Shown here in pieces: positions 1-64,000 of a DNA stretch of 64,000 bases. The DNA is taken from contig MU008151.1 in NCBI GenBank assembly GCA_010909165.1, positions 930,001 through 994,000 on the forward strand, given 5' to 3'. Origin of the DNA: Anthoceros angustus. Its lineage: Eukaryota > Plantae > Anthocerotophyta. The notes under the pieces are model-generated. The model saw only the letters and a program-made list of their open reading frames with translations. It had not been told where the DNA came from and made no database searches. Position 1 is the first letter of the stretch, and each line of letters begins with the position of its first letter. The position numbers and the translations under genes were made by a program.

Positions 1-129
1 ATGCTCATGAGTCTCTGATAGAAACACAATATCCCGGCAATCCCGGCCCGTGAGGAGATCAAGCATTCCGCCAGGGTGTAGATTGATAGATCCGTTGCAA
101 TTCCAAGAAGCCAGGCGGAGGATGCCATC
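1..129 (-). CDS. LINE ORF2, N-terminus of AP-endonuclease domain (partial)
   Basis: Manual minus-strand translation DGILRLASWNCNGSINLHPGGMLDLLTGRDCRDIVFLSETHEH carries the APE motifs SWNxNG and DIVFLSETH. Confidence 0.85.
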
Positions 130-144
130 ACGGGCCCCGCATCC

Positions 145-700
145 CTACGGGACATGCGCGGCAGTCTTGGGTTCCCGTATAACTAGGTCGTCATCAATGA
201 AATAAGCCACCATACCCTCTGATTTTGCCTTCTTACAGTCAAGCAACAATTGCTTCTTGCGTTCCCATTGGAGAGGAGTAAGGTCAGGGTTGACAAATAT
301 ATCTTGGCCTTTCAAGTTTGTGCGTGCACGTAACACAACGTCCTCAAGAGTAAAAACGCACAATATAAGTGGGGATCGAGAATGGTCCTTACCCACTCTC
401 CAAGCGTGTTGGAACCGAACATCGACCTTGATAACATCACCAAAACCCTTACAGACTTTCTCGAGTAGTTCCCGATATCCATGTCGGAGGTTTCGAGATC
501 GCTTATCGCGATCGCGGACTCAAATGGTAGCGATATGATGGCGAGTTCGTCGCGGCCGTGACGGCAAAAGATCGGGTCGTAGGGGCAAGGGGCCTATCCA
601 CCTCTTGAATAACCTCATCATTCTTGGACATGCCAAGACGGATAGAAGTTAATTTGTCTTCAACAATAATTTCAACCTTCTCCAAAAGGCCGTAGGTCAA
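145..700 (-). pseudogene. LINE ORF1 (RRM/CTD-type), frameshifted
   Basis: ORF 145..396 has the RPxI...LKGxxIFVNxDLT-type ORF1 C-terminus. Upstream ORF 503..700 is plausibly part of the same gene; the 5' end is uncertain. Confidence 0.65.
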
Positions 701-1344
701 ACGTGGTAGCCGGAGTAGAGTGTGGAATTGTGGTCACTCAACGTGCTTAGAGATCATATTAGCCTTTCGAAATCTTCCTGAGCTCCTTAAGAGATGTCTC
801 AAGATCGATCTTTGGGCGTCATATCCATGCGGAAAGTGTCTAGAGAAGTCGCAATAAGGTGTTCCCATTCAAGGCTCAAAACATCACTGTGTTTGCCGTA
901 ATTCATTGAGGAGGGAATCATTGGGTCTGGAGGGCCTCAAACCTATCGATAGATCCGAGTGCTTAGCAGAGAAATCTTGAGTCTAGCCTCCAAGATAGTA
1001 ATGACTCCATGAAAGAAAGTATTTGTCCTCCAAAACGAGAGTCACCCGCCTCAAGACTATGAACCCCGAGAATGACCGCCATGTCATATTGCACCTTAGA
1101 TTCAAGAGAGGACGCTTTAAGGCCATCCTGGAGCCATTACCGCTTGCCAAAATACCGTAGTAGAACACCGAAGAGATTAGCACGCCATAAGCAAGTTGCC
1201 CAATTACTGCACTTGGCCTGGGGCACAAGACGACCAAAGGGGAGCCCCAAGGCCGAAAAACCCCGAGTAGGGACCTAAAAGCCCTACCACCACACCGCAC
1301 TCACGAATCCTGCAAAGACGGCCCAAAAATCGCGGACCCTCTCA

Positions 1345-1502
1345 CCACGCTCCGCACCGCACCGCCCGATCCGCACCCTACGCCCGCACCGCACCGCCCG
1401 CCTGCACCCACGCCCGCACCGCACCGCCCGCACCCACGCCCGCACCCCACGCCCGCACCGCCCGCACCCACGCCCGCACCCACGCCCGCACTCACGCCAC
1501 GC
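1345..1502. repeat. Degenerate (CCGCAC/CCCACG) simple repeat in the presumed LINE 5' UTR
   Basis: Visible reiteration of ccgcac/cgcccgcaccca; G-rich on the minus strand. Confidence 0.85.
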
Positions 1503-1758
1503 GCAAGGCTGGCCCGCAAACTCAAAGATAAAATATGTGTTCACTATTTCAGAGAAACAGATTCATAGCCTGCTATTCACTTGTGGAGAAACAAAGATGG
1601 GTTATATCCGAATATCATTGCACTTCCTTCCCATACGCGACTTTGAGAGCGTGTTGTTCCTTTTCATATTCACCGGCACTGATGAGCTTAGATTCATGAA
1701 AGATCATGTTATCGAAAATTATAAGTAAAAGGGTTTCTAGACTGATTCGCCATGGACA

Positions 1759-1876
1759 CCCAACCCAACCCAACCCAACCCAACCCAACCCAACCCAACC
1801 CAACCCAACCCAACCTAACCCAACCCAACCCAACCCAACCCAACCCAACCCAACCCAGCCCAGCCCAGCCCAGCCC
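1759..1876. repeat. (CCCAA)n then (CCCAG)n microsatellite upstream of TRN1-like copy A
   Basis: About 19 CCCAA units (one CCTAA variant), then about 4 CCCAG units. Much shorter versions lie at ~48433-48457 and ~49696-49719. Confidence 0.95.
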
Positions 1877-2153
1877 ATCATTCATCACAGGGACCGTGCA
1901 CGGGAGCCGTTCCGTTCCGTTCCGGTGTCCTGATCTCGACTGACCCGGACAAATTCCATTCCCATTTACTTATTTTAGCATGTTTAAGTTTGGGCTGTTT
2001 CGCCGTTCATGTGGGAAGTTTCGCTGCGTGGGGCCTGGCTGCCAGGGCTGAAGGCCGCGGGATGTGGTGTGGCCTGGAGGAGCACCTGCCTGGCCCTCAT
2101 TCCATTCTAGCAGTCCGGGAAGCATAGCACAGCATAGCACAGCATAGCAGAGC

Positions 2154-5100
2154 ATGGCGGAAGAGCATGAGGCGGAGGATTGGCGCGCACTGCCGGTTCA
2201 GCTGCAGCAGCTGCTGCTAGATCTGGGCCGGAATGCCGTGTCCGAACTACCCGATCTGCATAATGATGAAGAGTATGGCGGCTACTTCACTGATCGAATC
2301 CGTGGTGATGAGGGAAGGCACTGGCGAGTGCGCAAGCGGGTGTTGACAGCCATTGCCAACTGCCGTGTTGACTCCGTACTCATTCACCCCAGTTGGGCCA
2401 TCGGCTTGGATCGGGAGGATGAAGTGTCGGTTCTGTTGGGGGGCCTGGCGTCCAACCTTTGCCTGTACCTTCTGGCTGTGAAGGTTTTGGAAGGCAGGCG
2501 GCTTGCGAGGCTCTGGGCCAGCTTGTTGCTTCCAGTCGCCGCTTACGAACACTTTTAGCAGAGAGTGTTGGGCTTGATGCCGCCGGACTGGGTGCCCTGG
2601 CCAAAGGCTTCAACAAGGATTCTGTCCTGGAGAAGTTGTACTTAGAAGGGAACAAGGTGGGAGGTGCTGAAGGGGCACAGCACCTGGCCCGCATTCTGGC
2701 CACGGCTCCCCGTTTGAAGGAACTGTCACTGCAAAGCATCGGCTTGGATGTGGCGGGAGCCCAGTGTATTGCAAATGCTCTTCCGCTCTGTGCCACGCTC
2801 CGGTATCTGGCGTTGGATGATGGCGTTGCATTGCGGGGTCCCATTCCCGGCGGCCTCGGGCCCATGGGCACTGTGCTCAAACTTGCTTTCACCCGCGCGG
2901 ATGAGGATGAGAATGCCTCCATCTCTGGCGTCACACAGCTTTATTTGGATATCTCGAAGGATGGGGAGGCAGGCCTGGCAGACGCCCTGGCCGGAATGCT
3001 GCGCACCAACGATCGTATCGAGGAACTTCACACCACTCCATATGCTCTCATCCACGGCCTGGACGGGTTACGCTACAACTCCACCATATCTGAACTTCGT
3101 CTCCGGGACTCCAGTACGCCATCAGCTGCGACGGATGTGTGGATGCGCCTTGTCCAGTTGCTCCCGGAATGCAAAGCACTGCGTGTCCTGGACTTGGGAT
3201 CGCTCCGTGGCCACGCCTCGTTCAAGAAAGAGTTGCTGAGATCCTTGGAGGGCAACGCATCTCTGAAAAAGCTCGACATTTCTGGCTGGGACGCCCTGGA
3301 TCATGACATGTTTAGAGACTTGATGAACTGTATTCAAGTCAACAAGACGTTACGGGAGATCAACATCCAGTGGACAAAATGGGAAGCGGAAGGAAAGGAC
3401 GCAATCATCAATGCAGCCTTGGCAGGCAATGCCACTCAAGAGGCTTACTGGCCTTTGCTCGTGGGCAGGCAATCATCAATGCAGCCTTGGCAGGCAAGGG
3501 CCTGAGGCTGGGCGCCTCTTCCTGTGCGGTGCCCCTTTGGCAGGGAAGACCACTCTCCGCACCACCATGGTTCGCGCATGGAGACGACAGACAGCCGCAT
3601 CACTCAAGTCCTGGCTCGGCCAAGTTCCAGCTCAACTGAAGGGAAAAATATTTCGTGCTTGGCGACGGATGGCTTCCGTCACCGGTAGCAGAACGGAAGG
3701 CATAGAAATCGAGGTGTTGCGCAACGACCATGATATGCAAGTTACCATGTGGGATCTGGCTGGACAAGCTCACTACCGAGCTCTGCAAGACTACCTTTTT
3801 CCGACCTTCAACCAAGCATGTATCTTCCTGTTTGCGTTCAGCCCATTTGATGATCGGAAACCTCCCCAACTGCATCTCTAATGTCCTGCAGGACAGGTTC
3901 AGAAGGAGCTTGGCGTACTGGCTTAGGTTCATCAACTCCAATTGTCGCAACGTGGGCTCTACTTTGCCTCAAATATTTGTGGTGGCAACTCATGTGGATA
4001 AGATGAAGCGTTCTGATGCTGAAGCATTACCGAATCTCCTTCAACCCGTTCTGACAGAGTTGGCCACCGAGTTTGAACAGGTTGTTCACGTGAAACAAAA
4101 CACTCTTCTCCATGGACGCTCGATCTGCCAAGAGTGTGAAGCCCTTGCTGACGCACTCATGGAATCGTTTCGAGCTCTATTTGCAACTAAACTGTTTGGG
4201 TACCCGAGGTATGCAACCGATTGAGTGCTGATTTGACTGCCTGGGTATCCCAACATCCAGCTCAACCGATGGTGAGGAAACAGCAACTTCAAACTTTGTT
4301 CCAAAACGAGCTACAGAGTCTCCACAAAGGTGGGGTTCAAGATGAGGGGAACGATTGGGAGCCATTCTTGCCTATTTGCATGATGTGGGTAGTATCATCT
4401 GTTTTCAAGATACAGATGTTGTGGTGATAAATCCACACTGGATGAGTCACAATTTTTAGGGCGACTCATTCACCTTCTAACCAGAGCTAGAGGTTTGTCG
4501 CATTCCTCAGATGGATTTGTTGCTCAAAGTCTGCTTCATTCCACCTTGGATGAGATTCTCAGAGGCACACAAGCGGAGGGGATTGAAAGGCAACATCTGG
4601 TATCGTTGATGACCACTCTCAACTTATGCTATGAAGAGGATGGGACTCGACGTGTCGGATTCTTTGTTCCCTTCACCATGGCCGCCGGTAATGGTGACGC
4701 TGTTCCTGGGAGACGACAGTTGAACTGGGAAACTGCTGATACAGCAAGCAATTACATCTACCTCGGAAGGAGGTTACAGTGCCTTGACAAGACGAAGACG
4801 TTTCTTGGTCCAGGCTTTTTCCTAGATTCCAAGTACGATAACTACCAACATGTCTTTGTTTTGATGGTGTGTGTCTTCAACCTGTTTACTGACATTGTGG
4901 AGGTTTGCGTATTGCAGGTCTGCCTTCGAAAGGATTTGTTAACCGGATTCCATGGCATGCAACCTCATCAATATCGTATTGAACGCAACCTCATCAAGTT
5001 TTGTGTGATGGTATGGATGTGTTTTTTGGAAAGCAGTGGGGATATCGGAGAGGACACCGGAGACATCGGTGACCATATTGATATTCTGGTGAGGTCATCC

Positions 5101-6446
5101 AAGAGCAAAGATGAAACTATCGAGTTTCTCAAGGAACATGTGGTTGCAAAGTTGAAATCTTTTGTGCTTCCCTGAAGGCAGTCCGGGAGTCGAGCTTGTG
5201 GAAGGAATTATCAGGACCGAGTGTGTCGAAAACCTCACACTCTGTATCTACCGGCATAATCAGTCAGTGCTAACGCAGGATTTGCTCAAGTGTGTTTTGC
5301 AGACCAACAAGACTGTACAGGGAGATTTTCTCCTCAATGGATCTGGCCGACTTCGGTGGTGGCCACCATGTCCTGAAGCCTCTTTGAGAGTGCCTTTGAG
5401 CGAGCTGATGAGCTCTTAAGTACTGGTGAAGTCTTGGATGTCTTGCAAAGGCGACGAACAGGTCTCCGTCAAACCATATCCAACATAGATGCAGCTGTAG
5501 AGGAAGTCCTGCCTACAGAGGAAGGGGTGCTCGCACAACAAGACGCACCACTTCAAACGTCTCGGTTTGCCTACGTCCGACGTACTATATCCCTCCCTGG
5601 AACAACTCACTCGGAGATGGGGAGCAACTGTTGCAAACCATCAATCATGGGATGAGAGATTTGAAGCACGACGTGAAAATGGTGGATACATGGTTGAAAA
5701 TGGTGGAGACAGAGGTGAAAGCAGTGGGAGTCAAAGTGGATAGAGTTGGCGAGACTTTGCAACGTGAGATAAGCGATATGAAGACCTGGCAGGAAGATAC
5801 TCTACAACTCTTGCTTTCGAAGATGGATGAGATTATGAATTTCTCTGCAGAATTAGAAAGCAGTCAGATACCCAGACGTCCCTACATCACCACTGCAGAC
5901 GTGGGTCTGGCACAGAGATTGATTGCAGGGGTGCGTGTGGGCAAAGCGGCTAAGCTGCACTTCATGTGCGAAAACATCTTTGGGAATCACATCGTGAGGG
6001 CCAAACTGGATTTGACTTGACATTGGAGGATGCGAAGTGGAGGTGGATCAGGCCCTTAGCAATCAACGGTGCAAAGCTATTGCTCTTCCTGGCCAAGGCT
6101 GGCCTACACGTGGCTGCCGGCATTGGGGTGCGGTTCCCGACCCTGCTACCAGCTTGGATGGAGCGGTTCTGTGGCTGCGGCCTTGGGGAATCAGCCCTGT
6201 CCCATTTAAATCTGGACCTAACAGGACCAGCTGCGAGCCAGAACACTCCCGTGCAAGAGGCATGGATTGCTCTGAAGAATCTGTTGCATGTTGCTGAGGG
6301 ATCAAATGGCTGACAAATTCCAACTGCACAAGGTGCAATATCGGAAACGGCAGGATGGAGGACGAGGAGTGGCATGGGTTTGCGAACGGTGTATGCGGAG
6401 GGAATTACAAGACAAGTCTATCAGCCGCTCTGACGGGAGCAACTAG
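2154..6446 (+). CDS. TRN1-like: TORNADO1-like Roco protein (RI-type LRRs + Roc GTPase + COR), copy A; frameshifted in this consensus
   Basis: LRRs LEKLYLEGNKVG / LKELSLQSIGLD / LRVLDLGS / LKKLDISG. Roc motifs RLFLCGAPLAGKTT (P-loop), RTEGIEI, WDLAGQ, VATHVD. TRN1 hallmarks YWLRFINSN, YLGRRLQC, PGF(FPRFQ)V, GIIRTECV, LHFMCE, VAWVC; TAG at 6444-6446. Confidence 0.9.
4833..4917 (+). other. GT-AG intron in TRN1-like copy A
   Basis: CAA|GTACGA ... TACTGAC (branch point) ... TTGCAG|GTC. Splicing plus one restored T in the T run gives GFFPRFQ-VCLRK, matching the TRN1 FPRLQV motif. Confidence 0.8.
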
Positions 6447-6899
6447 AACGTCGTGTGTTGCAGCCTAACTTTGGCATTTGCAGGATGACTCTAGGAGCCA
6501 TCTGCATCATGTGATTGGATAATGGTAGGTAGACAGGCATTAGACTGTAGAGCCTAATCCTGCTGTATCTTACATCACTCTTTGCGAAATCCCACCTTTG
6601 TCGAATTCGTCCCTTTTGGTTGTTCAAGCCTCTGACTCTTCCAGAACTGTGGAGGGCCCTGGTTGGTGAAGGAGGGATCCTCCAGAGTGAGCATGCATCA
6701 GTGGCCAGGAATGACATCGTGCCCTGCACCTTGGAGTAATGACTAACACAAATTTGATCTGTGCATCTGTAGATTTTAGGGTACCAACGTCTTGGGAAGA
6801 ACAGCCAACCCGAGCTGGGACAAGCTGCCAAGACTTGGAAATGGCGAAACTTTCTGGTGCAGGTCCTTACTCCTTCAGGTAGTCGGTCTTACAGGCAGC

Positions 6900-7880
6900 A
6901 ATTGTTCACTACTCATGGTAAGACTTGCCTTGCCAAGGTTTGCAAGTTACTGATGCCATCGTGTGTCCGGAACGCACTTGGTGAAAATACAGGTGTCACA
7001 TGTACTGCCAGGATAGCAGGATATGCCCAGCAGGGGCATGGGCTCACGAACCCTTTGTCTCTATGGTGCGATAAAGGTTAGGCATGGATGTTCGCGCCTC
7101 CTGCAAAGGAGGACACCATAAATCTGGAGAAGGGGACGCAACTTCATGGGCAGACTAGAGAGCAAGCAACGTGTTTGTGGCCAGCACTGGTAAAGGAGAT
7201 GGTATGCTAGAGACATATTATGTAGCACTGTTTGCAGCAAACCTATGAGCTCGTCACACGGCGTGTTCTCGATTGCGTTTCTCAGCCAGTTGTGGGATAT
7301 GGAGCTATTGCAGTTATAGATAGTTCCGGTACCGGTGACATGTTTCGTGCTTCAGGCCTCGTAGATCGTTTGAATTGATAATTTGTCAAATGTGCAGAAA
7401 CGACATACTTGCAAGTTCACAGGTTTTGAAATTGGGGTGCTAGCAAGCTGGAGGTTATACTCATAGTGGACCTCCTGCTCCTGCAATTGGAATTTTGCAG
7501 CTGGACTCTGGAGGCCTTCTGTCCCAGGCTTTAGAAAATCCTGCTGTCAGGAGAGATCATGGTTCTCCACAATCTCTGGCAGTTCACTCAAGTTTGCTTT
7601 AGACATGTCCAAAGGGTAACCAATACACATGGAGGCACGGACTTGTGAAAGCAGTGCGTCCAAGGTGAGAAACCGATTGCAAATCACCTCTTCAATGTCC
7701 ACTGGCTCACTCGGCTAGCAAGAGACATTGCCTGAAGAGACATCCGTCATCTGGATGCACTGATTGCAGGCTACACCCGCCATGAAGGAGACAGTAAAGT
7801 GGACTTTGAGTTGGTCCAGAGAATGAAACAGGATGGCTTGCAACCAGACGGTATCGCATTCCTTAGTGTACTGACTGAGG
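6900..7880 (+). pseudogene. Degenerate PLS-class PPR gene fragments
   Basis: IAGYAQQGHG (~7010-7045) and ALIAGYTRHEGDSKVDFELVQRMKQDGLQPDGIAFLSVLT (~7757-7876). Confidence 0.75.
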
Positions 7881-8246
7881 CGGATGCCAGGATGGCGGCA
7901 GGAGTTAGGATGGCGGCAGGTGCACGGCCGGATTTGTGTTCAAGGAAGGACGATTTCTCTGCCTAAGTCTGTTTCCTTCAGGAGTCCTGCGGGTGCCCCA
8001 GGGAAACTGTCGTGACCTGGCGGGACCCTGTCTACTCCAGTTTACAGGGTCCAGCCCCTGAAACTGATCCCTGATGTATCCACTTCTGGCTGGGTAGGAT
8101 AGATTTTTGGTTTGTGAATGTTCTAGTGATGTCGTGAGCTTCCTCTGGCCTGCAGAATTAGGATCAGCAGCTGTACGTGTCATGAGATGGCAGGGTTCGA
8201 GCTGCTGCACGGTACTGTACGAAGAAAGTGATCCCGAAAACATTTC

Positions 8247-8347
8247 TGACAAACACCTTTGGCTTGTTCGCAGATACGTAACTGCATTCACTGACGGAGG
8301 CATCACTGAATACAGTAATCTGCAAACAAGCCAAAGGTGGTTTATCA
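8247..8347. ncRNA. ~100-nt foldback (pre-miRNA-like or mini-MITE), copy 1
   Basis: ACCTTTGGCTTGTT/AACAAGCCAAAGGT, GCAGAT/ATCTGC and ACTG..TTCA/TGAA..CAGT pair around a short loop. Confidence 0.45.
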
Positions 8348-8489
8348 TTAATGCTTGTCGAGGTGACCTTGTCACAAGTGGGAAGCCAATGGCTGAGACG
8401 TTGAGGGAGGCCAAGTCGTCAGCAAGAGGGCGGGGGAGGTTCGACCACTGCGTTCTGTCAGCGATTGTCTCGAGGTTCTCGAACAGAAG

Positions 8490-8598
8490 GATGTCAGGAA
8501 GGTATGGTTGTACCCAATTCCGTGACATTTGTGTGCCTCTTGCAGGCATGTGAAAATGTGGCAGCCTTGTGTGTAGGAAGACAGCGACACGCGCAAAA
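8490..8598 (+). pseudogene. PPR (L-type motif) fragment
   Basis: QEGMVVPNSVTFVCLLQACENVAALCVGRQRHAQ; duplicated at ~55870-55972. Confidence 0.8.
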
Positions 8599-8712
8599 CC
8601 GTTCATCGTCTTCAAGACGGGGTAGACTGGCCAAATCATTCCGGGCCAGGCAGTCCAGCAGCCGCCGCCGCCGCCGAGCCGGCAGCGCGCGCAGTCCTTC
8701 GCCTCGTCTGCT
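8598..8712 (-). pseudogene. Inverted N-terminal fragment of a divergent TRN1-like paralog
   Basis: RALPARRRRLLDCLARNDLASLPRLEDDERF aligns with copy A N-terminus DWRALPVQLQQLLLDLGRNAVSELPDLHNDEEY. Confidence 0.75.
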
Positions 8713-11214
8713 ACACTGTGGTCTCTTTGTCGAACGCGTGGAAAATGTCCGCGCCCAGAACGGGAAAAGACTGGCTTCGCACCGGACTTCCTCCATCCAG
8801 TCTCTGTTCAGCTCCTGGAGTCCCTGCAGGCAAAGGGATGGACCAAGTCAGGAAAAGGACAGTCGTCACCTCGACTCAAGGCAGCAAATCAGGTGCTAGG
8901 TGATGCCGTGTCCTCAACCTAATGAAGTACATACTTTACCCTAAGAAGCTTGGTTTCCACTTCGGAGAAGCTGCGACTAAGGATCATCGTTCGCTTCGCA
9001 TCTACGCAGTGGTAGACGTCATCATCCTCAACCCGCCTGTTGCAGCCAGGTGAGGAGCAAGCCGATGCGGTGCAGTTGCTCACAAGACGTGCACACCAAG
9101 GTAGCATATGCTAATCCGAATCGGAACCTTGACAACCTGGCTGCAACCACCTGCAACACCCTAATCCACACTGGCACATGCCTCACCATCTCATGCAGAA
9201 TCCACCATTCCTGCAGCTTGCAAGCAGGTAACAATGCAGGAGCAGGGCACGATGTCGTTACTAGCCGTTCATGCATGCTGATGAGACTGGAAGATCCTTC
9301 CCAGCTCTGCCCTAGCTGGGAATCATACCTCTTCGTCATTCAGTGACTTGTGAGCTGTGAGTGCAGAGTCTCGGAGTTCACACGCCCTTCGGGTCCAGAG
9401 TTTTGTGCAACGAAGGCTCGGTGTCATCTGAGTCTGCCGCCTCACACCCAACTCCACTCTGCTTGTCAGGCAAGTCAAAATCCGAAAGTGGTGCTTGCTC
9501 CTGGGGTCCCTAACTCAGACTCTCGAAGCTTTACATCCATTGTGCTAAGTGCGGCATCCTACAAAGCTCGAAGCTGAGACCAGGTTGAGGACTGTAGTTT
9601 GCCCTCTTTACTCAAGGGACTGTAGGAATACCAGACTCTGAAACAACAGGGCCCAAACCAACCGGGAACCCAAACTGCACCAGCTTAGAGGATTGTGAAG
9701 ACTTGTGAATGTCCCATCGCCGGTTGAAATCGGGAACTGCTTCGTCCGCAATGGCCCTTGCTAGGACGGTGGAGCTTGCCAAGATCGCTGTATTGGTGAT
9801 CATTCTGGAGTCAAAGGGACACTTCAAGATAATAGAGGAGATGCTGTAGCTCCGGGGCAGGAACCAAAGCAGGCGATTTTAACTGACTCTTGCAATGAAG
9901 GGGTAAGCTGCAGAGAGGCAGGCTGGGAGTCAATCCGCCCAGAGGTGGAGAGCCTGGAGCATAGTACACGGAATGCAGGGCATGCAACTACAGGTGCTTT
10001 AAGTACCAAGAATTTGCTGCCTGGGCTACTGAACTTGGAGGATCAAAGTCCTCCATTAGGAGATGCGGTGGAGGGCCTTGCAGCTGACCAAGGTGACAGT
10101 GGTTCAATTTTGGGGTGGTAGAGTCATTGCCTGCTGGTGTATCGAGGTTGCTAAGAGGCATTTCAACAGAAACTTCTGCTGTGAACGTTGTTGAGAAACA
10201 GGTTCGATTCTGCACCTTCTTTCTCAAGATAGTATAACCAAGCCTCATCTTGCAGATGTTTTCTTCATTGCAAATGCTCAGTGTGTGTAGTTGCCTACTG
10301 TTTGAAGAGGTGCCCAGGTAGACGCATTGTACACCCCTTTCTGGATGAAAAGGCCATGCATGCATCTCTTGTTGCCTGGTTAGGTTAAAACTATCTAAAG
10401 ACGAGATTAAGCCACTGGGAAAGATGCAGAAATATAGAGGGTCAAATTCTTCCATAGCTATGTCGTCACCTAGTTCATGAAACTGGTAGATTAAAATGGG
10501 AATTGTGGCCAGAAGAGCGCCTGGATAAGAAAGTGTTAACCTGTGCTAACTTTAATATATGCTCCTGGTATGCACAAATAGGTCCCATGACATGCAGCAG
10601 GTGAAGAGTGGCTTGTAGAAAGTCTCACTATCCAAGAAGTAGGAACATGTGAGAGATTAGGAGAGGGTGTATACAATCTACAGCCAAGCCTTGGCAGACC
10701 AGACCACACCACATCAAGGAAGCAACGAACATCCTTTACCTGTAGCGCAAACCATGTGTCCAATCCTCTAAATTCCGAATGACAAATGAGCTCTTCAAGA
10801 AGCTAGGCAAACTGTGCCCATGTTTTGAAAATCCTGTATGCCACGCTTTGCAAGGCTTGTCCTGTTTTACCAGGGTTAGACTGTTCTTTCGCTCAGCTTT
10901 GCTGGATGGATGGACTGTGGTGCGTGAAATTTATTCGTGATGTAAAGCCTGTGAAGATTGGGAGCGTGAAAGGACATCAACTCTGAAAAGGTTAGCATTG
11001 GTAGCTTTGCACAGCGCGTTGAGATTGGCAGACGGAGAGGACAAATTAACTCTTGAGAGGTTGGGATCGATAGGTCTGCACAGGGCGTTTCTTTGACAAT
11101 TCTATCCAGGTTAACTTTTAACGAGTCCGTACTGGGGCGCATGTATATACATGTAGGACCGACTTTCGTCACAAAGCCGTCCGTTTGAGTCGAGACGTGG
11201 GATCGGATTAGGTC

Positions 11215-11473
11215 AGCCGGGCATGGGACGAATACATTCGTAGGAGATGGTTGCACAAAAACGTGTCCGACTCATACCCCACTTTCACACACAGCATGGA
11301 CTCGGCGACCTAGAACCAAATCTTTCTTCCGCAAACATTTCTGCAGCACCGCATACAAGAGATGGTGTGGGATACCGAATGACTGGGTTTGAGTGCGCCA
11401 GAACTGCCAGAGCCTCGACAGCCTCACTGATATGTCCCTGCTGACATAGTTGGCTCACGGTTTTCGGAGTCAC
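11215..11473 (-). pseudogene. N-terminal fragment of a PLS-class PPR gene
   Basis: LCQQGHISEAVEAL...LLYAVLQKCLRKKDLVLGRRVHAV/KVGYESDTFLCNHLLRMYSSH, read across frameshifts. Confidence 0.8.
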
Positions 11474-11806
11474 TCCCCATCCATATCCTGCAGGCTCTCC
11501 TCGGCCTGCAAACTCGAGATGGATGGCCGCATGCCACTACAACCCAAATGCACATCCAACTGGGCATCCACCAAAACTGGCTTGTACAAGCTATTTACCA
11601 AGACGACCTCGTTGAACAGTTCTGTCCTTGCCTTGTTCGTGACCAGGAAACGCTGTTTGAAACTAATAGAATTCGCTAGACAGCCATCGTCTAGATGGGG
11701 CTTTCCCAGAGCAGGATCCCTCCCCTGTCACAAGTTTAGGGTTTATAATATACGACACTTGGACGACCAGAAGGCTTTCCCCTTTGTTGGCGCTGGCATC
11801 CTGGAG

Positions 11807-13060
11807 GAGTTTCTCAAGGAACATGTGATTGCAAAGTTGAAATCTTTTGTGCTTCCTGACGGCAGTCCGAAGTCGAGTTTGTGGAAGGAATTATCAGGAC
11901 CGAGTGTGTCGAAAACCTCACACTCTGTATCCACCGGCATAACCAGTCAGTGCTAAAGCAGGATTTGCTCGAGCGTGTTCTTCCAGACCAACAAGACTGT
12001 ACAGGGAGATTTTCTCCTCATGGGATCTGGCCGACTTCAAATGGTGGTGGCCAGAATGTCCTGAAGCCTTTCTGAAGAATGCCTTTGAGCGAGCTAAAGA
12101 GCTCTTAAGTGCTGGTGAACTCTTGGATGTCTTGCAAAGGCGACGAACAGGTCTCCTTCAAACCATATCCAACATAGATGCAGCTGTAGAGGAAGTCCTG
12201 CCTACAGAGAAAGGGGTGCTCGCACAACAAGACGCACCAGTTCAAACGTCTCGGTTTGTCAGCATCCGATGTGGGTACTATATCCCTCCCTGGAACAACT
12301 CACTCGGAGATGGGGAGCAACTGTTGCAAAACATCAATCAAGGGATAAGAGATTTGAAGCAAGAGGTGAAAGCAGTGGGAGTCAAAGTGGATAGAATTGG
12401 CGAGACTTTGCAACTTATCCAACATGAGATGAGCGCTATCAAGGCTGGGCAGGAAGCTACTCAACAATTCTTGCTTTCGAAGATGGATGAGATTATGAAT
12501 TTCTCTGCATAATTAGAAAGCAGTCAGATACCCAGACGTCCCTACATCACCACTGCAGACGTGGATCTAGCACAGAGGTTGATTGCAGGGGTGCGTGCGG
12601 GCAAAGCGGCTAAGCTCCATTTCATGTGCGAAAACATCTTTGGGAGTCACATCGTGCAGGGCCAAACTGGATTCGACTTGACATTGGAGGATGCGAAGTG
12701 GAAGTGGATCAGGCCCATAGCAATCAGAGGTATCAATCAAGGTTTTGGTTTTCCTAGTGAAAGCTGGCCTACATGTGGCTGCCGGCATTGGGAATGCGGT
12801 TCCCGACCCTTCCACCAGCTTGGATGGACCGGTTTCTGTGGCTGCGGCCTTTGGGGAATCAGCCCTGTCCCATTTAAATCTGGACCTGACAGGACCAGCT
12901 GCGAGCCAGAACACTCCCGTGCAAGAGGCATGGATTGCTCTGAAGAATCTTTGCAGCCGTTGCTGAGGGATCAAATGGCCGACAGATTCCAACTGCATAA
13001 GGTGCAATTTCTGACGGGAGCAACTAAAACGTCGTGTGTTGCAGCCTAACTTCGGCATTT
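11807..13060 (+). pseudogene. TRN1-like C-terminal (COR and tail) duplicate fragment
   Basis: High nucleotide identity to 5121-6480 and 52921-54250. Starts abruptly at EFLKEHV; in-frame TAA at 12510-12512 where the paralogs have GAA. Confidence 0.9.
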
Positions 13061-13089
13061 GCAGGATTTGGAGAGGACACAGGGGACGT

Positions 13090-13930
13090 CGATGATCGTG
13101 TTGATATTTTGATGAGGTTTTGGTATGGGTAATCGAGTAAGACCAAACAATCGAGTTTCTCCTGAGAGCGTTGCAGAACTGAGAGCGTTTTGTGCTTCTC
13201 CTGACGGTGGTGCAGGAGTTGAACTTATGGAAGGGATCATCAGGATTGAGTGTGTAGAGAACCTCACACCCAGTATCAATCAGTTCTAACAGTTTGATGA
13301 AGTGCCTTCTTGAGAATCAGAAAAGCTTTCCAGGGCAGATTTCCTCCGGCTTGGATTTTCCTGATTATCAACGGTCCTGGCCAGCGAGGCCTGAAGCCCA
13401 TCTACCCAGTGCCTTTGAGGAAGCCAGGGACCTCTTCAGGATGTTTTGCAAGAGTGGCGGACACGTCTATCCCTCCGTGTAACAAGTGACCCTTTTATTG
13501 AAGAAAACGTTACTCGCAGCAATCGCCTCAGTGCAGAAGCTACTGTATGGTAACGAAAGCGTGGAAGCAGGCAATCGGAGCGGTTGCGCAATGACTGTAA
13601 GCATGGAAGAAGACAGACCTGGAGGAGCGGTAGAGGGCGACGTGAAGCTCTTCTCCAGACCTTCAAAGTTTAAAACTGATGTTGTGGTGAACGATCTAAG
13701 GATCTCACAGCAGAAGCAGTTGTGGAGACGAACCTTTCAGGGATGTCGAGAAAGGCACAAACTTTATCATAGCTTTGATGGAAGCCATCATTGAGGGCTC
13801 TCAAACGGAAGATGTGCTGAGCATTGTAGCAAGCGTGATTGGCAAGGTCACGGACATGGAGGTCGTGCACAAAACCGGAGCAGGATACGAGAAGAAATTC
13901 CTGTGTCCCGAGTTGCGCAGCACTCTAACT
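13090..13930 (+). pseudogene. Older, divergent TRN1-like COR fragment
   Basis: DDRVDILMRF...AFCASPDGGAGVELMEGIIRIECVENLTP...YQRSWPARPEAHLPSAFEEARDL parallels DHIDILVRS...SPGVELVEGIIRTECVENLT. The 3' extent is uncertain; a short piece recurs at ~56630-56690. Confidence 0.7.
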
Positions 13931-14459
13931 AGAATGCTACACTGGTCTTAACCATTCCATGCTCCTCACATGCCTGGCCAGCGTAAGTAGGGTGCGGCCA
14001 GGGTCTACCGTAATTAACCAACCTGTAATGCCTTCAATCAAGTGTCAGATATCGTCTTCAGCGACACACTGTTGGTGCATCAAACTGCTTGTGATAGGGT
14101 CTTCTCACTTCTCCTTTTCTACGCATTCCTGTTTTGGCAAAGAGAGACGTCTCACAGCGTCCTTGTTTGGATGAACAGATGATGGCTCATAAAGGCTATG
14201 GGTAGGGAGGGCAGAACGTGCGTGTTTGTACAGCTGCAACGGTTGGTTTCAAGAAGCAAGTCCAGATTGGCGGTCTTCTGGTTCACTGATTTTACATCCT
14301 TTGTAGACCGCCAGGATGTATTTTCATCTTCCCGACCAGGCAAATCTGGGACAAGACGTCCTTCACTCAAATCGCGTCTGCAGCTCCTGTCTTCATGTCA
14401 CAGATGGCTTCTCTTCGACGTCTTAGCCCTTGACGGTTGTCGGTGCCTCGACCAGCATT

Positions 14460-14577
14460 AATGATGAAACATAAAACACCTCTGGCTTGTCTGCCGCAAA
14501 ACTGTGTCCAGTGATGGACCCATCAGTGGAAACAGTTACAACTCTGGCAAACAAGCCAAAGGTGTTTGTCATTATTG
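14460..14577. ncRNA. Foldback family, copy 2 (opposite orientation to copies 3 and 4)
   Basis: AAACACCTCTGGCTTGTCTGCC...GGCAAACAAGCCAAAGGTGTTT with an inner stem. Confidence 0.45.
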
Positions 14578-15643
14578 CTTTCGAGATCGCTATCTCCATC
14601 CAATACCGGTGCGGCAGCTCGAACCCTGCATCTCTTGACAAGAACGGCTGATAACTTTCACCAACCACAAATCTATCCTGTCCAGGCAGAAGAGTATACA
14701 TCAGGGAGGATACATGGGGCTCAGTTTCAGGGCTCTTAAGACACCAGATTACGGTGACACCAGATCACGGTCAGACTGGGTTGGAAATAGATCTGCTGTC
14801 TGTTTTGGTTTGTGCAGTGAGCAGTGAGCAGTGAGCAGTGAGCGTGGGAGTTGGCAAGTCCTCGAAGGAGTTACAGCCAGACATGGGTTCATTGGAACCC
14901 AAGTCCATTGTAACTTGAGTCCATGACCGGAGCTATGCAATGGCATCATGTGGAAATGAAAAGATACAAGAGGAATTCCTAAGGCGTCCTACCGTGTCCA
15001 GTAGGCAATCCGTCTTCGACAAGCCGAACGGGCGGAGGAAGAGATCTTATCCAGAGCAGGACCCTTTCCACTGGGAGCCCTTAGCGGACGCCAGTCACAA
15101 ATTTAGGGTTTATTTTACCACAAGTTGGACGATCGGACTGGCTTCCTCTACTACTTAGGTGGAATCGTGGAAGCTGAACGCTTTCCATCCCAGTGGGTCT
15201 CGGAGGAGGAGCTCTTCCCGGTCTTGTGGGTTTCAAGTCTGGTCACCCTCGGCACTCGCGCTTTGTGCCCTTCCTGCGTCCGGAGCTAGGATGGCATGTG
15301 GTTGGTTAGACTGGCCGCCGGGCTTTTGGGGATGCTGGGTATGAGCTGCTGCGCTGTTTTGCAACACACCTAGGTGTGCTCGTCTTTCCTGCTCGTACAA
15401 CTTGCAATTGCTAGCAAGCTTCAAGGAGTGTAGGACATAGTGTAATGCTTTTGAGACGTGTGCTTGAACATGCTGAAGAAGGGCAGCTGTACGTAGAGTG
15501 AATGTTCCAGAGATGTAGAGAGCTTCCTCTTGACTGCAGCATTAGGTTTATCAGCCGTACTTGTCAAGAGATGCAGGGTTCGGCTGCCGAACATCGAGAA
15601 AGCGATCTCGAAAGAAATGATGACAAACACCTTTGTCGAAAGC

Positions 15644-15762
15644 AATGATGACAAACACCTTTGGCTTGTTTGCCAGAGATGTACATAACTGTTTCCACTG
15701 ATGGGCCTATCACTGGACACAGTTTTGCGGCAGACAAGCCAAAGGTGTTTTGTTTTATCATT
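15644..15762. ncRNA. Foldback family, copy 3
   Basis: AAACACCTTTGGCTTGTTTGCC ... AACTGT.TCCA.TGAT / ATCA.TGGA.ACAGTT ... GGCAGACAAGCCAAAGGTGTTT. Confidence 0.45.
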
Positions 15763-15996
15763 AATGCTTGTTGAGGCACCACAACTGCCAAGGGCTAAGA
15801 CGTCGGAGACGATGTCTTAGAGAAGCAATCTCGTCAGCAAGAGAGCTGGGAAGGTTCGACCCTGCTTTCTGTGAGTGACTGTCTCGTCGTTTTCTCAACC
15901 AGTCATGGGAGAAGTATGTTTCAGAGATGCCGAGAAAGGCACCAAATTTATCCTCGCTTTGGTGGAAGCCATCGTTGAGGCCTCTCTAGTTGGCAG

Positions 15997-16130
15997 ATTG
16001 TAGGACAGCGGCTCCAAGCTGATGTGTTTGTAGCTGGCAGTTTGATTAGCACGTATGGGAAGTCAAGCAGCACGGTTGATGCACAGCTGGTGTTTGACAC
16101 TGTCATCGGAAAGCACTGATTGCAGGCTGC
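15997..16130 (+). pseudogene. PPR (S-type motif) fragment
   Basis: IVGQRLQADVFVAGSLISTYGKSSSTVDAQLVFDTV. Confidence 0.7.
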
Positions 16131-16929
16131 ACCTGTGAAGCGCACAAAAGAGTGGTTTTTCAGGTGTTAGCTCGTGGAGAGTAGGAAGGAAAGAACGTGT
16201 GAGTTGCAGGGCTGTAGGTGCTTGAGCTGGTTTCAAGAAGCAAGTCCAGATTTTCGGTCCTCTGCTTGAATGATTTCTAGATCTTTTGCACACTGTCAGG
16301 ATGTGTGTTCCATCTTCCCGACCGGCCAAAGCTGGGAAAAGATGTCATCACTGGATTGGCGTCTGAGGCCCCTTGCCTTCACATCTCTATGACACTAGAC
16401 AACGCGGAAAATCGCTCACGGCCATCTCCGATATCCAACTAACTGGAGATTTTGCTTTCTTCGAAGGTGAGGAAGGAAGGTGTGTTTCTATCCTTTCTAT
16501 CCAGGGTGATTTGGTTGTGGAGATCGTCAGCGGAAAGCGTGGCTTTTGCAGAAAAACCGTGAGAGCAACAGCAGCACCAACTTGCTCAAAAGATTGCGAA
16601 CCCAACTCTGTAGAAACCATTAACCTGGTCAAACACCACCGGTTCAACAGTGATGAAGGCCACAAGGAACTACATTGAGTGCAGCAAATGCATAAAATTG
16701 TCAAGCTCGAAGGGGCCACAGCCTACACAGACAAGAGCATCTCCCTTGACACTTGAGCCACGTGCGCTTAGATGGGTACTTAGATGGGGTGCCCAAGGAG
16801 TGGATGCTTGGTGCAAGTAGCTTAGGCACACCAAGGTACAAGTTGTTAAGTACCAAGTCCCATGACGGAAAATCCATTTTAGTGGAGTTAAAGTTAGTCT
16901 TCTTCTTCTTCCTGGGTCCTCTTGCTCGA

Positions 16930-17030
16930 GACAGAAAGGTAGCCGCGGACTCGCCTTCCGCCGCAATCACTGGCGGGATCACCACGATGGTGCGCTCGTC
17001 GGGCCTACCCCCGATGTGGCGGGGTAAGCC
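16930..17030 (-). pseudogene. Internally deleted remnant of the TPM-domain gene seen at 57967-58539
   Basis: Shares GCCGCGGACTCGCCTTCC and GATCACCACGATGGTGCGCTCGTC with 58031-58195; the adjacent flank 16430-16930 matches 57510-58010. Confidence 0.7.
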
Positions 17031-20000
17031 CGATTGTCACCACCTTACTGCTACTCAAGCGCTTGCGCGTGCATAAATAATACCATGCGAGCATCGTCGG
17101 TCACACCTTAAAGCGTGGCTTTTGCAAAACCGTGAGAGCAACAGCAGCACCAACTTGCTCAAAAGATTGCCGAACCCCCGTAGAAACCATTAACCGGTCG
17201 ACCCCGCTTGTCCCTTGACACTTGAGCCACGTGTGCCACCATCGGTGAAGGATTTTCTCACCGGTCGACACATCCATGGCTATGGAATACCGATCTCTGC
17301 GCCCCTTTAGGGTTTTCCATTGTGACCAAAGAAGTTTTCATACGGCGGAAAACTCGGTGTTACACTGACGACATCGGCCGTCGGCCACCCTCCGATCGTC
17401 ACTAAGCATGTGGTATACGTGTCGAGAATCTTTTGTGGTTGTGACACACAATGTTTTCGTGAGGGCATGGGCCATCGGACATCCATTCGCATGACCCCAT
17501 CGCCGTCGGTTGCCATCACGACACCACGTGGCTTTATGGGAGATAAGCGTGGAGGAGGCACAGGCACTGTGCGTTCGCGAGCATACACCTGTGCGATAGC
17601 GTCAGCGCCATGTCGCCTCGCGCGCGCTATCGCAGCCATCCGTGCGTCAGGCGCACAAGGGGCCAGCCATACAGCCTCGCGGTGGCGCACCATCTTCGGA
17701 GGCCAGCTGTATGCTTGCATACAGCCCTGTGCTGACTCGCGAGCGCCGCGCCTGTCGCGCGCCAGCACCATATCACATAGGCCTCAGCGGTGGCGCCTCC
17801 ATCTTCACACAACCAAATTTTTACATTCCACCACAACAAAGCCACCACCGGGCTCAACTCTCAAAACGCCGTAACAAATCCAAATTGTCACCGCCTCGTG
17901 ATGGTGAGCGCACAATGTCACCGCCCTGTGTCATGGTGAGCGACAAAACACTTTTCTCCAGCCCACACCTAGCTCACTCCGGGCCGCAACTGGGCCACAC
18001 GCCTCACACCTCGTGCACCATAGACCGCAGCAGGTGATGGCCGCCCACGCCCACGGTGGCTTCAGCCTCCCACCGGTGGAGGTATTCGGGCAATGCGCCC
18101 TCGTGGCTCCCGCACTCGCAGAGTGTTGTTAGTGCCATGTGCACCGATACATGTCCGGAGGAAGTCCATGTCCCGCAATCCTTTGCATATGCATTGTCCT
18201 CGCCATCTGCAGCCTCGTGACAACCCACAGGGCCCATACGATTCGGGCCCCTGCTCGCACAATGGCGCGATGCGCCCTCCTCCAATCAGTAACATGACAA
18301 AATAAATGGATGCACAGGCTTGCTCACCCGCCAGCAATTTATGCCGAGTGGTGGCATCTCGGGGCCACGCTTTGTGCATACCGAGGGCCACCCACATCGC
18401 CCCTCGCCATCGCCTCCTCACCCCCATATGCGGTGGTGCACCCACCCTTGTAGTCGACCTTCTTCTTGAATGCGATAATGCATGGCCGGAATGTCCCCGC
18501 TGCCCGATCTTCCGCACCCCGCCTATTCCATACCGCCTCCAACGCCGCCTCATCGTGGGCATGAAGGTCACGCAGGTGGAATGGATGTGTGGGTTGGTGA
18601 TGTCGATTCGGCTCCTCACCATATCCATCATGTACCCTTGTAGAGGAATGCCCACTTCTCTCCCAAGGACCGCCAGAAATGCTCAATCCTCGCAACAATC
18701 CGCATTCATCGACTTCCACCACACCGCATAAGGAAAACGACAACCTCCTAACTTTTACAGTTGTGCACAGGGGCCGGATGAAGTTGCTTCCATGTGCCCT
18801 TGGCCTCGCTCGGTTCATATCCGCTTATTAGGTTGTGCTCTGCGTAGTCCGACCGAATCCGCGGATGCCCAAACTTCCTCACCGCTTCCACATAGGCGTT
18901 GAAAATCGCTGCTTGTTATCCTCCAAGACCAACTGTGGGACGAATGGGTTGCCCCATCTATGGCCCTGCACTCAAGTAGAATTGGTACATCTTGTCATAA
19001 GTCGCGACAAGGCAACTGCACCCGTCGATTGCACAACTCCCCGCAATCACTTCTTCCTCGCAACGCGAACTCGAACATCGCATGCCACTCACGCACTTAC
19101 AATCCATATGCCACATGTACATGGGTGTCGTCGACGGACGGCGGATGCGCATCGCCGACCGTGCCATGTGCTCCGGCCGCATCAAACGCAGCGCCCGTGA
19201 CCGCCTCCTTGGGATTTCGATTCCATCCAGCCAGCCGCCGCACGAATCGTATTCAGCGTTCACGCCGTCTTGTGATGGGTGTGTGCGTGGCAATCGGTGC
19301 ACACCTCCTCCACGGACAACCTCCCATACACCCCGCGCAGTGCCGATGCAGGAGCCTCGTCACTGCCTGCCGCACAGCTCCGCTGGTAGGCCTTTCAATG
19401 GTCTCCCCGCAAGTGCCGCACCGCCAAATCATACAGCTTATGAAGGCGGCGCGCTCCTCCTATGCATCCTTCATCTCCACCTTCCAGCCCTCATCCCCAC
19501 GGCTCCTCGCACGAGAATTGCCTCAAGTTTTCACCGTCTGTGATGATGATGGGCTTCCGCCATGACCTCTGATGCAGCCTGGCGGCGACCGCCCACCATC
19601 TTCCTCCTTCGTCCGCCGCCGGAAGGCCCCATGGGCACCCTTCACTGCTTTTTGCCCCACGTGATGGCCAAGGTGGAGACTTGGTGGCCTCAACACCTCA
19701 GACCTACCGCTAGCGCTTTTTGCCCCATGCGCCTTCCTCCCGTTCAAACCCCAAATGCACCTCTCTGAACATGGCCCGATTTCGATCCTCCTAACACTTT
19801 CCGCCCGAGTAATGGCATGTCCGCAGCCAAGGGTTTCGACAAAGGGACGCTCGATCACCGTTATGCCCACTCCGATTTTTGTTCCACGGACGGTCCGCCA
19901 GCTTCATTGACGGGGTTCCACACCGATCTGCAGAGGTAGATCGCCGCAGAAGTTCGTAAAGCGCCCGTAGCTTACTTTTGCTTCCGTGATTTCATTCATT

Positions 20001-20989
20001 GTTTGAAGTGCACCACAACACTTCCAAACCAACAGACGCACCAAACACCGTATGTGAACAATCTAGAATGGGCCGCTTCGCCGCAGTGCAAACACACTTG
20101 CGCCCCTCGCTTTCTCGCGCCATCGACAATTAGCGATGGCCTCGCTCTTCACTCTTCAGCCGGCCGCAAACCCGCAAATGATGTAACCGCCTTACCTCAA
20201 TGCGCAGGGTTCCACGACGGCCCCTGAACAAAAGGCATGGGATCTTCCAGCTATCGGGCGTATCCGTCGACCCCCATTGTGTGGCATGCCCCGATAATCG
20301 TCACATGCTTCCAGCGTTTGGAATACTCCCTCGCTCGATTCAAGTCCATGTAACATATGAAATGCCCCGCTGTACACGAACGGCAATGACCGCGCCCACA
20401 AAAAATTGTGTTGATCCAACTCCACAGGAGGATGCTCAATGTCCCAACCGCCGACAAACGAGCCTCACCGCATGTCAGTGCCGGTCCACAGCACATGTGA
20501 CGCCGGTCCCATTCCGCCCAACCGCCTCACCACTAGCTTCCAACTCCACTTCTCCGATTGCGTAACATCCATCGCTATCATTCCCTCCACTGCGACCATA
20601 GGGTGCCATCCAACCCGCTTTTCCTCCACTTTCGAACGATTTGATTGCCAAAAAGGCGTCCTTCTCTCACACAAAAACTCCCACGAAGCCTCCATTGACT
20701 TCTCACGAGCATGGTCACACCGCGCTCCTATCTCGATGGTCGCACGCAGATTGCAATCCGGCTCTTCGCGAAGATCCACAACGGCACCAACGTGCCATGC
20801 CGCTCTTGCTCCAAAGATTCCGTGCCCAAGGCGATACCGCCCACCGAGGCACCTTCCCCACCTCCAACCCAGACCTCAATGGTCAGGCCACAATCACCCC
20901 CCTCCACAGAAATGAAATCTTTGTGCATTGCGGACAATCGGAACCTCCAATACCATGAGTACCCATTTCCCGGACCAGATCGCCACACA

Positions 20990-23230
20990 CATTTCTCGCC
21001 TCCCCGGCCATGTACGCTCACATGCGGAGTCATGGAGTGGATTTGCCGGGACTCTCCCACTCCCACACCGGCTCCACTGCCCGCCCGCGAGCCACCGCTT
21101 CCACGGCCTCGCCCCGCCGTCCGCGCATGTGCCGATCGTCGTTGCATTGAGCCCGAGGCGGCGCCGGACGGCCATAAAAACCGCCGCTCCGATGACCACT
21201 CGCCACCGCAACCTCCGGCCGCCACAATATCGCGCCGCCGCCGGCATCGCGCCGCCCCTTCCTCCACTTCGCCGATCGCCTGCCCTCCCGGCGCCCACCA
21301 TCCACCTCGCCGCCTCGGATCGTCGCGCAGGACGACGCGCCCACCGCCACTCCGTGGCCGCAGCAAACTCGAATGGATCATACCCACTGCACACACAAGA
21401 GTTGTGAGGCTCGAGACGCCGACCGCGCAAAGCTTACATTTCTCGCCTCCCCGTGCCATACGCTCGACATGCGGAGTCGGTGGAGTGGATTTGCCGGGAC
21501 TCTCCCACTCCCACACCGGCTCCACTGCCCGCCCGCGAGCCACCGCTTCCACGGCCTCGCCCCGCCGTCCGCGCATGTGCCGATCGTCGTTGCATTGAGC
21601 CCGAGGCGGCGCCGGACGGCCATAAAAACCGCCGCTCCGATGACCACTCGCCACCGCAACCTCCGGCCGCCACAATATCGCGCCGCCGCCGGCATCGCGC
21701 CGCCCCTTCCTCCACTTCGCCGATCGCCTGCCCTCCCGGCGCCGACCATCCACCTCGCCGCCTCGGATCGTCGCGCAGGACGACGCGCCCACCGCCACTC
21801 CGTGGCCGCAGCAAACTCGAATGGATCATACCCACGCACACAAGAGTTGTGAGGCTCGAGACGCCGACCGCGCAAAGCTTACATTTCTCGCCTCCCCGTG
21901 CCATACGCTCGACATGCGGAGTCGGTGGAGTGGATTTGCCGGGACTCTCCCACTCCCACACCGGCTCCACCGCCGCCCGGCTTCCGCGAGCCACCGCCGC
22001 TTCCACGGCCTCCTCCGCCGTCCGCGCATGTGCCGATCGCCGTGCATTGAGCCCGAGGAAGGCGTTCGGGCGTCACCATACAAACCCGCTCGATGACCAC
22101 TCGCCAGCAACCTCCGGCCGGCCAACATCGCCCGCCGCCGCCGCATCATGCCGCGCCGCCCCTTCCTCCACTTCGCCGATCCTGCCCTCCGCCCGGCGCC
22201 GACCATCCACCTCGCCGCCTCGGATCGTCGCGACGACGGCCCATCGCCCACGCCTCGTGTCGCAAAAACTCGAATGGATCATACCCACGCAACACACAAG
22301 AGTTGTGAGGCTCGAGGTGACGCCGCCGACCGCGCAAAGCTTACATTTCCGCACTGGAGGCCACATAGCCCCGCCGCACTCGCCGCCGCCAGGGCGGCGA
22401 GTCAGACGCCCTTCGGAAAGCCGCACCAAGCATGGCCGTGGGCAATGGAGACCGCCTGTGCAATCCACCTCGCAATCAATAGCGAGGTTTGAGAATTCAT
22501 GGTGACCCACGCATGCAGCGCGCGGGCCGAGCACCTCTGTCTCCAGGTGCACCTCCACAGATCGACGCCGAAACGCCTCCCAAGGTGGGTGCGCTGCTGA
22601 TCCGCCACCGCGGCCGCAGCTTCCACTCCACCTTCCGCTCGGACGATCACACGGGTTGTCCATGGCCTCCCCACCTCCTCCGCCGCCATGGCTCCTTCCG
22701 GCGCCGACCATCCACCTCGCCGCCTCGGATCGTGCAGCGACGACGCCCCATCGCCCACGCCTCCCGTGTCCGCAAAAAACTCGAATGGATCATACCCCAC
22801 CGCACACACAAGAGTTGTGAGGCTCGAGATGACGCCGACCGCAAAGCTTACATTTCGCACTGGAGGCCACATAGCCCCGCTGCACTGCCGCCGCCAGGGC
22901 GGCGAACAGACGCCTCGGAAAGCTGCACAAGCATGGCCGTGGGCAATGGAGACCGCCGCGTGTGCAATCCACGCAATCAATAGCGAGGTTTGAGAATTCA
23001 TGGTGACCCACGCAGATGCATCGACACGGGCCGAGCACCTCTGTCTCCACTTGTAGGTGCACCTCCACAGATCCACGTCGAAACGCCTCCCAAGGTGGGT
23101 GCGCCAATCGTTGATCCCGCCACCGCGCCGCAGCTTCCACTCCACCTTCCGCTCGGACGATCGCCACGGGTTGTCCATGGCCTCCCCACCTCCTCCTCCG
23201 CCGCCATGGCTCCTTCCGGCGCCGCCGCCG
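20990..23230. repeat. GC-rich tandem repeats: about three ~445-bp units, then an overlapping ~500-bp duplication
   Basis: Duplicated ORF translations offset by 445 (ends 21407 vs 21852) and by 501 (starts 22489 vs 22990). Confidence 0.9.
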
Positions 23231-24789
23231 CACCTCCTCCTCCATCGCCTCGCTTCAACGCACCATCATGGCGGGCATTGAATGTGCACGGAATCATAGG
23301 TATACTTGCACGGCCTCGGATCGTCGAGATCCCCACGATACCGCCTTTACGCCGCCGCTCCATTCGCGCCCGTGACCGTCGCAGCGCCGCAGTATATGCC
23401 GCATGTTCCGCCACCGCACCCTTCCGTCAAGTGCGTGTGCAATTGCGATGCTACGCATTACATGCGATTCTCGCCACACCGTGCATTTTCAGCAAACATT
23501 GAATGTGCAATCGCACGCATCGCACACCTTACAACGATCCGCAACTTAGCGGCACTCTTGACGGACCGTGCTGCAGCCACCTGGCCCGCCGCCCGCAACC
23601 CTTACTTGCTGTTGGCGCTCACCATCGCCCGTGCTCCGCACCATCACGCCATTCCCAACCGCAACCAGATTACAATTTTGTGCCTTCACTACCGCACTTG
23701 GTTCGCTTCCACCGCCTGCACTCGTGATCCTCGCCAAGTACTCGAACATGGTTCTCCGTCGCCGGTTGATATCCCGGAACAACGCTCCGTCTTCTCATTC
23801 CATTCCATTTCTCCATACCGCACGAAATCAACCAATTCATAATACCTCATAGGCCACCTCTCCACAAGGTCGGCACTCGATGCGTGCACTGGAAAACCAA
23901 ATCCTAAGGTCGTCGGTTTTCGGCAGCTCTCCTTTCCGGTACCTCTTCCATCCGACGGCGCCAATCGAACACTTGGTGCATGAAAATGTGGCACTCCACC
24001 GCCCAGGTAGGCACTCTCGCAGAATTTGTCCACCGCCACTCCATCCGGCCCCTCACGGCAGTCGACAGACGGCAAGTTTCTCTGGATAGCCCTCTATGCG
24101 CAGACACTGGCTTTGATGGTCCTCCACAAATGCCAAGAACTTGGACAGCTCCCAGTAGTTGATGGGAACCATAGGCCACGCAGGAATGTACTCGCGCGAG
24201 CTTTGCATCTCCCATTCCTCCTGCCGGCCCCTTCCACGCGCCCCCCTCCACACAAGGCCGTGCTCGCCAGCAGACCTGCAAACATGCGCATCCGGGCACC
24301 GTGATTTGCACATCATCACAAGATGGGCTACCTACTCACCGCCGCCCTTCCACTCTTCAAGCGCAACCGCCGAACACACCAACCCACTGCCGCCCGCCTC
24401 GCCATCGCCGCCACGATCTTGTGTTCCTCATCCTCCTCCACGGCACGGGCGCGTTGCGCACCTTCCACCCACCCGCCACCCGCCACCGCGCCTTCCTTGC
24501 ACGTCGCACGCGCACTGCTTCCTTCCGCCCACCTGCAACCGTCCCTTCCACCGTCCCTTCTCCGCACGGGTTGCGACCGCCGATGATCATCATGGTGGCA
24601 CCGCCGTCTGCTCAAACCCAACCGACACTGCAGATCGCCACCCACTTCCTAATTTCACTAACCCCTCCCTTTGGTGGCGTGGCAGTAGCACACCGTATCA
24701 AACCCTTTCACTTTGAGGCTACACAACCTCCCAATTTTCATTTCCAACCAATCCATCTTCCCAAGGCCCAGTGGGCAAATACCCACCGG

Positions 24790-27480
24790 AAAGAGGTCAA
24801 ATCTATATACAAAAACCAAATCATAACCCAAAAAAGGTGCACATGGCATGTATGTATGCATGATGCATGGTTGCAATCGGATGCACGTGAACATGTCTAC
24901 CTAGATCTTGTGTCATAGCGCAATCCATCTATCCGCATCGCATGTATATATGGCATACTATGACACATATATAGGTCATCGATCTACATAGAAAAACCTA
25001 AACACCATAACCCAAAAGGTCCACACATGCACATGGTATGTATGCATGATGCATGGTTGCAATCGGATGCACGTGAACATGTCTACCTAGATCTTGTGTC
25101 ATAGCAATCCATCTATCCGCATCGTCATGTATATATACTATGACACATATATAGGTCATCGATCTACATAGAAAAACCTAAACACCATAACCCAAGGAAA
25201 AGGTCCATGACATGCACATGGTATGTATGCATGATGCATGGTTGCAATCGGATGCACGTGAACATGTCTACCTAGATGCCGTGGTCATAGCGCAATCCAT
25301 CTATCTCGCATCGCATGTATATATGGCACGATTATGACACATATATAGGTCATCGATCTACATAAAAAACCTAAACACCATAACCCAAGGAAAAGCGCAC
25401 GTTGTTAAGTGCATACATATCATTTGTTCAAGGCCAAGGACAAGTATGATAATAAATAAACCCAAAGTTTCGACATTCGGTGTGAGGTGGCACGTGATTC
25501 AACCTGCTTCCTTGGGCTTCGACACGCTACCGTGAACATGTCTATATATGTGGCTTCCTACCCAATCATAATTCGATTGTAGAAGTTTGTCGCATGGAAA
25601 GGCATCCATACTTGCCCCGCAGAGGTGGGTCAAGTAGACAAGGTCTTGTCTTCTTTCTCTCTTATGTCTTGTGGGATCCGCATTTTCCGGGAGCCTCGGT
25701 CCAACCCTTGCTGACGTGTTTCCTTGGTCTTCGACTTTAGCGAACATGTTGTCATACCACTTGCCATATGCCATGTGATTTGAGGGGTGCATGTGATGAG
25801 GCTGTATTGAATGTATGGCATGCACATGGTGTGTATGCATGAAGTATGGTTGGCATGTGTGCGTGAACATGCCTAGGTAGATGTTGTGTCATGCCACAAT
25901 GAATCCATGTGCATCGTGATGCATGTGTACTATGACACATATATAGGGTTGCGAACACATATATACATACATGAACAACATAACCCAATGAAAAGGGCGA
26001 GTACGTTGCATCGCATACATATCATTTGTTCAAGGCCAAGGACAAGTAGGTTTTAAATAGACCTATAGTGCCAAAGAAGTGAGAGGTGGCACGTGATTAA
26101 CCTGCTTCCTTGGTCTTGACATACGTACGAAACATGTCTATATATGTGGCTTCCTACCCATTCATTATTCGATTGTAGAAGTTTGTCCGCATGGAAAGGC
26201 ATCCATACTTCGCCATGCACTGGCTTCTTTCTCTCTTGACCTTTGGGATCTAGTGGGAGCGTTAGGCAACCAACTTGATCCCGCCTCGGTCAAATGCATT
26301 GCGCTTGCCTTGGTCTTGGACATAAGGGACCATTGTTCATGTGTTCATATACGAATATGCACCTCCTTCATTATTGTCATTGTCATTCGAGGAGGGAGCC
26401 GGAGGCGTGCCCCGCAACGTCATCCTCAACGCAAGTGCATTGTGTTCTATGGCGTCGCTGTCCAATTGCACATTCAACCTCGTCGCTTGCACATTCAACT
26501 GCAATTGCCTTTTTCGCATGCTATGCATTTCACCAATGTAAGGCATTGTATGCAGAAATTTCGCGCTTTAGGCATTTTGGTCTGTGGTCTTCTTTCTCTC
26601 TTATGTCTTGTGGGATCCGCATTTTCCGGTGGGAGCCTCGGTCCAACCCTTCGTGACGTGTTTCCTTGGTCTTCGACTTTAGCGAACATGTTGTCATACC
26701 ACTTGCCATATGCCATGTGATTTGGTAGGGGTGCATGTGATGAGGCTGCATTGAATGTATGGCATGCACATGGTGTGCATGAAGTATGGTTGGCATGTTG
26801 TGTATGTGAACATGCCTAGGTAGATGTTGTGTCATGCCACAATGAATCCATGTGCATCGTGATGCATGTGACGGTACCATAAGGATATATGGGTTGCGAT
26901 ACATATATCGAATACATGAACAACATAACCCAATGAAAAGGGCGAGTACGTTGTTAAGTGCATACATATCATTTGTTCAAGGCCAAGGACAAGTAGGTTT
27001 TAAATAGACCTATAGTGCCTACCAGTGAGAGGTGGCACGTGATTAACCTGCTTCCTTGGTCTTGACATGCATACCTAAACATGTCTATATATGTGGCTTC
27101 CTACCCATTCATTATTGTAGAAGTTTGTGCATGGAAAGGCATCCATACTTGACCATGCACCGCTTCTTTCTCTCTTGACCTTTGGGATCTAGTGGGAGCG
27201 TTAGGCAACCAACTTGATCGGCCACCTCGGTCAAATGCATTGCGATTGCCTTGGTCTTGGACATAAGGGACCATTGTTCATGTGTTCATATAACGAATAT
27301 GCACCCTCCTTCATTATTGTCATTGTCATTCGAGGAGGGCTGGGAGGCGCCGCGTCATCCTCGTTTGAGCGTGCATTGTGTTCTATGGCGTCGTCATTTT
27401 CAAATCTGCATTCAACCTCATTCATTCAACCTGCATTGCCTTTTTACGCTATGCATTTCACCAATGTAAGGCATTGTATG
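24790..27480. repeat. AT-rich repeat array: ~185-bp tandem units (24790-25400), then a ~950-bp duplication built from related motifs
   Basis: GGTTGCAATCGGATGCACGTGAACATGTCTACCTAGAT recurs at ~185-bp spacing. CATACATATCATTTGTTCAAGGCCAAGGACAAGTA occurs at ~25411, ~26014 and ~26961. Confidence 0.9.
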
Positions 27481-30400
27481 CATGAAATTCTGGCGGTTTA
27501 GGCATTGTTGGTTCGGTCGGCATTTTCGCTTTTGGTTTGTTGGGTGGGTTGGGGCTGGTTGGGGCGGTTGGGTTGGGGCGGGTTGGGGCGGGTTGGGGCT
27601 GGTTGGTGGTGGGGCCGGGCCGCGGGTGGGGCATGCCGTGCGGGCTCACGCCGCTTGCAGTCAGCCCTCCGTGCGGGCCGCGCGGGGCGCGGTGGCTCGC
27701 CCGCGACGTCCGTGGAGCGGGCCGTAAGGGCGGAGGACCGGGATGGGGTCGGGATGTGGGAGTGACCAGACAAATCTCCGAGCCATGAGGCTGGAAGGGC
27801 CAAGGCAACCATGCCATCGAAAATGTGAAGTGCGATGGTCGCGTTGCCAATATGGGCCATGGTCACGGATTTTATGGCAAGCAATATGGGATGGACTTCA
27901 TGAGCGCTGATCGCAGAATATGGCGGACTACGGAAATATTAATGCATAGCCATGGTGCATAGAATATGGCATGCCTCACGAGGCATATGTCCAGATGCGT
28001 GGCAGCGGGCACAACAACGCTGCTCGCCTTTCGCAAAACGCACCATTGGTCGATGAACGCACACGATGAGAATTGCATTTGAATAAGCGGCACAATGAAT
28101 TGCTTCACAAGGTATTGTGCGTCCGGACACCAATGCTCGAGGCGGCAGTTGATAGCGCATCATGTGCACTTCCCCACCCAATAGTTTATTCCGAACATAT
28201 CGGACCCAATATGTTAGTCGACACGCGACAGATCTTCGTGTGACGCGAAGGAACCATGATCACCGGGACCAACCGGCATGTTTGGCACGGCGCCGAAGTC
28301 AAACGCCGGCGACCACTATGTCATGTCCACCGCAACCAAAGTGAGAGTGGTGCGAGCGCAACGCGATGAGGGTGTTGAGTGGCCGGCGATGCATCCACCG
28401 CAAGATGGGGCGGCGCGTTGCAACTGTGGAGAGTTTGTGCCACATAGCCGCAATGCGCAGCACGCATATCGTGAGCCAAAACTACCGCAAGCGCACGCCT
28501 CCCATAATCAACTCGCATGCCGCGCCGTGATTATGTCGGGCCACGGAGAATATGGACAATGATTTCAGCTTGGTCAACCCACTCACTCAACGCCCGCGCA
28601 ATGCTTGGTGCATCACCGCCATCGATCTCCTTCCACAAGCGCTCTCGTCCCACACATCGAGGCGCCCGCACATCTACTGGCGCGGTATCGCAGGTGCCGG
28701 ATCTTCCACATGCACTATGGCGCTAAGACAACGTGAGCACAGACCTCTCAACCAACAGGGCAGAAGAAATTGTGGGCACATCTACGCACGGCAGAAGACC
28801 GAATGCGCGCGAATATGCGGATGGAGGTCATGATCCGCCTCCGATGGATGCGCGCCGGCCGCACCGCCATCGCAGCCGCCCTCGGAGCCGGGCGCGTACG
28901 CCGGCGCGACGACCTTTCACGGCGGCCGATGCCCAATATCGGCGCCATGAGCCTCGCCACGCCCAAGCCGCCATCGTTGACCGCCGGAGGTTCAACGTGG
29001 CGTCAGTGGCCCTTCCACATATGGCGAGAATGGGTGGGGATCATCACGCCACGCCCGCCACCGGTGGGAGGATGGAGGCGGCGCGAGGAGCGCCTCCCGC
29101 GCCGTTGGGACAATCCCATTCACGCATGAATCACGGCTGGGTATAGGCCCGGAAGAAGCAAAAGAGCGCGCGCACGTGATGGCGGAGGCGGGCGTTGGCT
29201 CACGTGCTCGGGTACAAGTACGCGGACAAGGCTTTCCCAAGGTCGACTTGGGAGATGGAGAAGGCGGCGAGTTGTCTTCGTGTCCGCCGACCACGCAGTG
29301 GAGCTAACGGTGCTGTGCATGCCGGGGGCGACGACACCAACGCTGCCGGGGTACGGTGTGCAGCCATTGTTGATGCGCGAGGCTCTATTCGACAAGCCCG
29401 CCGGCACCGGCCGCCAGGTCCGTGATGCCGGTTGCGCCGCACACACAAGTCCGGTATCCAGCGATATTCGTCTAATTTCCCGGCAACAAAACAGAGTGCC
29501 GACAGCCGATGCAAAATGCTGTACATCCGGGACGTGGCGCAATTTACACCTGCACGGAGGTGGGCAGCGAGCGCGGCGCCTGAGGTTTACGATTCGCCGG
29601 AGGAGGAAGAAGTGGATGTCACCGGGATGGAGAGCGGGCGTGGCGCGGTCGGGGGCGCGCCTGAGGGAGAGTTCAACAACGCCGATCGTCCGCATCCCCG
29701 ACCTTGAGGCACCCGCATCCCACCCGCCGACCTCGGACATGTGGGAGGAGGCACAATTTCCTCTCCCTCAAGGCTAACGCAGCGCGCCAGGGCCGCGGTA
29801 GGGCCTGCCCGCACGAGGCGGGCGCAGAAGTCCCGCGGCGGACGGGGCGGCACGCCTGCTCATGGAAGCGCCTCGGAGCGGAAGAGGCTCAACGCATGGC
29901 AACGGACCTTCTTAGTTGTGGAAGAGCTCCGCACACCACCGCAGTGGAAGGAAGGCGCTGCGGCGCGGGTGAACCGGCAGCCATCGCGAGGAGCTTCTTT
30001 TCTTCAAATTTTGGGTCACTTGCGGAGAAGGCGGAATGGCGATCGCGAAACCGATGCGGCGGCCGCTGCAAGGCTGCAACATCTTGTGGAGACAGCGCAG
30101 TAACGAACTCGGAAGGGGGCTCGCCGCATCCGATGGTCAAGGCATGGACGGGCTGGAAATGTTCGACATCGCCACCATCCGGGGTTCTTCGCACGCAGGC
30201 CTCGCCGGGCTGGTCCGCCTCGAGGACATGGACGACACTAGACCTTCGATCCATGACGGCGAAGAGTTGCGAACGCGAATAGCACCAACTTGAGGTTCGC
30301 GATGGATGAGGAGGAGATGCTCGATCGCACCGCAGCCCACCGCAGTGGGTCGCCCAGCGCAGGAGAGGCGGAAAAGAACGGCGCAGACGCGGCTATGGCA

Positions 30401-31279
30401 TTCCGCGCGAGGAGCGACGATGCGACACACGCCGCGATGCATGGCTTTGTGACCGAGAAGGCTCGTATGCCGTCCGAACGGAGCAGGAGCGGCGATTCGA
30501 GGACATCCTAACCCTCCGGTGAGCGAGATGCCATTATTTGCATGGTGCCTCGATGGGGTTTGAACGACGCGCGTGGTGATTGCGGTTGAGGCGGGCATGG
30601 AGTGCCAACAACTGCTCGACAATCGACGGCCGAGGGGGACCTTTCCCACCGCTTAGAGTGCGATCGCACTGTGCATGGGGTGATGATGTAGTCCACGAGG
30701 TTGGAAGGACGCAGTGCCCACGCGACGGTGCATCGAGGCCTCGAAGTACTCGAGTCATTTGTGGACGGCGTGTTCGAACGCAACGCAACGCCGCCACATT
30801 ACCACATCACCATGGAGTGCATCCGACCTGCCGCATGGTAAGATATTTGGGCTCAATTGATGCAAAATGTGCAGTGCCGACGACGGCAGATGCCTCCTCA
30901 GGCAGTGCCATGTTCTTCGCCACCGATGTCACTGCAAAATGGCATTGAGGTGAGTCGTCCCATGACATTTGCCACACTCACGACGCACTAGGGAGCCAAA
31001 AGGATGGCGTGCACAAGGAGTGGAAGGATGCGGGCACGAGAGGACGTTGAAGAGGGCTTTTAAGAGGCGGATATGTTGACAAGCCACCCACATGGCCATC
31101 CTCCAAGAATCAAACGGGGCTCAGTAGAAAGAGGAGCAGCAGTGCGATTTCATCGCTGGTCCGATGGCGCATGTGCTCCGGATTTTTCAAGCATGTGGCC
31201 GACCAAGCCCTCGCATGTCCCGGGGCGGTGGCGCGATTCGGAAGAAGGTGCGGGACCTTTTATTCACCGAGTGCCCGTG

Positions 31280-31995
31280 ACATGTGGGTGGGAGAGGGTT
31301 CCGGCATGTGGTGCACTGGACAAGAGGGCCATGTTGGAGTGTCTAGGGAGTGCACGCTTGAGAGTGTCACCAAGTTCTTCACGCCACGCATGGATGCGGC
31401 GAGCCGTTCTGGCGGAGTGAGATTCGAGGCTTTGCCGCAGCTTTAGAGAAATGTTCGTGAAATCGCCGAGAGATGTCATTCGGCGATAGAGCGCTACTGC
31501 TCACCTTCATCACCGATGAGTTTACTTCTGGCAAGCCAATGGTGGTCGAGCAAGTTCCTCCTTTGGGCACCGCCTCGCGAGGACGTGCTCGCACTCTCGC
31601 CCCGCCTATGTCTCAAGCTCGTGATGGCGGGTGGGTGGGAGAGGGTTCCGGCATGTGGTGCACACTGGACAAGAGGGCCATGTTGGAGTGTCTAGGGAGT
31701 GCACGTTTGAGAGTGTCACCAAGTTCTTCACTGCCACGCATGGATGCGGCGAGCCGTTCTGGCGGAGTGAGATTCGAGGCGTGCTTGCCGCAGTTTAGAG
31801 AAATGTTCTGTGAAATCGTCAAAGAGATGTCATTCGGCGATAGAGCGCGCCTGTTCACCTTCATCACGGACAGAGTTTACTTCTCGGAAGCAGTGCCAAT
31901 GGTGGTCAGGCAAGTTCCCCTCCGGGCATTTGGGCGGTGCCTCGAGAGGAGGCGTGCTCGCACTCTCGCTCCCGCTATGTCTCGAAGCTCGTGAT
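31280..31995. repeat. ~350-bp tandem duplication
   Basis: GGGTGGGAGAGGGTTCCGGCATGTGGTGCAC at ~31286 and ~31633, with collinear downstream sequence. Confidence 0.9.
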
Positions 31996-33299
31996 GGCCA
32001 CGCGGGTGACAGAAGCCATCCGCATGAACTCCGTGTATGGGAACGCTTGAAAGGCCGGCCTCGAGTCGGACTGCGTTTCATTAGAGACGCAAGTGGTTTT
32101 CGGTTGTGTTTGTCGCCCCGCACAAGAGGGCACTAATGTGAAGAGACTTTGAGCCCGTCCGCACTCACTTTGCTTGGCACGGACAAATGGAAAATCGCAC
32201 CCATGTGAACAGAGCCGCCTCGACGTGAATTGCTTTCCGTCACCAATTGAGAATGGATGTAAACAAGGTCGGGCAATAATACGGAAACCGTAGGGTTGGC
32301 GGTGGCATTTCGCGGGCGGTCGAATGGCGGGGAACTAAGTGCACCCGCGAGGTTCCAATCGGCCGCGCCCGACAATCACATTGGGAAATGGAAAGAGGTG
32401 CAGTGAGGTTTTGAGGCGGAAGGTCTTCCAGTGGAGCGTGCACCGGTACGCATGGCGATCGCGAGGGTGGTGCAACACGCCGAGCAAGGTTGTTGTCATT
32501 GCGACAATCCGAGGGTGGACAGCTCAAAGTTTTTGACATGCGAGAGCGCGACGTCACTGAAGAAGACAATCGCAGAAGTGTGCGGCGTGGAAGTGCGGTC
32601 GGTGCGTTCGTCGGTGCTCCTCGGCGATGAGACAGCGAGGTATGGGCCATCGATTCCGTGCCGCCGTGAGGTGCCGGGCATGACGCCGAGGAGTTTGACC
32701 GCGTGGAAGACGGGATGCGGCGATCTCGCGGATGCGGAGGGAAGGCGCTTTGGTGCATCATCGATGGTGAGCCCACTCGCACGCACACCATCCGTCTGCG
32801 CTGCCTTATGCGGTGGGAGGAAGGTCCTTCAATGTGCGGTGGAGGGGCGGCGAGACCGGGAGAGCGAGAGGCGCAGGAATGGCCTCCAAAGGGAGGTGCA
32901 TTTTGATTGTGCCGCAATCACCGGAGGCATAGCGTGAACTTGCCTGGGTGGGCCGGCTCATAATAGCAATGGCCGCGATCGCGAGTGGAAGAGTGGTTGT
33001 GGAATGGCGGTAGGAAGGGGCGGACTGCCGCAGTTGAATTGTAATCGGTCCAAAGCCTCCGAATAATTTGCACCGTAGTGGTCGGTCCAAAGCACAACGA
33101 CTTGGTGTTTCGTTTTCATGTCTTTGTATCATGTCAAAATTAGTCTCCTTGGCCCAATGACGAAAACAACATCGCCAGCCATTCGGCCGAGACTAGTACA
33201 TGACATGATATTTTCCGTTGACGCCCAAAGGCCAAGGACTAAAATGTACTCGGATTGACGAATGGTCCGAATGTAAGGTCCGATTCATGTGTAGGAAGA

Positions 33300-34900
33300 A
33301 AATCCATTTCCCAACTACACGGTACTTGCCTATCCTCGCCTATATAAGACAAGGCCTTCCCTTTGGACCATCCCGACTGGCCATGAAAGGGAAAATACTC
33401 ATTGGCCTTTGGAGCTTACATTGGCAATGAAGGGAACAAAACTCCTTGGCCTTTGCACCAATATGTCAATCAATGAATGGAAGGAAGACCTTGGCCTTTG
33501 GACCAAACCGAGAATCACCAAATGAAACGAAGTACCTATGCGACCATTGCGACCGCTTAGCTGTGAGCATTGCGGCTGCATAGGTGCGCCCATTGCGACA
33601 GCACAGCTGCGAACTGACGCTCCCACTAGACAATGCGGTTCCCAAAGGTGAGAAGAGGGGAAAAAGAGAAAAAGAAGGGACGAAGTATGGCTGCCTATCC
33701 TTTATGACAAACATGTACAATCGAAGAATCATAGGTTGGGTAGCCCACATATAGGCAAAACCACCGGGACTCTCGATGAAGCACCACCGCACTGATGGTA
33801 GGCACTATGATCTATTTAGAGTCCTACTTCTCCTTGGCCTTTGAACAAATGATATTTATGCGCTTAACAACCTACTAGCCCTTTTCCTTGGTTTATGATT
33901 TTCAGGTATTTTCTATATAGGTGCGTGACCTATATATGTGTCGAGTAATGCCTTACAAACATCGCGATGCACATAGGTTGATTGTGCCATGACACAACAT
34001 CTAGGTAGACATGTTCACATACACCACATGACGTGGTCCAAAGGCCGGGGCCAAGGACGTTTCTTCCTATATATAGGCGGTAGGGATAGGCAAGAAGTAG
34101 TTGGTAGTCCATGGTTGGGTAGCCCATATATAAAAAACCGGAACTGATGGAGTGCCACCTCACACGATGGTAGGCGTTAGGTATATTTGTAATCCCACTT
34201 GTCCTTGGCCTTCGAACAATTGATATTCATGCAATCAAGAACGACGCCCTTTTCCTTGGGTTATGGTGTTTACGTAGTTTGAATATAGATGCGCCGACCT
34301 ATATATGTGTCATAGTACCAGCGAACATGCATCACGATGCACATAGATGGAAAAGGTGCCATGAGAGCATCTAGGTATACATGTTCACATACTTCACATG
34401 TCAACCATCCATCCCGCATGCATGCATACCATGTGCTTTCCATGTGCACATTTTCCTTGGGTTTTGATTTTTAGGTCTTTTCTATATAGATTCGCTGACG
34501 ATGTATGCCGAGTACCGCGTCAACATATATCACGATGCACATGCACATGGTATGTATGCATGATGCCCGTTGATGTGATGCATGTGACCATGTCTACGTA
34601 GATCTGTCGTGGGCACCTTTTCCTTGGGTTTTGATTTTATGTCTTCTATATACGCACGTGACCTTTATATGTGGCATGGTACCCTTCCCGACATGCATGA
34701 CGGTGCACATACATGGATTGTGCCATGGCACAAAGATCTAGGTACAAATGTTCGATGCATCACATGACAACCAGCCATCATGCATACATACCATGTGGAT
34801 GCCATCCATAGGCAATGCACATGTGACATTGGTCCAAATGCGAAGGACTTTTCTTCCTATTTATAGGCAAGGCAGGAAAGGCAAGTACCGCGGTAGATGC
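33300..34900. repeat. AT-rich repeat array, inverted relative to 24790-27480
   Basis: CTTTTCCTTGGGTTATGGTGTTT, CTAGGTAGACATGTTCAC and CCTTGGCCTTTGAACAAATGATAT are reverse complements of motifs in the 24.8-27.5 kb array. Confidence 0.85.
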
Positions 34901-36399
34901 CATGGATAGATGGCGGGAACACATCGGAAAAGGCCGGAAGTGGTAGGTTGACTAGCGGTCAACGATCGTCCGGACTCAAGCAAGCCGTAAGTACGCTTAG
35001 AAGGTTGGAGCTAGCGCTGGAAGCAGCGGTGGCAACATCGCCATGCAACTGGTGTGGTGTTGGAAGCCCGAATAAATGCGGCGGTTAGCGGCGGCCAAAG
35101 CAATGCGCTGGTGGCAAAGTGATGCATTAGGGGTGCCAAATGCCGGTGAAATCTGAGACAACGGCTTTCTTGATTTGCGCAAGTTAAAGCAGCTCTTCAC
35201 CAAGAACTCCAAGTGCCACTTTTCAAAGTGGAAGCTCACGAGCATAGGCGTTTTGCGATATGGGCGGCGGCGGCGGGCGGCGGCGAGGTGGAAGACATGG
35301 AGGTGGAAGACATGGAGCTCGACACACCCATGTCGGGCGCCGCCGGGACGGAGGAGGAGGCGACCGGAAGGCATGGCGGTGGCGGCGAGGTCCGGAGTGG
35401 TCTGCCCGGGCGGCGACGATGAGGAAATGGCCGGGCGCAAGCGGCGGCACCGCTCGCCCGATACCAGCGGCCAGAAAGGTGCGCGGAGGCGGTGGCGGCG
35501 TGGAGGGCCGCAACACCGAGGGCCGCGCAGCAATGCTTGAAGATAGGCCCCACGGACGAGCATGCAGCAGCGGAGGGGCCGTCACGCGATGCAGAGGGCA
35601 TCCCGACGCCACGCCTGGTGGAGCCCTCCGCGCCTTCGTAGTCCAACGCAACAGCGTCTTCGCTTTGCCACAAAGGGTCACGCTGCGCGGATAATGGCTT
35701 CCGGTTTTCACCAAACCCGGAGGGCGAGGGTCTGCCCGGGCGAGGTCTGACGAGGGTGCTGAAGGCGACACCGAGGGTGCAGCAGGCCGGGTTACACCAG
35801 ATGCAGTTTTGCGGGCCGCAGAGCGGAGGATGACGGCTGGCAGCGCGCAGCCGACGTCACCGTGTGTGGGGTGGACGGATCAGCGCCAATGGGCCGCAGC
35901 GGAGGGTCTCGCCCGTACGCAGCTTCGCACCACTGCAGGATGGCTCGGCCGCGCAGCCGCCGGCGCAGCATCAGAGTCGTCAGTAGCCGAGTCACGATTC
36001 GCCTGCAGCCCACCAACGGCCGCAAGGCGAAGCCCAAGGATCGAATTCCATGTGGTTGCAAGGCGAGGCCGCAAACACAGGCGCATGAGGTGACCAAGCG
36101 CCTTTCTCGCGACGCGTACCCGGGGGGCGAGGAGGGAGGAGGGACGGAGGCGTGCGGAGATGAGAAAAGCGGGTGCCGGAAGGAGCCTGCGCGGGCGCCC
36201 GGTGAGAGTGGAGGAACGAACCGAGGAGGGAGAGGAGGCGCCACGGACGACGGCGAGACGTGACCGGCCGCGTAACGGCGAGGCGAGCGTGGAGTGCCAA
36301 ACTGGCGTCCGCATTTTGGCGGCTTGTTTTTTTTTCGGGTCACATCGCAGAGGGATAGGGAGGAGCCAATAAGGCCATTTTCGCCGGATTGCACTTACA

Positions 36400-37814
36400 G
36401 GTAACTTTGTGGACCTCGGCCGCCCGGCGAGGTCCGGCCTGAGTGGTCCGTCCGGGCGAGGTCCGACGGAGTGGTCCGTCCGGGCGAGGTCTGATGAGTG
36501 GTCTGCCCGGGCGAGGTCCGGCGAGGGTCTGCCCGGGCGAGGGTCTGGCTGAGGGTCTGCCCGGGCGAGGTCCGACGGAGTGGTCTGCCCGGGCGAGGGT
36601 CTGCCCGGGCGAGGTCCGTCGGGCGAGGGTCTGCCCGGGCGAGGTCTGGTCCGTCCGGGCGAGGTCCGGAGTGGTCCGTCCGGGCGAGGGTCTGCCCGGG
36701 CGAGGGTCTGCTCGCGGTTCGACGGAAAGTGGTCGCCCGGGCGAGGTCCGGAGGGTCTGCTCGAGAGGTTCGCGAGGGTCGAGTTCCGGCCAAGTCTCAC
36801 CGAGCGGTTCTACGCCAAGCGGGTGGTTTTAGCGGGCATCGCTGGCATGGATCTCTTGTCAAGGCACTGGTGCAAGAAGTCCTGTTGATGAGCTACGTCC
36901 CATGCCTACGACCCGGGGTTAGGATACATACATAGCGGGTTAGGATACATACATAGCGGGTTAGGTATGGGAGTATATAGGAAGGCTGGCGTCCGCCCAA
37001 GACTTGCATCCATCCTGCACTCTGGCCTGCTCTGCCTTCCGTGCTCGAGGAGGCGGAGTGAGTTCCCGTGCGTGATTAATTGGTGGTAGAGGGATGTGTT
37101 TAGAGCCGGGTGACGAGGCCCGCCAACACGCTTGATGGTGCACGGGTCGGCCTCGAGCTCGTGAGGTGCTTTCGTGATTTCTAAAAGGTGACTAACCTTG
37201 AGGTCACTGAACGGTCAGATGCAGTGCAAAGCTACTTCCAACGCCAAGCACCGTGAGGGATTAGGAGGCGCTTGGGCTAACTGGCTGCCATCCTGAGGTC
37301 ATTTACGGAGGTCGGATGCAGTCGGCCATCTCGTTGCAACGGGCGTGAGGGATTAGGAGGCGCTGGGCGATCGTCACTGGGCCATCCTTGGAGGCTGGAA
37401 CTGAGGTCACAGGCCGCAAAGCTACTTCCGCAACGCGGGGTTGGGCAAAGGTGGCCCGGTGGAATACATGTGTTGGTGTGTGACCACTAGCTGGAAATGG
37501 ATAAGGGAGAAGAGTCGGATTACGGTGTGTTGAGGTGGAGTGGAGTTATTGGAGGAGCGCCGGCCAGGCAGAGTACGTCGCGAACGCGTCGTTAAACCTG
37601 CTTAGTAATCGAGAAACCAAGCTGGCTAGGAAGGTCCCAGAATTACCGCCCGACGAGTTGTGGAGGGCACACACTTAGGGTTGTGGAGCCGCCGACCCAA
37701 CATGAAGTCCGCTCAGCGATAGTCAGAGCTCGAGCATTGGGCACGAGACCATTCCTTGGGAACCGGACTCTTCCTACAACGACACGGGATGCGGCGCTAC
37801 CGCCATCGGTCACA
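36400..37814 (+). mobile_element. Probable solo or remnant LTR of a family related to the Ty3/Gypsy element
   Basis: 3' end CATTCCTTGGGAACCGGACTCTTCCTACAACGACACGG matches the ends of both LTRs. Contains an internal GTCTGCCCGGGCGAGG tandem array (36420-36760) and a TATA-like GTATATAG; the 5' boundary is uncertain. Confidence 0.55.
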
Positions 37815-38534
37815 CGGCCGAGGAGGCCAATGGACAACAATCTAAGACTAGTGAACACGCACAACCGCCGCGGATCGCAATGTGTTTGACAACGCTGGTG
37901 GGTTCGGGCTGTCATTGTCATGCCTCGTAATGCAAGGCGAACTTTGCCATGCCTCTGCACTCATGAAGGAGTTGGGTTTGCGGCGTGGACGGGCGGACGG
38001 ACCAGTGCCCTACAGGTCATCTACGTTTAAAATGGAACTTCGCACATCCGCTATCCTGAGCGTGGAGCGCCGGCCAAGATCGAACCAGACCGCGCCAAGG
38101 CCGCTGAGCGATGAGGCGCAGCCGAGAAGAGCTGGCCGAGCTCATCGCTGAGCTCGAGGCGCCGGGCACCCTAAGAGGAAGAGGGTGCCAACAGAGGCGA
38201 CTAGCAGCAAGGGCGGGCGGGGCCAAGATGCAAGGGCGAGAGTGCCGAGGGGGCTAACCGGCAGTACCGAGAGGCGTGAATGGGGCGACCACTGGGAGGG
38301 GCCACCGCCCAAGGCCGCAACAAGGTGGGGCATCCACCCAATGGAGCTCCGAGTATGGTAGCAAGTCCAATGCGCATCGACGCCATGACGGGCGCCATCG
38401 CCTCCTTCTTGAAGTGGTGGAGAAGGTGCGCAACTCGTGGTCCACCGCACATACCAGGGAGGGACGTGATCACCTAATCGCGACAACGCAGCCTGCTAGA
38501 ATGTTATCGCGGCTCATGTAATACATGAACGCAC

Positions 38535-39943
38535 TGCGGCCAAGTGTGCACTTCGGGAGTTAGGAAATAAGTAGGGTTTCGCTTTTTTAGGATTGAAGGA
38601 TAAATAAGGCGGAAAAGGAGGAATAAATTGGGGTAGCGCCCGGACGAGGCTCCGAGTATCTCCCGGACTGGAGTGAACAACGGACCGACTAATCATGGCA
38701 AGCTCCGGACCACGCCGAGTAACGGATAAGTCCGAACCTACCCAGTCAAAATAGGATGGGCACGCCCAAGTAACCCCGGGAAATGGAGGACTTGAGGAGA
38801 GCCACGGAGGAGTCCGTGAGGAGGAAACCTGGGCGGAGTCCCGACTTTGTCCGGACCTCAGAGGGGAGGCCGACCAAGTCCGGACCCCAGAATAAGTCCG
38901 ACCAAGTCCGGACTTAATAAGTCCAAGTCCGGACCAAGTCCGGACCAAGTCCGGACCACGAGGTCCGGACCACGAGGTCCGGACCAAGTCCGGACCAAGT
39001 CCGGACCAAGTCCGGACCACAGTCCGGACCCGAGGACCGGGGCAAGAAGGGAGGAGCCCCCGACTTACGCTTAGGGGAGCCGATAGCCGGTGGCCCCACC
39101 GCGGGACCTGTGGAGGCCAGGAGGATGACGTGGTAACGGCGTTGTCGACCGCCGCCAGAGCCCAACCCGACAGTGATTCCGGGAGAGGAGGGGCCACGGA
39201 TCATCCGATTGGGTGCACCTAGTCGGGGACGAGTTGGACCACCCATTCCGAGGGGCCTGTGACCTTCCTCCACAATAAGGAGATAGGGGGAGATAGGTAG
39301 ACGATTAGGTATACCGAAAGCTATCACCGTAATAGGGGTGTAATAAAGACGCCACCTTCAGATAAGAGGGGCCGAGGCCGCCTAGTAAAGCATCTTTCTC
39401 TTGGTGTTGATGCGCGTTCTTGCGGACCTTTGTGAGTCTTCTTGCTAACGTGAGTCCCGAGTCACCGAAAGGTGCACGCCCGGGAGATTGATCAAGGTCC
39501 CGTGACGACTTAACGCGTTGTGGTGTGTGCGGGGAAGGGTGATCGTGATCCGTGTCCCGAGCCGCGTCCGACACCGAACTGACCGAACGTGCGGAGCCGA
39601 GGAACTCGGGAGGGTGTGTAGAGCCGGACGGAGGCCCGGAACGCGGAGGAGGAGGTCCGGATCACAGAACCCCGCCTTTTCTAAGATCAAGAGTGTAGCG
39701 TGAGAGGAGAGAGGAAAGGACTGGATGCAAGGATGGTGAACGATACGGACGCGAACGGGTCCTAAACGCTTGGCCATACCGCAGACGTGAACGCCAGAGT
39801 AGTTAGGAGTATGTGTGTGTTGAGACCGAACGAGCGCTAAGGACGTAAGAATCACCAAACGCGTAACGGGCCTATCATTCCCTTGGGAACGGACTTCTTC
39901 CTACAACGACACGGACGCGCCGCCATGCAAAAGTCCCGCCACA
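38535..39943 (+). repeat. 5' LTR
   Basis: Direct repeat of 45637-47050; ends ...GTCCCGCCACA; internal GGACCAAGTCC tandem repeats at 38870-39030. Confidence 0.88.
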
Positions 39944-39946
39944 TTT

Positions 39947-39962
39947 TGGCGCTGCTGGGGGA
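39947..39962 (+). other. Primer binding site
   Basis: TGGCGCTGCTGGGGGA lies immediately after the LTR, similar to the tRNA-Asp-type PBS TGGCGCCGTTGCCGGGGA of Athila-like elements. Confidence 0.7.
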
Positions 39963-42900
39963 ATGAAATCGGTCTGGTGCAGTGCGCCCTTAGGAAGAGA
40001 AGGTAAGTGAATGCGTCGACCGGTCAAGAGTGAACTGCCGAGGATCGGACGTGGTCACCTCGCGTGCTCTCCGAGCCGTGAGAGGAGAGACGCCAAACCC
40101 AACGAGAGCACCGCCGATCGAGGAGGGAGAACGTGGTCGAATTGTCGACCAAGACGAGTACGGGTAAGGGACGCCAACGGAAGAAGGTAGGACCCACGCC
40201 TAACCCATCGATGGCGCAGCCATGGCCCCTACCTCGACCAAACAAGCGCATCTATTCGGAGGGAAGAAGGAGCGGATGCGAGACCTTTGTGGAGGACTTC
40301 ATGTCCAAAGCCAACTTCAGCGGAGAGGGAGTCGACGTACCATCCAAATTTTCCAAGGGGTTCTCCGAGGACCGCTCAATGGTATCGGAGAAAGTACCGA
40401 CCAGGAGAATGCCCCACCCGCCTCGTTTGAAGCTTTGAAAATGCCTTCTTAGAACGGTTTCGAGGATCGACCGGGAGGGTATGTATTATCAAAGTTGGAA
40501 AATCAGGCGAGGAAGAAGGAGAAGCGGGCTCAGACATCGAGCGGTTCTATGCCCCGAGGATCGGCATCCAACCCATACCACCACGGGTACGGTGGTTGGC
40601 GGTCTAGCCAAACCCATGGCGAGCACGTCCTGCTGGCCGAGAAGGGCGTGGGCAAGGCGGTCGAGCGCCGAAAACTACGAGGAATCGCTACATCGAGGAT
40701 AAAGAAATCCGCTCAAGGAGGCAAGAAGAAGAAGAAGAAACGGGACTCCGAGGAGGAAGAGTCTTCGAGGAGGAGGAAGACCAATCGGAGGTGTCTTCTG
40801 AGGAGGAGCGTCCAAGAAGAGACGGAGGTCTCTAGCGAGGAAGAGTATCCCGCAAGAAGAAGAGCAAGAAAGCCCCAAAAAGAAGGTGGTAAGAAGGAGG
40901 TGGTGACACCAAGACCGTCCGAGAAGCTCCACCGGACCCGACTCCCTCAAAGGAGGTGGCAGTGCAGGAGGACTGGAAAAAGTGATAAAGAGAGTAGAGG
41001 ACAGCGATAAACTGTTAAGGACCGAGAGCGCGGAAAACACCGACCACGGAACGATCTCGTGTGCCGTGCCAAGCCACGGCCATTCGAATCCAACCGCCTC
41101 AAGGCCTCAAGTGGACTACGAATACGAGGAGGAGGCCGAGGAGCAATGGGAAGAGGCCTATCGCATGTGAAGCCCCTCCGGGCCGCGATATCCCAAAACC
41201 ATGTATCCGCCAACCGGAGGTCCGTCAATACAACGAGCCCCACTGCATGGGAGCCCTTCGTATCCTCCGACCGTGGTCGCTGGAACCGCGGGAATCTGGC
41301 CATTACTCCAACGCGTGTCCGCACTCAACGAGGTGGTAATGGGGACTTCGAGCCGGTGGCGATCGCAAGGCCGGGCATATGACATGCAAGACGCTATGTC
41401 CCAACCTCACAAGGACGGTAGCGATATGCCACACCAAGCGGAGAACCCGACCACCAACGCCACCTCCTAAGACTGACTGCAAGTCAAGATGCTCGATTGG
41501 CGGAGTGGGAAGAGATTCCCAGTGCGAGATGGAAAGAACAAGAAGGTACGGTGGGGGTGTCGAAAGGAAGGGAGTTGGAGTGGAAATCTTGAGGTGTCTA
41601 CTCAGAGTCAAGGAAGGAGCGACGAGAAAGGCGCCAGAAGAAGAACAAGATCGAGGAAGGCCACGGACGCCGAGGAAGGCAATCAAACCAAATACCAGCA
41701 GGATCCGACCGATGAAGGAGGGCTGGACGGCAGCTCGCCGAGGGATTCAAGGAAGTTCTCCCAGTGATGTGGAGAAGGAACGGTGCCTCCGCGACGGCGA
41801 CGTTAGCTTCCACGGACGTAGTCCGGAGGTGACCGAGATGTTGCAGGAGGAAATGCGCAAGCATCCGGAGAATACCGTAACACGTGACCCGGGAGAGGAT
41901 GAGGACGCAGCAGGATCCTCGATTGGGGTAGAAGCCTCGCCTTTAATGTGGACGATGATGAATCACAGCACCTTGTGTCCTTTCGACCTGCCGAGGATAA
42001 CCCAAATACCGGCAAGAGGTCCGTCGGGCCGTTAGGAAACCAGCCTCGGAGCACCAAAGCCGTGAAGGGTAGCACAGTGAAGTGAGGTGGTGTCCCATAC
42101 GACCTGGGGCGCCAGGTACAAGTGGAGATTGGATGTATCATCAAGGATGTACTGCTGGACACGGGTCCGAGTCAACCTCATCATCAAGCCACGACGAAAA
42201 TTGGGCTTCACATCCTTCAACCTCAACGAAGACTCGAGAATGGCGTATATGTCAAGAAGAGATCCGCGGGAGTTAACCGAGTCTTGGCCACCATAGCCGG
42301 TGCACCCTACAAACCGGATTTTGTTGTGATCAAACCGCCGACCATTAGGGTATGAGGTGTTCTTTGGGCGGCCATGGTGGGTTGGCCTGCACGCTACACT
42401 TTGGAAGGAAGGAGATTCACTTCAAGCCGTGGTGGGACCCTAAGGTGCGAGAAGGAGGTTGCTATCACCGGAGCAAGGACACCTATTGTGGGGAAACTGT
42501 GAGCACAAGGGTATACGGAGGACTCCAATCGAAACAAGATAGTTCCGAGGAGGCGACTTTCGCCAAGATCCGGTCCGAGGAGGAGATGGACTACCGGATG
42601 CCTTTGAAGTGGTTGATTGTTTTGAGTAAACGCCACAGCTGGAGGAAGGAAGTGAAGAGGAGGTCGGACCAAAGACAAGGGGAGACAACAAGAGTCGGAC
42701 CAAGGAAAAGCTGACATCAAGGAGTAACACGATTCACCTCCGACGAGCTCAGAATGGGGATGCGAGAGGACGATCCCGAGAGGAGGACGAGGGGTTTGAC
42801 GCGAGGCCGCGAGCAGGAGGCAGTGAACCCGGACGACGTGGAAGAAGTGGAGGTCCGCCTGCAAATTCTCAAGTTTAAGAAAGGCATGCCTCGGACCAAG

Positions 42901-45636
42901 GAAGCGGACATCGAAGGAGTAACACGATTCACCTCCGGAGCTCTTGAGAGAATGGGGATGCGAGAGGGCGATCCCGAGGAGGAGGAGGACGAGGGGTTTG
43001 GGCAGGCCGCGGGAGCAGGAGGCAGTGACGGCGTGGAAGAAGTGGAGGTCCGGCCAGGCAAATTCACGAAGTTTAAGAAAGGCATGCCTCGGACTGAAGG
43101 AAGGACTAAAGCATGGGGAGTTTTATGTTCGCCTTCAAGGTCACGGACATGAAGGGCATTCAAGAAGTGGGAGAGCATAAGATCGATTTGAAGCCGGAGG
43201 CGGTGCCGGTCAATCCGACAATACAAGCTCAACCCCAAGTATTCGATCAAGGTGAAGGAGGTCCTTGATAAGTACCGGAGGCAGACATCATTTTCCCCAT
43301 CACACAACGAGTGGGTCGCTACGGTGGTGGTTCCCAAGAAACAACCAGACAAATTCGGGTATGCCAAGATTGAGGAAGCTCAACGCCGAACGAGAAGGAC
43401 CACTTCCGATGCCATTCAGACGACATTTTGGACAAGGTGGTGGACGGACTACTTACTCCTTCCCGGATGGCTACTCCGGATATAACCAATTGCACCTAAG
43501 GGAGTTTGACCGACAAGACGACCTTCACTACGAGTGGGGTACGCTTGCCTACAAGAGAAGTGCCTTTGGGATGACCGAGCGCCTGTGGTCGCTCATGCGA
43601 TGGTGACCAACGTCTTGTGACTTCGAGGGACTTCATGGAGATATTCTGGATGATTTTGTGTGCATGGGGAGGACAAACACCTTGGGCATCTAAGAAGGTG
43701 CTTGAGCGCCGGAGACTCAATTGAGCCTACACCCGAGAAATGCTACTTTGGAATGACGGAGGGAATCTTGCTTTGGGACATCGGGTGTCGGCGGGGAATC
43801 GAGGTGGACCAGACAAGGTCCGGTCATCCGCCTCTCACCACGACGAACCTAAAGGAGCCGAGAGGTTTCACAGGAATGGTGGGATACTACCGGTTTATTA
43901 AGGACTTTGAAGAGGCGGCTAAGTTGATGTAACCATCGGAAGGAGGAGGTTTGGACCGGTCACGTGAGCGAGAGGAGGCCTTCGGGAACACACCTTGGTA
44001 AGCACCGGTTCTAAGAGGACCGGATCGAGCAGAAATTTCATGTGTATGTAGATGTGTCCGCTTTGCTATCGGAGGTGCCGAAGGAACGAAGGGATTATCC
44101 CGATACTACTACGACACACCCACGCTGAACGAAAATACACAACTACAGAGCCAAGTATGGTATATGTCAAGAAATTCGACACTACCTACCCAAAGGAGTT
44201 TGTGTTCTATGTAGACCACTTTGTCAAGCATCCGTGAATAAGACGGACTCCGGACGGATAGCAAGGTGGATATTGAGTTCACGTCAAGTGGAAACAAGAC
44301 AAGGGAGGCAAGACCAAAATGCGATTTCTCACACGATTGAAAACAGGTGTGAGAGATCGTGAAGATGCGCTCCTGGATGAGACATTGGTTGCCGCAGAAA
44401 GAAGTACAACCGGAGGAGCCCAGACCGAACCCCAAGCTACGAGAACACTTAGCGTAAGCGGAGAAGGGAGGTCCGCCGTCCGACCCACGAAGAAATAGAG
44501 CGTACTGGGAATGGAGCTCAAAATCGACTCGTGGATGAGGGAGGCATTGCACTATGCTCGACCCTTCGTAATGTACAACGGTGTGTGTTCAAATTAGGGC
44601 CTGACGGAGTAGAACGAAGGTACTTGCAAACCGCAGAGGAGCTCGCCGGGAATGCACGAAGGATTGGGGTGGACACACGAAGACAGTCACCACCAAAAGA
44701 TTTGAAGCGGATACCGTGGCCAACAATGTATGGGGACACCCACCGCTTAGAAGAAGTGTGATGCTTGTCAGGATCGGAAGCCAACCCCGACACAAAGGCC
44801 GCTAGTACCGATATTGGCACCGCACCTTCAAAAGTGGGGTATTGACTTTGTTGGACCTATACGACAAGACACACACAAAGGAGATACATCCCGTGGCAAC
44901 GGATCATCGCACTGTGGGTAGAGGCGGGCGACATAAGAACGGACTCGCAAATAGTGGCCAAATTCTGACGAGAACATCATAACCCGCAGATGTCCGCCGT
45001 AGCTTGGTGATAGGGGAACCCATTTCCTTAATGATGTGGTGGCCGCCATGACGGAGTATTGCATCAATCATCGCAAGACGGCACCCTACAATCCTAAGGC
45101 CAATGGGTGACAGAGAAGACAAATGGGCTCATCCGCAGGATCAATAAACTCAAGAACTACGCCCATGATCGATACTGCCATCCGTGACCGTATGCCCGGC
45201 AGAGAAGGTGACCACACAACGGACCCCTTACTTGACCTACTGACACTCTCCCGTAATGCCGAGTTTGAAGTGCCCACTTTTCGAGTAATGATGGAAGGAG
45301 ACCGACAAGAGGAAAGCCACGAGCGACTCTTGGGGTTTGTGCAAAGACATGAGGACAGGGAAGAAGCTCAGAAGATGCAACAGGTGCAAAACCAAAAGAT
45401 TTGGCACGATCGCCGATCGCGAATCGTGGAGTATGTAAAGGAAGGGACCGCCCTCCTTTATGATAGTCGACATGCATTTTCCGTGCAAACTTCACCGAGA
45501 TGGGTCAAGTGGTGCAAGTATATGACAACGGGTCCGTCCAGCCCACGGCGCCTAGATGGAGAGTCGCCCACTTGAAACGGGTGGGGTGAAGAAGTATGCT
45601 TAGTGTTGGCGAGACGCCAATGATGAGAAGGGAGTA

Positions 45637-47050
45637 TGTGGGCTATGCACTCGGGAGTTAGAAATAAGTAGGCTTTAGGATTGAAGGATAAATAAGGCGG
45701 AAAAGGAGGAATAAATTGGGGTAGCCCGGACGAGGCTCCGGAGTATACCCGACTGGAGGAACAACGGACCCCGACCACTATGGCAAGCCCGACTACGCCG
45801 AGTAACGGGATAAGTCCTAACCCACCCAGTCAAAATAGGATAAGTACGCCGAAAGTAACAACAATGGAGGACTTCGAGGAGAGCCACGGAGGAGTCCGTG
45901 AGGAGAAACCCGGTGGATGAGTCGACTTTGCCCGACCCTGAGGGGAGGCCGGACCAAGTCCGACTGTCCGGACCAAGTCCGGACTAATAAGTCCGGACCA
46001 AGTCCGGACATGTAATAAGTCCGGACCTCAAGTCCGGACCCCAATAACCGACCGAGGTCCGGACCCCGCAGACAGTCACAGCCGGCCGACCTGTGAATAA
46101 GCCGGACTCAAGTTCGTGAGTCGAGACAGACCTCGAGGACCGTTGCGGCAAGAAGGAGGAGCCCCACTTCACGCTAGGGGAGCCGATAGCTGGTGGCCCC
46201 ACGCGGGACCTGTGAGGCCAGGAGGATGACGCCGTGGTAACGGCGCTCACCGCCGCCAGAGCTCCAACCCGGCTGTGATTCCGGGAGAGGAGGGGTCCCG
46301 CCTCACGGATCATCCGATTGCACCACAACCGCTGACGGGGATTGGACCACCCATTCCGAGGGCCTGTGACCTTCCCACCGGCAAGGAGATAGGGGATAGG
46401 CCGGTAGGCGGCCGATTAGGTATACCGAAATGGGTTATCACGTAATAGGGGTGTAATAAAGACGCCACCTTGGGCGCAGATAAGAGGGCCGAGGTCGCCT
46501 AGTAAAGCATCTTTCTCTTGGTGTTGATGCCGCACCTTTGTGAGTCTTCTTGCTAACGTGAGTCCCGAGTCACCGAAAGGTGCACGATACCCGGGAGATT
46601 GATCAAGGTCCCGTGACGGACTTAACGCGTTGTGGTGTGTGCGTGGAAGGGTGACCGGTGATCCGTGTCCCGAGCCGCGTCCGACACCGAACGGACCGAA
46701 CGCGGAGCCGGAGGAACTCCGGAGGGTGTAGAGCCCGGACGAGAGGCCCGCGGAACGACGGAGGAGGTCCGGATCACAGAACGGCCTTTTCTAAGATCAA
46801 GAGTGTAGCGTGAGAGGAGAGAAAAGGATCGGATGCGTGAAGGATGTGAACGATACGGACGCGAACGGGTCTAAACGCTTACACCAGTTCAGTGCACGCC
46901 AGAGTAGTTAGAGTATGTGAGACCGAACGAGCGCTAAGGACGGTAAGAATCACCAAACGCGTAAACGGGCCTATCATTCCCTTGGGAACGGACTTCTTCC
47001 TACAACGACACGGATTGTGGCGCGCCACGGCCAAAGAAAGTCCCGCCACA
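45637..47050 (+). repeat. 3' LTR, preceded by polypurine tract GAGAAGGGAG (45625-45634)
   Basis: Starts TG, ends CA, collinear with the 5' LTR. Confidence 0.88.
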
Positions 47051-48690
47051 GAAGAATGGCCGCATCCTCCATGCCATCGGGCCAATGTGCAAGCAAGGGT
47101 TGCCGTGGTGGGATACCACCTTCCCAAGAATCGCCCCCCACGCCTTCCAGCCCGGGTCCCCTTCCCATTGGTGGGGATGAACCCCGCCTCCCAACCTCAC
47201 AGGGACAGTTGGTGCACTGCCCGCCATGGCACAATCGGGTGCACCTCCCATGTCGTGCGTGAGGGGACATTCGCCCCTCCAGCAAGACAGACAGCGAACG
47301 AAGTACGCCAGAGGAGGAGCTGGAGCACAAGAGGATGGAGGGCTGCTCCGAGGCTCTTCCAATCGATCGGGGCGAGGGAGGTGTTTTTTTTTGTGGAGCG
47401 CCCCACCATGGTGTGAGCGTACTATGTTCGGATGTTTTGGTTGCTGAACGGCATGCGCAGTGTCTAGGATCGAAGTGGATTTGTAGGACGCAGCGACATT
47501 GCTTTGATGAGGTTGAGGAGGGGGATAGTGTGAAGCATGTTCAGGACCGTAATGCTCGCATTGCACGGTTTCCTTCGCAATCGTGTTCGGTTTGAAAGGT
47601 GAAGTTACGATCATCTTCGGGTGTCTGCCGCCCCATACATCCAACCGCAAGCACAAAAGCATGTTAGTAGGCAAGCACACCAAACGTAGGATCGCTCCCA
47701 CATCCCGCTCCTTCCCGCATATATAGTGAAAGCGATGTGTAGGATTGCGTGGGCGAACGCGGCCATACTGCGAACAAAAGTTCTCGTGTATGTGTTGCCC
47801 GCCATGTTTGTAGACCATGAAAACCCTAACACCGCTATCAAAAAGATTCAGATGACACCTAACATGTGATGAACGTGATAGAATGTTTTTCCCGCTGCAC
47901 CCCGGTGAAGTCGTGGAACATAATGTGTATTATACGTGAGTATCAAAAAGATTCCGTGGCATATCCTCGCAGAAAGAAAGAAAGTCACACATGACTCCGT
48001 GTGACGAGATCCAGATTCCATGGCCTTCGGAAAGGTGTGATTACCCGATTTGCAACATTTGCAGCCTATAATATAAACTCATCACCATTCTCGATACATG
48101 AACCATTGATGCCAAGGACGTCATATGCCCTCTTGAGGATTGATGGCAAGGACGCCCATATGCCTCCAGAATGTTCATATGCAACAACAATAACAACAAC
48201 TTTATGTATGTCCACCGGAAATCTATTGGAAAGAGAAAACAATCGATCCCGCTATTCACTGAGAAACACCATGGGTTATATCCGCAATATCATTGCACTT
48301 GGAACCCTTCCCGTATGGTTTGGGAGAGGGTGTTGTTCCCTTCAGCTGCCAGACTGATGAGCTTAGATTCATGAAAGATCATGTTATCGAAAATTATAAG
48401 TAAAGGGTTTCTAGGTGATCCAGCCTATGGACACCAACCCAACCCAACCCAACCCAAATTTATCATTCATCAGGACCGCACGGAGTCGCTTCCCCTGCTC
48501 CGCCCGGTCCCGACCGACCGACAAATTCCCATTCCCATTTACTTATTTTAGCATGTTTAAGTTTAAGTTTCCGCTTCATGTGGAAGTTACTACGCTGTCA
48601 AGGCTGGTGGTGTGGCTGAGGAGCAAGACCGCCGCCTCATTCCATTCTAGCGGTCAGGAAGCATAGTACAAAGATAGCATGACATGCGGC

Positions 48691-48961
48691 ATGGCCAAGA
48701 AGAGGAGGCGGAGGATTGGCGCGTAGCGTTCACCGCAGCACGCTAGTTCTGGGGCCGAATGCGTCCAACTACCCGAGCTGCATATTGAAGAAGAGTATGG
48801 CGGCTACTTCACCGATCGAATGTGGTGATGAGGAAGGCATCATGAGCAAGAAGGTGTTGACCATTACCAGCAGCCTCGAGTTCATACACATTGAGCAGTG
48901 GGCCACGGCTTGGATCGGAGGATGAAGTGTCGGTTACGTTCGCTGGCGTCCAACCCTTCCC
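48691..48961 (+). pseudogene. Truncated 5' fragment of a TRN1-like copy with its own upstream region (48020-48690)
   Basis: GAGGCGGAGGATTGGCGCG, GAGTATGGCGGCTACTTCAC and CTGGCGTCCAACCCTTCC match the starts of copies A and B; ends where the duplicated upstream block restarts (~48975). Confidence 0.8.
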
Positions 48962-50001
48962 CTCGAAGCACCGAGTCTATGATGACACTAGACAACGCTG
49001 AAAATCGCCACCCATCTCCGATATCCATCTAAGCTGGAGATTTTGCTTCACATTCTTGAAGGTGAGGAAGGAAGGTGTGTTTCCATCCTTCCTATCCGGT
49101 GATTTGGTTGTGGAGAGCGTCTGAAAGCGTGGCTTTTGCAAAACAAACCGTGAGAGCAACAGTGACCAACTTGCTCAATAGATTGAACCCCACTGTAGAA
49201 ACCATTAACCCGGTCGACACCATCGTCCTCGACACTTCAGCCACGTGTGTGCCATTGTGCGGTGAAGGATTTTCTCACCGTCGACACATCCATGGCCTTG
49301 GAAAGGTGCGGGGATTACTCGATTCTGCAACATTTGCAGCCTATAATATAAACTCATCACCATTCTGCAGGTCCATGAACCATTGATGCCAAGGACGTCC
49401 ATATGCCCTCTCAGGAGAATGTTCATATGCAACAACAATAACAACAACTTTATGTATGTCCACTGAAATCTATTGGAAAGAGAAAAAGCGATTACTCAGA
49501 CTGCTATTCACTTGTGGAGAAACACCATGGGTTATATCCGCAATATCATTGCACTTGGAACCCTTCCCCACCGACTTTAGTGTGCGTGTTGTTCCCTTTC
49601 ACATTCACGCTGCCGATGAGCTTAGATTCATGAAAGATCATGTTATCGAAAATTAAGTAAAAGGGTTTCTAGGCTGGATCCAGTTTCCATGGACACCCAA
49701 CCCAACCCAGCCCAGCCCATCATTCATCACAGGGACCGTGCACGGGAGCCGTTCCGTTCCGTTCCGGTGTCCTGATCTCGACTGACCCGGACAAATTCCC
49801 ATTCCATTTACTTATTTTAGCATGTTTAAGTTTGGGCTGTTTCGCCGTTCATGTGGGAAGTTTCGCTGCGTGGGGCCTGGCTGCCAGGGCTGAAGGCCGC
49901 GGGGATGTGGTGTGGCCTGGAGGAGCACAGCACCTGCCTGGCCCTCATTCCATTCTAGCAGTCCGGGAAGCATAGCATAGCATAGCACAGCATAGCAGAG
50001 C

Positions 50002-53000
50002 ATGGCGGAAGAGCATGAGGCGGAGGATTGGCGCGCGCTGCCGGTTCAGCTGCAGCAGCTGCTGCTAGATCTGGGCCGGAATGCCGTGATCCGTCTACCC
50101 AACCTGGAGGAAGATGGAGACTATGGCGGCTACTTCACTGATCGAATCCGTGGTGATGAGGGAAGGCACTGGCGAGTGCGCACGCGGGTGTTGACAGCCA
50201 TTTCCAACTGCCGCAGTCTCCGGGACATAACCATTGAGTCCGAGTGGGCCATCGGCTTGGATCGGGAGGATGAAGTGTCGGTTCTGTTGGGGGGCCTGGC
50301 GTCCAACCCTTCCCTGAAATATCTGCGTCTGTCTGTGAAGGTTTTGGAAGGCAGGCGGCTTGCGAGGCTCTGGGCCAGCTTGTTGCATCCAGTCGCAGCT
50401 TACTTCAGCACCCAAAGTTGGGCTTGATGCCGCGGACTGGGTGCCCTGGCCAAAGGCTTCAACAAGGATTCTGTCCTGGAGTTGGTCTTACGAGGAACAA
50501 GGTGGGAGGTGCTGAAGGGCACAGCACCTGGCCCGCATTCTGGCCACGGCTCCCCGTCTCAAGAAACTGTCACTGAAAAGCATCGGCATGGATGTGGCGG
50601 GAGCCCAGTGTATTGCAAATGCTCTTCCGCTCTGTGCCACGCTCCGGTATCTGGCGTTGGCATTGCAGGGGTCCCATTCCGGCGGCCTGGGCCCATGGGC
50701 ACTGTGCTCAAACTTGCTTTCACCCGCGCGGATGAGGATGAGAATGCCTCCATCTCTGGCGTCACACAGCTGTTGGATATCTCGAAGGATGGGGAGGCAG
50801 GCCTGGCAGACGCCCTGGCCGGAATGCTGCGCACCAACGATCGTATCGAGCTTGTCACCACTCCATATGCTCTCATCCACGGCCTGGACGGGTTACGCCA
50901 CAACTCCACCATATCTGAACTTCGTCTCCGGGACTCAGTACGCCATCAGCTGCGACGGATGTGTGGATGCGCCTTGTCCAGTTGCTCCCGGAATGCAAAG
51001 CACTGCGTGTCCTGGACTTGGGATCGCTCAAGGGCCACGCCTCGTTCAAGAAAGAGTTGCTGAGATCCTTGGAGGGCAACGCATCTCTGAAAAGCTCGAC
51101 ATTTCTGGCTGGACGCCCTGGATCATGACATGTTTAGAGACTTGATGAACTGTATTCAAGTCAACAAGACGTTACGGAGATCAACATCCGGGGACAACAT
51201 GGGAAGCGGAAGGAAAGGACGCAATCATCAATGCAGCCTTGGCAGGCAATGCCACTCAAGAGGCTTACTGGCCTTTGCTCAGGCAAGGGCCTGTGATGCC
51301 CAAGGCTGGGCGCCTCTTCCTGTGCGGTGCCCCTTTGGCAGGGAAGACCACTCTCCGCACCACCATGATTCGCGCATGGAGACGACAGCCGCATCACCCG
51401 AGTTCCAGCTCAGCCAAGTTCTAGCTCGACTGAAGGGAAAAATATTTCGTGCTTGGCGACGGATGGCTTCCGTCACCGGTACCAGAACGGAAGGCATAGA
51501 AATCGAGGTGTTGCGCAACGACCATGATATGCAAGTTACCATGTGGGATCTGGCTGGACAAGCTCACTACCGAGCTCTGCAAGACTACCTTTTCCGACCT
51601 TCAACCAAGCATGTATCTTCCTGTTTGCGTTCAGCCCATTTGATGATCGGAAACCTCCCCAATGCATCCGTCTAATGTCCTGCAGGACAGGTTCAGAAGG
51701 AGCTTGGCGTACTGGCTTAGGTTCATCAACTCCAATTGTCGCAACGTGGGCTCTACTTTGCCTCAAATATTTGTGGTGGCAACTCATGTGGATAAGATGA
51801 AGCGTTCTGATGCTGAAGCATTACCCAATCTCCTTCAACCCGTTCTGACAGAGTTGGCCACCGAGTTTGAACAGGTTGTTCACGTGGAAACAAAACACTC
51901 TTCTCCATGGACGCTCGATCTGCCAAGAGTGTGAAGCCCTTGCTGGACGCACTCATGGAATCGTTTCGAGCTCTATTTGCAACTAAACTGTTTTGGGTAC
52001 CTGAGGTATGCAACCGATTGAGTGCTGATTTGACTGCCTGGGTATCCCAACATCCAGCTCAACCGATGGTGAGGAAACAGCAACTTCAAACTTTGTTCCA
52101 AAACGAGCTAAGAGTCTCCACGAAGGTGGGGTTCAAGATGAGGGGAACGATTGGGAGCCATTCTTGCCTATTTGCATGATGTGGGTAGTATCATCTGTTT
52201 TCAAGATACAGATGTTGTGGTGATAAATCCACACTGGATGAGTCACAATTTTTAGGGCGACTCATTCACCTTCTAACCAGCATGTCTCCGTCTACTAGAG
52301 GTTTGTCGCATTCCTCAGATGGATTTGTTGCTCAAAGTCTGCTTCATTCCACCTTGGATGAGATTCTCAGAGGCACACAAGCGGAGGGATTGAAAGGCAA
52401 CATCTGGTATCGTTGATGACCACTCTCAACTTATGCTATGAAGAGGATGGGACTCGACGTGTCGGATTCTTTGTTCCCTTCACCATGGCCGCCGGTAATG
52501 GTGACGCTTCCTGGGAGACGACAGTTGAACTGGGAAACTGCTGATACAGCAAGCAATTACATCTACCTCGGAAGGAGGTTACAGTGCCTTGACAAGACGA
52601 AGACGTTTCTTGGTCCAGGCTTTTTCCTAGATTCCAAGTACGATAACTACCAACATGTCTTTGTTTGATGGTGTGTGTCTTCAACCTGTTTACTGACATT
52701 GTGGAGGTTTGCGTATTGCAGGTCTGCCTTCGAAAGGATTTGTTCGGATTCCATGGCATGCAACCTGAGCAATATCGTATTGAACGCAACCTCATCAAGT
52801 TTTGGTGTGATGGTATGGATGTGTTTTGGAAAGCAGTGGGGATATCGGAGAGGACACCGGAGACATCGGTGACCATATCGATATTCTGGTGAGGTCATCC
52901 AAGAGCAAAGATGAAACTATCGAGTTTCTCAAGGAACATGTGATTGCAAAGTTGAAATCTTTTGTGCTTCCCTGAAGGCAGTCCGGGAGTCGAGCTTGTG

Positions 53001-54297
53001 GAAGGAATTATCAGGACCGAGTGTGTCGAAAACCTCACACTCTGTATCTACCGGCATAATCAGTCAGTGCTAACGCAGGATTTGCTGAAGCGTGTTTTGC
53101 AGACCAACAAGACTGTACAGGGAGATTTTCTCCTCAATGGATCTGGCCGACTTCAAATGGTGGTGGCCAGAATGTCCTGAAGCCTTTTTGAGAATGCCTT
53201 TGAGCGAGCTGAGCTCTTAAGTGCTGGTGAACTCTTGGATGTCTTGATGTCGACGAACAGGTCTCCTTCAAACCATATCCAACATAGATGCAGCTGTAGA
53301 GGAAGTCCTGCCTACAGAGAAAGGGTGCTCGCACAACAAGACGCACCAGTTCAAACGTCTCGGTCTGCCAGCGTCCGACGTACTATATCCCTCCCTGGAA
53401 CAACTCACTCGGAGATGGGGAGCAACTGTTGCAAACCATCAATCAAGGGATAAGAGATTTGAGCACAACGTGAAAATGGTGGAGACAGAGGTGAAAGCAG
53501 TGGGAGTCAAAGTGGATAGAATTGGCGAGACTTTGCAACTTATCCAACATGAGATGAGCGCTATCAGGGCTGAGCAGGAAGCTACTCAACAATTTTTGCT
53601 TTCTAAGATGGATGAGATTATGAATTTCTCTGCAGAATTAGAAAGCAGTCAGATACCCAGACGTCCCTACATCACCACTGCAGACGTGGGTGTAGTACAG
53701 AGATTGATTGCAGGGGTGCGTGTGGGCAAAGCGGCTAAGCTGCACTTCATGTGCGAAAACATCTTTGGGAATCACATCGTGGAGGGCCAAACTGGATTCG
53801 ACTTGACATTGGAGGATGCGAAGTGGAAGTGGATCAGGCCCTAGCAATCAGAGGTATCAAGGTTTTGGTTTTCCTAGTGAAAGCTGGCCTACATGTGGCT
53901 GCCGGCATTGGGAATGCGGTTCCCGACCCTTCACCAGCTTGGATGGAACGCTGTATCTCACTGCGGCCTCTCTGGACGCAGACCTGTCCAAGGTAGATCT
54001 CAACCTGACAGGTCCATCGGCGGACCAGGACATTTCCGTGAAGGAGGCATGGATTACCCTGAGGATCTGGTCAAGCCGTTGGTAAAGGATCACATCGGCG
54101 AGATATTCCAACTGCATAGGTGCAATTTCGGAAAAGGCCTGAGGGAGGACGAGGAGTGGCATGGGTGCCCAACGTGTATGCAGAGGGAATTGACAGACGT
54201 GTTTATGAGAAACTCTGATGGGAGCTACTCAAACGTCGTGTGTTGCAGCATCACCCGGATTTGGTACATGACTGGAGGAGCGATCTGCACCACGTGA
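50002..54297 (+). CDS. TRN1-like: TORNADO1-like Roco protein (LRR-Roc-COR), copy B; frameshifted in this consensus
   Basis: Collinear paralog of copy A with GAPLAGKTT, RTEGIEI, WDLAGQ, YWLRFINSN, VATHVD and LHFMCE; intron 52638-52721 at the same position. Confidence 0.9.
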
Positions 54298-55869
54298 TTG
54301 GGTAGTGGTATAAGGATGTGTAGCCCAATCCTGCTTTGTTTCACGTCAGTCTTTGCTGATGGCCACCTCTGAATTCATCTTTTGAGTGGTTCAAGATTGT
54401 GACTCTTGAACACGTTCCAGAATTCATGAACAACAGCAGGCCCCTGGTTGGTGAAGGGAGGATGCTCCGGTCTGAGCATGCATGAATGGCCAGGAATGAC
54501 ATCCTGCCCTGCTCCATGAGTAATGGCTAATTCAAACTTCATCTGTGCTTCAGTATCTTCTAACAACTGGCGAGCTGGGGACAAGCAAGAAGCCTGGCTG
54601 CAAGAGCTTGACTGATCAGAGCAGTCCCACTCAGTTCCCACGAAATGGACCTGTAGGCACCGGACCATGGGTTGTGAAGGCACTGGGCTGCATATTTGTT
54701 GTCGTTTCATGAATATTCTTTACATCCGAGGGAATCACTCTTCTGAAGAGGCTGCCTACCAATTTCTGGTGTGCATCTCAGCTGGGTTTTCCTGTGGTGG
54801 GAACTCCGTTATCTATGGCTACAGCACCAATGCACTGTAGACGCATCGACTTGCTATGGGATTGGTGTGTGCAATAGAATGTGTGTTGTTTGGTGACTTC
54901 TTCTCAAAGTTCGGCATTTTGGAAACAGCAGAACCACATTCGTATCGAGCCTTTCCATGTATTTCCAAATGGGCATCTGGGGCGCTCTGTATTTGGGGAT
55001 TTTGGGTCGCCCAACTCATGTACTAATGCGAACGGGATTGTCATTCCTTGTTCTGTCATTCCTACGTCTCTTGAAGGGATTCGATTACTGCAAGAAGACG
55101 TCACTTCACATCTTATTCACCTGGTTGCCATCCTGGTCCTAATGCAGGGATGATATGGTAGGCAAAGCGCCCTGGATTTTTGGCTAGCCTCGGACTGTGT
55201 CCTCGATGTGACCATTTTCCTACTGATAACGTGCCTGTTACTCGTCCAAAGGCAGGTGCCAGATGAGGGCTCCTCTGTGGTGGGTTTCAAGTCAGGTCAT
55301 TTTCGGCACTGTGCTATGCCCTGCAGCAGGAGCTAGGATGGCGGCAGGCGCACGCCGGATTTGTGTTGAAGGAAGGACGATTTCTCTGCCTAAGTCTGTT
55401 TCCTTCAGGAGTCCTGCAGGCGGAGGCCCCAGGAAACTGTCGTGACCTGGCGGGACCCTGTCTACTCCAGTTTACAGGGTCCAGCCCTGAAACTGATCCC
55501 TGATGGATCCTCTCCTGGCTGGGTAGGATAGATTTTTGGTTTGTAAATGTTCTAGAGATGTAGTGAGCTTCCTCTTGACTGCAGAATTAGGACCAGCAGC
55601 TAAAATACGTTCGAGCTGCTGCACGGTACTGTACGAAGAACCTGTTATCATGAAAGCAAGATTATGAAGAAAGTGATACTGAAATATTAACGACAAACAT
55701 CTTTGGCTTGTTTGCCAGAACTGGCCGTGGCTTGTGGAGGTGCCGACGACTTGTCACAAGGGGAAGCCAATGGCCCAAACGTTGAGGAGGCCAAGTCGTC
55801 AGCAAGAGGGCGGGAGGTTCGACCCTGCATTCTATCAGCGATTGTCCAGGTTCTCGAACAGAAGGATGT

Positions 55870-55972
55870 CAGGAAGGCATGGTTGTACCCAATTCCGTGA
55901 CATTTGTGTGCTCTTGCATGCATGTGAAAATGTGGCAGCCTTGTGTGTAGGAAGACAGCAACACGCACAAAA
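55870..55972 (+). pseudogene. PPR fragment (duplicate of 8490-8598)
   Basis: VVPNSVTFV...HACENVAALCVGRQQHAQ. Confidence 0.75.
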
Positions 55973-56086
55973 CCGTTCATCCTCTTCAAGACGGGGTAGA
56001 CGGCCCAAATCATTCCGGGCCAGGCAGTCCAGCAGCCGCCGCCGCCGAGCCGGCAGCGCGCGCCAGTCCTTGGCCTCGTCCGCCAT
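55973..56086 (-). pseudogene. Inverted N-terminal fragment of a divergent TRN1-like paralog
   Basis: MADEAKDWRALPARRRRLLDCLARNDLGRLPRLEEDERF, with intact ATG. Confidence 0.8.
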
Positions 56087-57138
56087 GGTACACTGTGCTT
56101 CTCAGCGATGTAAAAGGTGGTCTCTGTGGCGAACGCGTGGGAAACGTCCGCGCCCCGAACGGGATAAGACAGGCTTCGCACCGGACTTCCTCCATCCATT
56201 CTCTGTTCTGTTCCTGGAATCCCGGCAGGCAAAGGGATGGACCAAGTCAGGAAAAGGAGAATCGTCTCCTCGACTCAAGGCAGCAAATTAGGTGCTAGGT
56301 GATGCCGTGTCCTGAACCTAATGACTTAAGTACATACTTTACCCTAAGAAGCTTGGTTTCCACTTCGGAGAAGCTGGGGACTCAAGGAGCATCTTTCGCT
56401 TCGCATCTACGCAGTGGTAGACGTCATCATCCTCACCCCGCCTGTTGCAGCCAGGTGAGGAGCAAGCCGATGCGGTGCAGTTGCTCACAAGACGTGCACA
56501 CCAAGGTAGCATATGCTAATCCGAATCGGAACCTTGACAACCTGGCTGCAACCACCTGCAACACCCTAATCCACACTGGCATATGCCTCACCATCTCATG
56601 CAGAATCCACCATTCCCTGCAGCTTGCACGTGATCGTGTTGATATTTTGGTGAGGTCTCGCAAGGGTCATCGAGTAAGACCAAACAATCGCGCTTCACCC
56701 TCGGCACTCGCGCTTTGTGCCCTTCCTGCGTCCGAGCTAGGAGACTGGCCGCCGGGCATTTTGGGGATGCTGGGTATGAGCTGCTGCGCTGTTTTGCAAC
56801 ACACCTAGGTGTGCTCGTCTTTCCTGCTCGTACAACTTGCAATTGCTAGCAAGCTTCAAGGGGTGTAGGACGTAGTGGCGTGCTTTTGAGACGTGTGCTT
56901 GAACATGCTGAAGAAGGGCAGCTGTCGTAGCTCAAGTTTGCAGGCTGCAGCCCTGAATCTGATCCTGCCTGGATAGGATAGATTTGTGGTTGGTGAATGT
57001 TCCAGAGATGTAGAGAGCTTCCTCTTGACTGCAGCATTAGGGTTATCAGCCGTACTTGTCAAGAGATGCAGGGTTCGAGCTGCCGAACATCGAGAAAGCG
57101 ATCTCGAAAGAAATGATGCAAACACCTTTCTCGAAAGC

Positions 57139-57257
57139 AATGATGACAAACACCTTTGGCTTGTTTGCCAGAGATGTACATAACTGTTTCCACTGATGGG
57201 TCTATCACTGGACACAGTTTTGCGGCAGACAAGCCAAAGGTGTTTTGTTTTATCATT
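57139..57257. ncRNA. Foldback family, copy 4
   Basis: Near-identical to 15644-15762. Confidence 0.45.
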
Positions 57258-57966
57258 AATGCTTGTCGAGGCACCCACAACTGTCAAGGGCTAGGACGTC
57301 GAAGAGACCATGTCTTAGAGAAGCAATCTCGTCAGCAAGAGAGCTTGGAAGGTTCGAACCCTGCTTTCTGTGAGTGACTGTCTCGTCGTTTTCTCAACCA
57401 GTCATGGGAGATGTATGTTTCAGAGATGCCGAGAAAGGCACCAAACTTATCCTCGCTTTGGTGGAAGCCATCGTTGAGGCCTCTCTAGTTGGCAGATTGT
57501 AGGACAGCGGCTCCAACTAACTGGAGATTTTGCTTTCTTCGAAGGTGAGGAAGGGAAGGTGTGTTTCTATCCTTCCTATCCAGGGTGATTTGGTTGTGGA
57601 GAGCGTCAGCGGAAAGCGTGGCTTTTGCAAAAAAAAAAACCGTGAGAGCAACAGCAGCACCAACTTGCTCAATATATTGCCGAACCCGACTGTGTAGAAA
57701 CCATTATCCTGGTCAAACACCACCGGTTCAACAGTTATGAAGGCCACAAGGAACTACATTGAGTGCAGCAAATGCATAAAATTGTCAAGCTTGAAGGGGC
57801 TGCAGCCTACACAGACAAGACCATCTCCCTTGACACTTGAGCCACGTGCGCTTAGATCGGTACTTAGATGGGGTGCCTGAAGGGAGTGGATGCCCTTGGT
57901 GCAAGTAGCTTAGGCACACCAAGGTACAAGTTGTTAAGTACCAAGTCCCATGACGAAAATCCGTCT

Positions 57967-58539
57967 TCAGTGGACTTGAATAAAATTCTTCTTCTTCCTG
58001 TGGGTCCTCTTGCTCAGCGAACAGAGCAGAGCCGCGGACTCGCCTTCCTGCGCCACGAAGAACTGGTTGCCGTAGCGGGATTGCAGCTCGACGAAGAATT
58101 GGCGAGGCAGCAGGGAGTTCACAGCAGGTCCCACGTTGAAGTTGAGGATGTGCGGCGACGTCAGGTCCTGGATCACCACGATGGTGCGCTCGTCTGGACT
58201 CCACAGGCTCCGCAGCGCCTGCCCCGATGTGGCCGGGGTAGGCTCGGTTCTCGTCACCACCCGCACGCGCCACCCGCTGCGCTGCTGCAGCTCCTCCAGC
58301 TCCTCCATCCACTTCCCCTGCCTTGCTCGCCGGCAAAACCCTAGCCGCGTCCAGCAGGAATGGAGGATCCAATCCAGCTCCTGCTCCGGTTGCTGCTGCC
58401 CCTACTACTGGTGCTCCCAAGGTCAGGGTGAGGGAGATGCCCAGCGTCGCAGCCGAGCTGCGATGCCGCTGCAGCAGCAGTCCGCAAGGATGATGGACAG
58501 GATGCTGCCGGGATTGCGGACGCTGCTGGCCCTGGCCAT
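57967..58539 (-). CDS. TPM-domain (thylakoid lumenal 15 kDa protein 2-like) gene, frameshifted, with divergent or truncated 3' end
   Basis: LEELQQRSGWRVRVVT...LWSPDERTIVVIQDLTSPHILNFNVGPAVNSLLPRQFFVELQSRYGNQFFVAQEGESAAL matches the TPM/TL15.2 family pattern (ILNFNVG, YGNxF); upstream Ala-rich targeting-peptide-like sequence. Confidence 0.75.
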
Positions 58540-58693
58540 GCGGATGGCGTCTCCGCCATGCTTCCTGAGCTGTCTCTGTAGATCGATGCTCCAGTCCGGG
58601 TCTACAGTAGGGTATCTCAACCTTTCGTCATGTGGCTCGCACAAACTTTCACACAGGTTAAACAAAACTGCCAAGCTCTAAATAAGCTTGTCT

Positions 58694-59792
58694 GACATGG
58701 CGGAATAGGACAAGAATGAAGTGACATAATCAAGGGACAAGTTATATTCTATTGTGAAGGGAAAATTCGGGATCTCGAATTCGATCTTGTGACAATAAGA
58801 ATTGCGAACAACATGAGAGAAGTTTTTGAGCTCTTCAAACAAAAGCTAAAAATTAGGTATCGATAAGGGAAGAAGACCTAATTGTTGAAGGCATTTTTTA
58901 AGACTGATGCTAAGTTCACTCAATGTTTGAAGACATCGATAGATTAACAGTCCATTGACAACCAGGTTAGAGGTATAGTAGAAATATATAAGATATTCTC
59001 TGCTCTTATGCATGATCACGATGACCAATTTTAAGCTTTGTTATATCTTGAAAAGCATAATGGAATAAAAAATACCCAACTTCCCTTTGACTTTTGCCAA
59101 AAACTTGGCAATGGTTTGCAAAGGTGACTTGTTAGGATATAGAGATAGATTTGGATGTAAACTATTGATATAGATTTGGATATAAACTATTGACATTTGG
59201 GGTATAGGCTGTCGACAATTATCAAGTCGCAAACAAATACCCCACACATTCCAATTGCTAATAATTCACACTCCAATTGCCAATAACTCATATCCCAATT
59301 CACATCTACAGTTTCTATTCAAATCTATCTCTATCCAATGTCTTAACAAATGGCCCATGCAAACTATTACCAAGCCTATTACCAAACTATTATAAAAAAA
59401 ACTAAGGTATTTTTTATTACCATTCTACTTTTCAAGATGTGATACGGTTTGAAGTCAGTCGTTGTCATTGTGGATGTGGGCAAAGAGTATATCCTATCGT
59501 CTTCGCTATGCCTCTGACCTGGTCGTTTGCAAACTGCCAATATGATGCCTTCAAACATTTAGCTAACTTAACGTCTATGTTCAAAAAATGCTTCCAACAA
59601 TTAGGTCTACTTCCCTTAATGATAACTAACCTGTAGCTTTCGCTTGAAGAGCTCAAAACATTCTTTTAAACAGTTGGCATTTCTTATCTTTCAGAAGTCG
59701 AGTACGAGATCCCAAATTTCATTGTCACAATAATATAAAACTTGATCCCCTTCATAATAAGATATAACTTACTCTTTCACCTATATAGTGTC
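58694..59792. mobile_element. ~1.1 kb AT-rich imperfect foldback (long-TIR non-autonomous element)
   Basis: Left and right halves are reverse complements, e.g. GAGCTCTTCAA/TTGAAGAGCTC and GACCTAATTGTTG/CAACAATTAGGTC; mirror ORFs KKCLQQLGLLPL (-) and KKCFQQLGLLPL (+). Confidence 0.75.
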
Positions 59793-59859
59793 ATTCATCA
59801 TTTCATATGGCATTCCCGGTATCAACATTGTGTTAGCATTCCCAATATCAACAATATGT

Positions 59860-61150
59860 TATCTTCGAGAAATCTTTTCTATTCGATCCACTTTGCCAGT
59901 CAAAACTCTTGTGTTTTGTCCACAAGGCAACTGCCCACCTCTATGATATCCAGATATAGCTGCACACCTGTATGGTATCCACAGTCTTCTTCTAAGAATC
60001 AAAGGGTGCAATTGCCTTCCTTCTGCAAGGGACCTATACATATCCAACAATGCTATCAAAAACCTATCCTTCACATAAAGTGTCCTTCGTTTACGCAGAC
60101 ACCATTCACCAGTGATTTGGCCGCTAAGGTCAGAAACCATGACATCTGCTACAAAGCCCCTTAGATGGCAACCAACGATAACATAGTCAGCGAAATTGAG
60201 ATCCTCCTGCTCCATCTGACCATAAACAACAAGCGACTCATATCTGAATCCAGCATACTGTGAAGGAAAAGAAGGATACGTAGCAAGTTGGAGCGGCTGG
60301 AGCATTCCTATTCACACCAAGGCAAAGGTTATAGCACATTTCAGTTCACAAAATCTTGCATACAAGACATCACGGCATTCCATAAATGTCTCATGCAAGT
60401 CGCCCACATCGTTATCCGCACACCTCTTTCGACAATCGGCAAATGGGGTAAAAGGGCAAAATTCTCACGATCGATCGCCTTCGGAGAATTTGCTAGAAGC
60501 CCATGTCGGACGGTGAGACAGCACACAGCCTCTCGAAATGCTCCATCACCACCGAGAACAAAGTGCATAATTCCATGCAAGGATGCAAGTCCTCTACACA
60601 TAATACACATCTCCCAACCAAGACTCTATCGAAAAGCCCGGAGTCTGGTTCCTTGAAACCAACCGTCCATATAAGGTATGACCTTGTGAGGCCGGGCGAC
60701 CACCTCTCATCAAAACTTGGGCAAGAGTGAAAAGCCCTCTCCCTTCACCCTAAGCAAGGCAAGCATTGAGCATCCTCCGCCACACTCAGATACATCCTCA
60801 CCACGGCGTGTTTGCAACAAAATCGTTGCTGCAAAACCCATGCATGCAGCTTGATATGCAGCTTGTGGGGCCTCTCGCCTCTGCCCCCATCCACAACAAC
60901 ACTCTGCTCCTTGACTGCAAGGCTCCCACATGACAAATGTTCGAGCATCTGGCCTCGCAACTTCCTTCATCATCTGCCCATAAATGTACAAGGCATTTTC
61001 TCCTTGGTCCTGCTGGCCATATGCCGCAAGCATTGCATTCCTTGACACCATTCTGCGTATGTCCATCAAAAACCGTTGTTACCATGATGCTCCCACACTT
61101 TGCATACATACAAAGGTGCGTCTTTCCAAGACATCCTATTCAAAGCCACG
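59860..61150 (-). pseudogene. Degenerate PLS-class PPR gene
   Basis: MYAKCGSI..VFD, VSRNAMLAAYGQQDQGENALYIYGQMMKEVARPDARTFV, and ALLDMYRSLAEGRQL. Confidence 0.75.
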
Positions 61151-63683
61151 GCCGACATTATGGGCATGTGAATCTTTTCCTTCTGCGGCTCCACCTTGAA
61201 GTATTGGCCTCACAGCGGTGTGCCTTGCTCCCTCGTCAAGGACCCGAAGGTGATGAGTTTATCGGCTCTGTGGTGCCCATGTGTGGGAAGTGAGGCGGTG
61301 TGGACGATGCTCGCAGGCGGTGTTTATGAGGCGCAAGCAATGGACTTCTCGTGGGAAGATTGCAATTTAATCGACGTTGTGTGATCCTCATCTGTAATCA
61401 CCGCTCTGCAGATGAGGTCGAAAGGCACGGTGTATGTCCATTGCAGGAAAAGGAAAGGCAGAAGGGATTCAAGTGCTCGAAGCGGCCATAAAAGAGATCC
61501 AAATGGAGCGCCTACTACCACAAGTGTCAAGGCAAAGTTGACAATGCCTGATGAGTGTTATTCTTAGTTTGGTAGTTGGTAGCATGATGATTTTGGTCGC
61601 AACTTTATATCTCAAATGCAACATATTGTGTCAAGCTAAGCATGAAAGACTAAACAGAGAATTTTGGAAGATCCTCGAAACCATGCAACCTAAGTGATGC
61701 TTCCCTTCCGTCTGTGAGCTTCCCTTTGTTTCTCAACACAGGTGAAAGGTCGAGCTATTTGATCTTGTCCCTGTACTCGTCTTTGTTTCACAGTCCGAAT
61801 AAAGTTTGAGAAGGATGTCACGATATAGTTGTGAATTAGTAGTATGAGGGTCGTTAACGTGATACCTTCTTTTAGCTTGAACTGCACAATTGTGTCAGCA
61901 AAGGGTGCTCTTTTTTCGGTTCATGTTTCTCCCGGTTTCGGTCTCGCCTTATTCCCTCTCGGTGTTGGTCTCGCCTCGTTTGCCCTTGGTTCTGGCTATT
62001 GTTTTCCTCTCAATCTGGTACCTATTCCATGTTCCACATTCCCTTATCCCAGATATTATTCCCACCATAAGCTGACTAGCTAATTCTTTACTACCAAGCT
62101 AATGGCTGTCTCCATGAAACGTGGCCCCTTGGACACGCATATTTTCAAATACAACCATCGTCCCATTGTTCGAAATCATAGATTGTGCTATGAGCGGGAG
62201 CAAAACGAGCCAATAGGATGATCTCTCACCTAAATTCAAACATATGCCGATTATAGCCAAGGTCTGTGGGAATAGGAGATGATAGATGCGATTGGGAATT
62301 GTGTGGAGGATCTTGCCCTTATCAACTGTAGTGGATGACCTTGAGGGGCACAGCAAATGTATAAATCATTCAGGTTGTTAAGTTAAAGCTATGCAGAAGG
62401 TTGTTCAGTGGTCCATCTCTACTAGCATCTCTTATGTGTTGAGGCTAGCCCTTCAAAGTCTCGTGCTACTCATCACTTTGTATGTGTATCAGTTAGGAAA
62501 GTCTTGATTTCCAATTTGCTTGTGCAAGCCATTGTGCACATTGAGTTGTCCCGTGTACGCGTCAAGATTCAAGTCAAGCGTCGATGGTGTCTTTCCTTGT
62601 CCTACACAACAACATTGTAGACAACAGCGGCAACATTGTGCACCATCTGTATGCCGATATGAGTGCAGGTGTAGAAGGTACAACAACATATCTGAGGAAG
62701 AGCGTGGCCTAACCCTTGGATTATATTGTGGTTCAAACTTCGTGTATTTTAGATCATAATTCCTCATTCCTCTAACCTTCCTGTTTTATTTTCATATCAT
62801 ACTATCGTACTAGATGTAGCGAGACGTAGCTTAACGAGTTAATGTTTTTCAAGCAAACCATTATAAACAAATAAATTTATTTTTACTTTATTTTTTGAAT
62901 TAATATATTATAGTTAGGTATCATTTGTTAATGTAGACATGCCTAGTTGCGTACACATAGGGTTTGGCCTATTATTTAAGTATGTAGGTTTTTGTACACA
63001 AATTTCATATTTTCTAAGTTCTGTAATAACAAGATTGTGTTTACAACCAATGTGGAATTTATATCTATAGAAATGTTGAAGATGTTGAATCTACCAAAAA
63101 TTAAAGTCCTAAAGTTTAACTACAAACTCATTCAAAGTTTCAAAGTCTCGTGATCATCATTCATCTTTGATCGCGTTTAATTAATTAATTAATTTTTTAA
63201 TACATCCATGCCCATGCACAAGAATAGCTACCTATATAGCAAAGTTGTTCCATGAAATGAAGTTCCTCATACTAGTAACCTATGATATTTGATTGAGTTA
63301 CGTAATCCTTTTCAATCTATTTATAAAGTTTTGATGTATTTAGAGCCCTTTACAAACAACTAAAATGCACATAAGCTTTAAAGGCGTTTTTTAGATTTAA
63401 AATCTGTTGCGGGAAGAGACCTAGACTCTAGGCTTGAGTTGAGCTGCCCCGAGTCTACCATTACAACAAGTGAGGTGGCCTTCGCTTCCTACACTCCTGG
63501 CATCCCAAACGCGGTTTGGCAGCTGTGTTAGGAGACTCGGCTCGCATCGTCGCGATCGGATCGAAGGAGTCGGGGAAGGGCTGGCCAAGGTTGGGGAAGG
63601 CAAGGCAAGGTAGCAGGGACGGGTGCGAGGCGGGCTGTCAGGGCTTCGCAGGTTGCTGCTTTCAGCAGCAGCGGGGGGGCTGA

Positions 63684-63915
63684 ATGGAAAGCCTGGCCCT
63701 CGGTTGTGGTGGTGGGAGGCCAGGTCAGTGGAGTGACTCCCTCATTGGGGCAGCTTGACCTCACGTGATGCCTCTTTGTTTGCTGGTTTCCAGCTTGGTG
63801 CGCGTCTAGAATTCTGGTTCCTCTGACTCTGACTTTTTAACCTCGCAACAGAGTTCTGGAAAGTCGTCTGTGCTGGAGAGCATCGTGGGAAGGGACTTCT
63901 CCCCTCGAGGCTCAG
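63684..63915 (+). pseudogene. DRP1: Dynamin-related protein DRP1, exons 1-2 (63684-63723, 63852-63915); exon 1 internally deleted; continues off the right edge
   Basis: MESL.../PSVVVVGGQ, GT-AG intron 63724-63851, then SSGKSSVLESIVGRDFSPRGSG|GT: dynamin G1 motif and DRP1-type exon layout. Confidence 0.85.
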
Positions 63916-64000
63916 GTGTGCATCTTCTCTTACACTGGATCACGGACGTGGACAGATCGAATTAGATGCAGGTTGGATCTAAAATGCATCTTTTCATGCT

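Follow-up and report, generated by a model that had tools for sequence, protein, structure and literature searches.

TORNADO1 (TRN1) of flowering plants is a developmental gene, and a 2014 review placed ROCO genes in flowering plants alone among the plants searched there (PMC4104024). In brown algae, LRR-ROCO proteins are candidate immune receptors, a role that has been proposed but is unproven; these LRR-Roc-COR genes occur in clusters with gene fragments and diversify their LRRs, which are encoded one repeat per exon, by exon shuffling (PMC3341825, PMC11378527). Highly variable plant NLRs, organised in tandem clusters, combine a near-fixed nucleotide switch with allelic hypervariation on the concave LRR face. 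For bryophytes, our literature search, which left subscription papers mostly outside its range, returned no paper on this family beyond the brown-algal and review papers.

The 64-kb hornwort stretch analysed here (the window) contains two long copies, A and B, that have the entire TRN1 architecture, with pieces 24-45% identical to Nyssa TRN1. They differ from that conserved gene, which shows no hypervariability on its LRR face, in being multicopy with a variable face and in belonging to another clade, together with expanded liverwort genes. The likeness to the brown-algal genes extends to layout, clustering, fragments and LRR diversification, but the LRR of A is continuous coding sequence that varies by blocks of residues on the strands. 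Like NLRs, the window genes have a hypervariable concave LRR face, a conserved switch and clusters; unlike NLRs, they lack NB-ARC and any TIR, RPW8 or kinase head, carry the LRRs at the N-terminus and have a Roc GTPase as the switch. Their closest relatives are the expanded TRN1-like genes of Marchantia and Sphagnum ("COR domain-containing"), which are 30-44% identical from Roc to the end and have the same COR intron position and a similarly variable face, although the expansions are separate and lineage-specific.

Two LRR-Roc-COR copies in a segmental duplication

The motifs, together with collinearity of each copy with P0156, an intact relative of 1399 aa, bear out the identity given in the original prediction: judged from sequence, A and B are TRN1-like LRR-Roc-COR genes with intact GTPase motifs (Table 1). 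The order of parts is that of the TRN1-like superfamily, namely RI-like LRRs, Roc-COR, a coiled coil and a Cys/His tail in about 1400 aa. In Pfam scans, pieces of A matched Roc with an E-value of 1.6e-5 (25.5 bits, under the curated cut-off of 27) and COR-A with an E-value of only 0.089; P0156 and P0154 both carry COR-A matches, and it is by collinearity with these two that COR is placed directly after Roc in A. The scans of gene pieces gave no NB-ARC match, Roc being matched instead, and no NLR-type effector domain was found in the window genes; 20 ORFs elsewhere in the 64-kb window had no Pfam match. A HMMER search returned mostly generic RI-like LRR proteins, plus leads to relatives in Marchantia and Logan, and a length-limited search for homologues of the LRR piece by itself returned nothing. 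Hornwort proteins were absent from the relatives retrieved, so the comparison has no intact reference from the same genus. Folds were computed on P0156, standing in for the window genes: the tail fold of this relative is common to cyanobacterial Roc-COR proteins (TM 0.60), and searches with it gave coiled-coil matches or Z < 3 only, with no match to a solved fold.

Table 1. Features of the LRR-Roc-COR region, in window coordinates.
Feature	Position	Strand	Basis and remarks
Copy A, full-length LRR-Roc-COR gene	2154-6446	+	Collinear with P0156; about 1400 codons; assembled sequence has at least 16 frame breaks
LRR domain of A	2154-3460	+	RI-like, about 12 repeats, intronless; domain search and alignment
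Roc GTPase of A	3528-3999	+	G1 3528-3554, G3 3750-3767, G4 3988-3999, all intact
COR region of A	4100-5340	+	Collinear with P0156, P0154 and Marchantia proteins
GT-AG intron of A	4833-4917	+	Position common to an intron of Marchantia Mp8g15075
Coiled coil and C-terminal tail domain of A	5341-6446	+	Alignments (invariant Cys/His residues); folds of relative P0156
Inverted N-terminal scrap of a diverged paralogue	8598-8708	-	About 38 codons; inside duplicated block 7895-9222
Young C-terminal fragment	11807-13060	+	End of COR to gene end, A-type 3' end; self-BLAST, alignment
Older C-terminal fragment, another paralogue	13062-13440	+	About 72% alike; alignment
Mobile-element insert, 30.7 kb	17288-48016	.	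Splits region upstream of the 48691 copy; self-BLAST
Decayed LTR retroelement	38547-47050		Inside the mobile insert
5' truncated copy	48691-48961	+	About 90 codons; near raw-read quality, 45 gaps versus A; own first LRR strand
Copy B, full-length LRR-Roc-COR gene	50002-54297	+	Collinear with P0156; assembled sequence has at least 28 frame breaks
Intron of B	52638-52721	+	Alignment
Second copy of inverted N-terminal scrap	55973-56086	-	About 38 codons; same segmental duplication as 8598
Copy of the 13093 fragment	56631-56700	+	70 bases; same segmental duplication

Self-BLAST of the window and alignments match A and B over about 5 kb at 90% (1853-6771 with 49695-54555), within a segmental duplication that the mobile-element insert interrupts. 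The copies and fragments claimed by the original prediction are all present where it placed them, but they are not independent: several of them represent one event copied twice, because they lie within the segmental duplication. Both inverted scraps, 75% alike to the start of A, belong to one duplicated block (8353-9222 equals 55730-56628, 90%). Its claim of C-terminal fragments of at least two ages holds for those at 11807, which is equidistant from A and B (77 substitutions to either in 1.2 kb), and 13062, but the one at 56630 repeats part of the latter. The 48691 copy is probably a third paralogue, since it has its own first LRR strand. The fragments are real; as proof of birth-and-death evolution, such debris is weakened by the poor polish of the region and by its partial origin in a single duplication.

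An expanded bryophyte family with a variable LRR face

That the family is expanded and clustered in non-seed plants is upheld by Marchantia polymorpha, where at least 53 gene IDs are of this kind, 22 of them on chromosome 8, and by the many similar Sphagnum genes found in a non-exhaustive search. The proposed phylogenetic check against canonical TRN1 placed A outside the TRN1 clade and inside a 100/100 group with liverwort genes. A grouping of A with flowering-plant TRN1 gave an AU p of 2.5e-10 in a tree that is unrooted, includes two angiosperm rows and no brown-algal rows, and is built from pieces joined by X; on this tree, A is rejected as an orthologue of flowering-plant TRN1.

Between A and B, 31 substitutions fall in 295 strand bases and 27 in the 973 other LRR bases (p 4.6e-7), and the differences, mainly on LRR strands, amount to 33 non-synonymous versus 4 synonymous codons; the LRR of B is poorly polished, so part of these differences may be error. 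COR-A differs by 2 substitutions in 640 bases, the final 380 bases by 70. In same-ID pairs from M. polymorpha Tak-1 and Tak-2, 40-46% of positions on the exposed LRR face differ, compared with 12-14% at other LRR positions and 1% (two pairs) or 12% from Roc to the end. The Mp8g15075 loci are collinear in Tak-1 and Tak-2, and pN is 0.26 on the face versus 0.006 in Roc-to-end; on the face of the Marchantia pair, pS (0.17, 40 sites) is raised too, a sign that blocks were exchanged in addition to selection at single points. Sphagnum pairs differ at 36-55% of the face versus 8-23% elsewhere. The controls show the opposite tendency, with 19% of the face versus 30% elsewhere for TRN1 and 1% versus 7% for Mp1g27080. 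The predicted diversification is thus borne out for the hornwort window, Marchantia and Sphagnum, in each case focused on the exposed LRR face, and is absent from canonical TRN1. These comparisons, in which selection is read from codon counts and pN/pS, show at the sequence level that the family evolves like highly variable NLRs: scaffold, Roc-COR and tail are near-fixed, and exposed LRR strand residues change fast.

Frame breaks and read contigs

As assembled, neither A nor B has an open frame throughout. Typically, a break consists of one base lost from a homopolymer run. Breaks are about as numerous as substitutions; nearly all are deletions, 17 of 20 lie in runs (46% expected), and one base is absent just upstream of the COR intron in A and B alike. 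No clear nonsense substitution was found in either copy. The region, present in one sample of the species only, is poorly polished, its LTR pair differing by 100 gaps versus 54 substitutions. Most breaks appear to carry the signature of long-read consensus error, so the assembly cannot tell live from dead copies, and they are weak evidence of gene death. Methylation context as a cause of the indels was not significant (CHG p 0.06; CG/CHG p 0.24).

The breaks in A and B seem largely to be assembly error, yet contigs from the two read runs disagree. In a run that is probably RNA (the label is a guess), all six tested contigs, which cannot be phased to A or B, restore the frame; contigs of this run cover A, with 0 substitutions in 419 bases at A's own 3' end. 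In a DNA run, four of six tested contigs stay short of frame, each by exactly one base, so some lesions in A and B may be real. The "0 of N" rows of the read gap table were discarded as evidence, since short-contig runs of other species also give 0 where an insertion is required. In the DNA run, coverage of A-type and of B-type pieces is roughly half that of the Roc part common to both, depth being a rough guide, and the LRR strands and 3' ends are distinct, so A and B do not collapse to one gene. Read contigs also contain two further LRR strand variants at 2556-2565. The original prediction was to fall if the copies collapsed, if the family were small and orthologous to TRN1, or if it were under purifying selection, and it survives on all three counts.

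We find it scarcely credible that a single gene was written several times by the assembly, even with the poor polish and the raw-read character of the 48691 copy: the differences between A and B include in-frame sense blocks as well as those in the last 380 bases, and both types occur in read contigs. Such an artefact may account only for the truncation of the 48691 copy and the order of blocks. It is unlikely, too, that this description of the family holds while A and B themselves are true young pseudogenes with a few real lesions amid much assembly noise, the RNA coming from near-identical live copies elsewhere and A and B acting at most as gene-conversion donors. This would suit the DNA-run contig 4758-4914, which is identical to the window across the missing base before the intron, the three other DNA contigs that are one base short, and a depth of about 130-170 on copy-specific pieces, which agrees with the depth of the short reads of PMC7027989, provided that the run comes from that study. 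It sits poorly with the lack of clear nonsense substitutions, the excess of deletions in runs and the probable-RNA match to A's own 3' end, and also with a lesion at 5159 that is present in A, B and the 6%-diverged fragment but missing from an RNA contig 99% like A. The uniform DNA shortfalls are, moreover, as expected from systematic long-read error (the run platform is not on record).

A candidate non-NLR receptor family

We put at about even the chance that A and B represent a bryophyte family of cytosolic sensors, diversifying and distinct from NLRs, which resembles the brown-algal ROCOs and has a putative role in immunity. Recognition might instead be directed at something other than a pathogen (a cyanobacterial or fungal symbiont, self/non-self, mating or the surveillance of selfish elements), which we think improbable. 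A variable binding face indicates an arms race or specificity and leaves the partner unspecified, TRN1 is developmental (PMC4104024), and the tail fold is shared with cyanobacterial proteins. The pattern is nevertheless alike in hornwort, Marchantia and Sphagnum, despite their different symbionts and mating systems. Clustering with allelic LRR variation is, moreover, typical above all of immune receptors. That a TRN1-like gene was amplified neutrally, through segmental duplication amid many transposons and with relaxed constraint behind the LRR variation, is largely refuted and very improbable: the copies do lie in a duplicated block beside the mobile insert, and tandem duplication is common in the genus (PMC7027989), but relaxation would neither spare Roc-COR nor target the face, the canonical TRN1 face is if anything more conserved than the rest, and non-synonymous changes dominate.

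In the favoured reading, A and B are recent segmental duplicates from an expanded bryophyte branch of TRN1-like Roco genes, and at least one of the two, or a copy nearly identical to it, is probably intact and transcribed. The protein would be cytosolic, its LRR face a putative binder of a microbial molecule or effector. In Roco proteins, nucleotide state is coupled to dimer state. Binding of the putative ligand would shift both states in Roc-COR, and the coiled coil would relay the change to the conserved Cys/His tail, or else to a partner, and so to defence, Roc-COR having the role that NB-ARC has in NLRs. More tentatively, and with somewhat more doubt than belief, we propose that bryophytes have variable immune receptors inside the cell in which a Roc-COR GTPase takes the place of NB-ARC, that hornworts, liverworts and peat mosses each expanded them independently, that their output would run via a tail without a solved fold or via partner Roco proteins, and that TRN1 would be a reduced developmental remnant in flowering plants.

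The window is a poor cloning substrate until re-sequenced, and where this assembly has multicopy genes, "dead copy" calls may be in error. The bryophyte family may explain the origin of TRN1. The idea of ROCO receptors in brown algae, a proposal since 2011, is now directly testable in a land plant, because dozens of these genes with NLR-like allelic variation occur in Marchantia, a genetic model for which two accurate genomes exist.

Gene copies and the duplicated segment

Comparison of the window with itself recovered two 5-kb copies of 90% identity plus smaller pieces, in agreement with the original prediction, which had listed two long copies and the fragments around them. In a frame-aware alignment to the family profile, the two TORNADO1-like copies, A (from 2154) and B (from 50002), each read as a complete gene of ~1400 codons, collinear with P0156, an intact relative encoded by a single ORF. 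Both run from about 12 RI-like LRRs through Roc, COR and a coiled coil to a Cys/His tail, and the Roc motifs G1, G3 and G4 are unbroken.

Two inverted N-terminal fragments (8598 and 55973) and a C-terminal fragment at 56630, each listed individually in the original prediction, are indeed present, and the self-comparison also shows that 7895-9222 has a second copy at 55323-56628 and 15243-16959 another at 56695-58048. Since the flanks were duplicated along with the genes, the inverted scraps trace to one event and the 56630 piece is a copy of that at 13093. The sequence upstream of the copy at 48691 corresponds to 16389-17287 and then continues from 48017, the large mobile insert lying between. 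This apparently truncated copy differs from A by 45 gaps and resembles an unpolished read; because its first LRR strand is unlike both A's and B's, it is, judging by sequence, probably a third paralogue. The insert also carries several tandem doublings of 350-930 bases each, which may be assembly stutter. Pfam gave no match for the 20 ORFs tried within the window.

Features of the window and their positions
Feature	Position	Size	Remark
Five-base microsatellite	1758-1877		upstream of A; shorter forms in B and the 48691 copy
Short repeat	2121-2155		directly before A's start codon; shorter forms in B and the 48691 copy
GT-AG intron	4833-4917	85 bases	same position as intron of Marchantia Mp8g15075
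PPR-like short coding scraps	7600-7880 (+), 60900-61150 (-)		by eye
Insert	17288-48016	30.7 kb	short sequence common to both junctions; contains LTR element
CACTA-type start	17400		inside insert
185-base satellite	24801-25395		inverted relatives at 33734-34809
Ty3/gypsy-like LTR element	38547-47050		by eye
Dynamin (DRP1-like) gene start with P-loop exon	63840-63920		by eye

Frame breaks in A and B

The reading frame is broken at least 16 times in A and at least 28 times in B, nearly always by missing bases, and the frame-aware alignment revealed no clear nonsense substitution in either. Isolated short indels between A and B (20) are about as numerous as isolated substitutions (23), 17 of the 20 fall in runs where 46% would be expected (p 4e-4), and COR-A has 8 frame-breaking indels and 2 substitutions. 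The window's GC content, near 50%, fits Anthoceros angustus, and the assembly would then be the published one, produced with wtdbg and Pilon from nanopore data (PMC7027989). The two LTRs of the gypsy-like element show 100 gaps and 54 substitutions relative to each other, an excess of gaps that implies poor polishing of the whole region and makes the pair a handy measure of assembly error here.

Contigs of X2, a probable RNA run, cover the coding region with no depth upstream of ~2019, and one aligns to the 3′ end specific to A (6378-6796) with 0 substitutions and five inserted letters. Net-length arithmetic puts each of the six coding X2 pieces back in frame, an outcome with a chance probability of ~1 in 700, a value dependent on our estimate of the shifts needed. 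The DNA run X1 mends two defects specific to A, and by the same arithmetic 4 of its 6 pieces are one base short of frame, one of which agrees exactly with the window where a base is missing at ~4822. Should X1 consist of short reads, with which its depth is in keeping, some lesions in A and B would be real; should it consist of long reads, those one-base shortfalls would be systematic error. In our judgement an intact gene, whether A, B or a copy nearly identical to them, fairly probably exists. Two more strand variants, a third and a fourth, occur at 2556-2565 in the contigs of the DNA and RNA runs, and runs from two related species (X8 and X17) yielded 1598 and 550 contigs at ≥85% identity to positions 1850-6900 of the window, so the subfamily is multicopy there too.

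Variation of the LRR face

Between A and B, the LRR strands carry 31 substitutions in 295 bases and the remaining LRR sequence 27 in 973 (p 4.6e-7); changed codons are non-synonymous in 33 cases and synonymous in 4. Roc-COR is ~99% identical by substitutions, and the last 380 bases diverge again.

The significance of these genes rests on the family-level pattern, not on the window's fragments, and the family-wide comparisons of the face (the exposed LRR strand positions) use assemblies better than the window's. A profile search found at least 53 distinct gene IDs in Marchantia polymorpha, of which chromosome 8 carries 22 and chromosome 4 carries 10; Sphagnum likewise has many genes of the family. 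With face positions assigned by motif pattern, not from structure, the Tak-1 and Tak-2 accession versions of three gene IDs differ at 40-46% of the face vs 12-14% of other LRR positions; over the Roc-to-end part the difference is 1%, 1% and 12%. The 8g15075 loci are collinear over 12.5 kb, with pN of 0.26 for the face, 0.063 for other LRR positions and 0.006 from Roc onward. Because of this face variation, the two 8g15075 genes (L003/L004) lie in separate 90% clusters despite their shared ID, as do those of 8g15140 and 8g15893. Seven Sphagnum pairs gave 36-55% (face) vs 8-23%. Both controls went in the opposite direction: TRN1 of Nyssa vs Ranunculus (19% at the face vs 30%) and Mp1g27080 in two Marchantia species (P0151/P0080; 1% vs 7%), the highly conserved face of the latter suggesting that it may be a conserved helper or a copy with a developmental role. 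A small family under purifying selection, the alternative named in the original prediction, is at odds with the Marchantia gene number and with a face more variable than the remainder. Marchantia offers a ready test system. Two predicted proteins, P0019 (Riccia, 2397 aa) and P0068 (Marchantia, 3382 aa), contain two LRR-Roc-COR units each, as either tandem fusions or merged gene models.

Relationships and proposed mechanism

Rocos and TRN1 are already known. In a Roc-to-end tree that is unrooted and sparsely sampled, with A the sole hornwort row, A groups with the Logan protein, Calypogeia and the Marchantia expansion (100/100), and angiosperm TRN1 and the Sphagnum expansion fall outside. Orthology to TRN1, also considered at the outset, did not survive: a forced topology grouping A with TRN1 was rejected (p-AU 2.5e-10). 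Among plants searched earlier, ROCO genes were reported only in flowering plants (PMC4104024), and brown-algal LRR-ROCOs, clustered and diversifying, have been proposed as receptors (PMC3341825, PMC11378527). Our literature search turned up no account of such a family, expanded and with a variable face, in bryophytes. This family evolves like a variable NLR family, yet is no NLR.

The architecture, unbroken G motifs, clustering and variable face make up the observed part of the mechanism; ligand would bind at the LRR face, Roc-COR would serve as a nucleotide and dimer switch, and output would pass through the coiled coil and tail. The P0156 tail (1208-1399) has a predicted fold (pLDDT 78) unmatched by any solved structure (best Z 2.7). 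Its predicted resemblance (TM 0.60) to the tail found in a cluster of cyanobacterial Roc-COR proteins makes the TRN1-type tail a possible lead on the family's origin. The P0156 tail also contains a hydrophobic helix.

Follow-up and report, generated by a model that had tools for sequence, protein, structure and literature searches.

A 30.7-kb insertion upstream of a truncated TRN1-like gene copy in Anthoceros angustus: probable remnant of a non-autonomous TIR transposon

A 64,000-nucleotide stretch of the Anthoceros angustus genome (contig MU008151.1, positions 930,001 to 994,000; hereafter the window, with positions counted from its first letter) contains a 30.7-kb block that is a genuine insertion. 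This block (17281-48016), in the upstream region of the TRN1-like unit C, is probably the old remnant of a non-autonomous TIR (cut-and-paste) DNA transposon. The element would have entered a tandem TRN1-like LRR-Roc-COR array, at its unit C, when this unit and the neighbouring unit B had already diverged. We infer mobilisation in trans, by a transposase that would recognise the 16-17-bp ends (Y-ATGGAAT-N3-GATCTC) together with subterminal motifs, and that would cut a palindromic target in staggered fashion. A large part of the 30.7 kb is probably secondary, consisting of an 8.5-kb LTR-like unit, a 10-kb inverted-array segment and a 2.2-kb tandem array, and the element thus appears partly or largely swollen by nested repeats.

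The insertion, its ends and its target

The features of the two boundaries and of the paralogous site are as follows.

17273-17280, plus strand: left 8-mer TCCATGGC, literal target duplication (junction reading, self-BLAST, empty-site alignment)
17281-17297, plus strand: left TIR, T + ATGGAAT + ACC + GATCTC (exact inverted match to 48006-48021)
17281-17600, plus strand: left subterminal region, whose motifs recur, inverted, in the right subterminal region
47051-48016, plus strand: right subterminal region of the outer element, with inverted similarity to the left one
48006-48022, minus strand: right TIR, C + ATGGAAT + CTG + GATCTC in minus-strand reading (inverted match to the left end)
48017-48024, plus strand: right 8-mer TCCATGGC (junction reading, self-BLAST, empty-site alignment)
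48017-48961, plus strand: unit C, the truncated TRN1-like copy that follows the insertion (self-BLAST; equivalent to 49289-50314 of unit B)
49289-49303, plus strand: empty site in the paralogous unit B (self-BLAST, palindrome check)

When 17281-48016 and one TCCATGGC are deleted in silico, the rebuilt site aligns to 49100-49530 with its junction unbroken, at 95% identity over 368 aligned bases. The 8-mer flanks the block (17273-17280 and 48017-48024) and is present as a single copy in the paralog (49289-49296), while self-BLAST pairs 17107-17287 with 49121-49303 and 48017-48133 with 49289-49411. An earlier note on this DNA had proposed an insertion of about 30.7 kb with a reconstructable empty site, upstream of a now-truncated TRN1-like copy, and both the junctions and the location prove to be as it described. 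Gene homology in unit C starts about 400 bp downstream of the insertion; the unit ends after about 0.95 kb, and the next one begins at 48982. Positions just upstream of genes are typical for plant DNA transposons. Here the insertion separates the promoter region from the truncated copy, whose decay is dated after the B/C duplication. A word-based homolog search for other paralogous upstream sites, made with the 360-aa LRR ORF of copy A, returned nothing at E<=1e-10.

The short TIRs are better defined than the earlier note had stated. The sequence ATGGAAT-N3-GATCTC occurs exactly at both boundaries and in inverted orientation, at 17282-17297 (plus strand) and 48006-48021 (minus strand). With at most one mismatch it has two matches in the window, both at the block ends, where 0.15 would be expected; a third TIR-like site with two mismatches (19211-19226) is within chance (1.56 expected). 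With the right end extended to 48022, the two TIRs are identical at 13 of 17 positions. Further inside, the subterminal regions have TTAGGGTTTTC, GAATCTTTT, CGGTGTTA and GCGTTCGC in common, again inverted. Their inverted 300-bp alignment scores 179.5, about 3.6 standard deviations above shuffled sequences (148.6 +/- 8.5) and 3.1 above other stretches of the insertion (149.8 +/- 9.6), and they share nine 8-mers in inverted orientation, against 2.0 +/- 1.9. Comparison of the left and right arms (BLASTN at word size 7, nhmmer) reveals no long diverged TIRs or giant palindrome beyond the internal arrays at 24.8-27.2 and 33.6-34.8 kb. TIRs exactly at the boundaries, a duplication (2-8 bp, its length being ambiguous) and a reconstructable empty site, all present here, are marks of a TIR transposon, and several copies with the same ends at unrelated sites would be another; against this reading, one copy of the element is seen within this 64-kb window.

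How long, then, is the target duplication? The suspicion that the right TIR overlaps it was well founded, since the tip falls inside the right 8-mer: 48017-48022 is shared between the two, and 5-6 bases of the 8-mer also make up the TIR tip. Because of this overlap, duplications of 8, 4, 3 or 2 bp all fit. TCCATGGC is duplicated literally, at 8 of 8 bases, but an 8-bp duplication is not supported as a diagnostic character, and a superfamily cannot be named from it. Positions 49289-49302 of the empty site form a palindrome at 12 of 14 bases. Read on to 49303, the site agrees at 13 of 15 positions with 17273-17287, where the left 8-mer passes into the left TIR tip, and for this reason the left-flank alignment extends 7 bases inside the element. 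Each TIR tip resembles the target over 5 bases; with a plain staggered cut this likeness would have to be fortuitous, at odds of roughly 1 in 1000.

Coding content and nested repeats

All stop-to-stop ORFs of at least 50 aa inside the block (n=389) were scanned against Pfam, and no transposase, reverse transcriptase or integrase family was found among them. Five weak matches at E<0.01, namely FLYWCH (0.0036), LLPH, Keratin_matx, Prok-JAB and CAF1A, compare with about 4 expected by chance, while the identical procedure applied to the flanks recovered two Roc domains along with LRR, Arf/Ras and PPR. The earlier note's statement that no transposase is recognisable is thus upheld, and the MULE, hAT, KDZ, SWIM and Ulp1 domains that it proposed to search for give no signal in these ORFs. 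The longest ORF does not exceed 365 aa, translations resemble G+C-rich non-coding sequence, and a word-based homolog search with the 309-aa ORF, the longest at the right end, yielded nothing. Three-base periodicity in the block is at background level, by what is a weak test. Rfam finds nothing in the whole window, hence no rRNA, tRNA or SINE-like part, and translated self-comparison detects no hidden protein-level repeats in common with the flanks. Small indels are very frequent in the region, and because of them a search by ORFs could miss a decayed gene. The repeats also show many apparent differences in homopolymer length. Judged by its sequence, the block is gene-less and without coding capacity; it is dead, because nothing inside encodes a recognisable protein.

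The interior contains the following parts:

20989-23224, no strand: tandem array of about 5 copies with a period of about 445 bp, 65-69% G+C, 2.2 kb (self-BLAST)
24798-27205, plus strand: repeat array of lower G+C with periods of 185 bp and ~940 bp, forming the left arm of an inverted pair
27206-33593, no strand: G+C-rich segment between the inverted arrays, no Pfam matches
33594-34819, minus strand: right arm, repeat units of 24798-27205 in inverted orientation, 71-80% identity
37748-37805, plus strand: isolated fragment resembling an LTR 3' end
38547-39943, plus strand: 5' LTR-like direct repeat, TG...CA (K2P 0.043 to the 3' copy)
39944-45645, plus strand: internal region of the LTR-flanked unit, purine-rich, no gag/pol domain
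45646-47050, plus strand: 3' LTR-like direct repeat

The LTR-flanked unit (38547-47050, 8.5 kb) is bounded by two direct LTR-like repeats with TG...CA ends and includes a 198-bp tandem repeat at 42695-43103. Its ORFs of at least 50 aa have no Pfam match to gag, reverse transcriptase, RNase H or integrase, and a 5-bp target duplication was not found (AAGTG versus GAAGA). The LTR divergence (K2P 0.043) is no greater than that of the flanks (0.05-0.08), which fits nesting after the arrival of the outer element. The earlier note had arrived at about 20 kb without LTR elements: one LTR-flanked unit is confirmed, and the remainder is about 22 kb. The segment 24798-34819 (~10 kb), bounded by the inverted arrays, looks like a foldback-type nested element, though neither a target duplication nor sharp termini were found for it. 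Nested or secondary repeats probably account for more than 18 kb of the block, and for at least 8.5 kb.

Alternative explanations

The likeness between target and TIR tips invites a different reading, in which a circular DNA was integrated by site-specific or microhomology-guided reciprocal recombination, with no staggered cut and with the 8-bp repeat as the crossover core. The joined ends would form a lox/att-like palindrome (6 + 3 + 7, a 4-base centre, 7 + 3 + 6) that crossed over with a target palindrome having the same 8-base core. Such a process would account for the near identity of the empty site, itself palindromic, to the left 8-mer and TIR tip, and for the flank alignment that runs into the element, with no coincidence needed between tips and target. 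Against it, Pfam finds no domain of a tyrosine or serine recombinase in any ORF of at least 50 aa within the block, and there is a single instance; elements of such a kind are rare or not known in land plants. Palindromic targets are also usual for DDE transposases (PMC3276498). We regard this reading as unlikely. The joined ends are TCCAWGGCCWTGGA-like, and the target here resembles them.

It is somewhat less probable still that the block is a single giant element from a superfamily not yet described, with its own G+C-rich body of about 14-20 kb and a transposase too divergent or broken to detect. In its favour, 17281-24797 and 27206-33593 (about 14 kb of the non-LTR body) have a common tetranucleotide signature (r 0.5-0.63) distinct from the host flanks, and CpG observed/expected is 1.0-1.2 there, without depletion, versus 0.6-0.7 in the flanks; some of the block's length may thus belong to the element proper and not to later insertions. 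The ORF lengths, the non-coding character of the translations, the lack of Pfam matches, the fruitless homolog search with the longest right-end ORF and the background periodicity all speak against it. The earlier note's giant, possibly undescribed DNA transposon is accordingly not supported, as the block is without coding capacity and much of it is probably nested or secondary. A more specific form of the recombination reading above, a site-selective mobile element whose joined lox/att-like ends recombine with genomic palindromes that mimic them, a type undescribed in land plants, is a long shot.

The filled state might instead be ancestral, unit B having lost the 30.7 kb via illegitimate recombination between the two 8-bp repeats. 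Deletion between short direct repeats gives the identical pattern of one versus two copies, and a single empty paralog is present in the window; this scenario nonetheless leaves unexplained the exact 13-base inverted match at both boundaries, the inverted subterminal similarity and a block composition unlike the rest of the unit, and is very improbable. A chimeric join in the assembly is hardly credible, despite a repeat-rich region whose paralogs differ by very many small indels, as a misjoin would not give matched inverted ends and a duplicated target that exactly restore the paralogous site.

As a dead TIR element without genes, lying in a tandem gene array rich in repeats, the block is ordinary and matters little in itself, although it is useful as annotation. 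It also serves as a cautionary case, in that a palindromic target resembling the TIR tips makes the apparent duplication length unusable for naming a superfamily. A similar likeness of target and joined ends at further copies would be a sign of unusual target choice.

Comparison with known elements

Helitrons, LINEs and organelle DNA are ruled out by the ends and the composition (no TC...CTRR, no poly(A) or simple tail, 57% G+C). Among TIR transposons no superfamily fits cleanly, because the duplication length is ambiguous: 8 bp would point to a hAT-like or other 8-bp family, while 2-4 bp is equally compatible. MULEs have 9-11-bp duplications and TIRs of at least 100 bp, whereas the duplication here is at most 8 bp, the TIRs are 16-17 bp and subterminal similarity is weak; no MULE transposase, SWIM domain or WRKY/FLYWCH finger was found among the 389 ORFs, the sole FLYWCH match (E=0.0036) being at chance level. 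The domains of P and Zisupton/KDZ elements (THAP/Tnp_P, KDZ/CxC), and Ulp1, are likewise absent from these ORFs at E<=0.01.

Two nested parts invite comparisons of their own. The inner segment 24798-34819, with tandem subrepeats in inverted arrays of kilobase scale at its two ends, recalls Foldback-type elements and also MULEs whose TIRs are long or multiple (PMC3310237); the likeness concerns this segment and not the outer element. The unit 38547-47050 resembles LARD-like non-autonomous LTR elements in its 1.4-kb direct repeats with TG...CA ends, its lack of gag/pol, a TGG-starting stretch 3 bases past the 5' repeat and a purine-rich tract ahead of the 3' repeat. It differs from them in its unequal flanking 5-mers and in a PBS not matched to any tRNA.

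For the outer element, the closest comparison is with Ds-like non-autonomous plant hATs. The hAT consensus has a TIR tip YARNG and a target nTnnnnAn. Neither is matched here: the tips are TATGG and CATGG, with T and not a purine as the third base, and in TCCATGGC, the target, position 2 is C and position 7 is G. The 8-bp reading would also require the right TIR to have lost its outer 6 bases, and the size is far above the typical, unless swollen by nesting. No hAT transposase (BED finger, DDE core, hAT dimerisation domain) was detected in the 389 ORFs, as would be expected of a non-autonomous member, although a remnant of the dimerisation or BED domain is lacking too. Shared with Ds-like elements are the 16-17-bp TIRs starting with YA, repeated subterminal motifs, a literal 8-bp duplication, insertion near the 5' side of a gene and a copy without transposase. 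The ends of Ac differ by T/C at the first TIR base, and the same first-base difference separates the two ends here.

An inserted block in a TRN1-like gene array

Self-comparison reveals a tandem array of TRN1-like (LRR-Roc-COR) gene units across the window.

TRN1-like units found by self-comparison
~1567-16959: unit A
16389-17280 and 48017-48961: unit C, truncated, between A and B
~48982-58048: unit B

The start of unit C (16389-17280) matches the start of unit B, while its continuation (48017-48961) resembles 49289-50314 of unit B, the match ending where B begins. Between these two parts, unit C is split by a block of 30,736 bp (17281-48016). The 8-mer TCCATGGC stands on either side of it (17273-17280 and 48017-48024), and occurs only once in unit B (49289-49296). 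The empty site was rebuilt by joining 17090-17280 to 48025-48260, then aligned to 49100-49530 of unit B: there is no break at the junction, with 95% identity over 368 aligned bases. The 30.7-kb block is a real insertion, and its empty site is reconstructable, just as an earlier note had proposed.

Copies A and B have 4.9 kb of gene homology in common. The longest ORF in the TRN1-like copies reaches 348 aa (360 aa between stops), no ORF anywhere in the window exceeds 365 aa, and the copies are either intron-rich or else broken. Unit A is itself interrupted by about 6 kb (9222-15243). Within this stretch the C-terminal part of the gene is present a second time, incompletely, at 11807-13011, which resembles 5122-6339 and 52922-54129.

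Ends of the element and length of the duplication

Taken at the boundaries first proposed, the ends seem poorly matched, sharing a 6-mer at unequal offsets. Once small shifts are scanned, one pattern appears from 17282 on the left and, reverse-complemented, from 48021 on the right: ATGGAAT, three unmatched bases, then GATCTC.

Exact copies of the 13-base terminal inverted repeat (TIR) pattern
17282-17297, + strand: left TIR
48006-48021, - strand: right TIR

This pattern has no other site in the 64 kb at up to one mismatch (0.15 expected), which bears out the short TIRs previously claimed. Further in, the inverted alignment of the inner 330 bases of the two ends scores 179.5, versus 148.6 ± 8.5 for shuffles and 149.8 ± 9.6 for other stretches of the insertion. 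The first 300 bases of each end also have nine 8-mers in common (controls 2.0 ± 1.9), and the shared subterminal motifs include TTAGGGTTTTC, GAATCTTTT, CGGTGTTA, and GCGTTCGC. TIRs accompanied by subterminal motifs are the anatomy of a TIR transposon, which rules out a misjoined assembly as well as a simple deletion in unit B.

The subterminal 11-mer TTAGGGTTTTC (17307-17317 and 47819-47829) adjoins a single plant telomere repeat unit, TTTAGGG at 17306-17312. A third TIR-like site (19211-19226, two mismatches) is oriented as the right end is and lies 1.9 kb inside the left end; it is within chance expectation, though it would be compatible with an internal end or a short relative.

How long, then, is the target duplication? 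The right TIR tip ATTCCAT (48015-48021) takes in bases 48017-48021 of the right 8-mer, an overlap already suspected, and because these bases belong to both, the length cannot be read directly. Four readings all yield an identical empty site.

Readings of the duplication
8 bp, TCCATGGC: needs a right TIR without its outer 6 bases, e.g., by slippage TCCATA/TCCATG
4 bp, GGCT/GGCC: needs one substitution, the ends then having perfect 7-base tips
3 bp, GGC: needs one T more on the left, the TIRs then being one base out of register
2 bp, GC: needs the two ends to differ (T/C) at their first base

Of the 8-bp duplication initially described, the literal 8-mer at both sides thus stands, but not 8 bp as an established length, since 2-4 bp also fit. 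All four readings rest on one coincidence, an identity of about five target bases with the TIR tip, and it holds on both sides: in the empty site of unit B, 49289-49302 is a palindrome (12/14), and at 13 of 15 positions 49289-49303 has the same base as 17273-17287, which comprises the left 8-mer and the tip of the left TIR. This is why the left BLAST alignment enters the element by 7 bases. These 15 target bases also resemble both TIR tips set end to end (13/15, compared with 17273-17287 and 48006-48024). Palindromic targets are described as usual for dimer-acting transposases (PMC3276498). The likeness to the element's own ends may reflect target choice, or integration via recombination of a circular form, or it may be chance, at about 1 in 1000 given the palindrome. 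A target mimicking the joined ends is one small oddity, known from a single instance.

Contents and age of the block

All 389 stop-to-stop ORFs of at least 50 aa on both strands of 17281-48016 were scanned against Pfam, and none matched a transposase, reverse transcriptase, integrase, recombinase, SWIM, Ulp1, or KDZ domain. Five matches had E<0.01 (FLYWCH at 0.0036, LLPH, Keratin_matx, Prok-JAB, and CAF1A), with about four expected by chance. The same scan of 123 flank ORFs, run as a positive control, recovered LRR_6, Arf/Ras, PPR, and two Roc members, one from each gene copy. The earlier statement that no transposase is recognisable therefore holds. Three-base periodicity is at background level, the long ORFs resemble translated G+C-rich non-coding DNA, and a large protein collection holds no relatives of the 309-aa ORF that adjoins the right end. 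Protein searches for paralogous or orthologous sites likewise found nothing. The block is dead and gene-less. A badly frameshifted gene could evade an ORF-based scan, because gap openings are so frequent: 16389-17280, 48017-48961, and 38547-47050 differ from their paralogs by a small indel every 13-15 aligned bases or so, and many of these are homopolymer-length differences. Transitions roughly equal transversions in these paralog and LTR comparisons (27:27, 38:39, and 108:126). Such a pattern is atypical of divergence in plants, and part of it may be assembly error in repeats.

Repeats within the block
20989-23224: tandem array, ~445-bp period, 65-69% G+C
24798-27205 and 33594-34819: two kilobase-scale arrays built from shared 185-bp-type units, inverted relative to each other
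37748-37805: further LTR-end fragment
38547-39943 and 45646-47050: direct repeats of 1.4 kb, TG...CA ends, K2P 0.043

The direct repeats delimit an 8.5-kb LTR-type unit (38547-47050), with a TGG-starting stretch 3 bases past the first repeat and, ahead of the second, a tract rich in purines; its flanking 5-mers differ, and the Pfam scan of its ORFs found no gag or pol. The inverted arrays enclose 6.4 kb, making a foldback-like segment of 10 kb for which no target duplication could be defined; the structure has a host-like composition (44% G+C, CpG observed/expected 0.7). About 10 kb of the block lies outside identified repeats, and the sign of the G/C skew flips at 25-27 kb. Segments 17281-24797 and 27206-33593 have in common a tetranucleotide signature (r 0.5-0.63) unlike the host flanks, and a CpG observed/expected of 1.0-1.2, the flanks having 0.6-0.7. 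The LTR unit differs again and is GpC-poor (0.57-0.74). The inserted G+C-rich body (17281-38546) is without CpG depletion, whereas host units are depleted (0.59-0.68). Because signature and CpG set the G+C-rich segments apart, part of the body may be the element's own. The block is largely made of secondary repeats, and nothing shows joint movement of all 30 kb; the giant, possibly undescribed transposon first envisaged is not established.

The flanks of unit C diverge from unit B by a K2P of 0.05-0.08, versus 0.043 for the LTR pair. An order of unit duplication, outer-element insertion, then LTR-unit nesting fits these values without being proven by them.

Comparison with known transposons

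P and Zisupton/KDZ elements are rejected, as the scanned ORFs of the block have no matching domains; the same is true of MULEs, for which the TIR and duplication length do not fit either. Unlike in hAT elements, the tip and target of the outer element miss the consensus, and its 8 bp are uncertain. The block is therefore filed only as a TIR DNA transposon, its superfamily left unassigned. The closest known kind is a non-autonomous hAT-like element, which the outer element resembles in its subterminal motifs, in short TIRs that begin with YA, in its position near a gene, and in the literal 8-bp repeat at its sides.
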